The notes under the pieces are model-generated. The model was not told the origin of the DNA. It saw nothing but the letters and a program-made list of their open reading frames with translations, and searched no databases. The position numbers and the translations under genes were made by a program. Positions 1 to 64,000 of a stretch of DNA of 64,000 nucleotides are shown piece after piece; position 1 is the first letter of the stretch; each line of letters opens with the position of its first letter. The stretch lies in IMG/VR virus record IMGVR_UViG_3300022187_000028, positions 2,758 to 66,757 of that record; one strand, written 5' to 3'. Origin of the DNA: a virus.

Positions 1-5
1 CCACA

Positions 6-1895
6 TTATTCTTCCTCCTCATTTTGTTCTAATCTTTGTAGAATTGTTGCTCTTTCTTCTTCGGAAAAGTTGCTCTCTATTCCTAACTTTGTCATAATTT
101 TCAATATATTTCTAGTTATCAAAATAGTTATTCTTCTATTTTGTCCCTCGGACATTGGATAAAATGTAGGGGGAAGATTTGGGAAATAAGTAGAATCAAT
201 TTTTCCAATCAAATAATCAACAATATCTTCCGGACTGGTAAAATCTACACTCATCCTTTCCATGCTTTCTACACTAGTAATACCCCTAGTTTTCATTTCG
301 TCAACGGCCTCTTCTATCACACTATAGTCGGAAAGCAGTAGATTTTGTAGTTTGTCAAATCCATATTTTTTAATCAATGGACTTTCCTTTATTTTCTCGG
401 AAACTTTATTTCTTAGCCTTACTATTTCAGCCCTAGATAATTTACCCAATGCCTTTCTTTTCTTCTGTGTCCTAGTTCTAAGAGCAGAGGACCCCTTTTC
501 TCCAGCATAATCTAAAATGTATTCAAATAGAGTTCTACTATCAACTCTCTTGTTTAACTCTTGATTCATCCTTTCTCCGTTTTTCATCAAAACAGTATAT
601 CCTTTAAACAAAGGAGTATAATAGTTAAGGGAATCTCCACCAGCCTCCCCTAATTTCTTTTTTCCCGCTTCGTAATCGACAAACCTGTTATCCCTAACAT
701 CGAAACCTTTTATTTTATTTGCATTAGTTTTCATTTGTTCCAAAAATCTAACTCTAGAGTCAATTACTGTAACCTCCTTTCCAAGAATAGTTTCTAGCCT
801 CTTTCTAATTTCTTTGTTATTTCTTCGCACAGCGTTTTCATTCTTTTCCAACAATGTTTTTTTGACAAAACTAGCCAAACTGCCTTTGTATTTTATGGCC
901 TTTGTCATTTTATTAGTGGTATTCATTGTATCCTTTTTAACCATTAAGTCTTCAATAAGTCCTAATTCACCTTCGCCTAACAATTCTTGTAGCGCATTGA
1001 TTCGGTCTTCTAAGTCTCCTTCGTCCTCGTAAGAACCCACAAGCGTCAGCATATTTTTTAGTAGGCTAGTAAGAACTTTTTTATGTCTATCAAAAGCCGT
1101 ATCTATGTTAGGTATTTCTTTTCCATCTACTTCCGTAGTGCCGACAGGTCTAATCTCTCTAGGATTATCAAGATAATCAGTAATGTTTCTAAAATTGTCG
1201 AGCAAAGAACTCCTAGGAGAGCCTTCCTTTTCTTTTAGTCTTTTAATCAACTTTTCTATAGTTTTCATTGTATTTTCTATACTCTTCTTTTTCTTACTGT
1301 AGTAAGCATTTAGAATAGAATCTTTTTTTTCCGGTTGTAAGATTTCTTTTTCCGAAAAAGAGGAAAAGTCCTTTTTATCTTTTACTTTAACGGCGGCTAA
1401 TTCTTCTTCCATTAGTTTAATGTAAGCATCAAGTCTAATCTCAAGATTTTTCTCTATTACCTTATTGAGTTCCTTTACTTGTGTTTTCAAGTCCTTGCTC
1501 AAATCTTCTATTCCATCCTTTTGTGTAAATAGCATCTTGGCTTCTTTCTTACCTTCCTCATCTAGAGTCTTGGTATATTTTCTAAGTAGAAAAGAAATTT
1601 CAGAATCAGTATCTTCAACTTCATTTAACGCATTAAAATATTCCTTATCCAAATCCAAATTATTTTCACTAAGAGTGTCTCTCAAATCATTCACAAGAAT
1701 GTCTTCTTGCTTTGCATAGTCATTGGGTTTGACCAATATAGAATGTGAATATGGTTTCTTAACTTCTTTAATTTCAAAAATAAAATTCTTAGAGAGGGCC
1801 TCAGCCGCTTTTATGTCTCTTTTTACTAGTTCCTCGAATCTCTTTTTTTCAGATTCAGTAAGGTCTACTTTCAAAAGAAGCAAAGAAATCACCAC
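6..1895 (-). CDS. Large Lys/Glu-rich helical hypothetical protein, probably virion-associated
   Basis: 629 aa ORF downstream of the portal in the head module; coiled-coil-like composition. Confidence 0.6.
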   Translation of the reverse strand: MVISLLLLKVDLTESEKKRFEELVKRDIKAAEALSKNFIFEIKEVKKPYSHSILVKPNDYAKQEDILVNDLRDTLSENNLDLDKEYFNALNEVEDTDSEISFLLRKYTKTLDEEGKKEAKMLFTQKDGIEDLSKDLKTQVKELNKVIEKNLEIRLDAYIKLMEEELAAVKVKDKKDFSSFSEKEILQPEKKDSILNAYYSKKKKSIENTMKTIEKLIKRLKEKEGSPRSSLLDNFRNITDYLDNPREIRPVGTTEVDGKEIPNIDTAFDRHKKVLTSLLKNMLTLVGSYEDEGDLEDRINALQELLGEGELGLIEDLMVKKDTMNTTNKMTKAIKYKGSLASFVKKTLLEKNENAVRRNNKEIRKRLETILGKEVTVIDSRVRFLEQMKTNANKIKGFDVRDNRFVDYEAGKKKLGEAGGDSLNYYTPLFKGYTVLMKNGERMNQELNKRVDSRTLFEYILDYAGEKGSSALRTRTQKKRKALGKLSRAEIVRLRNKVSEKIKESPLIKKYGFDKLQNLLLSDYSVIEEAVDEMKTRGITSVESMERMSVDFTSPEDIVDYLIGKIDSTYFPNLPPTFYPMSEGQNRRITILITRNILKIMTKLGIESNFSEEERATILQRLEQNEEEE

Positions 1896-2113
1896 TTGTT
1901 TTCTGTCCTTCTTCTTTTCTTAGCAGGTAGTTGAACTACATCGGGAGTATCTGCACTACTTCTAGTAGGGCGATGAGTAGTATCGGGTGGTAGTCCCCCT
2001 ACAGAATAGTCTCTAGATTTCTTAGTAGTTCTATCGTCTGCGGCCCTTTGGGAACGAACTTGTGCTAGTTCCTTTGCCAATCTTCTTTCTTTTTGTGCAA
2101 TGTCTTCTTTCAT
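1889..2113 (-). CDS. Small basic hypothetical protein
   Basis: 74 aa ORF whose start overlaps the portal stop codon. Confidence 0.65.
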   Translation of the reverse strand: MKEDIAQKERRLAKELAQVRSQRAADDRTTKKSRDYSVGGLPPDTTHRPTRSSADTPDVVQLPAKKRRRTENKW

Positions 2114-3756
2114 TATGGTATTCTCCTTTCGCTTCTTCTATCGACATTTTGATTGCCAGCATCAGTAGGCAATCCCGTCATGCGCTTATCGGGGCCTACG
2201 CTCATGGATGGTTTATTTCTTGTGGTAGCGGGATTCTCTTGAGGCTTACCTCCTCCCTCTAACATTTCTCTATTCATCTCATCAATATCTCTTTGGTCGA
2301 AGTTAGAACCTACTAATCCATCTACACCGGATTGTGACTTAGCCTCTTCTCCTTCTTGAGGAGGTTCCTCTTTAGGCTCCGGTTTATTGAAAGTAAAGTT
2401 TCCATCCTCATCCATTTCTACTTCAAATCCTAAGTTCTTAACAGAAGCCGCAATATTGACTTCTAATTCTCTTCGTCTAAGTCCAGCAATTTCATCTTCT
2501 TCTTCCGAAGGAGGCAGTTTCAAATTCCAATCAGTAATACCAAATTGTTTTGTTAGGAACGGGAAGACATAATTATTGTAGACATTCTGTGCCATTTGAA
2601 CAGCACGATTTGTCACAAGTATTTGCATACCCTCATTGTTAAGTCCTCCACTCGTAGTATTGTCTGCCATGAAGACCTTACTAACTCCATAGAAAGCAGA
2701 AATTCTATCTCTCAAATCATCCTTAACAGAAACATATTCCATTTCTTTGAGGCTGTCCATGAACTTAATCCACTCAACTGAACCCTTACCATTGTCGGCT
2801 TCGATTCCCATAACTGGAATATAGTGAGGGTCTTGTTCCATTCTTTCTTTGACTCCTCTCCAAAATGCGGCCATAGAGTCCATGTTTCTAGTCTGTACTG
2901 CTAACAAACCTCTAGGCATTCTGCTCTTAGTGTAAGAAGAATTGACATAATTTTCCATAGCAATAAGAGTCATTATGTGATTAAATAGTGTCATAACCGG
3001 AGAGTGGCCGTATAGTCTACTAGGACTGTATTTACTAAAGTGAAGTATTTCTCCTTTTATGTAGAATTGTTCCTCTCCGTTTGCTCGGTTGACATAGTGT
3101 ATCGGATGCAAGTTGCTACCACATTCGCTACATAGTTCGTGCGGCTCTTGTGCTACAAATTGCCTGTGGTTGATACAAGTAAATCCTTTATTTCCTCTAA
3201 CTCCCAACTCATCAGCGTAAATTGCCATAGTCACTGGGTCGCCTCGGAATAGTTCTTTGATTCTGTGCATCCTAATCTTACCATTGCCATCCAAGTAATA
3301 TTCTTTCACAAGAACAATGTAGGCATCATCCATGATATTTAGGTCGTCTTCTAATTCTTTTAAAACATCAATAAAGAGTTGCTCGGACTTGTTAATATAT
3401 CCTTCAATAAATTTCTCAGCATATTCCAATTGCTTAGGGTCTGGCTTCACTAAATCAGTAGAGCCACATCTAGCACATTCACTGACAGGTCTTTGATGAG
3501 TCTTTTGACAAGCATTACATCGAGCCTCGTAAGCCTTCTCCCAAATGTATCCTCTTCGGAAAATTTCTTGCTTCAATTGAGTTATACAAGTACGGACAAT
3601 AACAGATTGTTGAGTTATGTTGTAGACCATTGGAGCCGTCATCATGTACGACTGCTCTCTTTCCTGTATCCCAATGTTATACACCCTGCGGTCTGCTGGC
3701 TTAGGTGTAGACCTTCTAAACAATCCACTGATGCCAAACCGTCGCTTTTCCGCCAT
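2113..3756 (-). CDS. Portal protein with Zn-ribbon insertions
   Basis: 547 aa; portal-like motifs (DDLNIMDDAY, YGHSPV, PRGLL, RISAFYGV); CxxC pairs; near terminase. Confidence 0.85.
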   Translation of the reverse strand: MAEKRRFGISGLFRRSTPKPADRRVYNIGIQEREQSYMMTAPMVYNITQQSVIVRTCITQLKQEIFRRGYIWEKAYEARCNACQKTHQRPVSECARCGSTDLVKPDPKQLEYAEKFIEGYINKSEQLFIDVLKELEDDLNIMDDAYIVLVKEYYLDGNGKIRMHRIKELFRGDPVTMAIYADELGVRGNKGFTCINHRQFVAQEPHELCSECGSNLHPIHYVNRANGEEQFYIKGEILHFSKYSPSRLYGHSPVMTLFNHIMTLIAMENYVNSSYTKSRMPRGLLAVQTRNMDSMAAFWRGVKERMEQDPHYIPVMGIEADNGKGSVEWIKFMDSLKEMEYVSVKDDLRDRISAFYGVSKVFMADNTTSGGLNNEGMQILVTNRAVQMAQNVYNNYVFPFLTKQFGITDWNLKLPPSEEEDEIAGLRRRELEVNIAASVKNLGFEVEMDEDGNFTFNKPEPKEEPPQEGEEAKSQSGVDGLVGSNFDQRDIDEMNREMLEGGGKPQENPATTRNKPSMSVGPDKRMTGLPTDAGNQNVDRRSERRIP

Positions 3757-3805
3757 ATGAACTCCCTCTCACCTTTTGTTTATCGGCCTATTTAATAACC
3801 GTATC

Positions 3806-4093
3806 TCACCATAATTTCTTACAGGCTAGACATTTTGGAGTAGTAATTCTTCCTTTACATTGGTCGCAATTATGCCTTGCTCGGAAATTTTTCCTACGGG
3901 CGGGGTCTTTATGAGTCCCTCCACCACGATTTTTTCCCTTGCGTTTGTAGTTGCCATATCCTTTAGCACCTGCATGAATCTTTTTACCTTCGTGAGTAAG
4001 CATCATAATTTTCTTACCTTTTCTATCGGAACGATAAACACGGCCTACTCTCATATCCTTTTTGTCTTTCTTTAGTACTTCTTCCCAACTCAT
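3806..4093 (-). CDS. MSW-tag protein; basic domain KKIHAGAKGY...HKDPARRKNFRARHNC
   Basis: Probable start MSWEEVLKK at 4093; domain resembles small basic proteins of large dsDNA viruses. Confidence 0.75.
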   Translation of the reverse strand: MSWEEVLKKDKKDMRVGRVYRSDRKGKKIMMLTHEGKKIHAGAKGYGNYKRKGKNRGGGTHKDPARRKNFRARHNCDQCKGRITTPKCLACKKLW

Positions 4094-4103
4094 AGCATAT
4101 CCC

Positions 4104-4505
4104 TCAAATCTCTTCACTATAATCTGGAAGATTATCGTACCTTTCACTCTCGAATTTCTTACCGCCATCGGGCATGTCATTCATATTATAGTAAGGCTTC
4201 TTGCTTTTTCGCCTATCTCTATGACTTACCATAGCCCTATCCATCATGGCCTTGTGAAATCGAACATAAGGTCCCCATATTTTTCTTTTTTGACCTCCCC
4301 CATAGGTCTGCAATCGCCTACCCGTTCTGTCATAATAATACACCCTAATTTTATAGTCAAATTCTTTGACTCTTTTTAATTCCTTTTCATGGTACTCGGC
4401 TTGATTCAAAAAGGTAGAGCGATAAAACTCATCTCTATTTGTTGGTATTCCCTTATGCGGGACTGTTTCTTCATTGTCGTTTTTTAGTACTTCTTCCCAA
4501 CTCAT
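4104..4505 (-). CDS. MSW-tag hypothetical protein
   Basis: Starts MSWEEVLKN; 133 aa. Confidence 0.75.
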   Translation of the reverse strand: MSWEEVLKNDNEETVPHKGIPTNRDEFYRSTFLNQAEYHEKELKRVKEFDYKIRVYYYDRTGRRLQTYGGGQKRKIWGPYVRFHKAMMDRAMVSHRDRRKSKKPYYNMNDMPDGGKKFESERYDNLPDYSEEI

Positions 4506-4514
4506 AACAATTCC

Positions 4515-4832
4515 TCACAAAAACTCATAAATAGTCACTGGTTTATACCCAATAAATTTACCATCAATAACAATTCTTTGCTTTTTTCGTTTAGTTCCTA
4601 ACAGATTTCTTTTCTTCAAATGATTTATGATATAATTTCTTATCCTATCTGATTTAATATTTTTATGTAGTTTAGCATACCTGTCTCTTACATCTTCTAT
4701 GAATGTATGGAATTCATTTGGATTTAGGACTTTCCCTTTTAATCGTTGGGCTTCTTGAATAGCAACCCTGTTTAGAAAGCCGTAGTCGATTTTCCTTGCG
4801 CCCCCCCGCTTAATTACTTCTTCCCAACTCAT
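4515..4832 (-). CDS. MSW-tag basic hypothetical protein, possible winged helix
   Basis: Starts MSWEEVIKR; 105 aa. Confidence 0.75.
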   Translation of the reverse strand: MSWEEVIKRGGARKIDYGFLNRVAIQEAQRLKGKVLNPNEFHTFIEDVRDRYAKLHKNIKSDRIRNYIINHLKKRNLLGTKRKKQRIVIDGKFIGYKPVTIYEFL

Positions 4833-5230
4833 TTTTCTTTCCTCAATTGGTTTTCTTTAGAAGTCTTATCATCATCAATTGGGCCACCTTTAGCCCAAGT
4901 GTAGCAAGTTCTTGCAGAATGACATTTGAAATCGTGCATCCAACAGTAGCCTAATCGACCATCTTCATCTGTGTTTAGTGGCATACATTCGTCCATTCTT
5001 GGAGATATGTCAAACGCAATACAATTACTGCAATTAGATTCCTTAGCAACATCAGCAGTAGTATTCCACTTCTTAGCATATTCTTCCCAATACTTTTCGT
5101 CGCTTAGATTGAGAGGACCGTATTGAATATGCTTTTCTTTTACTGCCCTATCTCTATTCTTAGTATTGAGTTTCAAATCTTGAGTAGCCAAAGGGCATTC
5201 TAGTTTTTTTAGAATAATAGTCCAATCCAT
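4829..5230 (-). CDS. MSW-tag Cys-rich protein with HiPIP-like Cys spacing
   Basis: Starts MDWTIILKK; CSNCIAF...GYC...CYTW. Confidence 0.7.
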   Translation of the reverse strand: MDWTIILKKLECPLATQDLKLNTKNRDRAVKEKHIQYGPLNLSDEKYWEEYAKKWNTTADVAKESNCSNCIAFDISPRMDECMPLNTDEDGRLGYCWMHDFKCHSARTCYTWAKGGPIDDDKTSKENQLRKEK

Positions 5231-5239
5231 AATATCACC

Positions 5240-5770
5240 TTAAAGTGTATCGCTAATCTCTTCCCATTTTTTGGTTTCTTTTAGGTAAGAAACTAATTTG
5301 TTGTAGTCTGCTTGTGCAAATAAATACCTTTCTTGTTCAGGATTGAATTCCGGAAGATACTCTTTTAATTTACGCAAATCTCTTGATTCGATTATATCCT
5401 TCTCAACATCTTTAGATATAGTTTTCTTTCCTTTAAAATTCCCAATATAATACCTGTCTTCGTAATCCATATTTCTGTGTCGAATATAGATACTAACATC
5501 TGTAAATACATTGCCGTTATATATTTCTATTTCTCCCGAAGCACTTAATTCAAAGTCTTTAGGAAAACCCATATCAAACTTTTCTATTGGAATATGGCTG
5601 TCTGCTTTTTCCTCAAATAAATAAAAATCCCCATTGTGCGGGAAATGAGAAAAATACAGTAGGCTAGGTTTAAGAAAGCCCTTTCCTAGCAAAGCCTTGT
5701 TTATCTCCTGTTTAGATTTATCATCTAAATCATTATAGTCAGTTTTTTTCAAAATATTAGTCCAACTCAT
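5240..5770 (-). CDS. MSW-tag hypothetical protein, paralog of 16395..17162
   Basis: Starts MSWTNILKK; shares DYNDLDDKSKQEI and ADYNKLVxYLKETxKWEEIS. Confidence 0.78.
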   Translation of the reverse strand: MSWTNILKKTDYNDLDDKSKQEINKALLGKGFLKPSLLYFSHFPHNGDFYLFEEKADSHIPIEKFDMGFPKDFELSASGEIEIYNGNVFTDVSIYIRHRNMDYEDRYYIGNFKGKKTISKDVEKDIIESRDLRKLKEYLPEFNPEQERYLFAQADYNKLVSYLKETKKWEEISDTL

Positions 5771-6150
5771 GCTGTAAATGGCCCCCTTCTTTTACTACTT
5801 GGTTTGTGAGTGTAAATATCTCCATCAGTGTGAATGTAAATTTTCTTTCTTCTAACGAGGCCATCTATGGCTCTTTTTAGAGTTTTAGTGTCAGCAATAC
5901 TCTTTAGATTTTTCATACCTAAAGCACCACCTTCTTTCTTAATTTCAGCGAGAATCAATTTCTCCACCTTTGCTAATTCTCCTTTATTCAACAAATCAAA
6001 ATCTTCACGGCTGATTTTGCCATCTTTATTTCTATCTAAGTGCTTACTTTGTTTAGGTGTCAATTTCTTATTTACACATTCTTCACAGTTGCATGGCTTA
6101 CCCATCTTTTCTGTTCCGCAGTGTGCCTTTACTATGTCCTTCCAACTCAT
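5767..6150 (-). CDS. MSW-tag protein with EF-hand-like loop and C-terminal winged helix
   Basis: Starts MSWKDIVKA; DRNKDGKISRED matches an EF-hand loop. Confidence 0.72.
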   Translation of the reverse strand: MSWKDIVKAHCGTEKMGKPCNCEECVNKKLTPKQSKHLDRNKDGKISREDFDLLNKGELAKVEKLILAEIKKEGGALGMKNLKSIADTKTLKRAIDGLVRRKKIYIHTDGDIYTHKPSSKRRGPFTA

Positions 6151-6545
6151 GCCCCTCTTCTCCTTTTGTATGTTTTACATGCGGCACAGGTTGGCCTACA
6201 TCTTTGTTTAGTTCCTTTAGAAGCGTCTTTACGACCACAAGGTTTTGTTCCCTTTTTATCATCTTCACATGATTGACAAGAAACCCAACCCTTTGCTTTA
6301 CCACTTCCTCCTCTTCTGTTGAACCAGCCATGTAATCCTGATTCTTTTTCTGCTTTGAAATTATCTCCACCTTTCTTGACTTTTCCTTTAGTTCCCTTTC
6401 TACATTGAACCATAAAGCCGGATTTGTAGGCTGAACTTTTCATTCCGTATTTTTTATCTGCTAGTTTAGCGCACCTATCTTTAGGCTCGCCTTTACTATT
6501 ATGGGTGGCAGTGGCCTTAACTTTTAGAATCTCTTGCCAAGTCAT
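6147..6545 (-). CDS. MSW-tag basic Cys-rich protein
   Basis: Starts MTWQEILKV; SAYKSGFMVQCRK and GWF...PCGR...CRP motifs resemble small proteins of large dsDNA viruses. Confidence 0.72.
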   Translation of the reverse strand: MTWQEILKVKATATHNSKGEPKDRCAKLADKKYGMKSSAYKSGFMVQCRKGTKGKVKKGGDNFKAEKESGLHGWFNRRGGSGKAKGWVSCQSCEDDKKGTKPCGRKDASKGTKQRCRPTCAACKTYKRRRGA

Positions 6546-6642
6546 TTCCTTTCACCTCCCAACATTTTTTGCAGTATCCAAATGGTCTTAAATCTATAAC
6601 ATCACAAGTATAACATTGACCACAATATTTCAAATAAAACAC

Positions 6643-8259
6643 CTAACGATTTTCCTCTGTAAATAGTTGCTTTTGACTTTTACCATATTTGGACAAAACT
6701 TCTTCAATTTTATTTTTAGCAAAACCAGCACTAATCATTGTCATTTCATCTTCGCTACTTTCTTCATCTTTCATACCAGCATCTAAGAAAGACATGATAA
6801 CATCTTCATCATCTTTATCTATAACTGTCTTTCTTAGTATTTCTTTTACTTTTCTATAGTAGGCTTTGAATGAAGTATCTCCAAATTCTTTCTTAGCAAT
6901 CATTCCGCCAATGTTTTCCATTTCATCCATAACAGACATTTTACAATTATCTTGGTATTTTGAAATATCGTCTACATAAATACCTTCTTTAGCAAAATCA
7001 AAACCTACATGGTCTTTGTGATTCTCCCATTTCATTAACTTGAAAATCTCATCACAACGGCTTTTGTACCATTCCGCCTTCTTGTAAGATTTCTTCATTC
7101 TAATAAGTTCCAATAAAAGATTAGCATTACCTTTCTTCATTCTAAAGTGAGGCAGACACTTAGTTAATAGTTCTGTCACATCACTTTGAGAATAGAAATT
7201 TAGACGATTCACTGGCCGTGTGTCTTGTGGAGATTTTTGGTCTAAGTGTAATTTACCAATACCTCCCAAAGCCTTGTGTATTTCAGTCATAAATGCCTTG
7301 CCTCTATCTCCTGTGGCTACTAGACCAACTCTAGGGTTGTGATTCCTATCCATAGTAATATAGCCGTCCGAATCAATAAAAGCGGCAGTATAAGCCCAAA
7401 CATTCTTCTTTATTTCCGAATCTAAGGTGAAGTATCTTCCCGAAACAGAAGTGACTTCTAAAGACTTAGCCATCTTAGAAATAGAGTGCCATGAATTCCT
7501 GTCGTATAATTTAGAAGGCATCCTATCATGTAGTTCTCTCGCTGATATTCCTTGATTGTCTTTGACTTGCTTCACGATATACTCTCTAGTTTCTTCCTTG
7601 ATTGATTTCTTTAGAGAAGAAGATGATATGTCCTTGATATGTTTCCTAAACTCTCTCTTAGCCAAATTCATTTCTTTCGATAATAGTGAGTATTGTTTTC
7701 CATAACTAGTGTCTTTCAAATCTAATTCTGCTTCCCAATACTTGCATATTGAGTCAATAACTCTCCTTCTTTGAGATGCTTCTTTCATGCTGTGTAATTT
7801 TAGAAGGTCATTCTCATCAAACTTCATTTTCATAAATGGCTCTCTGTATGGAGTAAGCCAATAAATACTCTTGACGCACTTTGTAATGTGTTCGGAGTAG
7901 CCATCAATAATAGCATCAATGCTCTTAGTCATTCTATCTCTTGATTCTCCTTTTAGACTTCTGCGCTCTTTTCTTAGAGCCTTGACAACATTAGGAACTT
8001 CTTCGCCATAATACATCTGCTTCTTAGGGAAAGATTCAATGTGTCTTTTTGCTTGAGAAGCATTGAGTTTAAATTCTGTAGAAATTTTAGAAACTAGTTC
8101 ATGTTCGGAAACAATAGAAAGTTCATTCGATAAACTGAGAGCGATTTTATCATCTAATAGACTCTTAGCATCTTCCAAGTCATTCTCTGCCTCTTCTTCT
8201 AAAGCGGCGACCTGTTCTAATCTAGTGCTAGCCTCTCTTAATTCATCTGGCGTTGGCAT
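6643..8259 (-). CDS. Protein with long helical N-terminus, HTH and a LAGLIDADG endonuclease-like domain
   Basis: YTAAFIDSDG motif followed by a typical LAGLIDADG beta-sheet region. Confidence 0.75.
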   Translation of the reverse strand: MPTPDELREASTRLEQVAALEEEAENDLEDAKSLLDDKIALSLSNELSIVSEHELVSKISTEFKLNASQAKRHIESFPKKQMYYGEEVPNVVKALRKERRSLKGESRDRMTKSIDAIIDGYSEHITKCVKSIYWLTPYREPFMKMKFDENDLLKLHSMKEASQRRRVIDSICKYWEAELDLKDTSYGKQYSLLSKEMNLAKREFRKHIKDISSSSLKKSIKEETREYIVKQVKDNQGISARELHDRMPSKLYDRNSWHSISKMAKSLEVTSVSGRYFTLDSEIKKNVWAYTAAFIDSDGYITMDRNHNPRVGLVATGDRGKAFMTEIHKALGGIGKLHLDQKSPQDTRPVNRLNFYSQSDVTELLTKCLPHFRMKKGNANLLLELIRMKKSYKKAEWYKSRCDEIFKLMKWENHKDHVGFDFAKEGIYVDDISKYQDNCKMSVMDEMENIGGMIAKKEFGDTSFKAYYRKVKEILRKTVIDKDDEDVIMSFLDAGMKDEESSEDEMTMISAGFAKNKIEEVLSKYGKSQKQLFTEENR

Positions 8260-8268
8260 AATTTTCCC

Positions 8269-9702
8269 TCAAAAGTTCAGTCCCATTATACCCATGCCCC
8301 TATTATTTATAGGCGCATCAAATATCCCCAAATCATCTAACAATAAGAAGTTTTCACTGATGGTCTTAGTAGCGGCATTAGCCAATGCTAAACTCATTAC
8401 CATATCGTCGTGCGCCCCAACTCCCTCAAATTTGCCCTTAGAAGTAATAGAAAACATAGAGAGTTCTTCTATTAGAGCAGAAGTGACTCTTCTACTTTCT
8501 TCATTAGCATAAGGTAGGTGTATCTTCTCATTCTCAAAATTCATCTGTAGATTCAAAATAATGTCCTGTTTCTTTTTCCTTGTAGTATTAAAATCGTGAA
8601 CATTCAAATCGGAAATATTTCTAAGTTCTTGAGTAAAGGATTTAGCGAATACATTTGTTTCAAATAAGATTACTTCGGGTTGGAATATTTTTCCTATTAG
8701 CCTAACCTTCTGTAAATTTTCTCTAAATTCTACATTCTTAGCCCTATCAATATAAACGACATTTTTGTTATCATTCTCATCTACTTCCAATACTGTGATT
8801 ACATTGTAGTCACCATCTGTAGAAATAGCAGGGTCAATACCAACATAGTACTTGTAGCCCTCTCTACGAGTAGGTTTCAATACCAAGTTTTTATTCTTGG
8901 CTCGCTCTAAATATTCGGGATTGAATAGAGAAGTACCTGTAGATACAGGAACACAAAGATACTCTCTTGTAAATTTAAGAGAGCCTATTTCTGCCTTTCT
9001 AGCCATGAGAGCATCATAGTCCCAACGATTAGGCCAAAGAGGTTCATTAAGAGCGTTAAAGCAAGGATACTTTCTAACGGTATATGCTTCGTTCTCCTCT
9101 AGTTGAGTGTAAATATCTGTATAACTGAACGGAGTTCCAATGACTCTAAGGGAAGCGGAGTGGTGTAAAGTTGGTATCATGTCACCATAAAACCAATCAG
9201 TGACTTTTTGAATTGCAGTCAAACTAAACTCCTTCAAAGGGTCGTCAATAATAATCTCTTGAGGGTGAAGACCACGAATCTGTGAACCAACCGAACGCTC
9301 AAGAATTTGATTTCCATTGGTGAGGGTAATGTTTCCAATAGCCCAACCCTTAGCAGGTTTGAAATGTTTAATTGTAGGGTTATTGAATACCTTATCAATG
9401 TCCCTCATGTGAACCATAGTCTGCTTTTGGTTAGAGGAAATGTAGAGCATTTGGTATGGAGGAGGTTGAAATATTAAATTCCAAACAACCCATGAGTGCA
9501 TGAAGACAGACTTTCCGTGACCCCGACTACAAATAATTACTGTTCTTTGGGTTTGTCCCATTAACTCAAGCCATTCTTGTTGATGGCTTGCGAAATCCCA
9601 ACCTAGAACATTTTCAAAGAAATAAGGAAATGAATTCTTAGATAGTTCTAAGTCCATTTGCCGTTCTAAGTTTAACCCTGCAATGTCAGACATATCGTTC
9701 AC
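8269..9702 (-). CDS. terL: Terminase large subunit
   Basis: Walker A SRGHGKS, Walker B IIIDD, nuclease motifs GIDPA and HDDMVMS. Confidence 0.93.
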   Translation of the reverse strand: MNDMSDIAGLNLERQMDLELSKNSFPYFFENVLGWDFASHQQEWLELMGQTQRTVIICSRGHGKSVFMHSWVVWNLIFQPPPYQMLYISSNQKQTMVHMRDIDKVFNNPTIKHFKPAKGWAIGNITLTNGNQILERSVGSQIRGLHPQEIIIDDPLKEFSLTAIQKVTDWFYGDMIPTLHHSASLRVIGTPFSYTDIYTQLEENEAYTVRKYPCFNALNEPLWPNRWDYDALMARKAEIGSLKFTREYLCVPVSTGTSLFNPEYLERAKNKNLVLKPTRREGYKYYVGIDPAISTDGDYNVITVLEVDENDNKNVVYIDRAKNVEFRENLQKVRLIGKIFQPEVILFETNVFAKSFTQELRNISDLNVHDFNTTRKKKQDIILNLQMNFENEKIHLPYANEESRRVTSALIEELSMFSITSKGKFEGVGAHDDMVMSLALANAATKTISENFLLLDDLGIFDAPINNRGMGIMGLNF

Positions 9703-9713
9703 CCCTTCTTCTA

Positions 9714-10040
9714 CTATTCTTGTTCTTTTATGAAATCGACCTTTCTTTTAAAAGCAACATAAAAATTCGACAAAGCCTGTCTAGTATCAAAAATCTCATC
9801 GAATGGCCAATCGTCCATATAATCTTCCATCTTGGTAATTTGCCTAAGAATAAAAAATTCAATGTCTTCTTCGTAGTTTTCTTCTTCAAGTACTCTTTTA
9901 ATATCCGATAACCTACCTGCAAACGACTCCCAATGACCGCCATATTGATTATGTCCTTGTCGGATTTTGTTTTCTAAATCCTCGTATCTTTCTAATAGGG
10001 TTTCTTTGGTTTCAAACTTTAATATCCCTTTCCAACTCAT
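9714..10040 (-). CDS. MSW-tag acidic hypothetical protein
   Basis: MSWKGILKF preceded by GGTGATTGAC. Confidence 0.75.
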   Translation of the reverse strand: MSWKGILKFETKETLLERYEDLENKIRQGHNQYGGHWESFAGRLSDIKRVLEEENYEEDIEFFILRQITKMEDYMDDWPFDEIFDTRQALSNFYVAFKRKVDFIKEQE

Positions 10041-10045
10041 GTCAA

Positions 10046-10516
10046 TCACCGCCTAAATCTACCAAACATTCCTTTTTTGGGTTGTGGCTTTTGCACTTGT
10101 TGTTTTAATCTATTTAGGTAGTTTTGTGCGGCGTTTATATCAAAATAAGAATTAGCAAATTCTACGCTTTCCATTCCAGCGTTATCAACAATCCTCATAA
10201 TAGAATCTAATAGAGTTTCATGTTCTTTATCATAATTTCCTACTAATCCGAACTTTCCGGCCATTCCTCTAGCCTGTTGTTTATGGTTATTGTCTTGGTA
10301 TTCGTTCTTAAAAAGAATAGTTTTACCTAAAAATTTAATCCCAACATCATACCAATCAGTTTCTTTAGATTCCGGTTTTTGCATTAGTTTTGATTTGCGA
10401 GCCATATTCCAAACATATTCAAGGTCGCCACTGTTTGTATTAGTCCATCCTTGAGGACTATACCAAACCCCTACTTCTTGAGGTTGCGTGTTTTTCAATA
10501 TGTTTTTCCAACTCAT
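10046..10516 (-). CDS. MSW-tag hypothetical protein
   Basis: MSWKNILKN preceded by the same GGTGATTGAC. Confidence 0.75.
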   Translation of the reverse strand: MSWKNILKNTQPQEVGVWYSPQGWTNTNSGDLEYVWNMARKSKLMQKPESKETDWYDVGIKFLGKTILFKNEYQDNNHKQQARGMAGKFGLVGNYDKEHETLLDSIMRIVDNAGMESVEFANSYFDINAAQNYLNRLKQQVQKPQPKKGMFGRFRR

Positions 10517-10521
10517 GTCAA

Positions 10522-12936
10522 TCACCTAAAATTAGCCTTGACGAAATAAACTACTTCTTCGGAAACGCCAACATTAGATGAAATATTAGAGAAGGAGTCT
10601 ACCTCTTCAACCATCTTTACAATATCCATCGAGGTTAAATCTAAGTTGAATCTTTCTCTAGAGGAGGTAATAATTGAGTCCATATCATCAATAGAGGAAA
10701 GGGAACCTTGTCCATAATAGATAGGCAACCCTTTGAGTATTCTAAGAGAATCGTGTATCTCTAAAATCTTCTCTTCTATTTCCGACTTTCTCAATTCATT
10801 CAGTATTTGCTTAATATTTCTGGCTCTACCGGAACCCTTGGAACTTATCTGCTGAGTGTTTCCTTTGTCTAATAAAAATTCTTTTAATGCTGCCATTACT
10901 GTCAATGAAGTGGCTTCTATTCTTTCTCTACTGACCCTAGTTACATCATCAAATTCCGGATAAGGCACACCTGCAAAGCGGAGTCCTTGTTGAGGATTTT
11001 GACCTCTAAGGTTGATTCTGCCAAGAAACTGAGCCATCTCTTCATTGTATTGTTTAATTATATCCTTATCTCTAAAGATTCTTTTGAGAGAAGATGCTAG
11101 TAATCTAGCGGCGTTGAAAACTTCTTCGTGTTCTATGTTAGGAGTATTGATTGATTTCAAAAATGTTTGAATGTTTTTCAAGTCTACATCTCTTAGTAGT
11201 CGGCCTCTTCTAGTGTTAGACCTCTTCACTAATTTTGTATAGACTTTAGCAAAATCACTAGAACTCAAAGTCTTAATAGATTTAAAGGCAGTAGTATTTT
11301 TTATTCTAAAGTCTAAATCTAAAGTCATAGCCGGATTCAAAAGCGGCTTATACAAATAGTCGTCTAGAGCCTCAAGAACGCTATCTAGTTTCTTCTGCGC
11401 TTCTTTACCTAATTCTCTAGGAATACCCTTAGCAGAAGGATATGCAGAAACATATGAGTCACCTCCTCTACCATCTCCCTTTCCGCCTTGACCCCCTCTA
11501 GGCCCAACTACAGTTCCGCCAGTAGACATTTTTTGTTGCATTGTTATTTCTTCTAGAGTCATAAGAAGAGATTGTATAGCCCCACTTATTTTAATTGGGC
11601 GAATACCCGCACCAAACTTTCTAGCGAGGTCTGCGCTATCTAATATCTGCGCTGGCAAATAAAAAGAAGAACCGGAAACAGGCTGTATTTGTCCCATTCT
11701 TTCTATGGCTTTATCCAACCTTTCTATTTCGGCTCTAGACTCTATGAGATAAATAATTTTCATGGTGTCTGCCGCTTCTTTTATTTTGTTTAGTTCTGTA
11801 GAATCGGTTAGAATACCATAGGTGTACTTAGATAAATAACTGTAGCCAAGCGGGTCTATTTCAGTCGTTATTAGATTAGAAAATTCTGTTGCATCCTCCC
11901 TAATGTTGTCAAGTACATCCTCTTCTAATTGTTCTGCAACTTCACTTCCGCTTTTTCCACTATCTCCTTCAATTTCTATACTTGCCTTGCCTAGACCCTC
12001 GAATAAACTAAAGACAGCATCATCCGCTCCTTGTTGTTGAACTGTAGCCTTACCTAATTTCACCACATACTGACCATTTGCCTTAAACAATTCATTAGCA
12101 GTATTTAATTTAGCCCCGTACTCTTCCATTCCTCCGGATTTTAGAGAGGTAATTAGAGATTCAACCGACTTATACACATCAGCGTGTTTAGGGGCTACCT
12201 CTTTCCATGCAGAATAAATAGAAATTCTTTTGCTCTTACTAATGTAAGGTTCATTTCCAATAAAAGATAGCACATCATCTCTAATGTCTACAACAATACG
12301 CTCACCTTCTTCATCAAATTGTGATTCCAGTACTTCGCTGTAGTAAGCGTCTATTCCTTCCAACACTTTTTCTACTTCCGGCATTAACTTACTCAAAAGT
12401 TCAGTATCGTCCTCGTCTAGAGAATCAATTCTTGCTCTAATTCTATCCGAAGACTTGTTTGGTTTCTGTCGTGTAAAAGGCTTCTTGACAATAATATCTT
12501 TGTTGGAGAAAGTTTGATTCAATACTTCAACAGTAATGTTTTTTCCTTTAATGGTGATTCCGGAAAATACCTTCGATAGAATTTTATTTTGGAATAGGGC
12601 TTCATCCAACTCTCTAACTTCTCCATCTTCAATTACTTTCTTTCCATCTTCTTCAACATAATCCGGAGTTAATTCATCGGCCCTATCCCTAACCAAATCC
12701 CTGTACTTCCTTTTAGTGGCTAGGTTGACTTCTTTGATAGCGGTCTTTTTTTCAGTCGCCCCTACTGGTTTGTCATTCTCTCTAAATTCAGTGGCCAAGT
12801 CTTCTCCAATTTTAGTAATGGTTCTCTTCATAGTAGGAAAAGGAGACTTCCCTCTATCTTCGATTAACTTAGCCTTTTGAAATATGGTCTTTTCTTGGGA
12901 AGCCACTCTCTTCTCTAGTTCTAATTTAAAACTCAT
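10522..12936 (-). CDS. Large hypothetical protein, probable virion component
   Basis: 804 aa; starts with tag-like MSFKLELEK; in head module. Confidence 0.65.
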   Translation of the reverse strand: MSFKLELEKRVASQEKTIFQKAKLIEDRGKSPFPTMKRTITKIGEDLATEFRENDKPVGATEKKTAIKEVNLATKRKYRDLVRDRADELTPDYVEEDGKKVIEDGEVRELDEALFQNKILSKVFSGITIKGKNITVEVLNQTFSNKDIIVKKPFTRQKPNKSSDRIRARIDSLDEDDTELLSKLMPEVEKVLEGIDAYYSEVLESQFDEEGERIVVDIRDDVLSFIGNEPYISKSKRISIYSAWKEVAPKHADVYKSVESLITSLKSGGMEEYGAKLNTANELFKANGQYVVKLGKATVQQQGADDAVFSLFEGLGKASIEIEGDSGKSGSEVAEQLEEDVLDNIREDATEFSNLITTEIDPLGYSYLSKYTYGILTDSTELNKIKEAADTMKIIYLIESRAEIERLDKAIERMGQIQPVSGSSFYLPAQILDSADLARKFGAGIRPIKISGAIQSLLMTLEEITMQQKMSTGGTVVGPRGGQGGKGDGRGGDSYVSAYPSAKGIPRELGKEAQKKLDSVLEALDDYLYKPLLNPAMTLDLDFRIKNTTAFKSIKTLSSSDFAKVYTKLVKRSNTRRGRLLRDVDLKNIQTFLKSINTPNIEHEEVFNAARLLASSLKRIFRDKDIIKQYNEEMAQFLGRINLRGQNPQQGLRFAGVPYPEFDDVTRVSRERIEATSLTVMAALKEFLLDKGNTQQISSKGSGRARNIKQILNELRKSEIEEKILEIHDSLRILKGLPIYYGQGSLSSIDDMDSIITSSRERFNLDLTSMDIVKMVEEVDSFSNISSNVGVSEEVVYFVKANFR

Positions 12937-14804
12937 TCAACTCCCTCCAGTAAATCGTTATTCTGCAATGCCTCGTAAAGTTCTTCTCCAACTTCATTAA
13001 CATAGAACCTACGCCTCGTAGCAATGTCTTGTAATTTATCTCGAACTCCTTCTATCATAACAGAAAGAACTCCATCTAAAGAACTAGACAAACTGTTTTT
13101 GAATTTTCCAATATCGGATTCTATTTTTGTTAGTAATTGTTTGTCTGCGTTTGTTAGGTATTCATCTATTGTCTTATCCAAGTCAACAGTGATAGATTCC
13201 ATAGTATCATCTAGTAGATAACTGAAATTGGTTAAGACGCTCAAACCTTCGATAGGCTGTAGTCGGGCTTTGTATGCCATATCCATAGCATATTCATCGA
13301 ATTCAAAGACTCCTCTCGTTTCGCCCTCCTTGGCTCTATCAATTTTATCAGCGAATAAAGAAAAGATTTGCCTATCTGTTGGGTCGTCTAGAGCAAAGGA
13401 AACTTCGGGATTTTTGATTGGAATTGAAGAAGGTATCCCTGTTAAAGATTCAATAGTTGACATTAGTTCTTCGATTTTATCCGTGAATTCATTTTTAGGC
13501 ATTTTAGTAATTCCGGATTCAGTGGTAATTTCGTTTGCATAATCAGAAGGCAACTCTTTGATTTCATCTTCCAACTCTTCTCTATCAATTTCTTCTAGTT
13601 TTTTCAACCATTTGGGTGATTTCCCTTCTAATAAAGGCTCGATAACTCCCCACATATCCCTTCTTAGATAGAAAAAATCGCCCCTATCTCCACCAAAGGC
13701 TTCTTCAATGTCTTCATTGGATATGTATGATTCTTCTCTAACAGAGGCAAGAGTAGATTCAAGGACTTCATCTCCACCTGTCATTAAAAGTTTTAACAAA
13801 ACAGGATTAACAGTGGCTTTGCTAAAAAATGAAGAAGCAACATTGTGCGGTCCTAATTTTGGCAAAAGTAAGGATTTCTTTTTCATCCTACCTATTGCAT
13901 TTAGGTATGCGGCTACATCATTAGCCTCTAATGTATCTTTAGGTCGCAAATCACTACCCTCTATAACTATCTTCAAATCACTCTTTCCAAATAGTTTTTC
14001 ATAGAAGGGAGGATATTCAAACTCATAAACTACTCTGTCGAATTGTGTCAAGTCTTCTTCCTCTTCTATAGCCTCTCTAACTTGAGCCTCTCTTTCCTTG
14101 ACACTATCATCGTCGTCTATCTCTTCTAGTAAAATAAATCCGGTTTTCTTACCTGAGCCTGTTGGCCTACCTTCAGGAGTTTCTTGGCCAGTGCCGTAAG
14201 ATGCTGTATATCTCCCCCAACTAACTTGAGCCGAGGATTGAAACTCTTCATCGCTCTGTGGTTTATGTCTACTAGGATTCCCGTAGTAGTCTTCGACAGA
14301 ATCAAACAAAGCATACTTGTCTATTTTTGCCTTGCCTAGTTCTCTTGATAGGTTTTGGGCATCATCATTCAAAACATAAGTCATTAACTTGTCTATGTCT
14401 TCTTCATTAAGACCCTCATTGGTAATTCTTTTGAAGAACTCAGCATTGCTTTCAGCCTTCGGTTGTGCTTGAAATAGCATGGCTATTTTTGGAGTCAAAA
14501 TTCTCCTTAGTTTGGTAGGCTTCATTCCTAGTTTTTCAGCGAGGGGTTCAATGACGCTAGTAAATTCTTCTTGATTTTTGAGAGCATCACTAACAGATGA
14601 ACGAACCCCACCACTAATTGTAATGGTTTTCAAAGCATCCATTATTTTACCAGCATCTCCACTAGGGCCTCTTTGTCCCTTTTGTTGTAGATGAGCAATC
14701 AAAGGCTCCTCTCCACCTTCTCTTGCTAAGGTTCTAAATAGTGTACGAGGAGTATAAGGAACACCGGAGATGTTTTCGCTTCTAGGTGCTTTCCTTATTG
14801 TCAT
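12933..14804 (-). CDS. Large acidic hypothetical protein
   Basis: 623 aa, coupled (ATGA) to the downstream gene. Confidence 0.65.
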   Translation of the reverse strand: MTIRKAPRSENISGVPYTPRTLFRTLAREGGEEPLIAHLQQKGQRGPSGDAGKIMDALKTITISGGVRSSVSDALKNQEEFTSVIEPLAEKLGMKPTKLRRILTPKIAMLFQAQPKAESNAEFFKRITNEGLNEEDIDKLMTYVLNDDAQNLSRELGKAKIDKYALFDSVEDYYGNPSRHKPQSDEEFQSSAQVSWGRYTASYGTGQETPEGRPTGSGKKTGFILLEEIDDDDSVKEREAQVREAIEEEEDLTQFDRVVYEFEYPPFYEKLFGKSDLKIVIEGSDLRPKDTLEANDVAAYLNAIGRMKKKSLLLPKLGPHNVASSFFSKATVNPVLLKLLMTGGDEVLESTLASVREESYISNEDIEEAFGGDRGDFFYLRRDMWGVIEPLLEGKSPKWLKKLEEIDREELEDEIKELPSDYANEITTESGITKMPKNEFTDKIEELMSTIESLTGIPSSIPIKNPEVSFALDDPTDRQIFSLFADKIDRAKEGETRGVFEFDEYAMDMAYKARLQPIEGLSVLTNFSYLLDDTMESITVDLDKTIDEYLTNADKQLLTKIESDIGKFKNSLSSSLDGVLSVMIEGVRDKLQDIATRRRFYVNEVGEELYEALQNNDLLEGVE

Positions 14805-14853
14805 ATCGTTTCCCCGAATAAAGGCAATAGTCCACTCTATAATAAATGAACTG

Positions 14854-15015
14854 TCAATCTAACTTTGTCTGCCTTGTTGAAGTATCTTCCTTCGGCGGCG
14901 GAGTTTTCTTGGGTTCATTTCCCCATTCTTCTGCTGGAATTGTAGATACGGTGGCACCTTCTGTAAGTTTTTTGGGGAGTTTGGTTTGTCTTTTGAGAAC
15001 ACTTTTCCAACTCAT
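14854..15015 (-). CDS. MSW-tag 53 aa peptide, not in the ORF track
   Basis: Hand translation MSWKSVLKRQTKLPKK...TRQTKLD*; GGAG SD upstream. Confidence 0.7.
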   Translation of the reverse strand: MSWKSVLKRQTKLPKKLTEGATVSTIPAEEWGNEPKKTPPPKEDTSTRQTKLD

Positions 15016-15026
15016 TGTAATTTCTC

Positions 15027-15344
15027 CTACATCAATCTCTTTGTTTCAATCAAATGTAAATACTGTTCTCTTAATCCCATCTTTGAAGTCACAGCCTTTG
15101 CGAGTTTCTTCAAATTGTTTTGAAAACTAAAAAATTCAGGAGAGTAAAGGTCACTTAACTTATCCTTATCCTCCACCCTTTCGTAGTATTCATCAAATTT
15201 ATTCAATAGAGCCTCACCTGCTTGTTTTAATTTAGGGTCTTCATTGTAAGTCATAAAGAAAAGTAGTTCATGAACATGGGCGTGCAAAGGAGCATCCCCG
15301 TCCCTAACATACCAAGCACTTTTCAATATGGTTTTCCAACTCAT
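15027..15344 (-). CDS. MSW-tag hypothetical protein
   Basis: Starts MSWKTILKS. Confidence 0.75.
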   Translation of the reverse strand: MSWKTILKSAWYVRDGDAPLHAHVHELLFFMTYNEDPKLKQAGEALLNKFDEYYERVEDKDKLSDLYSPEFFSFQNNLKKLAKAVTSKMGLREQYLHLIETKRLM

Positions 15345-15994
15345 TGTAATCTCTCCTGCATCTTCTGTTTAATATCAAGCCAAATCTCAGGATTGTTCTG
15401 TGCTAGCACTTCTTGAACAACTTGCATCTGTGCAACAATAATTGTATCTTGTCGCTTGTGGACAAGTTTTCCTTTGAACTCCATCATGTATTTCAAAGAC
15501 TCACGAACTTCTCTAGCCAACTTCACTAGAGCGTCTAATTCCTTAGCATCTAAATCATCTCTAGATGCTATCTCGGTGATTTTATCATCGAGCAATTGAA
15601 TGTTATTTGATAGCATATCCACCTCATTCAAATCCTTCTTGGCAATAATAGCCGCCGCAGACTTTTGAACAACGGGCTGTAAATGGTGCTTAACATGGCG
15701 ATGGACTTGAGCCTTAGAAATTCCAAGCCCTACACTGACCTCCTCGGCTGTGATAAGACCCTCATGTAATTGTCTCTCGTATTCCGACCTCATTGGGTCT
15801 ACACAAATGGCACACTTTGGATTACTACTTTGCACATATTCTCCCATGTGATTCCTTTGATGCTGTGCGGAAGTACCGCTTCTCCAGTTCATCTTTTCAT
15901 CTAATTCATCGGGAGTAATAGTAAGAGATTCTAAATCGGCCTCCATAGAATCAACATCACTGTGTTGACAAAAGGCACAACTCTTTCTTCTCAT
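15341..15994 (-). CDS. Tandem CxxC-HTH-HxxxH Zn-finger protein with coiled-coil tail; candidate terminase small subunit
   Basis: Two repeats (CAFC...HQRNH, CAIC...HVKHH); helical C-terminus; upstream of terL. Confidence 0.55.
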   Translation of the reverse strand: MRRKSCAFCQHSDVDSMEADLESLTITPDELDEKMNWRSGTSAQHQRNHMGEYVQSSNPKCAICVDPMRSEYERQLHEGLITAEEVSVGLGISKAQVHRHVKHHLQPVVQKSAAAIIAKKDLNEVDMLSNNIQLLDDKITEIASRDDLDAKELDALVKLAREVRESLKYMMEFKGKLVHKRQDTIIVAQMQVVQEVLAQNNPEIWLDIKQKMQERLQ

Positions 15995-16003
15995 AATAAT
16001 TCC

Positions 16004-16384
16004 TCAAAGATATTTTAGTCCTTTCTGTATTCTTCTCAACATTTCAAGGCTATGTTTTTTGTCTAAATCATTTTCAACAACTTTATACCCATCATTGTAT
16101 GTGTATTCTGCTAAGGCAAAATCTCCAGCATCGTCTTTGAATTCTATAGTATAGTACCCTTCATCCATCTCAAAAATTTCTTCTTCTGTTAAATCTTCCT
16201 CGCCTTCATACATGTCTTGAAAATCAATTATGGTTTCAACTACTCCAGATTCAAAATAACCATCTTCATAATCTTCTCGCATTTTATCTTCACCGAATCT
16301 TTCTAATTCGGTGGCAATCATCTCTAGTAAATCTTCTTTTAAATCGCTTTCTAAATCGTTCTTTAATATTTTTTTCCAATTCAT
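16004..16384 (-). CDS. MSW-tag highly acidic protein
   Basis: MNWKKILKN start with GGTGA SD. Confidence 0.72.
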   Translation of the reverse strand: MNWKKILKNDLESDLKEDLLEMIATELERFGEDKMREDYEDGYFESGVVETIIDFQDMYEGEEDLTEEEIFEMDEGYYTIEFKDDAGDFALAEYTYNDGYKVVENDLDKKHSLEMLRRIQKGLKYL

Positions 16385-16394
16385 AATAATCACC

Positions 16395-17162
16395 TTATGG
16401 TAGTCCACCTAAAGTTTCCGAAACAATCAACATAGCAGTAGGGAATTTTCTTTTCAAATCACCTTCATTCCATGAAGTTTCCTTATTTGTTCTCAAGTAT
16501 TCTAGAAGTTTGTAAAACTCTTGAGCCGTTCCTATAGACGATTCATCATCTCTAGAATAAGACTGTTCAAAATTTTGACTAGCATAATCTTCTGCATCTT
16601 CTAGCCAGTTATCAACTTCTTTACTGTGACTGACTTTGGGAAGTTTCATCATTTTATCTTCGATGTGGCTAATCTCTTCCCATTTGTTAGTTTCTTTTAG
16701 ATAGCCAACTAGTTTATTATAGTCGGCTCCCTCAAACATTCTACTTATTTTTTCATGCTCAAAATCGGGCACTAACATTTGTTCTTCTATTGTTTGAATA
16801 TCTAAATCCCCTGTTATTTCGAGTACATCTTTCACAGACTCATCTCCTCTAAAACCTCCAAAATAATAACTTTCTTTTTTATTCCTTTTATTTCTAATAA
16901 AAACATCAACATTTGTAATTAAAAACATTTCATCTAGTTGCATACTTCCAATGGCAAATAATTCAAAATAGTCGGGGAACCCCATATCCAATTCTTTTAT
17001 CGAACTAGTGGCTGATTCATCATAAATAGGGAAATCCCCAAAAAAGTCATTTAGGGTAGGTTCAAGATAATCTCTTCCTATCAAGGAATATTTTATTTCC
17101 TGTTTAGATTTATCATCTAAATCGTTATAATCAACTCTTTTCAATATATGTTTCCAACTCAT
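16395..17162 (-). CDS. MSW-tag protein, paralog of 5240..5770 with an extra C-terminal domain
   Basis: Starts MSWKHILKR. Confidence 0.75.
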   Translation of the reverse strand: MSWKHILKRVDYNDLDDKSKQEIKYSLIGRDYLEPTLNDFFGDFPIYDESATSSIKELDMGFPDYFELFAIGSMQLDEMFLITNVDVFIRNKRNKKESYYFGGFRGDESVKDVLEITGDLDIQTIEEQMLVPDFEHEKISRMFEGADYNKLVGYLKETNKWEEISHIEDKMMKLPKVSHSKEVDNWLEDAEDYASQNFEQSYSRDDESSIGTAQEFYKLLEYLRTNKETSWNEGDLKRKFPTAMLIVSETLGGLP

Positions 17163-18133
17163 AGCAACACTTCCTTCCAACTTTTAATAACTGGACTAAC
17201 CTTTACTCTCATGTTCGACTTCATGTAATCTTTAATCAATTTACGAGTCTTAGCCGGAGTCAACTCGATTGTGAATTCAGTAATAGTTCCTCCCAAGTCG
17301 GGAACTTTCATGTATCTAGATAGCATCTTTTGTGCCTTACCTGTAGGTGGAACCTTGAATGATTTACCGGACAGTAGCCTCATAACTCTCCCTGTACTTA
17401 CTCCTTCTTCTGTTCTTGAAGTAGAAATAGCACGACCCAATCTCTTTTTAAAATCGGGAATGGTTTGGAGAGTTGCGGCAGGTTTAGAAGTTGTAATCGT
17501 AGCGATGTAGTTTTGGTCGTCAATATCTTCAATTGCTTTATTCAAAACATCAACCAATCCAACAGGAACTAAATCTCCTCCATAAAGGGCTTGGTAAATT
17601 GGCGGAGTAGCGGTATTTACTTTATCACTAACCCACCCATCTTTTTGTCTATCGGCAGTACCGTGTTTCTTAGCGTAGAATGTAGAAAGGTAGTGTCCAT
17701 AGACTTTCTCCATTTCTACACCTCTAGCGTAAGCCCCTGTCTGTCGGTTATACTTCTTAGGAATTGAGAATACGATATTTTGAGGATTCAAACTAGCATC
17801 GTCTTTTAGCCCTTCGAGGTCATTAACAATTGCTTCTAGAGTTTCAGCATCCTCTTCAAAGAAAATTCCGTTAGCCCTGTCAACTAACATCTTCCTAATT
17901 CTTCTAAGCATGGTATGTGCGCCGGAATTTCCATCATTAGGAGAACCCTTTCTAGGACTAGTGACATGGTTTTCAACTGCGTACAGTAAAGAACCTTTCT
18001 TCATGCCGGAGTTTGCACCTCTGCATTTTTTCTCCCAATCCTCAAAATCTTTCTTGAATTTGATAACTCCACCAACGGTTTCGATAACAGCGTCACCGAT
18101 GCTGGCAGTATTCTTATTCACATCTTTAGGCAT
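17159..18133 (-). CDS. Hypothetical protein ending in tag-like KSWKEVLL
   Basis: 324 aa ORF coupled at both ends. Confidence 0.7.
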   Translation of the reverse strand: MPKDVNKNTASIGDAVIETVGGVIKFKKDFEDWEKKCRGANSGMKKGSLLYAVENHVTSPRKGSPNDGNSGAHTMLRRIRKMLVDRANGIFFEEDAETLEAIVNDLEGLKDDASLNPQNIVFSIPKKYNRQTGAYARGVEMEKVYGHYLSTFYAKKHGTADRQKDGWVSDKVNTATPPIYQALYGGDLVPVGLVDVLNKAIEDIDDQNYIATITTSKPAATLQTIPDFKKRLGRAISTSRTEEGVSTGRVMRLLSGKSFKVPPTGKAQKMLSRYMKVPDLGGTITEFTIELTPAKTRKLIKDYMKSNMRVKVSPVIKSWKEVLL

Positions 18134-18879
18134 TACTCATCCTTCCTTTTCTTTCTTCTGCCATAAGTAGGTTTGAATAATTTAGCATGTGCTGGAGCAG
18201 TAGTAGTCACGGCTCCTGCCATTCTCTCAAGGTTTTCACTATTAACATCTTCCTTAGAATTCTCTTCCTTTTTACGCCTATATTCTCTAACTGGCCCTTT
18301 TTTTCTTTCAGCATACCTTTCTCTGCTTCGCTGATTTTTCCTTTCTCTATATTCGGGGTCATTCCGGTTTTCTCTTTTTCTTTCCCTTTCCAGCCTTTGC
18401 CGGTTTTCTCTATATTCGGGGTCATTAGCATATTTCCTTTTCAATGCTTCCCTGTTATACTGTAATATTCTTTTCCTATATTCGGGGTCATTAGCATATC
18501 TTTCTTTTCTTCTTTCATATGTTCTTTTATTAGTTTGTTCCAGATATTCTGAATTTATTTGCTCCAATTTTGTTATAAATGCTTCATATTGTTTTGATTC
18601 TGCTAAATCTATAAGTGCTTTAAATTGATTTTCAGTAATCGCTTCTGTTAATTTGTTATTAAGAGCATTAGTTAAACTTCTGGAAGGGGATAATTTTTTA
18701 GAATCTGCTATTGGAATACCAAATACCTCTACAAGAAACCTTTGGAAATCATTCGGTCTCTTTAAAATTTCCCAAGCCTTTTTCATAGCAGGGTCTTCGA
18801 GACTATTAGGAACCCACACGCCATATGTTGTAGCATCTCTACGACTCAGTTCTATTTTTAATATATCTTGCCAACTCAT
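18133..18879 (-). CDS. MSW-tag protein with three NDPEYR repeats
   Basis: Starts MSWQDILKI; Arg/Glu-rich repeats. Confidence 0.72.
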   Translation of the reverse strand: MSWQDILKIELSRRDATTYGVWVPNSLEDPAMKKAWEILKRPNDFQRFLVEVFGIPIADSKKLSPSRSLTNALNNKLTEAITENQFKALIDLAESKQYEAFITKLEQINSEYLEQTNKRTYERRKERYANDPEYRKRILQYNREALKRKYANDPEYRENRQRLERERKRENRNDPEYRERKNQRSRERYAERKKGPVREYRRKKEENSKEDVNSENLERMAGAVTTTAPAHAKLFKPTYGRRKKRKDE

Positions 18880-19142
18880 TTCTTTCGACCTCTTTGTGGA
18901 TTAGGAGGTAGTCTGCCTTTCTTTGGTTTCTTTCTTCTTTTGGTAGGTGTTTTATCAGTTTCTAAATCACGAATTAAGTTAGCATCTGCTTCTCTTCTTG
19001 CTATCTTTGCACCCATATCTCGACGAAATTCTTCCCGACGCTTTTCTTCCCTTTTTAGGTACTCATTACGCCTTTGAATTTTTTCTCTCTTGGCATCCAT
19101 CTTATCGGGGTCATATGCCTTTAGTGTATCTTTCCAACTCAT
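18876..19142 (-). CDS. MSW-tag basic protein
   Basis: Starts MSWKDTLKA. Confidence 0.72.
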   Translation of the reverse strand: MSWKDTLKAYDPDKMDAKREKIQRRNEYLKREEKRREEFRRDMGAKIARREADANLIRDLETDKTPTKRRKKPKKGRLPPNPQRGRKK

Positions 19143-19143
19143 T

Positions 19144-19602
19144 TCAAATCACCGGATACCTAAACATCGGCAATTTACTAAGTTCAGCATACATAGGCTT
19201 GTTCATTATATCCTGTACTTGAGAATAAGAAGTCACCTTATCCCCTAGCCTAGCCGCCACCCTTTCTACCTTTTTCCTAGACTCTTCATCTAGAGGATTC
19301 AATAATGTAATTCTAGGCTTACCTCTAGTATGCTTATTCCTCTCTTGTAATAACTTTCCATAAATTCCCTGTCCTGTGTGGTTGGGGCTAACATAGGAGT
19401 TTCCTACGAAAAAGAATGCTCCCATGTCCTTATAGGAAGTAAAGCCCAAAACTTCACCCTCATCATTTACTTCACTAACGAGGTTTAGTGGGCTTACCTT
19501 AGTTGGATAGCCTTTATCACTAGCAGTTCTAAAATTTGGCATATTCTCCGAAACCGCAGATTCAGTTAGAACCTTGACTTCCTTGAGAATATCTTGCCAC
19601 AT
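19144..19602 (-). CDS. MSW-tag GNAT-family acetyltransferase-like protein
   Basis: Starts MWQDILKE; YVSPNHTGQGIYGKLL matches GNAT motif A. Confidence 0.7.
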   Translation of the reverse strand: MWQDILKEVKVLTESAVSENMPNFRTASDKGYPTKVSPLNLVSEVNDEGEVLGFTSYKDMGAFFFVGNSYVSPNHTGQGIYGKLLQERNKHTRGKPRITLLNPLDEESRKKVERVAARLGDKVTSYSQVQDIMNKPMYAELSKLPMFRYPVI

Positions 19603-19603
19603 T

Positions 19604-19846
19604 TCAATCCCTCTTTAATGAATAGTAATAGGTAGGAGATAGATAGGGTTGTCTTTTGTTAATCCAATCGGCATTGTTCAAGAATTTCCTTAAAGTAGCG
19701 TCTTTGAATCTACCAATTCCTCTTTGTGCCAATGAAGACTTAATTCCTCCCAAAGCAATTTCATCTACATTCTCTAAAGTGTCAGCGACGGCTTTCACTA
19801 TGCTAGTGCGAATGCCCTCATGTGTTAGAGTGTCTTTCCAAGACAT
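19604..19846 (-). CDS. MSW-tag small protein, possible winged helix
   Basis: Starts MSWKDTL. Confidence 0.7.
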   Translation of the reverse strand: MSWKDTLTHEGIRTSIVKAVADTLENVDEIALGGIKSSLAQRGIGRFKDATLRKFLNNADWINKRQPYLSPTYYYSLKRD

Positions 19847-19848
19847 AA

Positions 19849-20616
19849 CTACAACCTCAAATTTCTTTCAATGATGGGAACCAATTCTTTTAATGATGGG
19901 CTAGATGCAATGACAGCATTTCTTTTGCTGATATGATATTGTCCACCATGCGATTTAACTTTCAAGAAATCCTTACCATAGTCTAATTTTAATTCGGGAT
20001 TACCCTTTGCCCGACTAGATGTATGGCTAGAATAAATCTCTCCTCCTAGTTTTTCTTGGAAGTGTTCTAGGAATGCTCTAGGTCCGAAGAATTTCAAAAT
20101 AGATTTTCTTAGCATAGGAAACTTATCTCGGTTTCTTTTAGAAAGTTGAGTATCGACATAGTACCCTGCCGTACTTATGGAATATATTTCCCTATCAAGT
20201 TCTCTAAGAGCCGGAACATAATTCACCTTGTTTAAATATTTATCAATTCTCAAAATAATAGAGGACATTTCATTTTTCATCTCTTCTGTCACTCCTTCGT
20301 AATTTTCCATCATCTCTTGAGCGGCTTCGGGATATTGTTCCTTTATATCTTCAGCATCTTGTTTTTGCTGTTCTCGAAACTGTGCTTCTCCAACAAGAGA
20401 TTCTAGAGCCTTAAGTTCTTTGAGTACTGCCTCTTTATTTTCCCTCGTTCTTTTTCGGTCTGCCTTACCTTTTTCTCCACCTGTTTCTTGACTGCGCTGA
20501 CTTGTTCTTTGTTCAGCAGTTCTAGTATCTACTGCTGGCCGTGACATTGGCCTTGGTGCTTCCCTCTTATGAGGTGTCCAATTCTTATCTCTCTTGAGGA
20601 TAGTTCTCCAAGACAT
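19849..20616 (-). CDS. MSW-tag protein, probably two domains
   Basis: Starts MSWRTILKR; internal RKSILKF. Confidence 0.72.
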   Translation of the reverse strand: MSWRTILKRDKNWTPHKREAPRPMSRPAVDTRTAEQRTSQRSQETGGEKGKADRKRTRENKEAVLKELKALESLVGEAQFREQQKQDAEDIKEQYPEAAQEMMENYEGVTEEMKNEMSSIILRIDKYLNKVNYVPALRELDREIYSISTAGYYVDTQLSKRNRDKFPMLRKSILKFFGPRAFLEHFQEKLGGEIYSSHTSSRAKGNPELKLDYGKDFLKVKSHGGQYHISKRNAVIASSPSLKELVPIIERNLRL

Positions 20617-20618
20617 AA

Positions 20619-20846
20619 TCAAACCTCCGCATAAAACGATTCGCTGTTTGGCATATTAACCTGCCTAGCAATAACTTTCAAAGAGCCGCCCATCATTTGT
20701 AGGGCGTTCTTGAATAGGGAAATTTCCCTATCTACAATTTCCTTTTCTTCTTGTGATAGTTTGGAAGTATTGACAGAATTCATAGTCTTCTCCATTTCTC
20801 TTAGGAGGGACAGTACTCTCTTTACTTCTGCTTCCATAGTAATCAC
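20619..20846 (-). CDS. Small helical hypothetical protein
   Basis: 75 aa in operon context. Confidence 0.6.
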   Translation of the reverse strand: MITMEAEVKRVLSLLREMEKTMNSVNTSKLSQEEKEIVDREISLFKNALQMMGGSLKVIARQVNMPNSESFYAEV

Positions 20847-20852
20847 CTAATT

Positions 20853-21140
20853 TTAAACAGGTTCTGCTTCACTCATAATTAAACGCAAAGCATACAAAGG
20901 CCCAATCCTTTTCTTACCGGCGAGTTCCATTGCGCTTTGTAGTTGTTCTTCACTGGCGTTAAATGCTTGAATTTTTTCTACTGCCATCTCAATTACATCT
21001 TGTGTAATGTCGTATTCATGGAATAGTGTTGCCGTGATAAAATCCATTGGTCCCATCGTCATTAGACCTTTCTTTATTTCAGCCTCTTTCAAGAGTTTCT
21101 TTGCTTCACGAATATTTCTAAAATCTTTGCTGTTCATCAA
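20853..21140 (-). CDS. Hypothetical protein
   Basis: 95 aa in operon context. Confidence 0.6.
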   Translation of the reverse strand: MMNSKDFRNIREAKKLLKEAEIKKGLMTMGPMDFITATLFHEYDITQDVIEMAVEKIQAFNASEEQLQSAMELAGKKRIGPLYALRLIMSEAEPV

Positions 21141-21143
21141 TAA

Positions 21144-21476
21144 TCACCGTAATTGTTCTTCTGCTTCAATCCATTCTTCGCCCAAGTCATACAACTCATC
21201 CAAAGCATCTTCGCTTATTTTCAATAACTTACGACCCAGTTCGGGCATTTCCTTTAGAGAATTTTCTAACTCTCTACCATAGTAGGCATAATCCGATACT
21301 GCCTTAATGAAACCTTCAATGTTCTTTTTATCTACTTTCATAGCCATCTCTAAACTATCTTTAGAACCCCTTCTCTCTTCAGCCTCTCTCTTCATCCGAG
21401 GACTGACATTCATAAAACTCGTCATGTCTTCGGGGTCTTCGCCAAGTATCTTTCTTAATTCATCTTTCCAAGTCAT
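21144..21476 (-). CDS. MSW-tag protein, first gene of the head-module operon
   Basis: Starts MTWKDELRK with GGAG SD. Confidence 0.7.
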   Translation of the reverse strand: MTWKDELRKILGEDPEDMTSFMNVSPRMKREAEERRGSKDSLEMAMKVDKKNIEGFIKAVSDYAYYGRELENSLKEMPELGRKLLKISEDALDELYDLGEEWIEAEEQLR

Positions 21477-21599
21477 GCCAATTTCTCCAAAAAAAATTTC
21501 TCAAAATTTTTGGCGGAATTTGTTCGGGACTACGCAAAATTTTATTTTAATAGTAAATGTATTCCCAGAATAAGAATAATACTATTTTTGTAAATGCTA

Positions 21600-21890
21600 T
21601 TTGGGACATTAGTAATAGCCCCGCAGTACTGTACTAATTAGGTAAGCCTTAGCACAATACTATAGTGTCTTGGTAGTTTTCGCCCCCCTTCTGCCTATTC
21701 ATGGCTAAGAGTATCGTACTAATAGTAATTTCGCTACCGTTTAATGCGCTAAACTTTGCATATTTAGTAATGTGCCAACTACTAAAAACGCAGTACTGCA
21801 AGCCTGTTAGTAGTGCGCCGAATAGTACTCTATTTAACAGGAATTCTAATAGTAATAGTGGAAAAACAGCACTATTACTGTTAAAATAAT
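21600..21890. repeat. Non-coding region rich in short TAGTA/TACTA/AGTACT motifs
   Basis: Repeated tagtaatag, gcagtactg, actatta words. Confidence 0.5.
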
Positions 21891-21910
21891 AAAAAAAATT
21901 TGAAACAAAG

Positions 21911-21950
21911 CCATATGGTTGTGTAAAAATAGTGTTATACAACCATATGG
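21911..21950. promoter_or_regulatory. Inverted pair of CCATATGGTTGT boxes
   Basis: ccatatggttgt (21911) and acaaccatatgg (ends 21950); same core as the four sites at 23265-24939. Confidence 0.65.
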
Positions 21951-21969
21951 TATGCTTTGACTACCCCGC

Positions 21970-22007
21970 AAAGGAAGAGAGGGGCCGTTAAGCCCCCCTC
22001 TATCTTT
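21970..22007 (-). terminator. GC-rich hairpin closing the 22041-23215 operon
   Basis: agaggggc...gcccccctct imperfect stem after the last stop codon. Confidence 0.55.
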
Positions 22008-22040
22008 CTTAATACTCCTCTATGTGGAGTTGTTTCCGGC

Positions 22041-22253
22041 TCAGTCCCATGCTGAAGCCAATTGGTCTGCCTTTAGTGCCTCAAGTTCGTTGTGGCAATC
22101 ATCGCAAATGTATTGCTCCGAATCGTGATAATCATCAAGTTCGCAGATAGCACACTTCTCCGGCACACTCAACCAATCTTCGCAAGTCTTACAAATGTCC
22201 TTGCCGTCGTTATCGTCAAATTCACCGTTATGTTCAACGCAAATTTTAGTCAT
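22041..22253 (-). CDS. Small Cys-rich Zn-binding protein
   Basis: CVEH, CKTC, CAIC, CDDC. Confidence 0.65.
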   Translation of the reverse strand: MTKICVEHNGEFDDNDGKDICKTCEDWLSVPEKCAICELDDYHDSEQYICDDCHNELEALKADQLASAWD

Positions 22254-22369
22254 TCTTGTTCACCTCTAATGATGCCAAGGTAAAGGTCCACATCGAACTC
22301 AAGGACATTCGATATTGGATTCAGTAAGGCTCGTTGTGTTGCTTCTTCAATCATTTCTTCTTCGTTCAT
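22250..22369 (-). CDS. 39 aa hypothetical protein
   Basis: MNEEEMIEEATQRALL..., ATGA-coupled on both sides. Confidence 0.6.
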   Translation of the reverse strand: MNEEEMIEEATQRALLNPISNVLEFDVDLYLGIIRGEQE

Positions 22370-22491
22370 TCTTCTTCCTCCATTACGGTACAAAACTCTT
22401 GATGGGCATAAAGTAAATCCCAATCAATGTCTTCTTGCCATTCAACAAGTGGTGTTTGGTAACCACAAATACATTCAGCACTAAATCTCAT
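22366..22491 (-). CDS. 41 aa Zn-finger-like peptide
   Basis: MRFSAECICG...HQEFC...EEEE*. Confidence 0.6.
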   Translation of the reverse strand: MRFSAECICGYQTPLVEWQEDIDWDLLYAHQEFCTVMEEEE

Positions 22492-22500
22492 TCTTCTCCC

Positions 22501-22854
22501 TCATATGCTGGCACTAAAATCATTCAAATGAATGGGAGTACCATCCCACTGTTGAAAGGTATCGTTGTTCACTAAATACCATAGCCAATTCTTTTGCACT
22601 AACCTAACGCTAGTATTGGAACGCCAAAGAACACCATTAAGGCGTTCCTTTGTTGTGTGGCTAGTCCAACCACCTGCACTAATCATAATGTTGTTAGTGC
22701 ATCCTGTAGGCTTCCAAGCGATTCGGTTTCCGTGAAGTACTAGTTCAGTTATCACCAAATGTCCCGAAGGAACTTGTCTAACTTCTGTGTTTCCTATCTT
22801 CATAGTGCGGTCTGTAAAAAAGGCTCTAGTGCTTACTTCTGTTATCTTTCTCAT
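22501..22854 (-). CDS. Viral early-type hypothetical protein
   Basis: LHGNRIA...GWTSHTTKERLN motif resembles small phage early proteins. Confidence 0.65.
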   Translation of the reverse strand: MRKITEVSTRAFFTDRTMKIGNTEVRQVPSGHLVITELVLHGNRIAWKPTGCTNNIMISAGGWTSHTTKERLNGVLWRSNTSVRLVQKNWLWYLVNNDTFQQWDGTPIHLNDFSASI

Positions 22855-23093
22855 TCATCTTCCTCCATAGTGAAAATGTCTGTATAGCCGTTAGCCAAAA
22901 ACCAACCTGTGATTAATTCCAACTTATCGCTAGAACAAGTCCAAAGAAAATAGAGTGGACTATCTTGAAAGTGCTTCCACTTAGCGTCAAGATAATCTTC
23001 TGTAGCGTCGGGGAATAAAAGCATCTTGAAGGAAAATTTGTTTAGTCTTCCTAGATATTTTAGTTCGTCTGCAAATTCTCTTAGTGTAGTCAT
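22851..23093 (-). CDS. Hypothetical protein
   Basis: 80 aa, coupled. Confidence 0.65.
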   Translation of the reverse strand: MTTLREFADELKYLGRLNKFSFKMLLFPDATEDYLDAKWKHFQDSPLYFLWTCSSDKLELITGWFLANGYTDIFTMEEDE

Positions 23094-23215
23094 TCTCCTC
23101 CCTCCCTCGCTAATAGAATATGAATATGAATCAAACGCTTGTTAATCTGCATAATCTCCCTAGTCTGTTCTTTTAGTTCCATCATTAATTCTATAAATTG
23201 CTTTTCTGTTAGCAT
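23090..23215 (-). CDS. 41 aa leaderless first gene of cassette operon
   Basis: MLTEKQFIELMMELKEQ...; ATG 27 nt downstream of the CCCT-TATAAAA box. Confidence 0.6.
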   Translation of the reverse strand: MLTEKQFIELMMELKEQTREIMQINKRLIHIHILLAREGGE

Positions 23216-23231
23216 AACCTAGGCCCTGCTC

Positions 23232-23272
23232 TTTTTTTATAAGGGTTGTAGAGCAAAGTCACAACCATATGG
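23232..23272 (-). promoter_or_regulatory. Cassette promoter: CCATATGG box, CTTTG, CCCT, TATA
   Basis: Minus strand CCATATGGTTGTGACTTTGCTCTACAACCCTTATAAAA. Confidence 0.7.
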
Positions 23273-23297
23273 CGGTGTTCTTTTGTGGTGTGCCTCG

Positions 23298-23334
23298 CCC
23301 CACCCTATCGGGGATAGGAACCGATAGAGTGGGG
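23298..23334 (-). terminator. 14-bp hairpin after gene 23351..23734
   Basis: CCCCACTCTATCGG / CCGATAGGGTGGGG, one G-U pair on the minus strand. Confidence 0.65.
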
Positions 23335-23350
23335 GTCATAAGCGGGGATT

Positions 23351-23734
23351 TCAAAGGTCTTTTAGCCTGTTGTGGTACATGTAAAGCAACATTCTAATGT
23401 CCGATTCCTTCCTTGACACGGTGTAGTCTTTACCATCATCAAAACCATACTCATTGAGGGTGACGGTTCGGGTAGCCATGTCATAAGTGTCATTCCTTGC
23501 GATTGCGTGAGTTTCCATAAGGCGGCGGCTTTTCTGCTCGTATTCTTCTTGAGTGAAATCCATTCCTTCAACCATTTCAATCCATGCTTGGTAAGGCCCC
23601 ATCATAGCGGGTCCAACTGGACCAACTCGGTTCAATACATCTCTCATCCATCCCAATACGGTTGGGATTTCGCTGGTAAGGTTGGGAACCTTTACTTCAA
23701 TTTCATGCCATGTTATTCCTGCTGGTATTTGCAT
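23351..23734 (-). CDS. Hypothetical protein, leaderless single-gene cassette
   Basis: Probable start MQIPAG at 23734, 27 nt downstream of the promoter CCCT. Confidence 0.68.
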   Translation of the reverse strand: MQIPAGITWHEIEVKVPNLTSEIPTVLGWMRDVLNRVGPVGPAMMGPYQAWIEMVEGMDFTQEEYEQKSRRLMETHAIARNDTYDMATRTVTLNEYGFDDGKDYTVSRKESDIRMLLYMYHNRLKDL

Positions 23735-23753
23735 ACCAAAACCACCACACTGC

Positions 23754-23799
23754 ACTAATTAGGGTTATTCCAAAGAACACAACCATATGGTATGCTTTG
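23754..23799 (-). promoter_or_regulatory. Cassette promoter
   Basis: Minus strand CAAAGCATACCATATGGTTGTGTTCTTTGGAATAACCCTAATTAG. Confidence 0.7.
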
Positions 23800-23842
23800 C
23801 AGACCCCCATAAGGGGGCCGCTCAAGACCTTATTTTGCCTAA

Positions 23843-24343
23843 TCAGGCATCCTCCTGTAGAGTAGTACCTGTTCTGTAGGCTTGCATACCTACAATACTA
23901 CCGTCCCAAGAGCCTTTGTTGTAGGCTTCGAGATGCCATCGCTTGGATTGGCTACTCAAAGTCTTTCGTAGAGTTTCGGGAGTGTAAGCAATAATGCCTT
24001 CCTTGTTTTTCTTTCGTCGTAGTACATCGTAGATTGGATGAGTTGGGTCTTCGGGAACAATCATGGCCACCGCAGTATCAATGAATTGATATGCGTCCAC
24101 TAGTTCATCGGGAACTGTAGGAATGGAACCTTGTGAAAGATATTGTCCATAGCCAAATCGCTTCGCTTGTTTTCGTGCATAGGTGTAGTACATCGTGAGT
24201 TCTTTGTCAGTTGCTTCTGTGTCAACAGCGTCTTCAATTGCGTTAATCAATCGGTTCTGTATCTTTGCGTCGGGGTTAGGGTTGTGTTCTAAGTGCGTAG
24301 ACAACCGGTTTAGTTTGTTTTCGTTTTCTTCTGCTTTGGTCAT
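23843..24343 (-). CDS. Hypothetical protein, single-gene cassette flanked by an inverted repeat
   Basis: 166 aa; GGAGATGA SD-like site. Confidence 0.72.
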   Translation of the reverse strand: MTKAEENENKLNRLSTHLEHNPNPDAKIQNRLINAIEDAVDTEATDKELTMYYTYARKQAKRFGYGQYLSQGSIPTVPDELVDAYQFIDTAVAMIVPEDPTHPIYDVLRRKKNKEGIIAYTPETLRKTLSSQSKRWHLEAYNKGSWDGSIVGMQAYRTGTTLQEDA

Positions 24344-24391
24344 AATATCATCTCCATTAAGGTCTTGAGCGACACCTAAACCCCCACCTTA

Positions 24392-24438
24392 TTTTTATTA
24401 GGGTCTTTCCAAAGTTAATACCATATGGTTGTACTTTG
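24392..24438 (-). promoter_or_regulatory. Cassette promoter
   Basis: Minus strand ACAACCATATGGTATTAACTTTGGAAAGACCCTAATAAAAA. Confidence 0.7.
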
Positions 24439-24440
24439 CT

Positions 24441-24617
24441 AGACCCTAGAGGGATAGGAGGGGAGGCCGACTCGGATACAAGGCACTAAGGTCTATTCGC
24501 TAGGTTGAAAAACATCATGTCTAGAATTGTGTCAGTCAACAGTATCTTTTTACTTCAGTCCGTACGCTCGTCTGCGCCATTCCCCCCCTATCCATTGTAA
24601 GGTCTGCCCTAGGGTCT
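24441..24617 (-). ncRNA. Candidate structured non-coding RNA or long 3' UTR element
   Basis: Ends pair (agaccctag/ctagggtct and ggataggagggga/tcccccccctatcc); no convincing ORF. Confidence 0.4.
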
Positions 24618-24619
24618 TT

Positions 24620-24727
24620 TTAAGAAACCTTGTCGGCAGGGAGTGTTTTAGCAGTAGTACTTTTCTTGGGTGGTAGTTCTACTACTAGGAAATCCCATAC
24701 ATCAGCGTATGGGGGTGTTCTTGTCAT
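24620..24727 (-). CDS. 35 aa peptide
   Basis: MTRTPPYADVWDFLVVELPPKK..., ATGA-coupled to the upstream ORF. Confidence 0.45.
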   Translation of the reverse strand: MTRTPPYADVWDFLVVELPPKKSTTAKTLPADKVS

Positions 24728-24882
24728 GCTCGGTCATGGGAAGGAGGGGTAGTGGGGCCACCATCCCCACTACTCCCATCCAACTCAATCCGTTTAGGAA
24801 TAGGATTTATTGAAATTGTTTCTAGGATAGCGTCTAGAGTCTTAGTCATTGCCTTCATTGCTGTTATGTCGTATCGTGTCAT
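24724..24882 (-). CDS. 52 aa near-leaderless peptide
   Basis: MTRYDITAMKAM...; ATG 29 nt downstream of the promoter CCCT. Confidence 0.55.
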   Translation of the reverse strand: MTRYDITAMKAMTKTLDAILETISINPIPKRIELDGSSGDGGPTTPPSHDRA

Positions 24883-24902
24883 ACACCCTAGCACCTCTAT
24901 TA

Positions 24903-24943
24903 TTTTCATAAGGGTATCTCCAAAGTTAATACCATATGGTTGT
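24903..24943 (-). promoter_or_regulatory. Cassette promoter
   Basis: Minus strand ACAACCATATGGTATTAACTTTGGAGATACCCTTATGAAAA, nearly identical to the 24392 promoter. Confidence 0.7.
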
Positions 24944-25020
24944 GAATTGTTCTTTCGTGGTGTAAAACCCCGACCCCCCAAGGGGGGCCGAGGAGTAGAG
25001 CGGCGGGCTTCCGGAGTGGC

Positions 25021-25530
25021 TCACTCGTCTTGAGTGGCCTCCTCGTTGTCGTCTTCAGCAGGGCTGTAGTCGGTGTTTTTGTCGTAGTCGGCAATCCATT
25101 TGCCGCACACGAAATCGACAAGGGCGGTCATTGAAAGGTGGGCATCGCCACCCTTCGTTTTGCGGATTGGGTTGAAATTTGTAGCACCTTCGCCGGTAGC
25201 AATGAAATGCTTTGCTTTGGATTCAACCATGTTGTCGTAGTGTTGTCGGTTGGGGTCGTTGGAGCGCATGCGCTGAACCATCAAGTGGTCGGCGTTGTAT
25301 CGCTTCAAGAGAGACTTCAAGTGGGACGCATCGGCCTTACGGTAAGCGTCTTGTTGTGTGTCGTCTTTGAGTCCTTCAAGGGCGTCGGTGATTTGTCCTT
25401 GTGCTCGTTCTGTTAGAGAAGTCCAATCTTCCGATGGACTCTCAATGGCTTCTTCAAGTGGTGCGAAGCGGTTAATTTCCGCTTGTGCGTCCCACTGTTT
25501 CTTCTCTGTGTCTGTTGCTGTTTTTGGCAT
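25021..25530 (-). CDS. Acidic hypothetical protein, single-gene cassette flanked by an inverted repeat
   Basis: 169 aa; visibly higher GC than neighbouring genes. Confidence 0.75.
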   Translation of the reverse strand: MPKTATDTEKKQWDAQAEINRFAPLEEAIESPSEDWTSLTERAQGQITDALEGLKDDTQQDAYRKADASHLKSLLKRYNADHLMVQRMRSNDPNRQHYDNMVESKAKHFIATGEGATNFNPIRKTKGGDAHLSMTALVDFVCGKWIADYDKNTDYSPAEDDNEEATQDE

Positions 25531-25589
25531 GTTTTTTCACTTCCTTTGGTCGGTTGCTCTACTCCTCGACTGCTTTAACGGCTCCATTT

Positions 25590-25612
25590 CGGTTATAGGG
25601 CCTCTAACAAAG
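25590..25612 (-). promoter_or_regulatory. Cassette promoter lacking the CCATATGG box
   Basis: Minus strand CTTTGTTAGAGGCCCTATAAC. Confidence 0.55.
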
Positions 25613-25819
25613 CACACGACCTAATTTAAACACGCCTCAACCCTATTTTTTAGGTAGTGATAACACTAGTAAAGTAATTATTGATTTAATACTAGAGTAC
25701 TTCAATTGGCCTTATATTACATATACTATAGATGATAAGTTTGAACTTTCCAGCGTGATTCCAACTTGAATTAGAATCGAAAAGTGGCCTGAAAGGGTTA
25801 AAAACCCTGTTTTTATACA

Positions 25820-26060
25820 TTATTCTAATATTCTAATTATTCTAATATCTATTCTATCTATGAGAGTGTGAATCTATCTATCACACTCTCTATAAGTATC
25901 TAGGGGTTAGAAACTTAGAAAGTTGGAAACTTGGGCGCAGTATAGCGTTTGGGATTTGGAAACGAAAATTAGAATTAGAATAATGGGATTTCGAGGAGGT
26001 CGAATGCTGTTGACGGATTTGAAGGGTCGAATGCTATGTGTGAAATGCTATTTTCAAAAC
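25820..26060. repeat. Candidate replication origin or regulatory hub
   Basis: TTCTAAT x3, a 10-bp hairpin (25862-25890), TTAGAA x4 and GGTCGAATGCT x2 at the strand-switch point. Confidence 0.45.
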
Positions 26061-26268
26061 ACTAATTTCATTTTAGTATTTTCAAATATAAACAAAGTCA
26101 CATAGGACTGTTTGACGGCCCCTTTTAAATAAATCACAGGTGTTAGAGCATCTCGATGAGATAACCGGCGGGGCCTTCTGCTTGAGTAGGGGGCCTAACG
26201 ACAACGATTGATTCTTCAATCATTACTCGCAAGGGCCTCGCCACACAAAATATAAATGAGGAATACAA

Positions 26269-26436
26269 ATGAAAATAATTGAATTTATGAGAAAGCACTA
26301 CAAAGGATATAACGGAATGAGTAAAGACATTGGTTGGTACATGTGTGTACCAATGAATGTCATTGCCGAGCAATTGGGAATGACAATGGATGAACTTGGA
26401 GAACAGACTTGGTACTGGAAAGGTGAGGAAGAATGA
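26269..26436 (+). CDS. 55 aa hypothetical protein
   Basis: MKIIEFMRKHY...GEEE*, GAGG SD, coupled to next gene. Confidence 0.6.
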   Translation: MKIIEFMRKHYKGYNGMSKDIGWYMCVPMNVIAEQLGMTMDELGEQTWYWKGEEE

Positions 26437-26624
26437 AGAGAGTCACTAAGCATATCAAAACTCTCGCAAGCCTAATCATCGAAGAAGGAATGAACCGTGA
26501 AACTCCTTATCTTCTCGAAGTGGTCAACTTTGAGTGGGAAATGTACGCATACCGACCCTTTACTAGTGAAGACATTTATGCGGCTAGAGCATGGGTCTAC
26601 AAAACATTGGGGATGGTTTCTTGA
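26433..26624 (+). CDS. Hypothetical protein
   Basis: 63 aa, coupled. Confidence 0.6.
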   Translation: MKRVTKHIKTLASLIIEEGMNRETPYLLEVVNFEWEMYAYRPFTSEDIYAARAWVYKTLGMVS

Positions 26625-28072
26625 TTCAAGGAACTGCTCAACAAGAAGCAATTTGGGATGAAATGCAAAACGGTAGTGGAGACATTATGGTTGACGCTGG
26701 TGCTGGCACTGGTAAGACTTTCACAATCGTAGAAGGTGCAAATCGAATGTCCGGTAATATGGCGTTCTTTGCCTTCAATAAATCCATTGCTACTGAACTA
26801 GGTAAGAGATTGCCAGACAATGTTTATACTGCTACCTTTCACTCTATGGGTAATTCTGCAATTCGTGAGAATCTAGGATACCGTAAGATGGATAAGTGGA
26901 AGAGTTCCAATATTATCCGTGAAGTGATTGGAGAGAACTACTACGCTTTACCGTTAGTTAAACTAATTAGTTTGATGAAGGGTGGGCTAGTAGAAGCCAC
27001 TGATAGGAAATCAATTAAGCGATTGATTGATGTTCACCACATTCAATTTAATACAGACAGTGATGAGGTGATGGCTTTGAAGAATCTACCAATGATTATG
27101 CAGAAGATTAAGTCTTCCAATGTCATTGATTTCGATGATATGATTTGGCTACCAATTACATTGAATCTTCCATTGAAGAAATATGATGTTGTCTTTGTAG
27201 ACGAAGCACAAGACTTCAATCAAGTCCAACGAATGCTCATACTAAAATGCCTAGATGAAAACGCTCGATGCGTTATTGTTGGCGACCCAAATCAAGCAAT
27301 TTACGGATTCCGAGGAGCAGACTCTTCTTCTATGTCTTTGTTTGAAAACAGTCTAAAACAACTGGGCCGTACAGTAAGTAAGTATCCCCTTTCTTTAACA
27401 TGGCGTTGTCCAACTAGTGTGGTCGAAGAAGCCAACCGATTTGTTGTAGACTTCCATGCTGTAGAGGGGGCTAAGAAAGGCAATGTAATGACCCATGCTG
27501 ACTTTGAACCTGTCAAGGGTGATATGGTGCTATGCCGGTACAATGCTCCCCTTGTCGGTGCTTTCTACCGATTGATTGGTAAGGGCAAATCGGCCTATAT
27601 TCTAGGTCGTGACTTAGGGAAGGGACTTGTTCAAAGTGTGAAGAAAATCACAAAGGACATGAACATGACAACTCAAATGTTTGCTGAAAAGTTAGACGAA
27701 GAATACGAAAGACAACGAAACAAGTTGATGGAACAAGAGAAGTTAGCACAACTTAATACTCTTGAAGACCGACACGAATGTATTTGTCTATTCGTTTATA
27801 GGACGAATACTGTAAGAGAACTCATTGCTGAAATCGAAAGGGTCTTTCCTTACAAAGACGGTAAGGGAGATATTATGCTCTCTACTGTTCACAAGGCAAA
27901 GGGACTAGAAGCAGACAATGTGTATATTCTTGCTACTGAAAGAATGCCACACCCAAGGGCAATTAACATGCGTGAAGAAATGAACATCTGCTATGTTGCT
28001 ATTACAAGGGCTAAAAAGAATCTTTACTATGTTGGCCCTAAGCCAGCCGAAGGAGTTGTGCAAAATGGCTAG
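26591..28072 (+). CDS. UvrD/Rep-like superfamily 1 helicase (start may be TTG at 26621)
   Basis: AGAGTGKT, VDEAQD, VGDPNQAIYGFRGA, STVHKAKGLE, YVAITRAK. Confidence 0.92.
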   Translation: MGLQNIGDGFLIQGTAQQEAIWDEMQNGSGDIMVDAGAGTGKTFTIVEGANRMSGNMAFFAFNKSIATELGKRLPDNVYTATFHSMGNSAIRENLGYRKMDKWKSSNIIREVIGENYYALPLVKLISLMKGGLVEATDRKSIKRLIDVHHIQFNTDSDEVMALKNLPMIMQKIKSSNVIDFDDMIWLPITLNLPLKKYDVVFVDEAQDFNQVQRMLILKCLDENARCVIVGDPNQAIYGFRGADSSSMSLFENSLKQLGRTVSKYPLSLTWRCPTSVVEEANRFVVDFHAVEGAKKGNVMTHADFEPVKGDMVLCRYNAPLVGAFYRLIGKGKSAYILGRDLGKGLVQSVKKITKDMNMTTQMFAEKLDEEYERQRNKLMEQEKLAQLNTLEDRHECICLFVYRTNTVRELIAEIERVFPYKDGKGDIMLSTVHKAKGLEADNVYILATERMPHPRAINMREEMNICYVAITRAKKNLYYVGPKPAEGVVQNG

Positions 28073-28358
28073 ATATACTACAGTGACACACAGAAGAAAC
28101 CGAAGCCAGTTTAGAGGTAAGAATTGCTATGCCCTTTCTGCTATGGATGAGTGCTTCGATAAGAAAGAAGAATGGTATGCCAGCGAACTATTCATGGAAA
28201 TTAAGAATATGATTCACCCTAACCACATGCCAAGAAATGTTCATGCAGTAGGTTCACTATTGAAAAAACACTACGCTAAGTCTAACATACAAGATGGAAC
28301 AATCCCCCACAGACAATCAGCAGACTATCGTGCTAGATGGAAGAGGCGAGAAGAATGA
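28065..28358 (+). CDS. Hypothetical protein, possible winged helix
   Basis: Probable start MARYTT at 28065. Confidence 0.55.
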   Translation: MARYTTVTHRRNRSQFRGKNCYALSAMDECFDKKEEWYASELFMEIKNMIHPNHMPRNVHAVGSLLKKHYAKSNIQDGTIPHRQSADYRARWKRREE

Positions 28359-28534
28359 AAGATAAGAGAAAGTGGAATAAAGACCCCGAATACTTGGTTA
28401 GACTAATCAAAGAATATTATCAATGGATGATTACTGCTTCTACACATAACTACAACAATACCAAGGTATTAGTTGATGCCTACGAAACTTTCTTTTCTGG
28501 ACAGTTGAGTGATTCCGATGATAAATTGGATTAA
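28337..28534 (+). CDS. Hypothetical protein
   Basis: Short coupled ORF. Confidence 0.55.
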   Translation: MEEARRMKDKRKWNKDPEYLVRLIKEYYQWMITASTHNYNNTKVLVDAYETFFSGQLSDSDDKLD

Positions 28535-28757
28535 ATCATTCTTTGTTAGCGATGAAAGGATTGGCGGGAAAATAAAGTGCAACAAGTGTGGGCTTGGTGC
28601 TTCCGTCAATATGCTAATTGAATTTCAAACTCTAGATATGGAGGAGATTGAACAGAAAATACTAACTCGACTATGCTACGGGTGCATGGAAGATATTCAT
28701 ATACTATACAATCCGGAATGGATACCCGAACCAATAACGAGGAATAAAAATGAATGA
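28509..28757 (+). CDS. Small Zn-finger protein
   Basis: CNKC...CYGC. Confidence 0.6.
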   Translation: MIPMINWIKSFFVSDERIGGKIKCNKCGLGASVNMLIEFQTLDMEEIEQKILTRLCYGCMEDIHILYNPEWIPEPITRNKNE

Positions 28758-28968
28758 AGTAATTATGAAAGAATACTACGATGAAATGCTTGATGAAATA
28801 CATGGCACAATTGATGTGTGCGGTATTGAATGCAGTTCTTCATTAGCATTGTATAGAATGGACCCAATTGCATACCAAGTTGGAATGCGAGACTATGAAA
28901 GTATATTGCGTGAAGCACATGCAGAAGACGGCTCTTATGCTGATGTATTTGGAGATGAGGAAGAATGA
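28750..28968 (+). CDS. Acidic hypothetical protein
   Basis: YDEMLDE...DPIAY motif resembling small phage proteins. Confidence 0.62.
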   Translation: MNEVIMKEYYDEMLDEIHGTIDVCGIECSSSLALYRMDPIAYQVGMRDYESILREAHAEDGSYADVFGDEEE

Positions 28969-29261
28969 GCGAATGTGCTGAATGTAATGGAACCGGAGAA
29001 CGAATCGTAGAATGTTATACCCACGATGTTCTCTATAAGGAACCCTGCTACTGTTTATTGTGGGAGGAGCGTTTGAAAGAAGAACTAGCAATTAAGATTG
29101 CTAATGTACTAGCCGAGAAACTTTCTAAAGAGAGGCTAAGTCTTTGTCTTGCTTCTATTATAGTGGAAAGGAACCACCACGAAGAAGAATCCGTTAGAGC
29201 CTTAGAATATAGTGTTGCTAATGGCAACGCCGAATATCTTTTGAATTGGAGCATCATGTGA
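28965..29261 (+). CDS. Protein with N-terminal CxxCxGxG Zn finger
   Basis: CAECNGTG...PCYC. Confidence 0.62.
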   Translation: MSECAECNGTGERIVECYTHDVLYKEPCYCLLWEERLKEELAIKIANVLAEKLSKERLSLCLASIIVERNHHEEESVRALEYSVANGNAEYLLNWSIM

Positions 29262-29275
29262 AGCATGGTGACACT

Positions 29276-29524
29276 ATGGCAAACAAGAGGACTATCGAAA
29301 GATTAGAAAAAATACTAAAAAATGGAAGCAAAAACACAGCAGAGATACTAGACGAGTATCGAACACGCTGGCCGAAGGAGGCTTCGGGGGGTAGCAAGAT
29401 TGGTAATCTACTATCTAGTCACAAACAATTTGAAAAGATTGGAACCGAAAAAGTGACTGCTGATTTTAGTCAGTACAGTTATTCTGTCAATGTATGGAAA
29501 TTGACAAATGAGCGCATGGTGTAA
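29276..29524 (+). CDS. Winged-helix DNA-binding protein, paralog of the 43.6-44.3 kb family
   Basis: LKNGSKNTAEI...FEKIG...VWKL. Confidence 0.6.
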   Translation: MANKRTIERLEKILKNGSKNTAEILDEYRTRWPKEASGGSKIGNLLSSHKQFEKIGTEKVTADFSQYSYSVNVWKLTNERMV

Positions 29525-29584
29525 TGGATAGCATACCGGCCTTCTAAGCCGGTGATACGGGTTCGATTCCTGTTGCGCTCGCCA
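29510..29584 (+). tRNA. tRNA-Arg(TCT)
   Basis: Acceptor GAGCGCA/TGCGCTC, anticodon arm CCGGC-CTTCTAA-GCCGG, GGTTCGATTCC, encoded CCA. Confidence 0.93.
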
Positions 29585-29586
29585 AT

Positions 29587-29669
29587 GTCGAAGTGGTGGA
29601 GTAGGTCAAACACGCAGGGCTTAAACTCCTGTCCTAAATGGTTCGCAGGTTCAAATCCTGCCTTCGACA
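29587..29669 (+). tRNA. tRNA-Leu(TAA)
   Basis: Acceptor GTCGAAG/CTTCGAC, loop CTTAAAC, long variable arm, GGTTCAAATCC. Confidence 0.9.
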
Positions 29670-29674
29670 CCTAC

Positions 29675-29749
29675 GGAACAATAGCATAGTTTGGTTAATG
29701 CTCTCGGCTCATAACCGAGTGACCACAGGTTCAAATCCTGTTTGTTCCA
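29675..29749 (+). tRNA. tRNA with CAT anticodon (elongator Met or Ile2)
   Basis: Acceptor GGAACAA/TTGTTCC, arm CTCGG-CTCATAA-CCGAG. Confidence 0.88.
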
Positions 29750-29821
29750 CTCATTCAAATAGTGTAGTAGTGCTATCAATGACTACCGAGAGGGTGCAAT
29801 GCCCGATAATGAGGAATAAAT

Positions 29822-30067
29822 ATGAAAAATAAAATAACGAACGAAGCAAAAAGAGTAATTGGAAATGGTGCTTTTTGCGATTGTGGCGAACACTTGTCAC
29901 TTTTAGCAAAAGTAGATTATCATGAAACTCAATTGAAAATGAAAGGCATTATCCTAGCAAGTTATTCTGTTTGGTGCGATTGTGGAGAATGGGCAGAAGT
30001 TATCGAAGGCCGCAGTGATGGAAGAACAATCACTATGGAAATTGAATGTGATACTATCGGGGAATGA
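29822..30067 (+). CDS. Small Zn-ribbon protein
   Basis: CDCG...CDCG. Confidence 0.6.
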   Translation: MKNKITNEAKRVIGNGAFCDCGEHLSLLAKVDYHETQLKMKGIILASYSVWCDCGEWAEVIEGRSDGRTITMEIECDTIGE

Positions 30068-30426
30068 ATATGAACATACCACAAATTGAACAACGAATAT
30101 TGTTAAACGAACTAGTGAACCGCCAATCTGTAAGTAGACAAATGCTAGTAGATGCTTTGATTGCTAACGGACATTGTGGATTAGACCCACTACCGGCGAA
30201 GAATTCAGTTAGAGCAGGAATGATTGCTTTGAAGATTAAATGCAAGCATTTGGGCTTTGAACTATACACAATCAACATTGGCGGTCCTGCTGGCACTGAC
30301 TACGGAATTACTGAAGAAGCCTACGAATTCTTATTGGATAACTATTCGGAACCCGAATATGATGAAAATGGTGCTATGGTCGGTTTGACTATACTCTATC
30401 CTCCCTTCTCAACACAGGAAGAATGA
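30064..30426 (+). CDS. Hypothetical protein, possible winged helix
   Basis: 120 aa, coupled. Confidence 0.6.
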   Translation: MNMNIPQIEQRILLNELVNRQSVSRQMLVDALIANGHCGLDPLPAKNSVRAGMIALKIKCKHLGFELYTINIGGPAGTDYGITEEAYEFLLDNYSEPEYDENGAMVGLTILYPPFSTQEE

Positions 30427-30782
30427 CTATGGGAAGGGGAGCAGTAAAGAGAATCAATTGGCCTTTGATGAAGGAAAGTATTGAATTGACCTTCGATTCT
30501 TTAGACGAAAACAAGGAATATGATAAGACAGAATTCTATGACATTATTATACACCACTATCGGAGACTAGGTAGAGAGAGAATAGGATACCGAGGAGAAG
30601 TCCGTCAATTCGCTAGGAAGGGTGGAAAAGATACTTACAGAAGAGTGGCGCAGTGCGTCAAAGAAAGTAGGATTAACCGCTATGGATGGAAAACCTACTA
30701 CAAGAAAACCTACTTCTTCTCTGCCGATGGAAATAAACATACAAAAGAAAAAGCAAAAATAAAGAGGAATAAAAATGAATAA
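30423..30782 (+). CDS. Basic hypothetical protein
   Basis: 119 aa, coupled. Confidence 0.6.
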   Translation: MTMGRGAVKRINWPLMKESIELTFDSLDENKEYDKTEFYDIIIHHYRRLGRERIGYRGEVRQFARKGGKDTYRRVAQCVKESRINRYGWKTYYKKTYFFSADGNKHTKEKAKIKRNKNE

Positions 30783-31023
30783 AACACAAGTAGAATTTAA
30801 ATTGATTGATAATGAACACATGCCGCCTATGGTAATTAGCATGAATGAGAACGATGAACCAAAGGTGGTATTGAATACCCACCATAGGATTTGGATTAGT
30901 CTTAACCGTCGAGTTATTGCAGGTATTATTGATAACCTACAAGACAAAATGGACGAGATTCTTACTGGATTCTTATTGGAACAACGACAGAATGAAAAGA
31001 TGGATACGGAGGAATGGGCTTGA
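30775..31023 (+). CDS. Hypothetical protein
   Basis: 82 aa. Confidence 0.62.
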   Translation: MNKTQVEFKLIDNEHMPPMVISMNENDEPKVVLNTHHRIWISLNRRVIAGIIDNLQDKMDEILTGFLLEQRQNEKMDTEEWA

Positions 31024-32096
31024 AGTTCAAGAGAGAACTAGGTAATGGTCGATGGGACCAAACACTAAAGAGAGAACTTACTTTCTTATCCGAGGCTGAT
31101 AACTACGATGATGCTAAACTAGAGTGGGAGGCCACTGGTGAGTGTTGGTGGTGGAATGGTGAAGATGATACTGAAATACCCGAATGGGTTAGAGATTATG
31201 GCTACTGTCTTTGTGGTCACAGCATTGTTTATCATTTCGCTATTCGCAATACTATCACTGGACTTACTATGGCTGTTGGTTCCGACCACATCAACTCATA
31301 TCTTATCTTGAAAGAGATTGAAAAGAGTACGGGAATTGATAGAGAACTTATTACAGACGCTATGATTGAAGAATGGATTTCTGTTCGTATTGAGGGAATG
31401 AAGAATGAAGCATGGTGGTCTAAACACGGTGAGGACTTTGTTGAGAAGTTCACAGCAGTACGAGAATTGGACTTAAGGCTGAATGTGACTAATAATTGGA
31501 AAGGTTCTAAATTACGAAAGAGGGCCAATAGTGAAGGTATGGCTTCTATTGTATGGAGATGGAACCATCCCAATAATCGTAGAGCGCAGATAAACGGAAG
31601 GGGTTATCCTAACAAGTCATTATTAGCCGACCTAGATTACTTTTACAGATTTGTTGGAGGAGCGACTATCAATGGCCGCTCTTTTACAGAAGAAGAATAT
31701 GCTGACTATAGGAAGTCACTAGAAGATAAAAGAACTAAGTGGACTACTAGCGAAATGTTAGAATGGTATGGTTTTTCTAATAAAGGATATTTACAAAATT
31801 GGGAATTCCTAACTCCATCCGAAAAAGATTTCATTAGGAAGTTGCATCAAAATTATGTGATGGCACATAGAAACTCTTCTTTTATGTCATTGACTGCAAA
31901 TGACATTATTACTATCAAGCGTTTTATTGAATCTCCTTCACAGGAGCAAATCGAAAAGGCGCAAGAGTTGAACATGGAGAACAGCGACATAGAAAGATTC
32001 TCCAAACTACAACTAGGACGGGCTATTGCTCTAGAGCAAGGCAAACAAGCAAGGGAAAGTGACCGCTTAAATAGTGGTAGGACATGGGAGAAATAA
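31014..32096 (+). CDS. Hypothetical protein with CxCGH...VGSDH metal-binding motif
   Basis: CLCGHSIVYHFAIRN...VGSDHI. Confidence 0.65.
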   Translation: MGLKFKRELGNGRWDQTLKRELTFLSEADNYDDAKLEWEATGECWWWNGEDDTEIPEWVRDYGYCLCGHSIVYHFAIRNTITGLTMAVGSDHINSYLILKEIEKSTGIDRELITDAMIEEWISVRIEGMKNEAWWSKHGEDFVEKFTAVRELDLRLNVTNNWKGSKLRKRANSEGMASIVWRWNHPNNRRAQINGRGYPNKSLLADLDYFYRFVGGATINGRSFTEEEYADYRKSLEDKRTKWTTSEMLEWYGFSNKGYLQNWEFLTPSEKDFIRKLHQNYVMAHRNSSFMSLTANDIITIKRFIESPSQEQIEKAQELNMENSDIERFSKLQLGRAIALEQGKQARESDRLNSGRTWEK

Positions 32097-32108
32097 GAAG
32101 GTGATATT

Positions 32109-32315
32109 ATGATTACACTACGAATTTTAAATGAAACAGGACACACACAAGTTGAGATGGCTTTTTCGGAAGTCATTGAACAGATTGACAATCACCCTAC
32201 GCATTGGGTCTTTGTCAATGGAGAAATGGTTAGCCGAGAAGGAATTAACAGTATCAATTGGGACACTGTTCAATCTGTTGACCTAACCCCCGCTATCGTC
32301 GGAGGCTCTCTTTGA
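32109..32315 (+). CDS. Ubiquitin-like (ThiS/MoaD/SAMP beta-grasp) protein with GG-SL C-terminus
   Basis: 68 aa; VFVNGE and PAIVGG-SL; GGTGA SD; E1 and JAB genes nearby. Confidence 0.78.
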   Translation: MITLRILNETGHTQVEMAFSEVIEQIDNHPTHWVFVNGEMVSREGINSINWDTVQSVDLTPAIVGGSL

Positions 32316-32360
32316 GGTTGTCCTCTCTCCCATAACTACAACTTTCCCAAAAGTGAAACT

Positions 32361-32651
32361 ATGGCTCTCTTCCGAGATTTCGATGAGTGTAAGAAACTCG
32401 CTGTTCTTATTCTTGACGATTTCTTGGAAGAGAGTCACCCCGATTACATAGGAGTAGTCGAAAAAATCCGCTACGAAGAGACAAGCGGAAGAGAAAGTAG
32501 AGGTAAGTGCTACATGGTTGTTTCTAGACTGAAACAAGCCCTGTGGCAAAGCCCTATGGCAGTAGACATAGGGTTCCACGCCTACCTAGAAAGAAAGGTA
32601 GTCGAAAAGCGATTCATTATTGGATATAAGGAGGTGAACGAAGATGAGTAA
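32361..32651 (+). CDS. Hypothetical protein
   Basis: 96 aa. Confidence 0.55.
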   Translation: MALFRDFDECKKLAVLILDDFLEESHPDYIGVVEKIRYEETSGRESRGKCYMVVSRLKQALWQSPMAVDIGFHAYLERKVVEKRFIIGYKEVNEDE

Positions 32652-32802
32652 AAACCCCGACTATACCAAGAACAACCGAGGTCGCCCAATAGCGACTAAA
32701 TGTAGAGTATGTGGTGGCTCTTTAATGACACCACAAGACATGAAATTAGAGGCGCATGAAAACTGCCTCAAACAATACAAATCAAAAACATATATGATGT
32801 GA
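32644..32802 (+). CDS. 52 aa Zn-finger protein
   Basis: MSKNPDY...CRVCGG...HENC; GGAGGTGA SD. Confidence 0.62.
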   Translation: MSKNPDYTKNNRGRPIATKCRVCGGSLMTPQDMKLEAHENCLKQYKSKTYMM

Positions 32803-34175
32803 TTACGATGAGAAGAATAAATTTTGAAATATATACACAAGAGAATACGAAAACCCTAAGATGCAGTGTGCATTTTGAAAAGGATGGAAGAGAAGTTGTG
32901 TTCAGAGAACATATTTGCCCCAACAGACACCGAATAGATTCTAGGGTATTGTATTCAGCAGACCCTATTTTAGAAAAAACTTCCGAGGCATTTAATGAAA
33001 TCCTAAAGGGGGCATATAATAGACATCAATACTATAGAATGAATATTGTCGATGAGAACGGCACTACACACACGGAATATCCGGAAAGCGATAATTTGTT
33101 TTTCGTAATTACTTTTACTTCCAAATGCGATGCTGGCTTGGATAGTGAGGCTTCTAGGGAAGTAGAAGTCGTTATTTCTAAGAAGGGCAGTTCCTATTCA
33201 ATTAACGGCATGGCCACCCCTAGAAAACACATCGCCCCTATTCTCGCTAGAATTCTTTTGGATATTGATGCTAAAACAAAAAGAAAAGAGGTTCCGCTAT
33301 CTAGGAAAGAGTTGAGGGATATTGTGGCTAGTTCTATTCTAGTTCCGGAAGACATTAGATATGTTCTTACTACTAGACTACCTTTTCAATATATGAAAGA
33401 GGGTCGAACAATCAATGTTAGATTACAAGTAATGCAAATTTCCGATGACGACTATGCAATAGAAATCAGTTCAAATGTTTGGGGTAAAATATCCCAAAAA
33501 GACCTAATGACTATGATTGGTTTTTATCGTCATGGTAAGCGAGTAGGGAACTGGAAGTTCCTTAGTCCTAAAACCCTCTTTACTCGTTTAATGAATAAGG
33601 AACCTACGGAAGCAGAAACTAAATTGATGATGGCCTTCTTAGAACAGAATCGCTCGGAGAAGTTAGTGCAAGAAAGAGCCATGACGCTTCTTGATGATTT
33701 ATTGGTTCAATATCCGGACAGGGTAAAAAGAAAGGATAGTGAAGAAGCAATACGAATCATTGTTTCCGGACAAACCTCCGATTGGCTACTCTGTGGCTCT
33801 AAGTCTAATCTCAAAAGAGAAAGCATAGGAGTTCAAGCAGTTAGTACTCAAATGCTTAGAGTTAAGAGTGAAGATACCGGAGATATAATGTACTGGGGTC
33901 ATAGTATTTGCATAAACACTGGAGGAAAGAACCCCTCCCTTGGCGACCAATTTGCCTCAAGGATTCTCTCCCTATTGAATGACAGAATGACTATGAGTAG
34001 AGTCAGCACTTTAGGAAGTGAAGTGACGGCATCTAAACCTAGATTGGTTATGAGTTCTAAGATATTCACTCGTACTAAGATTGATGTAAATAATCCATTC
34101 AGTTCTAAATTTGAATTAATGTGTAATAAAGGTGAAAAAAATGAAATGCTTAGAATGCCAATCATTGAAGAATAA
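32799..34175 (+). CDS. Hypothetical protein within the Ubl/E1/JAB region
   Basis: 458 aa; C-terminal HSICI...GDQFASRILSLLND. Confidence 0.65.
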   Translation: MITMRRINFEIYTQENTKTLRCSVHFEKDGREVVFREHICPNRHRIDSRVLYSADPILEKTSEAFNEILKGAYNRHQYYRMNIVDENGTTHTEYPESDNLFFVITFTSKCDAGLDSEASREVEVVISKKGSSYSINGMATPRKHIAPILARILLDIDAKTKRKEVPLSRKELRDIVASSILVPEDIRYVLTTRLPFQYMKEGRTINVRLQVMQISDDDYAIEISSNVWGKISQKDLMTMIGFYRHGKRVGNWKFLSPKTLFTRLMNKEPTEAETKLMMAFLEQNRSEKLVQERAMTLLDDLLVQYPDRVKRKDSEEAIRIIVSGQTSDWLLCGSKSNLKRESIGVQAVSTQMLRVKSEDTGDIMYWGHSICINTGGKNPSLGDQFASRILSLLNDRMTMSRVSTLGSEVTASKPRLVMSSKIFTRTKIDVNNPFSSKFELMCNKGEKNEMLRMPIIEE

Positions 34176-35007
34176 ATTCGATGAAGTCTTAGGAGAACTA
34201 ATTTGTGAAGAGTGTGGTTTAGTTCTAGTGACTGAACCCTTTGAGCAAGGGACTTATCTACAGGACAGCCAAGGCTCAATTATTAGAGAGCGTTGGTCTT
34301 CCAATTTACATGAAATGGGATTACAGACGATAAAACCTAAATCCCTGTCCTTCGCTCAAATTGAAAATAAGGCAGTGTATAAAGGAGTTTCAATGTGTAG
34401 ACTACTGATGGCATCACTAAAGATACCAAGAACTTCTACAATCTTTACTACTGTAGAGGAATTGTATTTGATGCTCTACAGAAAGCACACATTTTCTACT
34501 GCCCCTCTTGAAAATAGAGCGGCGGCACTTGTCTACTACTGTTTGAAAAATGAGTCACTTCCCTTCACACTGAAAGAAGTTTGTGCTGAATACGAATGCA
34601 ACAAGAAGTCTGTGTTTAGGTTGGCTAGGAAGATAGCAAAGGAAGAGAACAATACCGGAGTTTTTCTAATAAAGGAATGTAGACCATTCGCTGAAAAATA
34701 TGCTATGTTATTAGCAGACGAACTAGAACACTACCCTTCTTACTTAGGAAAGGTTTCCCTGCTATCAATTCACTTTGATAATATTCTCTCGAAATCTAAC
34801 GAGAATATCAAGCCAAGTACTCCAGCCGCATATTGTTCTATTGTGGCTACTATGGAGAACATGAACATAACGAACAAGAAAATAGAATCGGTTAGTGGTA
34901 TTGGGTATGATGCCATTGGTCGAGAAGTCAAGAGGCTTTTGAAAATAATTAATACCAATAAAAAACAAATAAAAGGAAGAGGAATAGAATGCCTAGAAAA
35001 ATATTGA
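34141..35007 (+). CDS. tfb: Transcription factor IIB (TFB)-like protein
   Basis: N-terminal Zn ribbon CLEC...GELICEECGLV and two cyclin-like repeats (AAALVYYC...TLKEV). Confidence 0.82.
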   Translation: MKCLECQSLKNKFDEVLGELICEECGLVLVTEPFEQGTYLQDSQGSIIRERWSSNLHEMGLQTIKPKSLSFAQIENKAVYKGVSMCRLLMASLKIPRTSTIFTTVEELYLMLYRKHTFSTAPLENRAAALVYYCLKNESLPFTLKEVCAEYECNKKSVFRLARKIAKEENNTGVFLIKECRPFAEKYAMLLADELEHYPSYLGKVSLLSIHFDNILSKSNENIKPSTPAAYCSIVATMENMNITNKKIESVSGIGYDAIGREVKRLLKIINTNKKQIKGRGIECLEKY

Positions 35008-35582
35008 TAATCGGAGCCGGTGGAATTGGGAGTTATCTCATTGACACCTTGAACAACCTAACAGGGAACGGAAGTTATGAGCGGGAACTCTACGAGATTA
35101 CCGTAAGTGACCCCGATACTATTGAAGAAAAGAATGTGACATACCAGCGTTTCACTACAGATAGTGTTGGGCAAAATAAAGCGTTCTTTATGAAGAAGAA
35201 CTATGAGCAGGTAGTAGTTGGAAACAAGTATCCAATTCTAGTTGACGACCAACTGAAAGGATATGACTTAGTAGTTTGTTGTGTTGATAATTTAAACACA
35301 CGACGAATGTTATACAAGGCCAATGTAGAAGAAGTAAAGTGGCTAGACCTTCGCTCTCAAGGAAGGAATGCCGCACTTGTTTCTTATCAAGCAGAGCCTT
35401 CTTCCTATGATACGCTACTAGCAGGTCCGGATGGTTCCTTCTCATGTCAAGGAGATTCTTGGGATGGTAGCAAGGAAGGTATCCATTTCATGCACTCTGT
35501 AATCGCTAGTATTGGGGCACAGTGGATGCAACGATGGTTTGCTGGAGAGAGCGTTAATCCGTTTATGGTGGTGAATGTATGA
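34989..35582 (+). CDS. ThiF/MoeB/E1-like Ubl-activating enzyme
   Basis: IIGAGGIGS, DPDTIEEKNVTYQ, GQNKA, VCCVDNLNTR. Confidence 0.88.
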   Translation: MPRKILIIGAGGIGSYLIDTLNNLTGNGSYERELYEITVSDPDTIEEKNVTYQRFTTDSVGQNKAFFMKKNYEQVVVGNKYPILVDDQLKGYDLVVCCVDNLNTRRMLYKANVEEVKWLDLRSQGRNAALVSYQAEPSSYDTLLAGPDGSFSCQGDSWDGSKEGIHFMHSVIASIGAQWMQRWFAGESVNPFMVVNV

Positions 35583-35824
35583 AGTGCTGTATTTGTAAAG
35601 GCGAAATACAAGCGCATAGTCACAACGGTAAAGTCTATTGGAGCGAAGGACATAACGCACAACCTTTGGTAGATGGCCGTTGTTGTGACACTTGTAATGG
35701 TTATGTTGTTGGTTTTAGAATATTCTGTATTAGTGGCCCAACTTTAGATTTTGAAGAACAAAGGCTGATAACTATAGAAATGGCTAGAACAAGTAATAAA
35801 AAAAACGGAGAGGAAGAAGAATGA
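35579..35824 (+). CDS. Zn-finger protein
   Basis: CCIC...GHNAQP...RCCDTC. Confidence 0.65.
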   Translation: MKCCICKGEIQAHSHNGKVYWSEGHNAQPLVDGRCCDTCNGYVVGFRIFCISGPTLDFEEQRLITIEMARTSNKKNGEEEE

Positions 35825-36411
35825 GCAAAACTGGAGATTGGTACATTAGAGTACATGGAGAAGACGACGATAGACATGATTGGGGCGAAGCAGAAGCAGA
35901 CCACGAAGCACACTGTCAAGGTCTAATAGAGAACTTGATTCGCCCTAGTTTCAATGGAGTTTGGTCCGAGACAGAGTTTCTCAATGCCATTTGGAAGGCA
36001 TCTACTGAAATCCTTAATGGATTAGAAGTACAAGTCGTTGTGGATGGTAAGGATAATCTACACATTTCCTTTGGCACGGCTGGCTTTGTTTCCTTCAAAG
36101 TTGACCCTGTTGGAATGACTCTACCAATTAAGTGTTGGATTCACACCCATCCTTTCGGCTCTGCTTACTTTAGTGGTACTGATTGGAATACTGTTGGTAA
36201 GTGGGAGCCTTTGATGCACAACGCTATTGTTCTAGGCGGCATAGGCCACTATGGTATTTGGAATAATAAGCACCCCGAACAACTACACATCTATCGTGAC
36301 TTTGAGTGGGAGCGAAAGCAGATTAAGCGAGCCTACGCACCTAAAGAGATTAAGACTAGTATTAATGAGATGTTACTAGAGAAGAATTGGGATAGAGGCG
36401 AAGAAGAATGA
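35821..36411 (+). CDS. JAB/MPN+ (JAMM) metallo-isopeptidase
   Basis: E...WIHTHPFGSAYFSGTD matches E-xn-HxH-x7-S-x2-D. Confidence 0.85.
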   Translation: MSKTGDWYIRVHGEDDDRHDWGEAEADHEAHCQGLIENLIRPSFNGVWSETEFLNAIWKASTEILNGLEVQVVVDGKDNLHISFGTAGFVSFKVDPVGMTLPIKCWIHTHPFGSAYFSGTDWNTVGKWEPLMHNAIVLGGIGHYGIWNNKHPEQLHIYRDFEWERKQIKRAYAPKEIKTSINEMLLEKNWDRGEEE

Positions 36412-36605
36412 TTGACACAGACAAATACGAACGAAGACTTCGAGAGGCGCAACCATTCAATCACTTAGCATGGGAACTGATACAAGAAGTCAAGCGGTTG
36501 CGTGAAGAAATCGAGAGGATAGCAGGGATAACCAACGGTTATGTCGGACCAACTAAAGCATGGGCTGAACACATAACAAAAGACCTATTGGCGGTGATTG
36601 AATGA
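36408..36605 (+). CDS. Small coiled-coil protein, paralog 1
   Basis: MIDTDKYE...EVKRLR. Confidence 0.62.
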   Translation: MIDTDKYERRLREAQPFNHLAWELIQEVKRLREEIERIAGITNGYVGPTKAWAEHITKDLLAVIE

Positions 36606-36823
36606 TTGACACAGACAAATACGAAAAAGCCTATGAAGAATGGATTTTGATGGAAGAACCAATGGGTTCTTTTCAAGAATTCCTATTTGTAGAATATCAA
36701 AAGGCACACGCAGAAGTCAAGCGTTTGCGTAAAGAACTAAACAAATACAAAAACAGATACATCAAGATGACTGAATTAGTAAGTGATGAGGAACTCGCAG
36801 AATGGTGGAGTGATGAAGAATGA
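36602..36823 (+). CDS. Small coiled-coil protein, paralog 2
   Basis: MIDTDKYE...EVKRLR. Confidence 0.62.
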   Translation: MIDTDKYEKAYEEWILMEEPMGSFQEFLFVEYQKAHAEVKRLRKELNKYKNRYIKMTELVSDEELAEWWSDEE

Positions 36824-37410
36824 ATATATTTGCACTAACTAAAGACCCAGTACTATCAGCACAGCAAATGCTGGACAAGCATGTAGTAAAAATGCCAACA
36901 GAAAGTTGTCAAATGTTGCACACCAATACTCTTTACTTCCACTATGTAAGTATCTATGGTGTTAAGCCAACTCTTGCAGAGTTGAAGAAGTTTCATGCAC
37001 ACCTCAATTCTAAGTTGATGAAACCTGCTATGTTAAATCACCCTAGTACTATTTGGGCTAGACAGAACAAAGCAAATTACATGTGGCTATACAATCATGC
37101 TGTTGCGCTTTGTAAAGAATATACATTTAGGTATGGTAAGATTCACGGAGCAGAAAAAAGAATTGGAGATAGTTTTACTTTCTCTTATGACGAAGAAGAC
37201 TTGACTCCTGTATCTATTGCTATGGCTGATATTTACCGCTTACCTAAAGAAAAACACAGTTGGGACTTTGTTATCAAGTCATATCGCCACTACTACCTAC
37301 AAGGTAAGTGGGACTTCGCCACTTGGAAAAAGAATAGAAGGCCGGAATGGTGGCCTGAAAACCACTACCATAACATGATAAAAAACAGAAAGCCCTTTGG
37401 AGGCAATTGA
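36820..37410 (+). CDS. Pyrimidine-dimer DNA glycosylase (DenV-like) family protein
   Basis: MNIF...DP...DKHVVKMPTESCQML, NHPSTIW, EYTFRYGKIH. Confidence 0.78.
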   Translation: MNIFALTKDPVLSAQQMLDKHVVKMPTESCQMLHTNTLYFHYVSIYGVKPTLAELKKFHAHLNSKLMKPAMLNHPSTIWARQNKANYMWLYNHAVALCKEYTFRYGKIHGAEKRIGDSFTFSYDEEDLTPVSIAMADIYRLPKEKHSWDFVIKSYRHYYLQGKWDFATWKKNRRPEWWPENHYHNMIKNRKPFGGN

Positions 37411-37630
37411 AATGAAATACACACATGAAGATATTGGAAAGATTGTAGAAATAAAAACAGAAAACGGACATTACATTGATGAGAGAATAGTCACTACTTA
37501 CTGTAGTGTTTGTGGTGCTTCTTTCATAGGAACTATTAGAGAAGCAGGTGGGTTTATTGCTGGCCATGCTTCATTTCACACTTGGGAATTTCAAATGGAA
37601 ATGGAAGCCGACAATGGAATGACTGCTTAA
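37397..37630 (+). CDS. Small C2H2-like Zn-finger protein
   Basis: CSVC...HASFH. Confidence 0.6.
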   Translation: MEAIEMKYTHEDIGKIVEIKTENGHYIDERIVTTYCSVCGASFIGTIREAGGFIAGHASFHTWEFQMEMEADNGMTA

Positions 37631-37667
37631 TATTGTAGGTTAAATACTGATTGGAGATGAGATAATT

Positions 37668-37886
37668 ATGAGAGCAATTGGAGAATGGGTTATACTGAAA
37701 ACAGAAGAAGTTCTTAGCGAAAGTGGCATTGTTTCTATCAATGACAACATTGCATTGGTACATGACTGCCAAAAAGACGGTAGCCTAATTGGAAAGAAAG
37801 CGATTTACAATGCAGAAAATAAGCATTTTACTTACAATGAATTTACTATCGTTAGGATGGAAGATATTATGGCGGTGATTGAGTGA
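37668..37886 (+). CDS. groES: GroES-like co-chaperonin
   Basis: MRAIGEWVILK...SESGIV...EDIMAVIE directly upstream of groEL. Confidence 0.75.
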   Translation: MRAIGEWVILKTEEVLSESGIVSINDNIALVHDCQKDGSLIGKKAIYNAENKHFTYNEFTIVRMEDIMAVIE

Positions 37887-39421
37887 TTCTAAACGGAAAT
37901 GAAGTAGGGGAGAAACTACTGGAGGGTATTAGTTTAGTCGCTGATACTGTAGCCCCAACATTTGGGCCACAAGCGAAGACAGTTATTCTACAAGGCAACC
38001 CTCCGGTTGTCATAAATGACGGAGTGACTATCACTAAATATGTTCGTTCCGAGGACCCCTATGTTCAATTGGGGGTACAACTAGTTCAAGACCTAGCATC
38101 GAAAGCCCAATCAAAGGCGGGTGATGGTACTACTACCGCCTGTATTTTGGCTAGAGCATTGTGTAAGTCTCTACATAGATTTAGAGATGCTAGAAGTATT
38201 CACGAATGGAGAAACTACCTAACAGAGGTTAGAGATGGTCTTCTTGGTTATTTGGATAGTAGAAGTATCCCCGTCGCTGATGATGATATTCAAAAGATTG
38301 CTACTATTGCGGCCAACAACGATGAAAAACTGGGCGAACTTATTGCCGAGGTTTTCAAAGCAGTTGGCAGAAACGGAGTAGTTTCTGTCGAAGAAAGTTT
38401 AGACTTGAATACTTCTTTTGAAATTAAAGAAGGATTAGAATTAGAGAGCGGCTACATTAGTCACTTGTTTGCTAATCGAGATAATGGAGATTGTGTTCTA
38501 GAGAATCCACTCATCTTATCCACTAACAAAATCATTAGAAAGTTCCAAGACATTTTACCTGCTTGTGAATATGCTTCACAGAAAGGAAGGCCTCTACTAT
38601 TAGTCTGTAGAGGATTGCAGAACCTAGCACTACAAAATGTACTATTGAATGTAGCACAAGGTAGGCTCGATGTAGGAGTAATTGAAACTCCAAACTATGG
38701 TGACGCCCAACTAGACGAACTAAAGGATTTGATTGCAGTAGTGGGTGGTAAAGCCTATGCAGAAGAAGCAGACGACGACCTAAGAATAGTCAATGAGAAT
38801 ACTCTAGGTAGTTGCACTAAAGTTGTGATTGATAAAGTCAAGACTACTATCATTGGTGGGGACGGAGGAGAGGCAGTTGTTGAAAGAATAGAAGCCTTGA
38901 GAAAACTTCACGAATTGGGTACGAATGACTTTGTGAAAGAAAGCATCTCTAAAAGAATCTCTAGACTTAGTGGGGGTATCGCAGTAATCCGTGTAGGTGC
39001 TGGTTCTTCTGTTGAAATGAGAGATACTAAGGAGAGGCTTGACGATGCGCTTAACGCAACCAAGGCCGCACTAGACGGCGGTTATATTGTGGGCGGTGGA
39101 CTCACTATCCTAAGGTTCCAACAACATTGGCCTCAAGAAAAAAATATTGACCATGAAATGTCAATGGCAACACTCCTATCTCCAATAGATACCCTCATGG
39201 GTAATAGTGAGTTTCCTCTAGCCAATTATGACATTGTAATAAATCGTTGGATTGAAGGTAAGCAAGGTTGGCAAGGATTCAATGCCAAGAAAGTTGCTGT
39301 TAGTGATTTATTGGTCGATGGAATTATTGACCCAACTCTTGTCACAAAGAGTAGCATTTCTGCGGCCTTCTCTATTGCGATGATGTTTTTAACAACCGAT
39401 GTAGCAGTACTTCTTGAGTGA
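37883..39421 (+). CDS. groEL: Group I chaperonin, GroEL-like
   Basis: FGP, NDGVTI, AGDGTTT, LSGGIAVIRVGA, DDALNATKAA, GIIDP. Confidence 0.92.
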   Translation: MILNGNEVGEKLLEGISLVADTVAPTFGPQAKTVILQGNPPVVINDGVTITKYVRSEDPYVQLGVQLVQDLASKAQSKAGDGTTTACILARALCKSLHRFRDARSIHEWRNYLTEVRDGLLGYLDSRSIPVADDDIQKIATIAANNDEKLGELIAEVFKAVGRNGVVSVEESLDLNTSFEIKEGLELESGYISHLFANRDNGDCVLENPLILSTNKIIRKFQDILPACEYASQKGRPLLLVCRGLQNLALQNVLLNVAQGRLDVGVIETPNYGDAQLDELKDLIAVVGGKAYAEEADDDLRIVNENTLGSCTKVVIDKVKTTIIGGDGGEAVVERIEALRKLHELGTNDFVKESISKRISRLSGGIAVIRVGAGSSVEMRDTKERLDDALNATKAALDGGYIVGGGLTILRFQQHWPQEKNIDHEMSMATLLSPIDTLMGNSEFPLANYDIVINRWIEGKQGWQGFNAKKVAVSDLLVDGIIDPTLVTKSSISAAFSIAMMFLTTDVAVLLE

Positions 39422-39824
39422 TACTATGAAGAGAGCCGTGACCGTGACCTTACCTGCCCCTTATGCGGCAGAAATAGCCTGTCCTATATGTGAGGGGAAC
39501 AAGTGCCTTGTCTGTAAAATGACAGGGACAATGAAGATTAAGGTCGCACCAAAGATACCAATACAAAGAGCGCACATCATCAAGTATGTGGTTGATAACT
39601 TAGTAGAGGTATCCGCAGAAGTCACAAGAATGTACGGTTTAGTTCCGGAGATAAACACTACTGAAATGGTTGAGGTCAATGGAGAGCAATACGAGATTGT
39701 TCAAATTTCAAGTATGGGTGGGGCTTGTTGGATTGCCAACTGCCTATCTAATTTAGAATCCCCTCAATACTTCACTAGTAGAAAGGCCCTTACTACCTTC
39801 AAGGAGGGAATGCAAATTGAGTGA
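39414..39824 (+). CDS. Protein with CxxCxGxxCxxC Zn finger
   Basis: CPICEGNKCLVC. Confidence 0.62.
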   Translation: MSDTMKRAVTVTLPAPYAAEIACPICEGNKCLVCKMTGTMKIKVAPKIPIQRAHIIKYVVDNLVEVSAEVTRMYGLVPEINTTEMVEVNGEQYEIVQISSMGGACWIANCLSNLESPQYFTSRKALTTFKEGMQIE

Positions 39825-40020
39825 ACTAGCATTCGTAGGAGAGATACCTAGAAACAGCGAAGACTCGATAAGAGTCTACCAAGGAAACTATTGGAAGATT
39901 GATGTAATAGATTTTCGTTGGTATAAAAATGATAAGCCTACTAAGAAAGGGATACGAATGAACAAAGAGGAAGCCTTACTTCTATATCATATGCTAGGAG
40001 AAATATTGGAGGAAGACTAA
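39817..40020 (+). CDS. PC4/Sub1-like ssDNA-binding protein
   Basis: IDFRWY...KPTKKGI. Confidence 0.75.
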   Translation: MSELAFVGEIPRNSEDSIRVYQGNYWKIDVIDFRWYKNDKPTKKGIRMNKEEALLLYHMLGEILEED

Positions 40021-40379
40021 TGAGGACATTGAGAAACAGAACTAAGCAGAAGAACTTTGTAAGTTGGTGTAAGACTGTAGAAGTATCAGCAGAATTACCA
40101 CATAAGGAAAGAATGGCCTTCACTGAATCTTGGCCAGTGGTTGCCAATTCAAATGATTTGATAAGAGGAGCGTTTGTTTCCCATTGGAGTCTAATTCTAG
40201 GTGGAGAAATAAATCACATAGCATTGCCTGTGACTATTGGAACTCTAACCTTTATGCAGTACGCCGCAGAACAACAAGGTCTTAATGACCTATCGAATAC
40301 AATCAATACTATGATTGCTAACATACCTAGAATACATAATGAGATTCTTTCGGATGGGGAAGAAAATGAAGAAGAGTGA
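40020..40379 (+). CDS. Hypothetical protein
   Basis: 119 aa. Confidence 0.6.
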   Translation: MRTLRNRTKQKNFVSWCKTVEVSAELPHKERMAFTESWPVVANSNDLIRGAFVSHWSLILGGEINHIALPVTIGTLTFMQYAAEQQGLNDLSNTINTMIANIPRIHNEILSDGEENEEE

Positions 40380-40611
40380 ATGGATTGAACTAGCGAGTTA
40401 TCTTTGGTTTCTTAAAAAAATGAAGCAAGGCAAATACGAACACATAGAAGAACTGATTAGACTTGTCAATGCTAAAATATTTACTGCTGGAATAGAAGAA
40501 GCAAAGGTGGAAGACAATGACGATGAGCCACTTAGCAAGACTTTGCGAAACTATGCAGAAGAAAACATCAGCACAACAGACTCGTCTAATTCTGCAAGCA
40601 TTTGGAAATAA
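40366..40611 (+). CDS. Hypothetical protein
   Basis: Probable start MKKSEW; 3' end overlaps the ligase-like gene. Confidence 0.45.
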   Translation: MKKSEWIELASYLWFLKKMKQGKYEHIEELIRLVNAKIFTAGIEEAKVEDNDDEPLSKTLRNYAEENISTTDSSNSASIWK

Positions 40612-42022
40612 GCATATTCAACCTTTACAATTACTAAAGATTCTAACTCTAGACTTGGATAGTTCCCATATTGGTAAGCATAAAACAAAGAAGTGGATTT
40701 GTGAACACTTTGGTATATTTCTAGAAGAGTTAGAGATATACGGCGATGACTTAGGAAAGGGTGTATTCAATCTAGAAAGAGATAAACAGAAGACAGCCGA
40801 CTATAGCCTAAACATGGTCATGCGACTTCTAGAATTAGATTGCAGACAGAAAGGTTCCTTTGAATTATTCTCCGAAGTACTAGAAAGTCTTTCTTCACTT
40901 GAGAGAAAATGGTTCATTTCTTTTTGGTTAAGAGAACCTAGATTGAAGATGGACAAAAATAGAATTGTAATTAATTGCCTAAGCAAATATTTCAACTTAG
41001 AACGGGCTTCTGTTGAAAAGGATTCTAAAATGCACGAACTAGATACTATGTACCATGCTTATTCTAATAAAAGAAAACTTAGGAATGTTTCTACTCATGG
41101 ATTATTTATTCCACCTATGTTAGCAAAGTCTAATACTAAATGGAGCGTGTATAAACAACCTACTAATTCTATTTGTGAATATAGATATGGTGGAATAAGA
41201 ATACAGATTCACAAGAAAAAAGATAACACTATCTTCTTCAACAGAAAAGGCAAAATACTCACCTTACCATTGAAAATGAAAAACTACATATGCGATTCAT
41301 CATCCGACTTTATTTTGGACGCAGAACTCTATTGCGTAGACTCGGACGAAAAACCAATGGACTACTATGAAGTCTTGAAGGTGCTTCACAACAACCATAC
41401 TCAAACACAGGACAATCTAAGGTGTGTAATTTTAGACTGCCTATCAAAGGATGGGAGATGTATGCTGAATTTGCCCTTTGTGGATAGGCTCAAGGCAATG
41501 GAAGACCTACCCTCCCCTCCCACTAGGTCGGATGAAAACGAAGACTCTAAGGCATTCTACAACCAAGCAATTAGTGAAGGGTTTGATGGCATCATCATTA
41601 GGGACTTAGATGCTAAGTATCTTCCTAATGAAAAGAGCGTATCAGTGGTGATACATTCCCCACCTAGAATAGATTTAAACTTGGTAGTCATAGGAGCGAA
41701 AATAAATTCTAAGAATGACTTTTCGAGTTTTGAAATAGCATGTAGAAAGGAAAGTGGATATGTTTCTCTTGGATTTGTTTCTGGGCTTTCAGCGATAAAT
41801 CATAAACTTCTTTCTAATATGCTGAGAAAACTAGTTTCTTCATTTAAGAATGAAAAATATTCTTTCCTACCTAGAGTAGTCCTGCATGTGAAAGCAGAAA
41901 TGATAATGAAAAGGGACGACAAATATTCTCTAAGATTGCCTAGGATACACGCAATACGAAGTGATAAGTATGCAATAGACGCTACTACAATACAAGAAGT
42001 CGATGCAATAGGGGGCTTTTAA
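40517..42022 (+). CDS. ATP-dependent DNA ligase homolog with substituted catalytic residues
   Basis: PMLAK, EYRYGGIRIQIH (motif I), FILDAE, EGFDGIIIR, SLRLPRI. Confidence 0.85.
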   Translation: MTMSHLARLCETMQKKTSAQQTRLILQAFGNKHIQPLQLLKILTLDLDSSHIGKHKTKKWICEHFGIFLEELEIYGDDLGKGVFNLERDKQKTADYSLNMVMRLLELDCRQKGSFELFSEVLESLSSLERKWFISFWLREPRLKMDKNRIVINCLSKYFNLERASVEKDSKMHELDTMYHAYSNKRKLRNVSTHGLFIPPMLAKSNTKWSVYKQPTNSICEYRYGGIRIQIHKKKDNTIFFNRKGKILTLPLKMKNYICDSSSDFILDAELYCVDSDEKPMDYYEVLKVLHNNHTQTQDNLRCVILDCLSKDGRCMLNLPFVDRLKAMEDLPSPPTRSDENEDSKAFYNQAISEGFDGIIIRDLDAKYLPNEKSVSVVIHSPPRIDLNLVVIGAKINSKNDFSSFEIACRKESGYVSLGFVSGLSAINHKLLSNMLRKLVSSFKNEKYSFLPRVVLHVKAEMIMKRDDKYSLRLPRIHAIRSDKYAIDATTIQEVDAIGGF

Positions 42023-42097
42023 ATTAACTGTAGCGCAGAAGATTTAATTCGTGAATTTGGTGAGGCAACTCAATTTGTCTTTAGTTTAGATAGAGAA

Positions 42098-42346
42098 ATG
42101 AAGACTAAGGATGCCTTTCTAATAGGGCAAGTCAATAAAGAAATGATGGGAAGAAGAGAAATGGCAGTCAAGAGTACTATCCATCTAGAAGAGATAAGTG
42201 GCAAATATGGCTCTTATGAAGGATACATGGTGGTCACAATATCCGGAAATCAACTAGATGCAGAAGCCTTTATCCTAGCCAATATTGTCTCTACAATACA
42301 ACAGAAATACGAATACATAGGGGCAGTGGTTCGTAGTGCTGAATAA
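42098..42346 (+). CDS. Hypothetical protein
   Basis: 82 aa; true start may lie upstream. Confidence 0.5.
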   Translation: MKTKDAFLIGQVNKEMMGRREMAVKSTIHLEEISGKYGSYEGYMVVTISGNQLDAEAFILANIVSTIQQKYEYIGAVVRSAE

Positions 42347-42752
42347 GAATATCTTGGTGGGTATTCTTTTGTGCAAGCCAGCATATAACATAGAATTGTT
42401 TAGAAGTCCAAATTCTAGACTAGGCTATAGTGTTAGACCTCTCATAATAATAAGAGGTAATTTGCCTCTTCTTCATCAAATCAATAGAACTCTTTCTCTC
42501 TACGGAATAGTCAATTCTGTAAAAGAAGTCGAAAACAAAAAAAGACCAAAACCAATATTGGTAATTAGGGGCATTGAAAACAATGCAAAGACGATGGCTC
42601 TTATTCCCGAACACCTATTACAACTACAAAATCATATTCAAGAACACAATGATGTTGTTCAAATGCTAGTTAGAAAGGAACACCTAACGCTAAATGGGAT
42701 AGAAAACATAATGAAAATTAGAGGAATTATAGATGGCACTGACTACGATTGA
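42336..42752 (+). CDS. Degenerate LAGLIDADG-like DNA-binding protein
   Basis: LGYSVRP and KEHLTLNGIENI resemble LAGLIDADG homing endonucleases, but the acidic motif is absent. Confidence 0.55.
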   Translation: MLNKNILVGILLCKPAYNIELFRSPNSRLGYSVRPLIIIRGNLPLLHQINRTLSLYGIVNSVKEVENKKRPKPILVIRGIENNAKTMALIPEHLLQLQNHIQEHNDVVQMLVRKEHLTLNGIENIMKIRGIIDGTDYD

Positions 42753-43578
42753 AAAGAAGAAACCGATAATAATTGTCGGGAAGACAGGAACAGGAAAAAG
42801 CACACAGGCAAAGGAAATGTTGCCTAATGCTATGGTGTTGTATGCTGATGAAATGAAAATACGAGATGTACTTTCCTTTCCATTAGAACTAGGAATTATA
42901 ATTGAAGATGTTCATTACAAACCAAAGACTGATGAAATTCTAAATGTCTTGAGAAAGTACCGAGGTACTATCATACTAACAAGTATAAATCAAAAATCAA
43001 TACCTAATGAAATTAAAAATATGGTTAAGATAAAAAGAGCGGGTAATATAAATTACAGACAAGAGCAATTTGCAGAACTCGCTCCTAGAAGTCAAGAACC
43101 TAATAATTTAGAACGAGATGTATTCTCTTTAGTATTGGACTATCTAAGAGAAAGCGATAGAGAGAAAGTATTAGAACTAATCAAATTCAACAAACCTTCC
43201 GATGTTCAATTCATAAGTTGGCTGGCTGAAAACATTCATCCTAATCGACTACTCTTCATAGATACTATTGTGAAGAGAAGATGGTCACTCGCTTATTTTC
43301 AAGAGATGTTAGCCTACTCTCATAGTGGTAAATCATTCACTAGACCTCGAATGCCACAGCGTAGAGCCTACTCCAAAGTACCTAGTTTCTGTAGAAGATT
43401 AGGATTGAAAGGTGGAGATGAACGCTTACTTAGGCAGTTGCTCAAAGATGAAGACTTTGCCAAGTTCGCTAAGACCAAGTTGAATAATGCAGAATGCAGA
43501 ATACTAGGTCTTGGTGAGAAAAAGAAAAGAAAGACAAAAAAGAAAACAGTAAAGCCAATGGCTTTGGGGGAATTCTAA
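42733..43578 (+). CDS. RFC large-subunit-like AAA+ protein
   Basis: GKTGTGKST, IIEDVH, basic tail ending in PIP-like PMALGEF; near RFC small subunit. Confidence 0.6.
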   Translation: MALTTIEKKKPIIIVGKTGTGKSTQAKEMLPNAMVLYADEMKIRDVLSFPLELGIIIEDVHYKPKTDEILNVLRKYRGTIILTSINQKSIPNEIKNMVKIKRAGNINYRQEQFAELAPRSQEPNNLERDVFSLVLDYLRESDREKVLELIKFNKPSDVQFISWLAENIHPNRLLFIDTIVKRRWSLAYFQEMLAYSHSGKSFTRPRMPQRRAYSKVPSFCRRLGLKGGDERLLRQLLKDEDFAKFAKTKLNNAECRILGLGEKKKRKTKKKTVKPMALGEF

Positions 43579-43766
43579 TGGCAAATGTTGTAGCCATTAG
43601 GCACTTGAAAAAATACTTGAAGAGTGGCCCTAAGACAACAGATGAGATTTACAATCATCTTAATTCTAAACTCAAGTGGGGCATTACTATGTCCGAACTC
43701 AGTAAGATATTACCTAGATATGCTAGTTTAATTTCAATCGAAGAAGGTTGGAGGAATATGAATTGA
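43578..43766 (+). CDS. Winged-helix protein
   Basis: LKSGPKTTDEIYNHL. Confidence 0.62.
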   Translation: MANVVAIRHLKKYLKSGPKTTDEIYNHLNSKLKWGITMSELSKILPRYASLISIEEGWRNMN

Positions 43767-44011
43767 AACACAAAAGATTAACAGAGAGAATAAGAAAATA
43801 TTTGATAGAGAGCGGCCCTAAAGATACTAGAGAAATACACGACTATTGTAATAATTTTAAGAATAATAGGACCGGCTCTAAGTCTAACCATTTCTACATT
43901 CAAAGTATAAATGTTATTGGAAACCTAATGCGAAGAAAATACTTCGTAAAGGTTGGACACAATAAAAAAGCCGCTTTAGATATTTGGGAAGTAAAGGAGG
44001 AATACAAATGA
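43748..44011 (+). CDS. Winged-helix protein (start probably TTG at 43763)
   Basis: KHKRL...ESGPKDTREIHDY...IW. Confidence 0.62.
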   Translation: MEEYELKHKRLTERIRKYLIESGPKDTREIHDYCNNFKNNRTGSKSNHFYIQSINVIGNLMRRKYFVKVGHNKKAALDIWEVKEEYK

Positions 44012-44298
44012 AACACAAAAGACTACAAAATAAAATAATTAAACTATTAGAAAACGAAGGAAGGCCATTGAACACAAAACAAATCGTAGACCATTTATCT
44101 ACCTTGAAAACAACTCAAGTTGTTAAGAGTGACATAGGTACTATTTATCAATACGAATCGGAAACTACTTTTTGGCAACAGAACAAAAGGGTTGTGAGTC
44201 AAATTATGAAAAGAAAACAATTTAACAAGTTAGGTTTCGATGGTGAAACTAAAACTACAGTTTGGGGATTGCGAGGTGTAGCGTATGCTATGGACTGA
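44008..44298 (+). CDS. Winged-helix protein
   Basis: MKHKRL...GRPLNTKQIVDHL...VWGL. Confidence 0.62.
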   Translation: MKHKRLQNKIIKLLENEGRPLNTKQIVDHLSTLKTTQVVKSDIGTIYQYESETTFWQQNKRVVSQIMKRKQFNKLGFDGETKTTVWGLRGVAYAMD

Positions 44299-45190
44299 AA
44301 AGTACAGACCAAGTAAATTATCCGATGTACTAGGTCAAGAACATTTTGTTATGGATGCTGAACATTGGGTTTTGAATAAAGAATGCCCTAACCTTTTGCT
44401 TTATGGTAATTCGGGAACTGGTAAAACAGGAGCCGCAGTTGCCCTAGCAAATGCTATTCTAGGAAAGGATGCGCTCTCAAATTTCTTTGAGATAAACGCT
44501 TCCGATGATAGAAGGCTAGAAACAGTTAGGACTAAAATCAAAAACATTGCACAGGAGTCTTCTATTGGAGATGTACCCTTTAGAATAGTCTTACTAGATG
44601 AGATGGATGGTATGACTAATGATGCACAAAACGCACTTAAGAGATTGATGGAGCGTTATGAATCAAACATAAGATTCATCATTACCTGTAATAATCGAAA
44701 CAAAATTATCTATGCTCTACAATCTCGTTGTGCTAATTACTTCTTCAAAAATCTCACCTTTGAAGTAATTGAAGAAGCAATTGTCAAAATCCTAGGGGCA
44801 GAAAAGTATCCGGTCCCCGAAGAAATTAGGTCGTTTATATATGCCTTCAACGGTGATATGAGAAGGACACTTACCGAACTGCAAGCATCCGTCGCATCCG
44901 GCATACGACTGACGACTCAAATCGAAAAAGGACTCAAAAAGTACGAACAGATTACAATGAACATATTGAATAACAATCCAAACGAAGCACTGAAAAATCT
45001 ACACAATCTAATCTATGAAGGAATCTCCACTAAGGAGATTTGCATAGGGTTGCACGATTATATCGTTTCTTCGGAAATGGATAGCAACAAAAAACTGAAA
45101 TTCCTACGAGTAATTGGTGAAGGAGAATGGCGTTCCCACAACATGACCCCTAAATTACTCGTATCATGGATGGTGGGAAACCTACAATAG
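44285..45190 (+). CDS. rfcS: Replication factor C small subunit (clamp loader)
   Basis: WTEKYRP, GNSGTGKT, EINASD, LDEMD, ALQSRC, GDMR. Confidence 0.93.
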   Translation: MLWTEKYRPSKLSDVLGQEHFVMDAEHWVLNKECPNLLLYGNSGTGKTGAAVALANAILGKDALSNFFEINASDDRRLETVRTKIKNIAQESSIGDVPFRIVLLDEMDGMTNDAQNALKRLMERYESNIRFIITCNNRNKIIYALQSRCANYFFKNLTFEVIEEAIVKILGAEKYPVPEEIRSFIYAFNGDMRRTLTELQASVASGIRLTTQIEKGLKKYEQITMNILNNNPNEALKNLHNLIYEGISTKEICIGLHDYIVSSEMDSNKKLKFLRVIGEGEWRSHNMTPKLLVSWMVGNLQ

Positions 45191-45202
45191 GAGGTAAAAA
45201 AA

Positions 45203-46402
45203 ATGCAAAACGAAATAAATAAAGCGGCAGAGAAGTTAGGCATCTCGGAAGAAGATGCACAACTGAAATTTGAAGAGATATGCAAGACGAATGGTGTTGG
45301 AACCGACTCGACCCTAGCAAAGGGTCTATGGCGAGCCTACGCTAGTCAACAACTTAGCATGAAAAAGCGAACGAACAATACGGAGCGTAAATCCTTTGGT
45401 GACAGTGCCTTTGGTTTCTTTGTTTCTCTAGAGGAACCAAGAGATATGATGGCTTACAACCGACGACGAGCGATTGAAGAATGGAAGCGTGATGCTTACA
45501 AGGCTTACCAAGAAGGCTTTGTTGCTACAGTTGAAGAAACAGAAGACGGACACTACACAGTTAGTCGTGTATTTGATGGTGAAGAACAAACGAGAACCCT
45601 AAGTGTTCTAGCAGACGGAGCAGAAACATTGGAAGACGGCACTATTGTTATTCCTCTAGATGTGACAAAGCGATACACTAACGGAGGAGAGAATAAGAAC
45701 TACGGTAAGCCATTGGCTAAGGAACTAATGCGCCGAAGCGGAGTATTCGTTGGTAAGGTTGGCGATGATGCCGACTACCAAATGTACCACTTCTCTTACA
45801 AGAACCAAAACGGCGTTGACTTCTTACCAAGAACCTTTGAATTTATCCACATGCCGGTCATTAAGGATAGTAATAGAGAAGGCTACATTTACGGCTACAC
45901 TAAGAAGACTCTAGAGGGTTGGGAATACAACGCAGAACTAGACCCCGAAGGAGATACTCATCGGGACACACCAATGACCCCTTACAACTTGGCCAGCAGT
46001 ATTCTAGCAGACAAGGTAGTATCACTATCTCTTCTTGATGATAGACACATGGAACAGCGTGACCTACCAGCAGTTGAACGATTTGTGATTACTATGGGTA
46101 CAGTTTGTAATATGAACATGACTCCTACTTCCAATGGAAATAGAATCTTGAACATTACTGACCTTAATGCAGACTTTGACTACGATACTGACGGCATGAC
46201 TACTTGTTGGGTTCCACAACATATCGAAGTTGACTTTGGTATTGGTTCCGAAGTGGTTGTTGTTGGTCGTACTTCTATGCGAGAGGGTGATGATGGTATG
46301 GAGCCATCTACAATCAACCTGTCCGGCCTTTTAGTGACTGAAAGAAAGGGTCAAGTCGTTGAGATTGCTGACGACGAAGAAGAAAACCTTGATTGGTTTT
46401 GA
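45203..46402 (+). CDS. RPA/SSB-like OB-fold protein
   Basis: OB-like C-terminal part (GSEVVVVGRT), acidic tail DDEEENLDWF, replication context. Confidence 0.6.
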   Translation: MQNEINKAAEKLGISEEDAQLKFEEICKTNGVGTDSTLAKGLWRAYASQQLSMKKRTNNTERKSFGDSAFGFFVSLEEPRDMMAYNRRRAIEEWKRDAYKAYQEGFVATVEETEDGHYTVSRVFDGEEQTRTLSVLADGAETLEDGTIVIPLDVTKRYTNGGENKNYGKPLAKELMRRSGVFVGKVGDDADYQMYHFSYKNQNGVDFLPRTFEFIHMPVIKDSNREGYIYGYTKKTLEGWEYNAELDPEGDTHRDTPMTPYNLASSILADKVVSLSLLDDRHMEQRDLPAVERFVITMGTVCNMNMTPTSNGNRILNITDLNADFDYDTDGMTTCWVPQHIEVDFGIGSEVVVVGRTSMREGDDGMEPSTINLSGLLVTERKGQVVEIADDEEENLDWF

Positions 46403-46493
46403 GTCGGCTGATTAACTCTAATGTGCGTGTGCAAGCAAGTTACCATATAATGTTGCTCAAGTGGGTGCAAAGCCCACTAACTCGGTGAAAACT

Positions 46494-46721
46494 ATGAATA
46501 AACTAACGATAACTAAAACGATGATTAAAACACATAGGGCTATTATTTCATATAGAAATATTGCTCATATGTCTTGGAAAGCAGATAGAATAGACAATGG
46601 CGAAATATTCTACTCTGTTAAAATTTACTCCAATGCTAACCTTATTCAACAGCATATGAGCGAAGAAGAATTTATCAAACTAACGACAAACTATATCAAA
46701 TGGGTTGATGCTAATGAGTGA
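46494..46721 (+). CDS. Small beta-rich protein, paralog of next gene
   Basis: IAHMSWK...YSVKIY. Confidence 0.58.
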   Translation: MNKLTITKTMIKTHRAIISYRNIAHMSWKADRIDNGEIFYSVKIYSNANLIQQHMSEEEFIKLTTNYIKWVDANE

Positions 46722-46935
46722 TACTATTACTTTTGAAGACGGCTTCCTTACCAAGGCTAATACTTGGACTGTGTGCCTAACTGATATTCAGTTTATTACA
46801 TGGAAGGAAAACTATGAGAATGGCAGTTATTTCGTTAAACTCCATATCGGAGATAAGGAAACAAGACTACAATTAGATACAGAAGAAGAAGTGGAAGAAC
46901 TAGTCCAAGAATGGACAAGAACAAAAGGTGAATAG
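46714..46935 (+). CDS. Small beta-rich protein
   Basis: IQFITWK...YFVKLH. Confidence 0.6.
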   Translation: MSDTITFEDGFLTKANTWTVCLTDIQFITWKENYENGSYFVKLHIGDKETRLQLDTEEEVEELVQEWTRTKGE

Positions 46936-46937
46936 AT

Positions 46938-47684
46938 ATGAAAACAGTAAAGAATATGAAATGTGGGTTTTGTGGTGTTATAGGACACACTGCTAGAACC
47001 TGTGAAGACAAAAAGAAAAGTGTGATTAAGGAAGAAAGAAAGGCTAGGAGAAAACAAGCAAAGAGATTCTACTATAGTAATTCTAAAAAACTTTCGGGGT
47101 TTATGAATAAATTAACAGAAGAAGGCAAAGTATTGCTAATGAATAATGGTTTTATGAGAAGTCAGCATTTCCTAGTTCAAACTAAACCCGAAACTGCTAT
47201 TCAAGAAAACTTAGTTGAGCCTATGTTTGAAACTCTTTCTACTAGGGCTAAAAGCGAATCTTGTAAAACTAACTTTAGCAGAGAACCTCACTTTAAAACA
47301 GTAGATAATAGAAACAAATATCTAGATTATCTATTGACAGTTTCGTTCAAGGGGCATAAATCTCCTGTTAAGTGGTTGGTTGAAGCAGAAGCACCAAATC
47401 AAACGCATAAGGGAATTGAACAAGTTGAAGATTTTTTAGCGGAAGTCCCTAATGTAAATGAGTACAGGTTTATCGTGACTGATGGATATTGGTATCATTT
47501 TTGCCTACCTACTGTAGATAGTGTTTTAGAATGGAATAGTTTTACAATTGACGACCAAAGTTTCCTTATGGATAATTTAGTCACAGGAACGATGTTAGAT
47601 TTAGACCCAATGAAGAATCTAAAGAAGTTTGGCATAACAATAGGCGTTTTGGTAATTGGCCTTATAATCAATTATCTTATTTGA
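46938..47684 (+). CDS. Zn-knuckle plus HsdR-N-like PD-(D/E)xK fold plus C-terminal TM helix
   Basis: CGFCGVIGHTARTC; LDYLL...VEAEA...VTDG; hydrophobic C-terminus. Confidence 0.6.
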   Translation: MKTVKNMKCGFCGVIGHTARTCEDKKKSVIKEERKARRKQAKRFYYSNSKKLSGFMNKLTEEGKVLLMNNGFMRSQHFLVQTKPETAIQENLVEPMFETLSTRAKSESCKTNFSREPHFKTVDNRNKYLDYLLTVSFKGHKSPVKWLVEAEAPNQTHKGIEQVEDFLAEVPNVNEYRFIVTDGYWYHFCLPTVDSVLEWNSFTIDDQSFLMDNLVTGTMLDLDPMKNLKKFGITIGVLVIGLIINYLI

Positions 47685-47697
47685 AAGGTGAATAAAA

Positions 47698-48486
47698 ATG
47701 CAAAAAAGAAAAGAAGAACAAACGGAGATTGACATTGATAGCATGAGGGCTAAGATTCTAGCGCAGACTAAGATGGCCAAGGATGCTCCTAGGAGAATGC
47801 GACTAGGAATAGAAGGCGATGCTAAGACCGGCAAGAGCGGAATAGCAATGGATACTGATAAGCGAACTTTCTACTTAGATGTAGATGATGGTGGAGTACC
47901 TACATGGAAAGCAAACCATGATTCTACTGATAGAATTACTATCTACAATCCAGCAGAATACGGAGAAGATGGAGAACTACTACCTTACCAAACACAAGGA
48001 AACATTAGGTCTTTCATTGCTCTAGCAAGAGAAGCGGCTAAGACAGAAGAGATTCTCTTTGTTTGGGATGGAATTGATACATGGCTTGAGTACTGTACTC
48101 TTTACATGACTGGAATGGAGAACGCAAGAATGCGACCAATGAAGACAGCAAAGCAACAAGATTGGTGGCAAAGAAACAATCCATTTAGGCAAGTTCTAAA
48201 GGAAGCGAAAGCGATTGACTGTGACCAAATTTACATCACTCACACTAAGCCTCCCTTTAGAGATGAAGACCCCCAACCAATTTGGAATAAGTGGGACTCT
48301 CATCTTTGGAGTGTAATACGAACTACCCAAAGAAGTACTGTCAAAGGTATGGAATACGAAGCCTATGTTAAGAGCAGTAAGTACTTCCCTAGTCTTTTGA
48401 ATAAGAGATTCAATGTCTTAACTGTTAGCCGAGAGGGTGAAGTGACATGGAAGGGATTGGACTGCGTTAAGAGTGGTGATATTTGA
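47698..48486 (+). CDS. P-loop ATPase, Sak4/RecA-like
   Basis: GDAKTGKS, YLDVD, VWDGI, YITH. Confidence 0.72.
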   Translation: MQKRKEEQTEIDIDSMRAKILAQTKMAKDAPRRMRLGIEGDAKTGKSGIAMDTDKRTFYLDVDDGGVPTWKANHDSTDRITIYNPAEYGEDGELLPYQTQGNIRSFIALAREAAKTEEILFVWDGIDTWLEYCTLYMTGMENARMRPMKTAKQQDWWQRNNPFRQVLKEAKAIDCDQIYITHTKPPFRDEDPQPIWNKWDSHLWSVIRTTQRSTVKGMEYEAYVKSSKYFPSLLNKRFNVLTVSREGEVTWKGLDCVKSGDI

Positions 48487-49316
48487 TGCAACTTAGAGTT
48501 GAATCAAAAGAACTTCTAGATGCAATTACAAGTGTAAAGGGTGCTGGTAAGTACTCTGTTGCTAGTGGCCTTAAGGGCGATAGCATTGGTGACTTTACTT
48601 TCTTAGTACAACTAAATGATTCGTTAGAAGTTTGGAATGCTGATGCTGGTTTCATCCTTAGAGTTTCTATTCCTCTAGTTGAGGTTTCTCAAGAAGATGC
48701 AAACACAGTTTGGACACAAACTAAAGATTTGGGCGTTAATGCAACGCTAAGAATATCAGAGATAATTCCAATCTTGAAGAAATTCAAAGGGCAGATTACT
48801 ATTGAAGGTGGTACTAGACTAACAATTACAGACACTAGTTCTAACCAATTTACTCTAAATACAGTACAGGCTCATCCTAGTTTAGATGTAATTCATAGGG
48901 TTTCTGCAATGAATCGCCTAATCGTAGAAGAAGGAATGCCATACTTTAACACTACACAATATGAGGGTCACATTTCTATGGACTCTAAAGTGTTCACTAG
49001 GACAATGGACTTTTGTGAATTGGTAGGTACGGGAATTTATGAAATAGACTTCATGGCTGTTTCCGATACACCTACATTAGAATCTCCTTCTGTTCGTTTT
49101 TCATCTACTGATAGAGGCCGAAAGTCTTACTCACATGAATTAACCACAGAAGAACTACTACACTCAACAGGACAGTCTGCTACTGTTCTTTTCAGTGGAC
49201 CTATCCATAAATTCTTCAAAAGCGGAACTATTGAGTTCTATTTGAAAGATGCCTTCCCACTTCTTTTGGTGGGAGAAGACCGACTATTGATTAAAACACC
49301 AAGACTAGAAGAGTGA
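48483..49316 (+). CDS. PCNA-like sliding clamp
   Basis: 277 aa beta-rich, ends FPLLL...IKTPRLEE, directly upstream of polB, with RFC nearby. Confidence 0.62.
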   Translation: MMQLRVESKELLDAITSVKGAGKYSVASGLKGDSIGDFTFLVQLNDSLEVWNADAGFILRVSIPLVEVSQEDANTVWTQTKDLGVNATLRISEIIPILKKFKGQITIEGGTRLTITDTSSNQFTLNTVQAHPSLDVIHRVSAMNRLIVEEGMPYFNTTQYEGHISMDSKVFTRTMDFCELVGTGIYEIDFMAVSDTPTLESPSVRFSSTDRGRKSYSHELTTEELLHSTGQSATVLFSGPIHKFFKSGTIEFYLKDAFPLLLVGEDRLLIKTPRLEE

Positions 49317-49320
49317 TTAA

Positions 49321-51045
49321 ATGATAATCTCACATAACAATTCAAATATTTATTTATCGTGGAGAGAAAATGGTACTAAGCACAGTTCTACTATTCCGTT
49401 TCGTCCATACTTTTTTGTGGAAGAGACTAGTAAGGAACCACCTACTTACCAGCCTAGTAAGTACATTACTAGGGAAATAGAATACGAGAGAGGCGATTGG
49501 GTTAATCTTGAAGGTACTCGATTGAAGAAAGTCTATGCAGAAATGCCGGAAGACTTGAGGAATTTGAAGAATACTTTTTCTAGAACTTACGAGGCTGATG
49601 TACCTTACACCTACAGATATTGTGTAGACCGATTAGAAGAAATCAAAGAGTACGATATGCGTAAGTGGTATTGGGATATGGAATGGCAACAAGGCGGAGA
49701 ACACCATGATGAGATTACTACTATTGTAATGTATGATAATTACGATAGAGATTATATCCAATGGGCGTGGTTTCCCGAAGATAATATGATATGTGATTCA
49801 GCACATCAGTACTTTTTTAGGAATGAAAAAGATATGATAGAACATTTCTTAGCGACTATGGTAGACAAAGACCCCGACATGTTAATTGCGTGGTTTGGTA
49901 ATTGGGCTGACCTTCCTAAGTTATTTTCTAGATGCGCCTTCTACGATATTGACCCTAGTATTATTTCTCCTTTGGGAGTTGTTGATGGAATAAAGGTCAA
50001 AGATGGTAAGGTAAGATTTACGAAAGAAGAGAATGGCTATCATGCTACTGCTCAACCTATCCGAGGTAGAATTACGCTAAACTTGGACATGGCCTTTGAA
50101 AGACAATGGAATGATGCACAGAAAGGCACACTACCTAGTCTATCTCTAGAGTATGTTTCTACTGCTCTATTTGGTGAAGGTAAATCTAAGGAAACCAAAT
50201 TTGAAGACGCTAACGAGTTCTATCGTAGAGGTTGGTTAGAAGATACTGAGGCGTACTTGAAGTATGCTTTGATAGATGTAGAACTACTAGTAAAGATTGA
50301 TGAAACTAACTTCTGTAGTGAAGCCATTCTTTCTTTACAGCGATTACTAATTGCTCCTTTCGATGCTTGCTTCTTTGCTTCTAACATGGGTTCAATCTAC
50401 TTTATGCGAAATGCTTGGTGGAAAGCCCCAACTGGAGAGAAGCCCAAGTTCAAGGTCTGCGATAAGTGTAGCCATAAGAACCCAAACGAGAAGACACTAA
50501 GAGAGTGTAAGAAGTGTGGAGCGAGCCTATCTTATTCGGGTGCTATGATTTACAATCCTACTGACGAAGGTACTAACGGATTGCACTACAATGTAGCCGC
50601 CTTTGATTTTGCTGGTCTTTATCCTAGTATGATTATTGCTAGGAATATCTCGTTTGAAACTCTTACAGAAGAACCAACACTATTCAGTGCTGACTTGAAT
50701 ACTCCACAGAATCTACAACCTGTAGCAGAAGACTACGAGAAAGATATGCGCTATTTCAAGACTGACAAATTGGGATTATTGCCTCGCTCTCTTATCGACT
50801 TGAAAGAGTTGAGAGGCGAGTACAAGAAGTACATGAAGGAGTCTAGGAAGGCTGGAGATAAGGAGGCTGTCGTTAAGTGGAACAACAACCAAATGGCTGT
50901 AAAGCGTTTGATGGCTTCCTTCTATGGTATCCTTGCCTTCAAGGGATTCGGTTGGGCGAATGTAGACCTAGCCGCTAGTATTACTGCTAGTGCAAGAGAG
51001 GCTATTCGTAAGGCCGCATTTACAGCAAGGGAGATGGAAGGATGA
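49321..51045 (+). CDS. polB: Family B DNA polymerase, N-terminal part (exonuclease, motifs A and B)
   Basis: WDME, YALID, FDFAGLYPS, KRLMASFYG; ends before motif C. Confidence 0.92.
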   Translation: MIISHNNSNIYLSWRENGTKHSSTIPFRPYFFVEETSKEPPTYQPSKYITREIEYERGDWVNLEGTRLKKVYAEMPEDLRNLKNTFSRTYEADVPYTYRYCVDRLEEIKEYDMRKWYWDMEWQQGGEHHDEITTIVMYDNYDRDYIQWAWFPEDNMICDSAHQYFFRNEKDMIEHFLATMVDKDPDMLIAWFGNWADLPKLFSRCAFYDIDPSIISPLGVVDGIKVKDGKVRFTKEENGYHATAQPIRGRITLNLDMAFERQWNDAQKGTLPSLSLEYVSTALFGEGKSKETKFEDANEFYRRGWLEDTEAYLKYALIDVELLVKIDETNFCSEAILSLQRLLIAPFDACFFASNMGSIYFMRNAWWKAPTGEKPKFKVCDKCSHKNPNEKTLRECKKCGASLSYSGAMIYNPTDEGTNGLHYNVAAFDFAGLYPSMIIARNISFETLTEEPTLFSADLNTPQNLQPVAEDYEKDMRYFKTDKLGLLPRSLIDLKELRGEYKKYMKESRKAGDKEAVVKWNNNQMAVKRLMASFYGILAFKGFGWANVDLAASITASAREAIRKAAFTAREMEG

Positions 51046-51152
51046 ATTGCATAAAACCAATGATACACAGGCCCGAATTTGAAAGCAAGCATCACTGCAA
51101 GTTATGTGAAGCAGAACGAATCATCAAGGAAATAACAGGTGAAGAAGAATGA
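51042..51152 (+). CDS. 36 aa Cys/His peptide between the polB halves
   Basis: MNCIKPMIH...CKLC...GEEE*, ATGA-coupled. Confidence 0.55.
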   Translation: MNCIKPMIHRPEFESKHHCKLCEAERIIKEITGEEE

Positions 51153-51198
51153 TTAAAATAGTAAAAACTTTCGCCCTAGAAATATCAAAGGTGATAAT

Positions 51199-51333
51199 AT
51201 GAGTAGATGTGTTAGGTGTCATAGGCTTGTTAGGGTGATTCACCCTTCCAAGAACTATTGCTTTTCATGTTATGTTAAATACTATAGGGCAACTGTAGTA
51301 GATAAAAATAAAAGAGGAATGAAAAATGTTTAA
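51199..51333 (+). CDS. 44 aa Zn-finger peptide
   Basis: CVRC...CFSC; GGTGA SD. Confidence 0.5.
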   Translation: MSRCVRCHRLVRVIHPSKNYCFSCYVKYYRATVVDKNKRGMKNV

Positions 51334-51481
51334 TTTAGATGAATTGATAGAAGTACAAAAAACAACAAACGGAACACTCAGCGAACTATTGGCCAATGTC
51401 AAGAGAAGCAATAAGATTTTGATGATGGTTAATATTGTCAACATTGCTACTATCGTCACCTTATTGGTGGTGGTACTTTGA
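51326..51481 (+). CDS. 51 aa protein with C-terminal TM helix
   Basis: MFNLDELIEVQK...IVTLLVVVL*. Confidence 0.6.
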   Translation: MFNLDELIEVQKTTNGTLSELLANVKRSNKILMMVNIVNIATIVTLLVVVL

Positions 51482-51636
51482 TGCTAACTCTTCTAGTATT
51501 TGCATTAATGTTCATTTGGCTAGTGACTCTCATTTGGTTTTTTGATAAGTGCTATTGTGATGTTAAATGGGCCATGAAAACTTCCAAAGAAAACAATGCA
51601 GATTTTAGTTGGGAAGATGCTTTTGGAGGTGAATGA
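51481..51636 (+). CDS. 51 aa protein with N-terminal TM helix
   Basis: MLTLLVFALMFIWLV... Confidence 0.5.
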   Translation: MLTLLVFALMFIWLVTLIWFFDKCYCDVKWAMKTSKENNADFSWEDAFGGE

Positions 51637-51637
51637 T

Positions 51638-52522
51638 ATGGAAGTAGTTTATGGACACACAGACTCAATCTATGTCAAGGTAGATTCTATAGAGTCGGCC
51701 TTTTCATCTCTTGAAAAAATAAATGAAGAAGTTAGAACTATCTTTCCTAATTTACTAGGACTAGAAGAACACCCTGTTATTCTAGAGTTTGAAAAATACT
51801 TTGAATCGTTGGGTGTAGGAATTACAAAGAATAGAAACGCTGGATTGATTTCTTGGGAAGATGGAGTTTGGTTAGATGAGCCTAAATTTACCCTAACAGG
51901 ATTTACTTCTAAGAGAATTTCCGAAACAACAATGGCAAAGGAAGTTCAAACAGTGGCACTCAATATGTGGGTTTCCGGTAAATCGGAAAAAGAAATAGTC
52001 GATTATGCTAAGTCTGTCTACATGAAAGTACTGAATGGTGAACTTGATTACCAAGAAGTGGCAAAAAGAACTAGACTAAAGAAAGAGAGATTTCTAGTCA
52101 AGTGTACCTGTAATAAGAAGTACGACATTAGGGAAATTTCTTGGACTGATGGTGAGTTCTATTGTAGCAAGTGTGCCAAGCACCCATCTACTTTCTTAAC
52201 AACTAAGGGAAAGAAACCAACAATTAGCGAAGGAATTGTAGGAGTGTTGTACTCTATGCAAGAAAGAAATATTACCTTTGAAGATTCTTATGTCTTCCTA
52301 AGAATAAGACCAAGCGGTTTCTTTACTGACCCACTAAGCGGGGTTCGTAAGGAAGCAACTTATGTTTCCGGAAATACTTTTTCCGAGATAGAGGGTTTTG
52401 AACCCGATTGGCCCCACTACGCCGAACAAGTAGTGAGTAAAGTCCAGCCCATTTTCGATGCTATGGGTTGGAATACTAAACAAATAAAAGTACAGCATAG
52501 AAACTTTGACGAGTGGTGGTAA
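51638..52522 (+). CDS. polB: Family B DNA polymerase, C-terminal part (motif C, thumb)
   Basis: YGHTDSIYV, LEFEK, KNRNAG; own GGAGGTGA SD; PIP-like FDEWW tail. Confidence 0.9.
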   Translation: MEVVYGHTDSIYVKVDSIESAFSSLEKINEEVRTIFPNLLGLEEHPVILEFEKYFESLGVGITKNRNAGLISWEDGVWLDEPKFTLTGFTSKRISETTMAKEVQTVALNMWVSGKSEKEIVDYAKSVYMKVLNGELDYQEVAKRTRLKKERFLVKCTCNKKYDIREISWTDGEFYCSKCAKHPSTFLTTKGKKPTISEGIVGVLYSMQERNITFEDSYVFLRIRPSGFFTDPLSGVRKEATYVSGNTFSEIEGFEPDWPHYAEQVVSKVQPIFDAMGWNTKQIKVQHRNFDEWW

Positions 52523-53442
52523 TTATGACCGAAAAAACAGAATACGAAATAGAAATAGAAGCGATGGCAGAATACACTTATCAGTTTTTGCCGGAAAACT
52601 CCGACGACCCAACCGAACCTATCTTGAAGATAAGTAAGTCTTCTCTTGGAACATTCGATTGGTGTCCAAAGAAGTACGAATTCAGTTATGTCAAGAGGCT
52701 ACCTCAAGACCAAACAGAAGCAATGAGAAAGGGTACTGTCATGCACAATGCTAGAGAGGACTTCTTTAACGACTTCGACATTAAGAAGGCAGAAGATATG
52801 TCCCATAGTGAAGTGCTAGACTACTGCGCTACTCTCTTCCCTGTAGATGATTACTTTGACGACTACCAAACTATTATTGCATTTGAAGCACAGCGATTTG
52901 TAGATGCTAGAAGTGACGAAAAACTAAACGAATTTTTACCTGCTTGTAATGAAGGTAAATTCGATTGTGAGATTGTAATTCGTGCAGACCAAAACCCCGA
53001 CTACCTACTTAGTAGAGATTATGTTGTCCATCTACAAGGTATTATTGATAGGATATTTTTGGAAGACGGCGGCTACATTCCTATGGAATTCAAGACCGGA
53101 CCTTGGAAGGATTACAAAGCGACCTCTATGAGAAAGGAAATGGCATTCTACAAGATTCTAATTGAAAACTCTAGTGACTTGGTTTTGAAAAATGCTGGAT
53201 TAGAACCTAACATTCCCGTTAGTCATTGGGCTTGGTATTATCCAATCTCCAATCATTTCCATTGCGAAGACGCTACTAGTAGATACCGTGTGAATAATGT
53301 AAATGGAGTTATGAAAAACATTGCTAAGTTGATTCACGCTTACGAGCAAAAAATATTTGAGACTAAGTTTTACTACAAGACTTGCACACACTGTTCCTTC
53401 TTTGGTCTTTGTGATGCGGCACAAGATAGTGGGTGGCTATGA
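52513..53442 (+). CDS. Cas4/AddB-like PD-(D/E)xK exonuclease
   Basis: WCPK, GIIDRI...EFKTG, CTHCSFFGLC. Confidence 0.85.
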   Translation: MVVIMTEKTEYEIEIEAMAEYTYQFLPENSDDPTEPILKISKSSLGTFDWCPKKYEFSYVKRLPQDQTEAMRKGTVMHNAREDFFNDFDIKKAEDMSHSEVLDYCATLFPVDDYFDDYQTIIAFEAQRFVDARSDEKLNEFLPACNEGKFDCEIVIRADQNPDYLLSRDYVVHLQGIIDRIFLEDGGYIPMEFKTGPWKDYKATSMRKEMAFYKILIENSSDLVLKNAGLEPNIPVSHWAWYYPISNHFHCEDATSRYRVNNVNGVMKNIAKLIHAYEQKIFETKFYYKTCTHCSFFGLCDAAQDSGWL

Positions 53443-53547
53443 TGAACGATAATGTGAAGAAGGTTGCTTTAGATGCAATTACTATTTTGCATTCGTTAGG
53501 ATATACGCAATACGCAATGCCATTACTAAACCGTTTGGAGAGATTAG

Positions 53548-53913
53548 ATGAATGAAGAAGATATAGAAATTATTGTTAGAAATAGAGATTGGTCGTTCTC
53601 GGAACTCTCTAATTTAAGAAGTACTATTTCTGCACTAGGTGACGAAATTTACCATGAAATGAATTTAATGGAAAGGTTTTCTTTAGTTAGAGATGCGGAA
53701 GTTTATCCTTCTAAAACCTATGAAGAGAGTATGAAGAAAGCAGTTAAAATAGAATTGACTGGAATGATTGCAGAAGTTTTTACTAAAATGCTAGAAACAG
53801 CAAAGATTGATTTTGGAGGAAATAAAAATGAAATATCCGAGAGAAGTGTGGGCGGGAAGTCACATCAAGAACGCCCCACAGATGAAGAGAAGAGTAGTAC
53901 AGAAGAAGAGTGA
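53548..53913 (+). CDS. Hypothetical protein
   Basis: 121 aa. Confidence 0.55.
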   Translation: MNEEDIEIIVRNRDWSFSELSNLRSTISALGDEIYHEMNLMERFSLVRDAEVYPSKTYEESMKKAVKIELTGMIAEVFTKMLETAKIDFGGNKNEISERSVGGKSHQERPTDEEKSSTEEE

Positions 53914-54877
53914 CTACATTGAATTTGTGAGAAGTCACAATAATAGAACCAATGTCTACACTACAGTCTACGACTTTGCTAAGTTCGCAGAAACAGCAAA
54001 GGTGGAATCTTCTGTTATCTTAGATAGAGTATTCTTTGACTTTGATGCTCATGGAGAAGATGGTATTTGGTATGCTTATGCAGATTTAAAAGATACTTTG
54101 AGGTACATTGGCGACACCAAACACACTATCTTCTTTTCCGGAAGAGGGTTCCACTTGTTTGTCTTTGGAGAAGTGACCGATGAACCAAGAAACCTACAGT
54201 TTTATTTTAGAGAAGTAAGAGATTACTTACAAAAACAAAAACCTTATTCACTAACCTTAGATGAAAGAGTAGGTCAAACTACTAGACTAAGAAGAGTACC
54301 AAATACTGTAAATCTAGCCAGCGACAATGGACACGGCATACCCTACTATTGCATTCCAATTTTTGAAGAAGATATAGAGAAGGGAATCGACCACATACTA
54401 GATTTGGCTATGGCCCCTCGTCTTGTCCCTATGAAGTTCTCCGGTAGCAAGTTAGCAGTATGGCCTTCCGCACCCCCCATTGATGAAGTCGAAGGGGAAA
54501 TTGAGCCTGTAGTCGTTGAGGGTTCGCTCCCTGTTCTCCCCTGCATTTACAATGCCATAATGGTTGAGAACCCTTCGCACATGGCTAGAGTTTATTTGGT
54601 ATCTTGGTTCCGAGATTTACTAACAGGAAGACAAGATTTGAAAGACCAAAAACAAAAAGAATCAATACTCAATACTATTGTAGATGAGATAGAAAAGATT
54701 GCTACTAGTTCCGATGAAGTTTGGCTTGATTGGGATAAGGCGACAACAAGAAAACATGCAAAATTTACCGTATATGGTAATTACAATACTCCCAACTGTA
54801 AAACCAAGTTAATACCCGAAGGGTATTGTGCTGGTAAATGTTGGAGATACCCCGACTATTTGGAGGAAAAGAAATGA
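53828..54877 (+). CDS. Archaeo-eukaryotic primase: catalytic domain fused to a Cys-rich PriL-like C-terminus
   Basis: FFDFD, SGRGFH, RRVPNT; PCI...NC...YCAGKC. Confidence 0.82.
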   Translation: MKYPREVWAGSHIKNAPQMKRRVVQKKSDYIEFVRSHNNRTNVYTTVYDFAKFAETAKVESSVILDRVFFDFDAHGEDGIWYAYADLKDTLRYIGDTKHTIFFSGRGFHLFVFGEVTDEPRNLQFYFREVRDYLQKQKPYSLTLDERVGQTTRLRRVPNTVNLASDNGHGIPYYCIPIFEEDIEKGIDHILDLAMAPRLVPMKFSGSKLAVWPSAPPIDEVEGEIEPVVVEGSLPVLPCIYNAIMVENPSHMARVYLVSWFRDLLTGRQDLKDQKQKESILNTIVDEIEKIATSSDEVWLDWDKATTRKHAKFTVYGNYNTPNCKTKLIPEGYCAGKCWRYPDYLEEKK

Positions 54878-55218
54878 AATACGATGATGTAAAATGGAAT
54901 CAAATGATATATGGCCCTGCTTATTACGATGAAGGAGAACAGGAAGAACCTGCTCCACTTATTTTATCTGCTTGGAGATGGGAAGTTAGAATGGAAGGAA
55001 GACAAGTCTTTTGGAGATTTAAAAGTAGGATGATGGGGTCTTTTGAGTTCTCTCCTAAGAAGTGGAATGATGAAGGAAATGAATATCCCAAAGAGTGGCC
55101 GGATTGGTTGCTCTTTGATTTCATAGACTATGTTTGGGGATACTCGGATAAAGAAACTAAAGTTCTCACCACATCTATAAACGAAGACTCTAAGCAACAA
55201 AAGTTGGAGTTGGAATGA
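54874..55218 (+). CDS. Trp-rich hypothetical protein
   Basis: Probable start MKYDDV. Confidence 0.55.
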   Translation: MKYDDVKWNQMIYGPAYYDEGEQEEPAPLILSAWRWEVRMEGRQVFWRFKSRMMGSFEFSPKKWNDEGNEYPKEWPDWLLFDFIDYVWGYSDKETKVLTTSINEDSKQQKLELE

Positions 55219-55910
55219 TGTTGACAATTGATAGTAGGGAAAGAAAGGGTTCTAAATTAGTCGATTTAGTTATCAAGAAAGCCGAGGCCCTAGGAATATC
55301 AAATGAGAAAAAGTGGATAGAAGTAGGGGACTATGTATTTGACGATGTTTGTTTTGAAGCAAAATCTTGTCTAGACTTTATTCAGTCTATTCTAAACAAA
55401 AGAATTTGGACTCAAATAGATAATATGGACCGCCATTACAAACATAACATAGTAATTATTTATGGTGATTTAGAAAAAGATATTCAATCCCTAATAGATA
55501 ACTCTAAGAATACTAATTTTGTATTCAGCAAACACAATCTAAGAAGGCGATTCTTAGGAGCAATAGGTAGGATTACCTTAGATACAGACACAAGAGCCTT
55601 TTGGGTTCCTAGTGAAATAGAAGCATCTTTGATAATCACAACTATTTGTAAAATGAAGCCAATAGAAAGACCCTCGTTGAATCCTCAGTTGATAAAAAGG
55701 ATAGCAACTGATGATATGAGAGTCGATGTACTGACTTCGATTAAAGGAATTTCAGTCAAGAAAGCCAAAGCCCTTTTGAAGAAATTTGGCTCTGTTGTTG
55801 AAATTTCCTATGCCAAACTATCCGAGATAAAAGCAGTAGAGGGATTTGGGACTACCCTTGCTGAAAGAGTACTTGAAGTCCTAAACACAGAAGATAAGGT
55901 GACAATATGA
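55215..55910 (+). CDS. ERCC4/XPF-type structure-specific nuclease with HhH
   Basis: IDSRE, GDYV, EAKS, C-terminal HhH pair. Confidence 0.87.
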   Translation: MMLTIDSRERKGSKLVDLVIKKAEALGISNEKKWIEVGDYVFDDVCFEAKSCLDFIQSILNKRIWTQIDNMDRHYKHNIVIIYGDLEKDIQSLIDNSKNTNFVFSKHNLRRRFLGAIGRITLDTDTRAFWVPSEIEASLIITTICKMKPIERPSLNPQLIKRIATDDMRVDVLTSIKGISVKKAKALLKKFGSVVEISYAKLSEIKAVEGFGTTLAERVLEVLNTEDKVTI

Positions 55911-57490
55911 ATGATGAAGATTGGGTGACAACACCCGAATACGAAGACGAAGAATTACACGCCCTTCCTACGGAAGAAGCGAGAGAACAGCCGGATAGAA
56001 TTATAGGAGATACTAAATTACCTAAATTCTTAGAAGGATGGGTAAAAGAAGCAACCAATGTTTCTCACTACAATGAAATACCTGCGGCCATGACTGCCTT
56101 AGTTCTAGTCGGGCAAATGTGCAAAGGCTTTGTTAGGATACCAATTAAATCCTCTATCATAGATTCTAGAGTACATTTCATTTGGATTCAAACCTCCGGT
56201 ACGGGAAAGAGTGAATTGATGAATTTTGTAATTCCTGTTTCAAAGGGGCTATGGGATAAGATTAACGCACATCATAATTACAGGGAACACAAGTACATAG
56301 GACCGCACGATAAACTAGAGCAATTTGATAACTTTGAAGTTGTTGAGTACACTGATGCGGCTTTGATTGGATACCAAAAAATAGTAATTGCTAACGAAAC
56401 CTTTGCAGAAGAAAATGTAGATGTTGAAGTTGGAGATGAAGTATGGGAACCTGTCAAGGGTTCTTTAGATGGACACGGTTTAGCCCGATGGGATGAGTTC
56501 ACTAATTCCGGAGTTTTCAGTAAGACACAACACAAGAATTCAATTGTCACTTATTTGAACACTCTAATGAATTCTATTGGTGGCTCCTCTCAAGTAATTA
56601 CTAAGAAGTTGAAGGAAGGTCCAGTAGTAGAATGCCATTCCGAGCGTTCTATTATGGCAACTACTTTCCCACCCGATGAACTAGATAAAGCAATTACAGA
56701 AACCGGACTATTCCAAAGAGCGACGGTCTATATTTGGAAAGTACCCGAATATATTAAGGATGAAATTGATGAGATGATTGTTGATAACTTCGGAACATTT
56801 GAAGATGTGAACCTTCCTATTGAGAAATACACAGAAGAACTATTCGAGATTTACAAATTAACTCAAGCCCGTTATCTCTCAACTGCTAAGTACGACGAAC
56901 AAGGGAATGAAATAGAAGCCCCCAACCCTACTAAGGTAATTAGAAGAGGAGCAGACTTTAGAGATGCTATGCGGCTAAGAATGCACGACTTGAGAAGAAT
57001 GGTAAAGGCAGAAGAAGGGTTGACTAGAGAGGCCGCTAGAACCTTCTTAACAAGGATGAACATAATGATGGGTAGGATTGCCTACCTATGTTCTGTAGTG
57101 GAGGCTAAGGACATAAAAGACCCTAAGAAACAGTTTATAGTCACTGCTAGAAATGTTAATCAATCTGCTTTTATTATCCGCAACTGCTATAAATCATTGA
57201 TTTCGTGGTTTGCTCAAAGCCTACGGGTCACTAAGTCCGGTATGGCAAAAACGATTGGAGCGGGATATTTAGAAGTCTATGAAAATTTGAAGAAAACTCA
57301 AGTTCGTAGAATCAATGATGTAGACGGTTGGGTTCCAAAGAAATCTATGATGGAGAACTACCGAACTACAAAAAATGTAAGTCCAGCAACAGGGTACAAT
57401 CATTGGGATAAAGTCGAAGGATATTTTGAGGAAACAAAAGACAACCGAGCAGTATTCGTTAGATTAAAAAAAGAAGGTGAAAGAAAATGA
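55907..57490 (+). CDS. MCM-like AAA+ replicative helicase
   Basis: TSGTGKS, WDEF, GLFQR. Confidence 0.65.
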   Translation: MNDEDWVTTPEYEDEELHALPTEEAREQPDRIIGDTKLPKFLEGWVKEATNVSHYNEIPAAMTALVLVGQMCKGFVRIPIKSSIIDSRVHFIWIQTSGTGKSELMNFVIPVSKGLWDKINAHHNYREHKYIGPHDKLEQFDNFEVVEYTDAALIGYQKIVIANETFAEENVDVEVGDEVWEPVKGSLDGHGLARWDEFTNSGVFSKTQHKNSIVTYLNTLMNSIGGSSQVITKKLKEGPVVECHSERSIMATTFPPDELDKAITETGLFQRATVYIWKVPEYIKDEIDEMIVDNFGTFEDVNLPIEKYTEELFEIYKLTQARYLSTAKYDEQGNEIEAPNPTKVIRRGADFRDAMRLRMHDLRRMVKAEEGLTREAARTFLTRMNIMMGRIAYLCSVVEAKDIKDPKKQFIVTARNVNQSAFIIRNCYKSLISWFAQSLRVTKSGMAKTIGAGYLEVYENLKKTQVRRINDVDGWVPKKSMMENYRTTKNVSPATGYNHWDKVEGYFEETKDNRAVFVRLKKEGERK

Positions 57491-57720
57491 AAAAATACGA
57501 AAATACATTCATCGTTTTCGATGTGACAAAGGGACCGAAAGTTATTATTGAAGCGTTGAACACATACGGCGAAGAAGGATGGGAATGCTCTACAATGATT
57601 ACTGTAGGGAATATGAACATTGTTGCTTTCCTAAAGAGAAGCATTGGTGAAGAAGAAACTAAGGCTGACCCTACTACGGAAAAAATCAACAAACTTTGGG
57701 CTACTGATGGCGGTAAGTGA
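57487..57720 (+). CDS. DUF4177-like small protein
   Basis: LNTYGEEGWE...FLKR. Confidence 0.65.
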   Translation: MKKYENTFIVFDVTKGPKVIIEALNTYGEEGWECSTMITVGNMNIVAFLKRSIGEEETKADPTTEKINKLWATDGGK

Positions 57721-57724
57721 TTCC

Positions 57725-58336
57725 ATGTCTAGTGTGCTAGCGTTGGACATAGAAACTAAGAATATGTCCCATGAGATAGGTGGGTTTGGTAATACTCACA
57801 TGTTCCAAGTGTCTACTGTAGCGACTTGGGACGGGTCAAATGGTACAGTCTATCTCTCTAAAGAAGAAGTAGGAGAGAGCGTAGACACACTAACTAAGTC
57901 TGGATTTAGCGTGAAGGATATGTCCGAGTTAAAGTATGACTTAGAAAGCCATTTAGAAAAAGGTGGTCGTTTGTTGGGTCATAATATTGGGGCTTTCGAT
58001 TTGCCTATTTTGAAGAACTCTTTGGACATATACTGTGTTAGAAAGTATTTGGATAATAAGCAGTATATTGATACCAGCCGATACTTGACTAGCAGTTTTG
58101 GAGAGAGATTCAAGTTACAGAACTTGGCGGAAAATACTCTAAAACAAGATAAGTTGATGGAGAGTGCAGAAGCACCTAAACTTTGGAAGATGGGTAGATA
58201 TGAAGAGGTTGTAGAGTACTGTATGAAAGATACTCAAATCGTATATGACCTTTGGAAGTATGGTCAAGAGAATGGCTTAGTCAAAGCGTTCTCAATAGAG
58301 AAAGAAGAATTTTTAGATATGGAGGTTGATTGGTGA
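57725..58336 (+). CDS. DEDD/RNase H-like exonuclease
   Basis: LDIETK, GHNIGAFDLP, YCMKD. Confidence 0.82.
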   Translation: MSSVLALDIETKNMSHEIGGFGNTHMFQVSTVATWDGSNGTVYLSKEEVGESVDTLTKSGFSVKDMSELKYDLESHLEKGGRLLGHNIGAFDLPILKNSLDIYCVRKYLDNKQYIDTSRYLTSSFGERFKLQNLAENTLKQDKLMESAEAPKLWKMGRYEEVVEYCMKDTQIVYDLWKYGQENGLVKAFSIEKEEFLDMEVDW

Positions 58337-58488
58337 TGGATACATGGGAATGGATTGGTTTGTTTGCCTTCCTTATCGTTGTAATTCTGTTGTTCTTTGC
58401 CGCTTTTGGTGGCTCGAACTTAACAGAACAAAGCGTTGAGGAATACATGCAACGGCTGATGAAAGACAGTGTAGAAGAAAAGAAATGA
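58336..58488 (+). CDS. 50 aa membrane protein
   Basis: MDTWEWIGLFAFLIVVILLFFAAFGG... Confidence 0.62.
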   Translation: MDTWEWIGLFAFLIVVILLFFAAFGGSNLTEQSVEEYMQRLMKDSVEEKK

Positions 58489-58616
58489 CGCTAAAGCAGA
58501 AGTGTTCTAAATGTGGTGAATCCACTATTGCACTTAGGCTACAGGGTTTCTATCTAGGCTCGGACAAGAAGGTAAAGTTGTGGGAATGTCGCTCATGCGG
58601 CTACATTTGGAAATAA
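58485..58616 (+). CDS. 43 aa Zn-ribbon protein with TFS/TFIIS-like spacing
   Basis: CSKC...WECRSCGYIWK*. Confidence 0.62.
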   Translation: MTLKQKCSKCGESTIALRLQGFYLGSDKKVKLWECRSCGYIWK

Positions 58617-58618
58617 TT

Positions 58619-58668
58619 TGGCCACTCGGCTCGCTCTATTTTGGGCGAATCGAGTGGTCATTTTTTTT
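58619..58668 (+). terminator. Hairpin plus poly-T ending the replication operon
   Basis: tggccactcggctcgc / gcgaatcgagtggtca followed by a T-tract. Confidence 0.72.
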
Positions 58669-58820
58669 ATGAATTTTTCTGGTATCCGAAAACGATTTGG
58701 AAAAAATACTATTTTTTTAAGAATAGCGATTACCTACTAGTGTAGGCCCTATCCAAAGAAAAAAGAAATAAGATAGTGCTATTATAAAAAGCAAAACTTT
58801 TACTATAGTTTCTTTAAATC

Positions 58821-59831
58821 TCATTGTACTCTAAACTCAATTATTGGCATAGTATTTGTTCTAGTTCCGCCTTCTCCTGTGACAGTTGAAGGATTAACCG
58901 TTCCACTAACTTTAGATTGTATTGTAGTCCCCCATAAACTAATGACATATAATTTGCTTCCATCGTCATTCCAAGACAAACCTGAAATCCAAGGCGTACT
59001 ACTACTACTACTTGCCGACCTCCAAGGAGTATTAGTAGAACTGCTACTATTGGTAAAGAAATTTCTTATGTCTAAAGTAGTGACTAATGTTTCTGTTGAA
59101 GTATCGTAAGGAGTAGACAAATCATATTCAAAAACTTCGGCGGTTAGTGCGTCGGGAATATACATTTTACTCCCATCACTATTAAAAATTAAATCACTGG
59201 CCGCCCCTATTGATAGAGTTTGAGAAGTTCCAGCACTATCACCGGAAGCCACTATGTAGTTAGTTCCAGCAGTATATTGTTTAATTATACTGTTTCCACC
59301 CGATACACCATATCCAAAATAATACTTAGAACCGTCATTATTCCATCGAGCAAATCTTACTCCACCCCCCGCACTTAAAGCACTACCATTGAGAGTTATG
59401 GCTAAATTAACATCCATCGTTCCACTTCTTATTTGATTCCCATGAAAATCAGCAAGTATAATCTTGGTGGCATCATCATTAAGTCCAAATCCATCACAAC
59501 TGTTTAGCCCTAAACCTGCGGCATTTTGGGCAACCGCATTTCCACTTCCGGTAGAACTTATTGCTATTTTCGTAATAAAAACATTAGTGCTATCAAAACT
59601 GTTGTTATTTCCTCTATTTGAAATATACATGTCAGTCCCTATTACTTGAACACCTGTCATCCAAGCCGAATCAGCCGCACCAGCATTAAAATTTATTCCA
59701 ACGCCATCATTAGAGTTAGTCTGGTGAATGGATTTTACAGAAGCCAAATTATAAAGATTAGCATTTACAGGGGTAGTCCTATTCGCATAAGACCCCATTC
59801 CCGATACTCTACTTATCCACATCTTAATCAC
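58821..59831 (-). CDS. Beta-propeller-like tail or receptor-binding protein
   Basis: Repeated (F/W)NxDGSK(Y/M/L)Y motifs; Ser/Gly/Thr-rich. Confidence 0.62.
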   Translation of the reverse strand: MIKMWISRVSGMGSYANRTTPVNANLYNLASVKSIHQTNSNDGVGINFNAGAADSAWMTGVQVIGTDMYISNRGNNNSFDSTNVFITKIAISSTGSGNAVAQNAAGLGLNSCDGFGLNDDATKIILADFHGNQIRSGTMDVNLAITLNGSALSAGGGVRFARWNNDGSKYYFGYGVSGGNSIIKQYTAGTNYIVASGDSAGTSQTLSIGAASDLIFNSDGSKMYIPDALTAEVFEYDLSTPYDTSTETLVTTLDIRNFFTNSSSSTNTPWRSASSSSSTPWISGLSWNDDGSKLYVISLWGTTIQSKVSGTVNPSTVTGEGGTRTNTMPIIEFRVQ

Positions 59832-61411
59832 GCATCATTTAATCCATCAACAGTATATGTCATTTTAACGCCCATAAGCAAAGCATCACTAGCGAAATCA
59901 TCATTACCATTATTAGCATCTCTTGATATTTGGAAAAAGCAAACATCTCCTGCCGCCGGAGAACCTGCAATAGTGAGAGCAGTATCGCTACTGATAATAT
60001 GTAAATCCTTAGCGGTTAGTGCTGTATCTTGATAATTAACAGCAGTTCCAAAAATAACCCCACCTATGGCTTCATCATTAGAAACAGAAGTTCCAGCAAT
60101 AGTCCAAATTACATCATTACCTGCACTACCAGCATGTGTCCAATAGAAAGTAAATAAAACTGTGCCTTCGTTCCACATTTTTGGCATAGCAATTGAAAAC
60201 TGAGCAAATTCATCAGTACCTGCGTCGAATGCTAAGGTTCTAAAATCCGGTTGAGTAGCGTTAGCGTTAGCAGTTGTTGTTAAACTACCACAAGGATTTA
60301 CTGATTGGGGGCTTATTGCTTCTGCTGGAATCCACATACTAAACTGTCCCACTTGTAATTTAGTGTCTAATTGTGTTTGTGCGTTTGAAGTAAGCGTATT
60401 TATTCTTTGAAATTCTTCACTTGTAACCGTACCATCAGCAATTTTAACTGCATCTATTCCTGTTGCCAAATGTATATTGTCAACAGAACCGTCTACATAT
60501 TGGTCGGAATCGACAGAATTAGCGGCCATCTTTCCAACTGTCACTCCACCATCCTTTAATCTTAAAGCATTCGAATTAATTTCAATAGTAGAATCATCAA
60601 CGCCAACATTTAGTGTAACATCTCCTGTTGTTCCTCCACCTGTCAAAGCACTACCAGCCACAACAGATGTAATATCTCCCTGTGGGGCTAATGCGGCAAT
60701 AGAAGCGGCTGTGACTGATTTAATTACATTGGAAGCACTAGTATCTTGAATAATGACTTTATCGTCACTTGCTAATGAACTTGTATGGTCACCTATACCT
60801 GAAATAAATAAACCCGCACTTGTTCCAGTAATAGCACTTGTTTCTGTGTAGGTAGTACTTCCAGCATCATAACCAATACTCACTGAATTTTCACTCTTAG
60901 CCGTAGTCAAATACTGGATAGACCTACCATCTACAGTTCCGCTTGCATCTAATTTGATTATAGCAACAGGAATATCACCCGCAGTTAGTTGTGGCACTAC
61001 ATCAGTATCGGCCTTATCTCCTCTAATGGCCAATACATTTGTAGAGTCACTAGTCACCACTAAGACGAAGTATGCGTTTCCGGAGGCAGGTTCATCGAAG
61101 GTAGAAGGAGTTCCTTGAGTGAAAGTAGCAGTAGCGATTTCTGGCATTAGTTTTCCATCTCTAATGACTGTACCCGCCCTCACTACGAATTGCGTATTTC
61201 CACTGGAGTTTGTTTGTACGATACTAAAGTTCTTAGTTGCGTCTGCTGTAGTTCCATTTAGAATAGCATAACTGTTCTGCAACCCTACTGATAGTGCCTT
61301 AAGCAACCCACTGTGGGGAAAATCTACACCATCAACTAACCCGCTACCTGCTGGATTGGAATGGAATCTACTGTACTGTCCTATATTTCTGCTGTCTGTC
61401 ATATCACTCAA
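59828..61411 (-). CDS. Tail fibre-like protein
   Basis: GDITSVVAGSALTGGG, VDDSTIE and DGSVDNIHL repeats typical of viral fibres. Confidence 0.7.
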   Translation of the reverse strand: MSDMTDSRNIGQYSRFHSNPAGSGLVDGVDFPHSGLLKALSVGLQNSYAILNGTTADATKNFSIVQTNSSGNTQFVVRAGTVIRDGKLMPEIATATFTQGTPSTFDEPASGNAYFVLVVTSDSTNVLAIRGDKADTDVVPQLTAGDIPVAIIKLDASGTVDGRSIQYLTTAKSENSVSIGYDAGSTTYTETSAITGTSAGLFISGIGDHTSSLASDDKVIIQDTSASNVIKSVTAASIAALAPQGDITSVVAGSALTGGGTTGDVTLNVGVDDSTIEINSNALRLKDGGVTVGKMAANSVDSDQYVDGSVDNIHLATGIDAVKIADGTVTSEEFQRINTLTSNAQTQLDTKLQVGQFSMWIPAEAISPQSVNPCGSLTTTANANATQPDFRTLAFDAGTDEFAQFSIAMPKMWNEGTVLFTFYWTHAGSAGNDVIWTIAGTSVSNDEAIGGVIFGTAVNYQDTALTAKDLHIISSDTALTIAGSPAAGDVCFFQISRDANNGNDDFASDALLMGVKMTYTVDGLNDA

Positions 61412-61775
61412 CCTCTATGGTAATGTAAAAATCAATTTCTTCTCCGGAGGCAAATGGCCCTATTCCATCGAATGTAATCCTAGATAGCATTTCAGTGTAT
61501 TCTGCTATCGAAGTTTCCGCCACATTGTCATATGCTTTATTAAAAATACCTATTTCTCTTATTGTGTACCCTGCGACAGAAGAACCCAAAAGAGTGAATT
61601 TGAAATCTATGACATTTCCTTCGCTAGTAGAAGAAGAAGCAGAAATACTGTAAATAGGTACATCTAAATTAGTTGCTGATGGGTCAGTAGCGTTGCCACC
61701 CACCCCCACCCTAGCCTTTGTAAATACAGTTTTCAAATGTAAGGCAAGACTTTCTCTAACGGAATCTACTATCAA
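61404..61775 (-). CDS. Tail/baseplate-associated protein
   Basis: VGVGG...TIREIGIF resembles tail-collar/baseplate proteins. Confidence 0.55.
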   Translation of the reverse strand: MIVDSVRESLALHLKTVFTKARVGVGGNATDPSATNLDVPIYSISASSSTSEGNVIDFKFTLLGSSVAGYTIREIGIFNKAYDNVAETSIAEYTEMLSRITFDGIGPFASGEEIDFYITIEVE

Positions 61776-63979
61776 AATTCTTCCTCCAATATAGTCGTAA
61801 GCGTATTTCCACCTGTTGATAGGCCCAAATTTAGGGCGAAGCCTAGAGTCTGCTCAAACCCAAGATTGAAAGAGTTTGCGCTTGCGTTGGCTCTCTTCTT
61901 GACGATTAACTTTCTTTCAGTGATGCCTATTTTTCCAAAATAGTCCCTAGAAGTACGGACATTGTTGAAAGCCTCACTTCTTGCATTTGCCTCTATCTTT
62001 TTATTATTTTTCAAGATTTCAGCAAACCTATCAGTTAAGCCCTTAGTGAATTTACCAAGTTCTAATTTGATAGTACCTATTTGAGTATGTTCCATTTCTA
62101 AAATGACATATTTAGAAGAAGTAATACCTTCTTGTAATAGTTCGAGTTCAATAATATCCGAGGGCCTTATTTGCCCTAAACTCCTATGTCCTAGTTCTAA
62201 GGAAACCTTCTTGTTAGAACTAGAATGTAATTTTAATAGATTATATGCTCTACTATCTACCTCTTCTTGAGTAGACAAACTATCGTCGTTGACTTCTAGT
62301 ACCTTTCTTCCTCTCTTACTAATACTAGTGCCGTTCTTCCTAATAGCAATCTTATCCTTAGAATAGACTCTTACTTCATTGTAAAAGTCAAAGAGAACAT
62401 CGGATTGGCTAAAGTTGATGATTTGTAAATCATTATTCATATCAGTAATTTTTATCTTTGGTGAAAAGGCTGAATCCTTTTGGTCCTTAATTGAGAATTT
62501 GTCATTATCATAAATCAATTGTTTATTCTTCTTTTCAATTAAGTAGTTGATTGCAGAGAATAAGTCTACTCCCTTTAGATTAGGTGCTACAACTAGTGGG
62601 TAGTCGTCGGTATAACCAGTAGTGAATTCTATGTCATTCTCTTCAAAGAGATTATTGATGAGGGTTTCTGTTTCTTCTCCAATAGTGACTCCCGAACCTA
62701 TAACAGCACGAATAGGTTTTCCTTTTAAGTTCTTATTCGTAGTAATAGTAATCGTATCCGATACTGAAACTACACCCTTAGTCAACTTGTGTTCTCCAAA
62801 GGTAATAGTAAGTCCTCTTCCTATGGTTTCGCCATCTCCTGTTCCTAGCCAATCTATTTCAGTTGAAGTTTTGAAGGTAGTATTACCATCGCTGACGCAT
62901 AATGTTGAAGGTATTTCTGCCTTCTTAGTTGTCATATCAGCGAATTGGTATAGGGCCAATAGTGGACTTCTAGACACGATATGTTCTGTAGTGCCAGATG
63001 CAATTTTTCCATCCAAATCTACAGTGCAATACATAGATAACACTCCCTCATTGTGGCCTACATTTTCAAAAGAACCATTTAGCGACCTATCGTGAGAAGA
63101 CTCCACCCTTATGTGATAGTCTTGGGTAGCCGAATAAGTTTCATCTTTATATGGCATCTTAGTATATTCCGAGGATAGAGTATTCAACTTAATTCTGCTA
63201 GGTGTGTATTCATAAGTACAGGTTTCATTGGGTTGCATAACTCTGTAATATCCCGCAGTCAATTGTTGGTCTAGTATCAAAATGTGTCTTTTAGTGCTAT
63301 TTCCACTATCTATTTCATGGGAAACGACATATCCTAAAAAGGTAGGAGAAACATTCTGCATGCTATGTTGTTGAGTATCTGCGTCAATAGCAGGTTGCGC
63401 TACTGCTGTTCCTGTTGCGTATTCTGTACCTGCTTCGGAGGCCAAATAACAACCTGTTAAGTCTTTCACATAATCTAAATATGGATAGGTGCTAGAGTTT
63501 AGAATATATTTGTAATGGGTTGTTCCGGAAGGCCCCCTAGGATTTGTTGATTCCTTGGCAGGTAATTTTACCCTTAATTTAAATCCTAAATATATTCCTT
63601 CTGCATCCGTAGTAACATCGGAAGATGCGGCAAGACCACCTCCATTATTATCTAATTTAGTAGTAGCAAATCGGTTGGGTCTAGTAGCCATACCGTAATT
63701 GATAATTGTAAAGTTCTTGCCTGTAGCACTGTACTCTCTTAGATGTGAATTGTTAATTGGAGGCATTACTGTACCAGCACTGGACAGGGTATCCCCTCCG
63801 GAAATATCAAATCTATCAAGGACCATACCCACCAATCCACTCTTCAAGAAAGAGGCGGCTGTAGCGGGAGAATCGGTGTGTAATTTTAGGTCATTATATT
63901 GCTTAAGAAGAAGACTAGAGTGTCCATTGTGTTGTTCCGAATCAAAGGTAATGTTGGTGATTACCATAGGCAAAGCCAA
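61772..63979 (-). CDS. Large tail hub/baseplate-like protein, probably 5'-truncated by the window edge
   Basis: At least 735 aa; C-terminal FYNEVRVY...IRPSDII...LELG resembles tail hub domains. Confidence 0.55.
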   Translation of the reverse strand: MALPMVITNITFDSEQHNGHSSLLLKQYNDLKLHTDSPATAASFLKSGLVGMVLDRFDISGGDTLSSAGTVMPPINNSHLREYSATGKNFTIINYGMATRPNRFATTKLDNNGGGLAASSDVTTDAEGIYLGFKLRVKLPAKESTNPRGPSGTTHYKYILNSSTYPYLDYVKDLTGCYLASEAGTEYATGTAVAQPAIDADTQQHSMQNVSPTFLGYVVSHEIDSGNSTKRHILILDQQLTAGYYRVMQPNETCTYEYTPSRIKLNTLSSEYTKMPYKDETYSATQDYHIRVESSHDRSLNGSFENVGHNEGVLSMYCTVDLDGKIASGTTEHIVSRSPLLALYQFADMTTKKAEIPSTLCVSDGNTTFKTSTEIDWLGTGDGETIGRGLTITFGEHKLTKGVVSVSDTITITTNKNLKGKPIRAVIGSGVTIGEETETLINNLFEENDIEFTTGYTDDYPLVVAPNLKGVDLFSAINYLIEKKNKQLIYDNDKFSIKDQKDSAFSPKIKITDMNNDLQIINFSQSDVLFDFYNEVRVYSKDKIAIRKNGTSISKRGRKVLEVNDDSLSTQEEVDSRAYNLLKLHSSSNKKVSLELGHRSLGQIRPSDIIELELLQEGITSSKYVILEMEHTQIGTIKLELGKFTKGLTDRFAEILKNNKKIEANARSEAFNNVRTSRDYFGKIGITERKLIVKKRANASANSFNLGFEQTLGFALNLGLSTGGNTLTTILEEEF

Positions 63980-64000
63980 GTGGCTTTCGTGTCCAGCACT

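What the first reader, a model, noticed from the sequence alone, without database searches (positions are those of the whole stretch)
3806..21476. About 19 unrelated head-module genes share an N-terminal MSWxxILK tag: candidate capsid-targeting and cleavage system
Seen: genes starting at 4093, 4505, 4832, 5230, 5770, 6150, 6545, 10040, 10516, 15015, 15344, 16384, 17162, 18879, 19142, 19602, 19846, 20616 and 21476 begin with close variants of M-[S/T/D/N]-W-x-x-[I/V/T]-L-K. After about residue 8 the proteins are unrelated, apart from one paralog pair. I saw no such start among the early, replication or tail genes. Ser2 is AGT in most copies but TCT at 19846 and 20616, which points to selection on the peptide rather than on a DNA site. 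Known: T4 internal proteins share an N-terminal capsid-targeting sequence that loads them into the prohead and is removed by the prohead protease. Inference: this is an archaeal-virus equivalent, an amphipathic 8-residue tag ending in Lys that packages a variable library of cargo proteins for delivery with the DNA.
Basis: partly seen in the sequence, partly recalled or inferred. Interest (0 to 1): 0.92.

Follow-up and report, generated by a model that had tools for sequence, protein, structure and literature searches.

The report
Shared address tag on magrovirus proteins
Nineteen otherwise unrelated small genes next to the packaging genes of this ocean archaeal virus start with the same eight-residue peptide, which matches the tail of the virus group's own capsid protease-scaffold protein, so it is probably a docking label that loads changeable proteins into the virus head, though no experiment has shown this.

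Summary
In the window, 18 ORFs on the minus strand (starts 4093-20616) begin M-[S/T/D/N]-W-x-x-[I/V/T]-[L/I/V]-K. A looser 19th starts at 21476. None is found elsewhere. Their bodies are unrelated apart from one paralogue pair.

The contig is a magrovirus, a tailed virus of Marine Group II archaea. The tag runs through the lineage. It occurs in 77 of 80 TerL-related contigs, on 514 unique proteins in 201 BLAST clusters. In six genomes it sits on 85 of 406 ORFs on the TerL strand and 0 of 379 on the other strand.

Selection acts on the peptide. Leu7 uses all six codons at background rates, and within families changes at positions 7-8 are mostly synonymous. The AGT bias at Ser2 largely reflects ATGA start/stop overlaps.

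The same motif ends the S78 prohead protease-scaffold protein (M-S-W-S-D-I-H-K) and two other core proteins of this clade.

Best reading: a terminal docking peptide that loads cargo into the procapsid. Neither loading nor cleavage has been shown. A second magrovirus clade did not show the tail/tag match.

This scan has already noted the same tag on at least eight other magrovirus genomes. I found nothing about it in print.

The parts
3806..4093 (-). Tagged gene, 95 aa, MSWEEVLK. The body is DUF5754.
   Evidence: Pfam DUF5754 scores 32.3 bits against a cut-off of 27.4, on residues 18-49.
4104..4505 (-). Tagged gene, 133 aa, MSWEEVLK. No family found.
4515..4832 (-). Tagged gene, 105 aa, MSWEEVIK.
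4829..5230 (-). Tagged gene, 133 aa, MDWTIILK. The body is a Cys-rich domain that GenBank annotates as 'high potential iron-sulfur protein' in bacterial phages.
   Evidence: 1545 relatives at E<=0.001. In one search the phage homologues align from residue 12-22 onward. One search shows they lack the tag. In A2, W3 and K8 are invariant in 33 sequences.
5240..5770 (-). Tagged gene, 176 aa, MSWTNILK. Paralogue of 16395..17162.
5767..6150 (-). Tagged gene, 127 aa, MSWKDIVK. It has an EF-hand-like loop that scores below the Pfam cut-off.
6147..6545 (-). Tagged gene, 132 aa, MTWQEILK. The body is DUF5872-like.
   Evidence: Pfam scores 21 bits against a cut-off of 27.5. Flavobacterium and Roseobacter phage homologues align from residue 7-23 onward and lack the tag.
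9714..10040 (-). Tagged gene, 108 aa, MSWKGILK.
10046..10516 (-). Tagged gene, 156 aa, MSWKNILK. It is absent from the closest complete relative, G006. It is flanked by a repeat of RBS plus tag.
   Evidence: One search shows the same 22 nt (GGTGATTGAC plus ATGAGTTGGAAA) at 10040 and 10516. In one search the BLAST blocks overlap by 33 nt across the indel.
14854..15015 (-). Tagged ORF, 53 aa, MSWKSVLK, just upstream of the 623-aa gene.
   Evidence: It is conserved in G006.
15027..15344 (-). Tagged gene, 105 aa, MSWKTILK.
16004..16384 (-). Tagged gene, 126 aa, MNWKKILK. Acidic.
16395..17162 (-). Tagged gene, 255 aa, MSWKHILK. Paralogue of 5240..5770.
17159..18133 (-). Core 324-aa protein that is untagged at its N-terminus and ends in a tag-like tail, KSWKEVLL.
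   Evidence: 22 unique homologues at 25-97% identity all carry the tail motif. K317 and W319 are invariant in 20 aligned sequences. The AF2 model has pLDDT 83.6, with the tail 318-324 below 50. No convincing PDB relative was found.
18133..18879 (-). Tagged gene, 248 aa, MSWQDILK. Very basic, with an Arg/Lys-rich repeat.
18876..19142 (-). Tagged gene, 88 aa, MSWKDTLK. Basic.
19144..19602 (-). Tagged gene, 152 aa, MWQDILK. GNAT-like.
   Evidence: Pfam Acetyltransf_1 scores 19.9 bits against a cut-off of 20.7, just under threshold.
19604..19846 (-). Tag variant, 80 aa, MSWKDTLT.
19849..20616 (-). Tagged gene, 255 aa, MSWRTILK (Ser is TCT).
21144..21476 (-). Loose tag variant, 110 aa, MTWKDELRK.
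   Evidence: Relatives have MTWKDEIKK-type starts.
8269..9702 (-). Terminase large subunit. Context gene, untagged.
   Evidence: phrog_38 at E 1.6e-57.
2113..3756 (-). Portal protein. Context gene, untagged.
   Evidence: phrog_18178 at E 2.3e-67.

Best explanation
The octapeptide M-[S/T/N/D]-W-x-x-I-L-K is a terminal docking peptide. It is probably a short amphipathic helix with W3, I6 and L7 on one face. It has the same pattern as the C-terminal tail of the virus group's own S78 prohead protease-scaffold protein (M-[S/D/N/E]-W-x-x-I-H-K).

Proteins carrying it would therefore bind the site inside the assembling procapsid that recruits the scaffold, most likely on the HK97-fold capsid protein. 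They would be enclosed as cargo. The prohead protease may then remove the tag, and the cargo may enter the host cell with the DNA.

Because the tag-coding DNA and its ribosome site are repeated before each gene, they also act as homology for gaining, losing and swapping cargo genes.

Shown here: peptide-level selection, restriction to the structural strand, great diversity of the cargo, and identity of the motif with the scaffold tail in this clade. Inferred only: binding to the capsid, packaging, cleavage and delivery.
For: (1) The tag is real and far beyond chance. There are 18 strict starts in the window, all on one strand. Across six genomes it sits on 85 of 406 crude ORFs on the TerL strand and 0 of 379 on the other strand.

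(2) It runs through the lineage on unrelated bodies. It occurs in 77 of 80 TerL loci, on 514 unique proteins in 201 BLAST clusters. Conservation stops after residue 8.

(3) Selection is on the peptide.
- With one sequence per family, Leu7 uses TTA 37, TTG 30, CTA 23, CTT 18, CTC 6 and CTG 2. Background fractions are .41/.18/.19/.17/.03/.02.
- Within 66 families, synonymous/non-synonymous differences are .35/.16 at position 7 and .23/.03 at position 8. At positions 9-12 they are .09-.21/.41-.44.

(4) The tag is added to domains that occur without it in bacterial phages.

(5) G006 is the closest complete relative, collinear with 80-96% nucleotide identity. Its protease-scaffold has a Pfam Peptidase_S78 match at 41.3 bits (cut-off 21) on residues 30-183. 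It ends MSWSDIHK plus 8 residues, and a 75-aa protein ends MSWNDIEK plus 8 residues (tail residues read). A tag PSSM ranks these two first and second of 24,947 non-N-terminal 8-mers. The protease tail ranks 2-5 in each of five genomes.

(6) All 78 protease tails recovered from 80 loci (59-99% identity) keep [M/L]-x-W-x-x-[I/V]-H-[K/R].

(7) The 324-aa core protein keeps a tag-like extreme C-terminus in 22 of 22 homologues down to 25% identity. AF2 models that tail as flexible.

(8) Tagged proteins are soluble and charged. Of 66, none has a TM-like segment, median pI is 9.08 and K+R is 20%. Of 587 untagged ORFs, 65 have a TM-like segment, median pI is 5.99 and K+R is 13%.

(9) Known precedents exist.
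- The T4 capsid targeting sequence is the only conserved part of diverse internal proteins (PMC3012670, passages read).
- P1 DarB has an N-terminal capsid signal (PMC9024508, passages).
- Scaffold termini contact the capsid protein's N-arm (PMC12749128, passages).
Against: - There are no virion proteomics, no neo-N-termini and no expression timing for any tagged protein. This virus group is uncultured.
- The window's own contig lacks the capsid and protease genes, so the tail match rests on relatives.
- The covariation test failed. A second magrovirus clade has 111 unique tags of the form [T/S]-A-F-[D/E]-x-A-W-x-[L/I/V]-[L/V]-K. Its protease-scaffold tail does not match that clade's tag PSSM. 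In G009 it ranks 274 of 27,553 with a negative score.
- The scaffold tail has His where the tags have Leu.
- Nineteen or more cargo species per genome is a lot for a roughly 90-kb capsid.
- Tags also occur inside some ORFs. These may be fused genes or cleavage sites rather than docking ends.
- Position 9, the residue after the proposed cut, shows no preference. Nothing here points to a defined cleavage site.
Confidence: 0.5

Rival explanations
1. The motif docks onto a hub other than the capsid shell. Candidates are the portal, the terminase, the viral GroEL-like chaperonin or a host factor. It would organise assembly or host takeover without enclosing the proteins.
For: - The motif works at either end of a protein, as short docking motifs do.
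- The tagged genes cluster around TerL and the portal rather than beside the capsid gene.
- The virus encodes its own chaperonin.
- In the second clade the protease tail is not tag-like.
Against: The protease-scaffold must enter the procapsid, and it carries the motif in 78 of 78 recovered tails. No candidate hub has been identified. No tag occurs on replication-arm proteins.
Confidence: 0.2
2. The motif is mainly a recognition or cleavage signal for the S78 prohead protease or another protease. It would time the activation or removal of late proteins, and packaging would not be the point.
For: - An S78 protease is present in relatives.
- [I/L]-L-K strings recur in the protease-scaffold, at about residues 16-20, at about 178-183 at the end of the protease domain, and near residue 385.
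- Tag-like motifs inside ORFs could be domain junctions.
Against: - There is no residue preference after Lys8.
- The conserved W three to four residues upstream, and the Met, fit a binding helix better than a cleavage site.
- The WRVLK string in the capsid protein proved to be a family-wide structural motif in which K is not conserved.
- The protease acts inside the procapsid, so its substrates would have to get in anyway.
Confidence: 0.12
3. The conservation is really at the DNA or RNA level. The element would serve recombination or translation initiation at gene starts, and the peptide would be a by-product.
For: - Of 7 replaced or inserted segments between G000 and G006, 6 have their 5' junction 9-26 nt inside a tagged gene. 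I worked out these distances by hand, from the gap list and the tag starts. One indel is flanked by a repeat of RBS plus tag.
- Ser2 is AGT in 93 of 104 Ser codons against a background of 25%.
- 75% of 507 tagged genes have A at +4, and 48% have an ATGA start/stop overlap.
Against: - Leu7, Ile6 and Lys8 vary freely among synonymous codons while the residues are kept.
- The same peptide is conserved at C-termini, where no start codon or RBS is involved.
- Untagged genes in the same operons have the same RBS type (and the ORF lists).
- BLAST blocks would run into any conserved tag, so the junction pattern is expected under either view.
Confidence: 0.05
4. The genes are diverged members of one old family, and the tag is the last surviving stretch of common ancestry.
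For: There is one clear paralogue pair in the window. The genes lie in tandem arrays.
Against: There are 201 BLAST clusters, including distinct Pfam families (DUF5754, DUF5872-like, GNAT-like) and a phage 'HiPIP' domain. Homologues of two of these, the 'HiPIP' domain and the DUF5872-like body, were examined in other viruses and lack the tag.
Confidence: 0.03

Closest known systems
Capsid targeting sequence (CTS) of phage T4 internal proteins IPI-III and Alt
   Same: A short N-terminal peptide is the only conserved part of a diverse, fast-changing set of proteins encoded by one virus. In T4 it directs them into the scaffolding core of the prohead (PMC3012670, passages read; PMC9024508, passages).
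   Different: - There is no evidence here of packaging or of removal by the protease.
- The protease here is S78 (HK97 type). By my recollection, T4's gp21 belongs to another family.
- The motif here also works at C-termini and equals the scaffold tail.
- The host is an archaeon.
- The number of tagged families (201 clusters) is, by my recollection, far larger than described for T4.
- I did not compare the sequence with the T4 CTS.
C-terminal tails of scaffolding proteins and of the HK97 gp4 (S78) maturation protease that tether them inside the procapsid
   Same: The magrovirus S78 protease-scaffold ends in a strongly conserved short tail. Scaffold termini are the parts seen contacting the capsid protein's N-arm in 80alpha, P22 and phi29 (PMC12749128, passages). 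I saw Duda, Oh and Hendrix 2013, on encapsidation by the HK97 protease, only as a title in reference lists. Its content is recalled.
   Different: In those systems the tail is not known to be copied onto dozens of unrelated accessory proteins. That copying is what is unusual here.
Encapsulin cargo-loading (targeting) peptides
   Same: A short terminal peptide loads unrelated cargo into an HK97-fold shell, and heterologous proteins fused to it are encapsulated (abstracts of PMC11866011 and PMC8346489 in the listing).
   Different: Encapsulins have no portal, terminase or DNA. They usually load one or a few cargo types. This is a genuine tailed virus.
N-terminal capsid signal of phage P1 DarB
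   Same: An N-terminal signal is sufficient to send a reporter into the capsid of a virus that delivers anti-restriction proteins (PMC9024508, abstract and passages).
   Different: In P1 the paper describes the signal for DarB, and the first 30 residues were needed for sufficiency. Here a fixed 8-mer sits on many proteins.

Membership tests
T4-type capsid-targeting (CTS) cargo system | A short conserved terminal peptide on otherwise unrelated proteins of one virus. | tested here: met
T4-type capsid-targeting (CTS) cargo system | Tagged proteins are present in proheads or virions. | not testable with these tools
   The virus is uncultured and no proteome was available. RNA contigs gave only small fragments.
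T4-type capsid-targeting (CTS) cargo system | The tag is removed by the prohead protease at a defined site. | not testable with these tools
   An S78 protease is present in relatives. There is no residue preference after Lys8.
T4-type capsid-targeting (CTS) cargo system | Homology to the T4 CTS or the T4 gp21 protease. | not tested
   I used no T4 sequence. The protease here matches Peptidase_S78.
HK97-type (S78) protease/scaffold tethering tail | A prohead serine protease of family S78. | tested here: met
   Pfam PF04586 scores 41.3 bits against a cut-off of 21 in the G006 protein. PHROG 'head maturation protease' matches in G003. Neither lies in the window itself, because the contig ends before it.
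HK97-type (S78) protease/scaffold tethering tail | A conserved C-terminal tail on the protease/scaffold. | tested here: met
   78 of 78 recovered tails keep the motif.
HK97-type (S78) protease/scaffold tethering tail | The tail binds the capsid interior. | not testable with these tools
   No experiment or structure is available. The single complex job gave no verdict (see Tried and rejected).
Encapsulin with cargo-loading peptide | An HK97-fold shell protein. | tested here: inconclusive
   PHROG 'major head protein' matches at E 4e-23. Pfam SU10_MCP scores 23.5 bits against a cut-off of 24.1. I did not model the fold.
Encapsulin with cargo-loading peptide | A shell without portal, terminase or genome packaging. 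| tested here: not met
   Portal and TerL are present.
Sec/Tat-type signal peptide | A hydrophobic core of about 10 or more residues after the N-terminus. | tested here: not met
   None of the 66 tagged proteins has a hydrophobic 19-residue window. Positions 9-14 are mostly K, E, D, R and P.

The most novel reading that the evidence does not exclude
Magroviruses, among the most abundant archaeal viruses in the surface ocean, run an open cargo-loading system. Any protein that carries the eight-residue scaffold-tail peptide at either end is taken into the HK97-fold capsid and delivered to the host. More than 200 interchangeable cargo families are swapped by recombination at the tag itself. This would be the largest virion-delivered effector repertoire known. 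It would also be a living link between phage scaffold tails and encapsulin cargo-loading peptides.
Probability: 0.3. Interest if true: 0.85.

Novelty: new variant of a known kind. Interest (0 to 1): 0.7.

Why it matters
If the tag does load proteins into the capsid, three things follow.
- It would show how an abundant, uncultured group of archaeal viruses carries a large and fast-changing set of proteins into its host. These are presumably counter-defence or takeover factors.
- It would give a simple rule for listing those proteins from sequence alone.
- It would offer an eight-residue handle for loading foreign proteins into an HK97-fold shell.

The claim can be tested directly with recombinant capsid protein, protease-scaffold and a tagged reporter, without culturing the host.

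I found no description of the tag in print:
- The main texts of three magrovirus papers hold none of 'N-terminal', 'N-terminus' (not among the terms) or 'motif' in this sense.
- The three papers that hold 'magrovirus', 'N-terminal' and 'motif' together concern other subjects by their titles and abstracts.
- None of the 17 'magroviruses' papers names it in a title or abstract.
- The three papers holding 'capsid targeting' and 'archaeal' are off topic.

Tried and rejected
- Complex prediction. I paired the capsid protein of G006 (alignment A1, 101 rows) with the window's tagged 133-aa protein (A2, 33 rows). The result was 'no answer', with score 0.00 in both runs. This is not evidence either way.
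- AF2 fold of the tagged 133-aa protein. Mean pLDDT was 40.9, so the model is unusable. The helix at residues 3-11 carries no weight.
- 324-aa protein. The AF2 model is good (pLDDT 83.6). Foldseek against the PDB gave a best E of 1.0. VIA-align wide gave a best Z of 8.6 over 89 residues, all generic helical bundles in the stated background range. No function can be assigned.
- ESM Atlas searches of the 324-aa and 623-aa proteins gave no usable hit.
- Pfam and PHROGs gave nothing for the 804-aa, 623-aa, 324-aa and 217-aa proteins or for most tagged bodies.
- The search for homologous proteins on the 133-aa protein listed only close relatives (at least 71% identity among the 120 shown), so it said nothing about untagged distant homologues. 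tblastn against GenBank phages answered that question instead.
- Idea that WRVLK in the capsid protein is a tag-like cleavage site. I rejected it. SGWRV is conserved across distant capsid homologues and the K is not.
- Covariation of the protease tail with the tag in a second clade came out negative. An HMM of the 324-aa family found no homologue in that clade's crude ORFs.
- The positional counterparts of the 623-aa protein in G002 and G005 carry the tag, but homology is only marginal (E 0.04 or worse). I make no claim that 'the same protein' is tagged elsewhere.
- RNA runs. Three runs hold 6-10% of the sampled words. They gave contig fragments at 88-99% likeness, and the joints are unreliable at this likeness. 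Nothing can be said about expression or timing.
- Host check. I wanted to count the motif in Poseidoniales genomes. The one genome-contig scan, with the chaperonin as query, returned only bacterial GroEL-bearing genomes. I got no host handle and the check was not done.
- ORF counts come from a crude longest-ORF caller that includes some spurious ORFs. Some 'internal' motif hits are mis-called starts.

Full report
**What the window is.** The window is 64,000 of the 66,757 bases of a viral contig, G000.
- The minus-strand arm (about 1-24 kb) holds a portal (2113..3756; phrog_18178, E 2.3e-67) and a terminase large subunit (8269..9702; phrog_38, E 1.6e-57).
- The plus-strand arm (26-58 kb) holds a UvrD-type helicase, a protein with a TFIIB-type zinc ribbon, a Cpn60-family chaperonin, an ATP-dependent DNA ligase, an RFC-like clamp loader and a family B DNA polymerase.
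- This gene set, together with roughly 90-97 kb relatives in IMG/VR, matches the magroviruses of Marine Group II archaea as described in PMC5434244 (passages read).
- The contig ends before the capsid protein, the protease and the tail genes.

**The observation.**
- A six-frame scan found 18 strict matches to M-x(0,1)-W-x-x-[IVTLM]-[LVIT]-[KRT] at ORF starts. All lie on the minus strand between 4093 and 20616. One further match is a chance hit in an 11-codon ORF.
- 21476 (MTWKDELRK) is a loose variant.
- Each start has a Shine-Dalgarno-like site upstream.
- Beyond residue 9 the 19 proteins share nothing except one paralogue pair, 5770/17162 (E 1.8e-36), and a marginal hit at E 0.004.

**Distribution.**
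- Of 80 IMG/VR loci around TerL relatives (77-97% identity), 77 have at least one strict tag at an ORF start, always on the TerL strand.
- These loci and five genomes gave 589 hits. They reduce to 514 unique proteins in 201 single-linkage BLAST clusters, the largest with 59 members. Conservation ends abruptly after Lys8.
- Across six complete or near-complete genomes, a crude ORF caller gives 85 tagged of 406 ORFs on the TerL strand and 0 of 379 on the other strand.
- Most tagged genes lie between the divergent regulatory region and the portal, around TerL. In G005 and G006 a few lie among the head-tail genes.
- Tags also occur on large proteins of 602 and 645 aa.

**Peptide or DNA?**
- With one sequence per family, Leu7 uses all six codons in near-background proportions and Lys8 uses both.
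- Within 66 families, differences at positions 7 and 8 are mostly synonymous (.35 vs .16 and .23 vs .03). At positions 9-12 they are mostly non-synonymous (.41-.44). So the peptide is under purifying selection.
AGT makes up 93 of 104 Ser codons against a background of 25%. Position 2 almost always starts with A.
- Of 507 unique tagged genes, 75% have A at +4, against 53% of untagged genes. In 48% the ATG is part of an ATGA overlap with the stop of an open upstream frame. Residue 2 is therefore shaped largely by translational coupling in tightly packed arrays.

**What the bodies are.**
- Pfam finds DUF5754 (above the cut-off), and DUF5872, GNAT and EF-hand (all below it). It finds nothing for the rest.
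- The Cys-rich 133-aa protein has 1545 relatives in metagenomes. It also has homologues annotated 'high potential iron-sulfur protein' in bacterial phages. The DUF5872-like protein has homologues in Flavobacterium and Roseobacter phages. In both cases the alignments start after the tag, and the phage proteins begin differently. The tag is therefore a lineage-specific addition to shared domains.
- Tagged proteins are soluble and charged.

| Property | Tagged (n = 66) | Untagged (n = 587) |
|---|---|---|
| With a TM-like segment | 0 | 65 |
| Median pI | 9.08 | 5.99 |
| K+R | 20% | 13% |

**The link to the scaffold.**
I tested that here.
- The closest complete relative is G006 (89,940 b, collinear with G000 at 80-96% identity). 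It encodes a 401-aa protein upstream of the capsid gene.
- Residues 30-183 of that protein match Peptidase_S78, the HK97 gp4 family, at 41.3 bits against a cut-off of 21. Its acidic C-terminal half ends in M-S-W-S-D-I-H-K followed by eight residues. A 75-aa protein three genes upstream ends in M-S-W-N-D-I-E-K followed by eight residues (tail residues read).
- An eight-column PSSM built from N-terminal tags ranks these two tails first and second among 24,947 non-N-terminal 8-mers of G006. The protease tail ranks second to fifth in each of five genomes.
- All 78 tails recovered from 80 protease loci (59-99% identity) keep [M/L]-[S/D/N/E]-W-x-x-[I/V]-H-[K/R].
- The window's own 324-aa protein (17159..18133) ends K-S-W-K-E-V-L-L. 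All 22 unique homologues, down to 25% identity, keep a K-[S/M/A]-W-x-x-hydrophobic-hydrophobic tail. In 21 of them it is at the extreme C-terminus; in one, seven residues follow. K317 and W319 are invariant. AF2 gives a confident body and a floppy tail.
- Overall, non-N-terminal PSSM hits of at least 12 bits number 13, against 1.25 in shuffles.
- The motif is thus a terminal docking motif that does not depend on which end it sits at, and three core structural-arm proteins share it.

**Interpretation.**
- A protease-scaffold has to be recruited to the inside of the procapsid.
- In other tailed phages the scaffold termini are the parts seen on the capsid protein's N-arm (PMC12749128). For HK97 the protease tail is, by my recollection of Duda et al. 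2013, the encapsidation signal. I saw only that paper's title.
- Copying that tail onto accessory proteins would load them the same way. This is the logic of the T4 CTS (PMC3012670), the P1 DarB signal (PMC9024508) and the encapsulin targeting peptides (abstracts).
- I rate this reading at about 0.5.

**Evidence against, and gaps.**
- Nothing measures packaging, cleavage or delivery.
- The single complex prediction gave no verdict.
- The covariation test did not work. Another magrovirus clade has a 12-residue tag, [T/S]-A-F-[D/E]-x-A-W-x-[L/I/V]-[L/V]-K (111 unique). Its S78 protease-scaffold tail (G-W-R-A-A-E-M-L...) does not score with that clade's tag PSSM. It ranks 274 of 27,553. A few other proteins there do end in tag-like strings.
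- The idea that the capsid protein carries a tag-like cleavage site was rejected.
- There is no preference at position 9 that would suggest a cleavage site.

**Cassette turnover.**
- Between G000 and G006, seven segments in the tagged block are replaced or inserted. In six of them homology resumes 9-26 nt inside a tagged gene, that is, within or at the end of the tag. I worked out these distances by hand, from the gap list and the tag starts.
- The gene 10046..10516 is an insertion relative to G006. It is bounded by the same 22 nt of RBS plus tag.
- Any conserved tag would extend BLAST blocks, so this is only consistent with recombination at the tag. The repeat-flanked indel is the expected product of it.
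- DNA-level homology therefore probably helps to shuffle cargo, but it cannot explain the conservation.

**Standing.**
- The tag is real and abundant. As far as my searches reach, it is undescribed (supplements closed).
- The kind of system it most resembles is known. The variant is unusual in three ways: it is an archaeal virus, the 8-mer is shared with the scaffold tail, and it sits on hundreds of cargo families at either terminus.
- This scan has already reported the same tag on at least eight other magrovirus genomes, so this window adds a further instance rather than a first sighting.

Noticed in passing
window 6643-8259 (-): A 538-aa protein sits between TerL and the tagged array. Its only family hit is PHROG 'HNH endonuclease', E 2.8e-5, on residues 289-407. 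It is conserved in all complete relatives at the same position.
   Followed up: partly
window 37883-39421 (+): The viral chaperonin is GroEL-like rather than thermosome-like. Its best cellular matches in the species-representative genomes are 33-35% identical proteins of Flavobacteria and Paenibacillus. PHROG calls it 'chaperonin groEL'.
   Followed up: partly
window 29510-29750 (+): A cluster of three tRNA genes: Arg-TCT, Leu-TAA and Met-CAT.
   Followed up: no
L106:10179-12665 (G006, - strand): An 828-aa protein just upstream of the protease-scaffold carries an ATP-dependent DNA ligase domain (97.6 bits). This is the ligase embedded in the structural module that PMC5434244 mentions.
   Followed up: no
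L101:1156-1890 (Actinomycetia phage DSL-LC01): The bacterial-phage homologue of the tagged Cys-rich domain is a 244-aa protein. It lies between a 9.9-kb gene and the capsid maturation protease, which is also a head-assembly neighbourhood.
   Followed up: no
window 10522-14804 (-): Two large proteins (804 and 623 aa) between tagged genes and TerL have no family, Atlas or PHROG match. Their positional counterparts in relatives are barely alignable (E 0.04 or worse). Some of the counterparts carry the tag.
   Followed up: partly
L230-L239 (G009, G010), L225-L229 (G012): A second magrovirus clade uses a different, 12-residue tag, [T/S]-A-F-[D/E]-x-A-W-x-[L/I/V]-[L/V]-K. It occurs at N-termini and sometimes inside ORFs.
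   Followed up: partly
window 17159-18133 (-): The 324-aa core protein folds confidently (pLDDT 83.6, pTM 0.78) into an alpha/beta structure with no convincing relative in the PDB.
   Followed up: yes

Follow-up and report, generated by a model that had tools for sequence, protein, structure and literature searches.

Little is known of post-transcriptional control in archaea. In bacteria, there are known cases in which the 5′ and 3′ untranslated regions (UTRs) of one message pair, and covariation of the stem is documented among hok homologs. In hok itself, the tac/fbi interaction is described as stabilizing the closed full-length message (PMC9841398); in AapA1, the fold of the full-length transcript is described as keeping it untranslated up to the time of 3′-end processing (PMC5416894). 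B. subtilis hbs, a short and highly expressed mRNA, is described as carrying a 14-bp pairing between its UTRs that modulates RNase cleavage or access (PMC5737220). For archaea, direct 5′/3′ UTR pairing is posed as an open question in a report of 2009 (PMC2636863). We present here two genes of a magrovirus-like archaeal virus, A and B, whose mRNAs are predicted to be closed end to end by such a helix.

Our literature search found bacterial analogues (hok tac/fbi, hbs) and no panhandle of this kind for archaeal viruses, in agreement with the preliminary description of this DNA. As in hok and AapA1, the extreme 5′ end of the mRNA pairs with a distant 3′ end; unlike in those systems, the products are soluble-looking proteins of 166 to 197 amino acids (aa), the ribosome-binding site is left unsequestered, there is no sign of an antisense RNA, and the element belongs to a virus of an archaeal host. 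A type I toxin-antitoxin mRNA (hok/Sok, AapA/IsoA) does not fit the size of the open reading frames (ORFs) or the Shine-Dalgarno sequence and AUG, open in the centroid fold. hbs has a long-range 5′/3′ UTR pairing of similar size, but there the paired segment is part of a structured leader and overlaps with an RNase Y site, does not start from +1, and belongs to a single bacterial gene, whereas here a whole viral gene family shares the helix, with an invariant terminal U·G and an abutting hairpin. Archaeal rRNA and sRNA processing stems and circular RNAs, in the accounts consulted, are alike in that flanks pair, ends meet, and ligases can circularize them. Such processing stems carry bulge-helix-bulge motifs (two 3-nt bulges with a 4-bp helix between them) or C/D box ends; the helices at A and B are instead continuous and enclose a translated ORF, and we therefore rejected a bulge-helix-bulge substrate. 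Phage plastic-region cassettes, such as morons and the T4 promoter-early stem-loops, are small units shuffled at conserved regulatory words. We know of no pairing of mRNA ends in them, and the shuffling seen here concerns the leaderless neighbors, not A and B. Haloarchaeal mRNAs share with A and B the archaeal setting and the involvement of both UTRs; direct pairing is not reported in the sections of that work consulted (PMC2636863), whereas here it is explicit, covarying, and known from sequence. A and B offer a clean, sequence-defined case, with a helix that runs from the predicted +1 and is compensatorily kept across deeply diverged paralogs, and their arm pairs offer a testable construct for model archaea.

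Genome context and cassettes

The window is the whole stretch of DNA analyzed, 64,000 nt from IMG/VR record IMGVR_UViG_3300022187_000028 (positions 2,758 to 66,757). Its gene content marks the record as a tailed, magrovirus-like virus of archaea. It encodes a portal and large terminase, an archaeal-type replication set of PolB, RFC, and an ATP ligase, and a thermosome-type chaperonin, a set that agrees with the magrovirus genes outlined in PMC5434244 and with the archaeal virus host type claimed in the preliminary description. The A and B paralogs are carried by abundant, uncultivated viruses of marine Poseidoniales. An Rfam search of positions 21000 to 26600 (E up to 1) gave 0 matches. The features are as follows, in window coordinates.

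25571 to 25612, minus strand: promoter of A, with CTTTG, 7 nt, the TATA-like CCCTAT, and 24 nt to the G of GTCG
25556 to 25570, minus strand: 5′ arm of A, GTCGAGGAGTAGAGC, from the predicted +1
25021 to 25530, minus strand: gene A, 169 aa, family not known, with the Shine-Dalgarno-like AAGGAAGTGA upstream
24987 to 25001, minus strand: 3′ arm of A, GCTCTACTCCTCGGC, starting 19 nt past the stop codon
24972 to 24986, minus strand: hairpin P2 of A (C5, loop, G5) plus UC, adjoining the 3′ arm
24724 to 24882, minus strand: leaderless cassette D, 52 aa, between A and B, with the same promoter type and no 5′/3′ stem
24374 to 24433, minus strand: promoter of B, with ACAACCATATGGT, CTTTGG, ACCCTAAT, and 23 nt to the G of GTCG
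24358 to 24373, minus strand: 5′ arm of B, GTCGCTCAAGACCTTA, with GGAG 2 nt on and ATG 14 nt on
23843 to 24343, minus strand: gene B, 166 aa, family not known, remote paralog of A
23817 to 23832, minus strand: 3′ arm of B, TAAGGTCTTGAGCGGC, starting 10 nt past the stop codon
23802 to 23816, minus strand: hairpin P2 of B (C4-5, TTAT, G5) plus UC, adjoining the 3′ arm
23351 to 23734, minus strand: leaderless cassette C, downstream of B, with a local 14-bp hairpin at its 3′ end; missing in relative L002

In both leadered cassettes, G1 of the stem lies 23 to 24 nt past the TATA-like CCCTAW. The ATG of leaderless neighbors and relatives lies 23 to 28 nt past ACCCTWAT, and because the two spacings match, the G of GTCG stands at the expected +1 position. 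With +1 predicted from promoter spacing only, the stem would begin at the first transcribed base. Compared with an intrinsic terminator, in which a U run stands directly behind a G+C hairpin, cassette A has a TTTT run 6 nt past hairpin P2, and cassette B has no U run; in a more distant virus, L017, U-rich tracts stand right behind the hairpin.

RNA evidence came from two marine metatranscriptome runs as assembled Logan contigs, not reads, and is uninformative on transcript ends, circles, or absence. RNA-library contigs cover gene A at 25003 to 25398 and 25017 to 25280, with the arms outside the coverage; a relative's contig lies at 25359 to 25546, and the small ORF is covered at 24722 to 24857. 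Neither joints nor piled-up ends appeared in these contigs, and no contig extends over an arm.

A and B are remote paralogs (hhalign of alignments A5 and A3: probability 89.5%, E 2e-6, 115 columns), and 26 homologs of gene A were found. ORFs of the two families encode helical proteins of 166 to 197 aa. The predicted models have pLDDT values of 74 (A) and 85 (B). Pfam and PHROGs gave no family for either protein; the sole weak match, to BicD, fell far under the cut-off and was discarded as an identity. Foldseek against the PDB (E ≤ 0.001) gave 0 matches for the B model, the ESM Atlas gave no usable match, and the best hit of a wide VIA-align comparison (Z 7.4 over 65 residues) was a generic helical bundle and thus uninformative for the B fold. 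DNA matches in a phage collection, relatives in a profile search of genome contigs with the B alignment, and matches in a single-protein search of viral contigs with A each numbered 0.

Helices in the window

On the minus strand, positions 25570 to 25556 of cassette A pair with 25001 to 24987 (15 bp, including one G·U), and positions 24373 to 24358 of cassette B pair with 23832 to 23817 (16 bp, including one G·U). Each predicted transcription unit thus carries complementary segments in its two UTRs. Since the arms start with GTCG and end with CGGC in both cassettes, pair 2 is a U·G, and it is the sole U·G of each helix. On the antisense strand, this pair becomes an A/C mismatch, which breaks the helix after one pair. 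The window contains two hairpins of the form C4-8/loop/G4-8, each immediately 3′ of one of the 3′ arms. The preliminary description was accurate in its coordinates and letters, in its wobble at position 2 that works only on the sense strand, and in its statement that both 3′ arms run into a C/G hairpin. The hairpin ending in UC that it described is present at both window cassettes and is displaced or weak in distant members of family B.

When the full-length transcripts were folded, a check that had been proposed with the preliminary description, the panhandle was recovered in the minimum-energy and centroid structures of both cassettes, with z values of −3.4 and −5.4. In the centroid fold of cassette B, the Shine-Dalgarno sequence and AUG are unpaired. 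Hairpin P2 of B can be extended to GGCCCCC/GGGGGTC, in competition with pairs 1 and 2 of the panhandle; in the minimum-energy fold of this cassette, G1 and U2 are unpaired and the hairpin is closed with a G·U.

The length of the stems alone is unremarkable, and inverted repeats this long are common. On both strands, the window has 28 inverted repeats with 14 or more Watson-Crick pairs at spacings of 150 to 3000 nt, against a mean of 5.6 in shuffled windows (20 shuffles), and many of the 28 stem from the palindromic promoter word. When the spacing is restricted to that of a gene, 13 or more Watson-Crick pairs are found in 7 of 2402 window pairs, five of them here and two, overlapping, elsewhere. 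The decisive evidence is placement and conservation, neither of which is given by chance. As to placement, a single ORF has both arms in its UTRs, the 5′ arm running from the predicted +1 and the 3′ arm ending directly at the hairpin. Ten other promoter instances have weak stems of 10 to 12 Watson-Crick pairs at scattered distances (269 to 2098 nt); we attribute these to chance or to a promoter word that is complementary to itself and do not count them as panhandles.

Conservation and covariation

Every evaluable related locus has the stem, in family B (25 of 25, with 9 distinct arm pairs) as in family A (22 of 22, window included, with 10 distinct arm pairs), and its length among the evaluable relatives is 13 to 19 bp. 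Whole-cassette MAFFT alignments (A4, A6) misregister the arms, and the formal count was therefore limited to distant B cassettes (alignment A7: 11 of 26 B cassettes, 9 distinct); arm variants outside A7 were counted with an end-anchored script. In the formal count, 162 of 162 cells were paired and 6 of 18 pairs were changed on both sides. None of 500 shuffles scored as high, and slid controls were 31 to 44% paired. Cognate arms form 13 to 19 contiguous pairs in 16 of 16 variants, against at most 9 in 221 of 240 non-cognate combinations. The covarying stem of the preliminary description is borne out by compensatory changes in 19 arm variants from two paralogous families, so that homologs do show the changes whose lack had been proposed as a refutation. 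Pair 4 is G-C, G·U, or A-U depending on lineage, and the 5′ arm of cassette A differs from that of L002 by one G-C to A-U double change.

The sense strand has 22 G·U among 257 cells, and the antisense helix is broken after one pair in 16 of 16 variants. Among eight B cassettes of the window type, the arms, spacer, and hairpin are 100% identical, against 78% identity at third codon positions. The complementarity is under purifying selection, and selection of the helix at the RNA level, on the sense strand, joining 5′ UTR to 3′ UTR, is strongly supported. Of the panhandle interpretation first offered, covariation and strand specificity uphold the structural part.

The helices run without interruption except, in some cases, for a single 1-nt bulge behind pair 4 or a single 1×1 mismatch. 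The GU start, the U·G wobble, and GGC[C/U]CC after the 3′ arm are constant, and the rest of the helix changes freely. The 3′ arm ends in YGGC and in most members continues straight into the G/C hairpin; in relatives L031, L007, and L034, hairpin P2 of A lengthens with compensating changes. In families A and B, 10 to 38 nt separate the stop codon from the 3′ arm downstream of it, and 2 to 12 nt separate the 5′ arm from the GGAG that follows. The more distant virus L017 has two cassettes of similar size with stems of 12 to 13 bp and a GCU/GGC terminal clamp. Masking of the Shine-Dalgarno sequence by CUCC-like words in the 3′ UTR was considered and dropped, as it holds in some distant B members only.

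Function of the helix

The best explanation, to which we give a probability of roughly one-half, is that this magrovirus-like archaeal virus carries A and B as separate promoter-gene-hairpin units and that the mRNAs of the two form panhandles which mainly protect both ends from exonucleases. Each unit would use an archaeal-type promoter to make a leadered monocistronic mRNA, the ends of which would include both arms. The first 13 to 19 nt would pair with the 3′ UTR and close the message as a panhandle, with the triphosphate 5′ end held in a helix stacked on the 3′ hairpin. Such stacking would not be universal, given that distant B members have a weak hairpin or one shifted away from the arm. 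The main effect would be to shield both ends from 5′-to-3′ and 3′-to-5′ exonucleases, yielding long-lived, well-translated early messages; we infer both the stabilizing effect and the nucleases involved from the arrangement of the arms. Initiating and terminating ribosomes would stop just short of the arms, so that the helix could stay formed while the message is translated. If so formed, the panhandle would mark likely transcript starts and ends in the early regions of magroviruses.

The panhandle occurs only in leadered cassettes, and leaderless ones have a local 3′ hairpin instead. In the latter, the 5′/3′ stem is absent or replaced by 10- to 11-bp matches at scattered distances, as the preliminary description had it for the window. 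A leaderless mRNA would be expected to lack a panhandle, since its 5′ end must stay free for initiation. The case also hints that an exposed 5′ leader is a disadvantage in these hosts, which the leaderless neighbors escape in other ways.

The same geometry could serve mainly to control translation, a reading that we consider possible but unlikely. The stop codon and GGAG sit at the helix base, at the distances given above, so that in a closed loop the stop codon would stand beside the ribosome-binding site and terminating ribosomes could restart on the same message. A hok-like lock that holds until 3′ trimming is the other version. It has precedents in the hok tac/fbi stem, described as stabilizing a closed, untranslated mRNA (PMC9841398), and in AapA1, described as behaving likewise (PMC5416894), and haloarchaeal 5′ and 3′ UTRs are described as jointly needed for translational control (PMC2636863). 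The Shine-Dalgarno sequence and start codon, however, lie outside the arms and are unpaired in the B centroid fold, the products are helical proteins of 166 to 197 aa and not small toxins, and a shallow search found neither an antisense RNA nor a second conformation.

Rather unlikely, in our estimate, is a terminal helix that is read as a module by a protein or enzyme, be it a double-strand-specific nuclease excising units from read-through transcripts, an RNA ligase closing the nick-like junction of 5′ end and 3′ hairpin to give circular RNA, or the products of A and B in autoregulation. What speaks for it is the terminal clamp and C-rich motif, kept while the remaining helix varies freely, and the junction with the hairpin, where in most members no nucleotide intervenes and the 5′ end would resemble a nick in a continuous helix. 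Read-through is conceivable at hairpins that mostly have no U run, and archaea are described as circularizing RNAs whose ends are brought together. Each unit nevertheless has its own promoter, which puts the start of the helix at +1, a placement that processing would not need, and the bulge-helix-bulge motif is absent. A Pfam scan of 30 window proteins, many of them without a family, found no RNA ligase or RNase III, and the RNA contigs contain no joints, although contigs could hardly reveal them. It is more doubtful still that the module (GU, U·G wobble, GGC[C/U]CC, nick-like hairpin junction) is specifically a ligation site giving circular translatable mRNAs, or is bound by A or B on its own message or by a host factor. 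Should it turn out to serve ligation or protein binding, the module would represent a viral RNA element of a new kind; were A and B to bind the ends of their own messages, the paralog family would form an RNA-guided autoregulatory system of archaeal viruses.

A role of the arms at the DNA level, whether as the inverted termini of a mobile gene cassette, as an invertible segment, or as binding sites that loop promoter to terminator, is very improbable: the inverted repeats do bracket one gene, and the region is a row of cassettes that differ among relatives, but the invariant T/G mismatch at pair 2 and 21 more G·U are all on the sense strand with no A/C counterpart, the arms vary by cassette and lineage in a way that a sequence-specific DNA protein could not follow, no direct repeat flanks them, A and B are present in all relatives while the variable cassettes are bounded by the CCATATGGTTGTG promoter word, contigs (and contigs only) of two DNA runs show no strand-changing joints, and no transposase or invertase is found among the genes neighboring A and B. 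Target-site duplications, named at the outset as a mark of such repeats, are absent from the flanks, and indels fall at the promoter word, not at the arms. A DNA transposon or MITE was rejected, there being neither target-site duplication nor repeat-bounded presence or absence and the repeats being asymmetric between strands.

For end protection, our preferred reading, one feature is more than the model asks for: the strict conservation of GU and GGC[C/U]CC exceeds its needs and hints at protein recognition.

We show by sequence comparison a selected sense-strand helix, or panhandle, predicted to join the start of the 5′ untranslated region (UTR) to the 3′ UTR in leadered, monocistronic early-region genes. 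Two such genes lie on the minus strand of the source record (IMG/VR; 66,757 bases), gene A (25021-25530, 169 aa) and gene B (23843-24343, 166 aa). For both cassettes, the letters and coordinates of the preliminary description were all correct when checked against the sequence.

25570-25556 with 25001-24987 (minus strand): cassette A stem, 15 pairs
24373-24358 with 23832-23817 (minus strand): cassette B stem, 16 pairs

In both cassettes the arms start with GTCG and end with CGGC, so the second pair, U·G in the sense strand, becomes an A/C mismatch in the antisense strand. The panhandle is present in the minimum-energy and centroid folds of both predicted transcripts, with fold z-scores of −3.4 and −5.4 against 100 shuffles. 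A modeled alternative for cassette B would pair the two G's that end the 3′ arm with a GU past the hairpin, leaving G1 and U2 free. The only two poly-C/poly-G hairpins in the window each lie directly 3′ of the A or B 3′ arm. No Rfam family matched the A/B panhandle.

Judged by its genes, the record fits a magrovirus-like tailed virus of archaea, with an uncultivated host; those genes include the following.

In record: portal and large terminase
In record: split family-B polymerase, ATP-dependent ligase, and UvrD-like helicase
In record: replication factor C, thermosome-type chaperonin, and ERCC4/XPF nuclease
In record: three tRNAs
34132-35007 (plus strand): protein of 291 aa carrying a TFIIB-type zinc ribbon (E value in Pfam, 1e-6, just under the curated cutoff)
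49321-51045 and 51596-52522 (plus strand): family-B DNA polymerase open reading frames (ORFs), split in two, about 550 nt apart

Philosof et al. (2017; PMC5434244) describe magroviruses with thermosome genes, tRNA-Leu/Arg, and split polymerases; the split polymerase of the record is like that reported for some of them. Its best matches in a phage collection are haloarchaeal tailed viruses (about 25% identity). The zinc-ribbon protein is a candidate transcription factor B of the virus, one that would read the virus-specific promoters.

The region 21900-25650 (minus strand) is a row of small transcription units, most of which carry a promoter word consisting of CCATATGGT, 4 to 7 nt, CTTTG, 4 to 8 nt, and ACCCTWAT. 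An exact-pattern scan located it in 15 stretches that belong to viral contigs of 27 to 98 kb. In many instances (the window and related loci L003 to L017), an ATG without a leader lies 23 to 28 nt past ACCCTWAT, which, by analogy with archaeal promoters in general, we take to be the geometry of a TATA box with leaderless mRNAs. The palindromic CCATATGG in the word looks like the binding site of a dimeric factor.

Stem length alone is no more than chance. In the window, inverted repeats of 14 or more Watson-Crick pairs number 28 (spacing, 150 to 3,000 nt; both strands), many of them from the palindromic CCATATGG word; the mean over 20 composition-preserving shuffles was 5.6 (range, 0 to 10). 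Among 2,402 pairs of 110-nt windows one gene-length apart, 7 had at least 13 Watson-Crick pairs, of which 5 fell in the panhandle region and 2, overlapping, elsewhere. What chance fails to give is the placement of the arms: the 5′ arm starts 23 to 24 nt past a TATA-like word, which is the ATG position in the leaderless neighbors; the 3′ arm end meets the hairpin; and both arms lie within the UTRs of one ORF. Separately, the B 3′ arm/hairpin region (23812-23828) is complementary on the plus strand to 25027-25043, the end of the gene A coding sequence (17 pairs, 2 of them G·U), probably by chance.

Profile searches yielded 26 homologs for A and 23 for B; all of these lack a Pfam domain and an informative name. 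The protein models are confident (pLDDT, 85 for B and 74 for A), and structure comparisons gave no informative match. Loci with flanks were taken from scans of viral and metagenome contigs. For family B, 110 nt before the ATG was compared with 110 nt after the stop codon, and a 13- to 18-bp stem was found in all 25 related loci with sufficient flank; L038 and L039 (flank too short or no start found) and L047 (cut) were left out. For family A, a GTCG...CGGC scan gave 13 cassettes including that of the window, and tblastn added 9 homologs, missed by the scan because their 3′ end reads TTGGC, all with 14- to 19-bp stems. The stem is thus present in 22/22 evaluable A cassettes, leaving out L021, L029, and L046, which the contig end truncates. 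Gene A is a remote paralog of gene B (hhalign probability, 89.5%; E value, 2e-6; 115 columns), which argues that the panhandle design is old and inherited rather than invented twice independently. A more distant virus, L017, carries two cassettes equal to these in size, with 12- to 13-bp stems, a GCU/GGC terminal clamp that again includes U·G, and a UCCC...GGGG helix around an inner hairpin followed by U-rich tracts; their proteins weakly resemble the C-terminal part of B (probability, 34 to 38%).

There are 9 distinct arm sequence pairs in B and 10 in A, with interiors entirely unlike between lineages (e.g., GTCGAGGAGTAGAGC, GTCGCAGTGCAACAGC, and GTCGAGTGAGAGAGAAGCC in A). The arms of the window and of its relative L002 are set apart by a single clean double change, G-C to A-U, and the fourth pair is G-C, G·U, or A-U across lineages. 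A formal count was confined to those B cassettes in which MAFFT left the arms in register, 11 distant ones (9 distinct) among the 26. All 162 cells were paired, and both sides had changed in 6/18 pairs; 0/500 shuffles equaled the real alignment in either pairing or covariation, and pairing in slid controls was 31 to 44%. With an end-anchored script, cognate arms formed 13 to 19 contiguous pairs in 16/16 variants, versus 9 or fewer in 221/240 noncognate combinations, the other 19 being close relatives. In these variants G·U makes up 22/257 paired cells on the sense strand, and the antisense helix breaks after one pair in all 16. In window-type B cassettes (n = 8), the arms, the hairpin, and the 10-nt spacer that follows the stop codon are 100% identical, and third codon positions are 78% identical. 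Near constant throughout A, B, and L017 are a U·G wobble at one of the first three pairs and the motif GGC[C/U]CC at and past the 3′ arm end. Family A has the abutting G/C hairpin, which in L031, L007, and L034 is longer and carries compensating changes; window-type B has it too, and in distant B it is displaced by 11 to 30 nt or weak.

The favored reading is that the panhandle mainly shields both mRNA ends from exonucleases (probability, about 0.5). The very first transcribed nucleotide would lie inside the helix, burying the triphosphate end, and the helix would stack on the 3′ hairpin in most members, leaving neither end single stranded. As the preliminary description stated, leaderless cassettes lack the panhandle: the leaderless neighbors, which cannot hide a 5′ end that is the start codon, have a local 3′ hairpin only. 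The arms lie at least 10 nt past the stop codon and 14 to 26 nt before the ATG, distances that, by ribosome footprints, fall just outside the ribosome, so the helix could persist during translation; that its role is translational closure or re-initiation is possible but unlikely. Somewhat more doubtful is a recognition module for a protein or enzyme (processing, ligation into circles, or autoregulation), to which the main hint is the invariant U·G and GGCYCC motif. A role of the arms in DNA is highly improbable; the one-sided wobble asymmetry and the differing arms between cassettes speak against a DNA element, as does the lack of direct repeats at the flanks. A bulge-helix-bulge substrate is excluded by continuous helices (bulge of 1 nt at most), and a hok-type toxin message by ORFs of 166 to 197 aa and a free ribosome-binding site.

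Likewise against a DNA element, the cassettes gained or lost between relatives are leaderless ones, with boundaries within the promoter word CCATATGGTTGTG.

23351-23793 (minus strand): leaderless cassette C region, present in the window and absent in L002, L022, L024, and L030

Its boundary inside CCATATGGTTGTG suggests that cassettes are shuffled at promoters. Judged from the promoter and leader 3′ of B, cassette C is also present in L021 and L023; another cassette occupies its place in L026 and L027.

The panhandle is the first such case that we can find for archaeal viruses. The earlier statement that it is undescribed there agrees with the literature searched: the best 10 of 282 full-text matches included nothing relevant to an archaeal-virus mRNA panhandle, and the main texts of the magrovirus papers PMC5434244, PMC11706807, and PMC10160649 do not mention promoter, hairpin, or inverted repeat, nor do those of the latter two mention UTR, untranslated, or stem-loop. 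Bacteria have established instances of long-range 5′/3′ UTR pairing, namely, the hok tac/fbi stem (PMC9841398), AapA1 (PMC5416894), and hbs (PMC5737220), and haloarchaea require joint action of both UTRs (PMC2636863). Among such pairings, the archaeal-virus panhandle stands out by its start at the predicted +1, its invariant terminal wobble, and its conservation across a paralog family.

Several other features were noted. In L012 (minus strand, 3123 onward), 11 nt at codons 4 to 7 of a leaderless gene have their complement 594 nt downstream, either by chance or as a leaderless variant of the panhandle idea. About 280 nt of noncoding sequence (24440-24723, minus strand) past a 52-aa leaderless ORF is partly conserved in L002 and L007 and matches no Rfam family. 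The corresponding position of L017 (about 9095-9372, minus strand) is taken by a promoter-driven, ORF-less unit, possibly a small RNA, that starts with GTCGGCGG and ends with a hairpin and U run. A candidate replication origin is the noncoding region 21600-21960, at the switch in gene orientation. Conserved in L002 and L007, this region is rich in TACTAWT-like words and has ACAACCATATGG in two inverted copies. In 4070-21486 (minus strand), at least 10 genes open with a near-identical 24 to 33 nt (ATGAGTTGGAA...; proteins starting MSW/MTW; repeat families D1 to D4), reflecting either a paralog family or a common 5′ signal. The G+C-rich region 26100-26255 (plus strand) precedes the first rightward gene, whose ATG is at 26269. 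It has several local hairpins, shares a conserved core with L002 and L007, matches no Rfam family, and may be a leader or small RNA.
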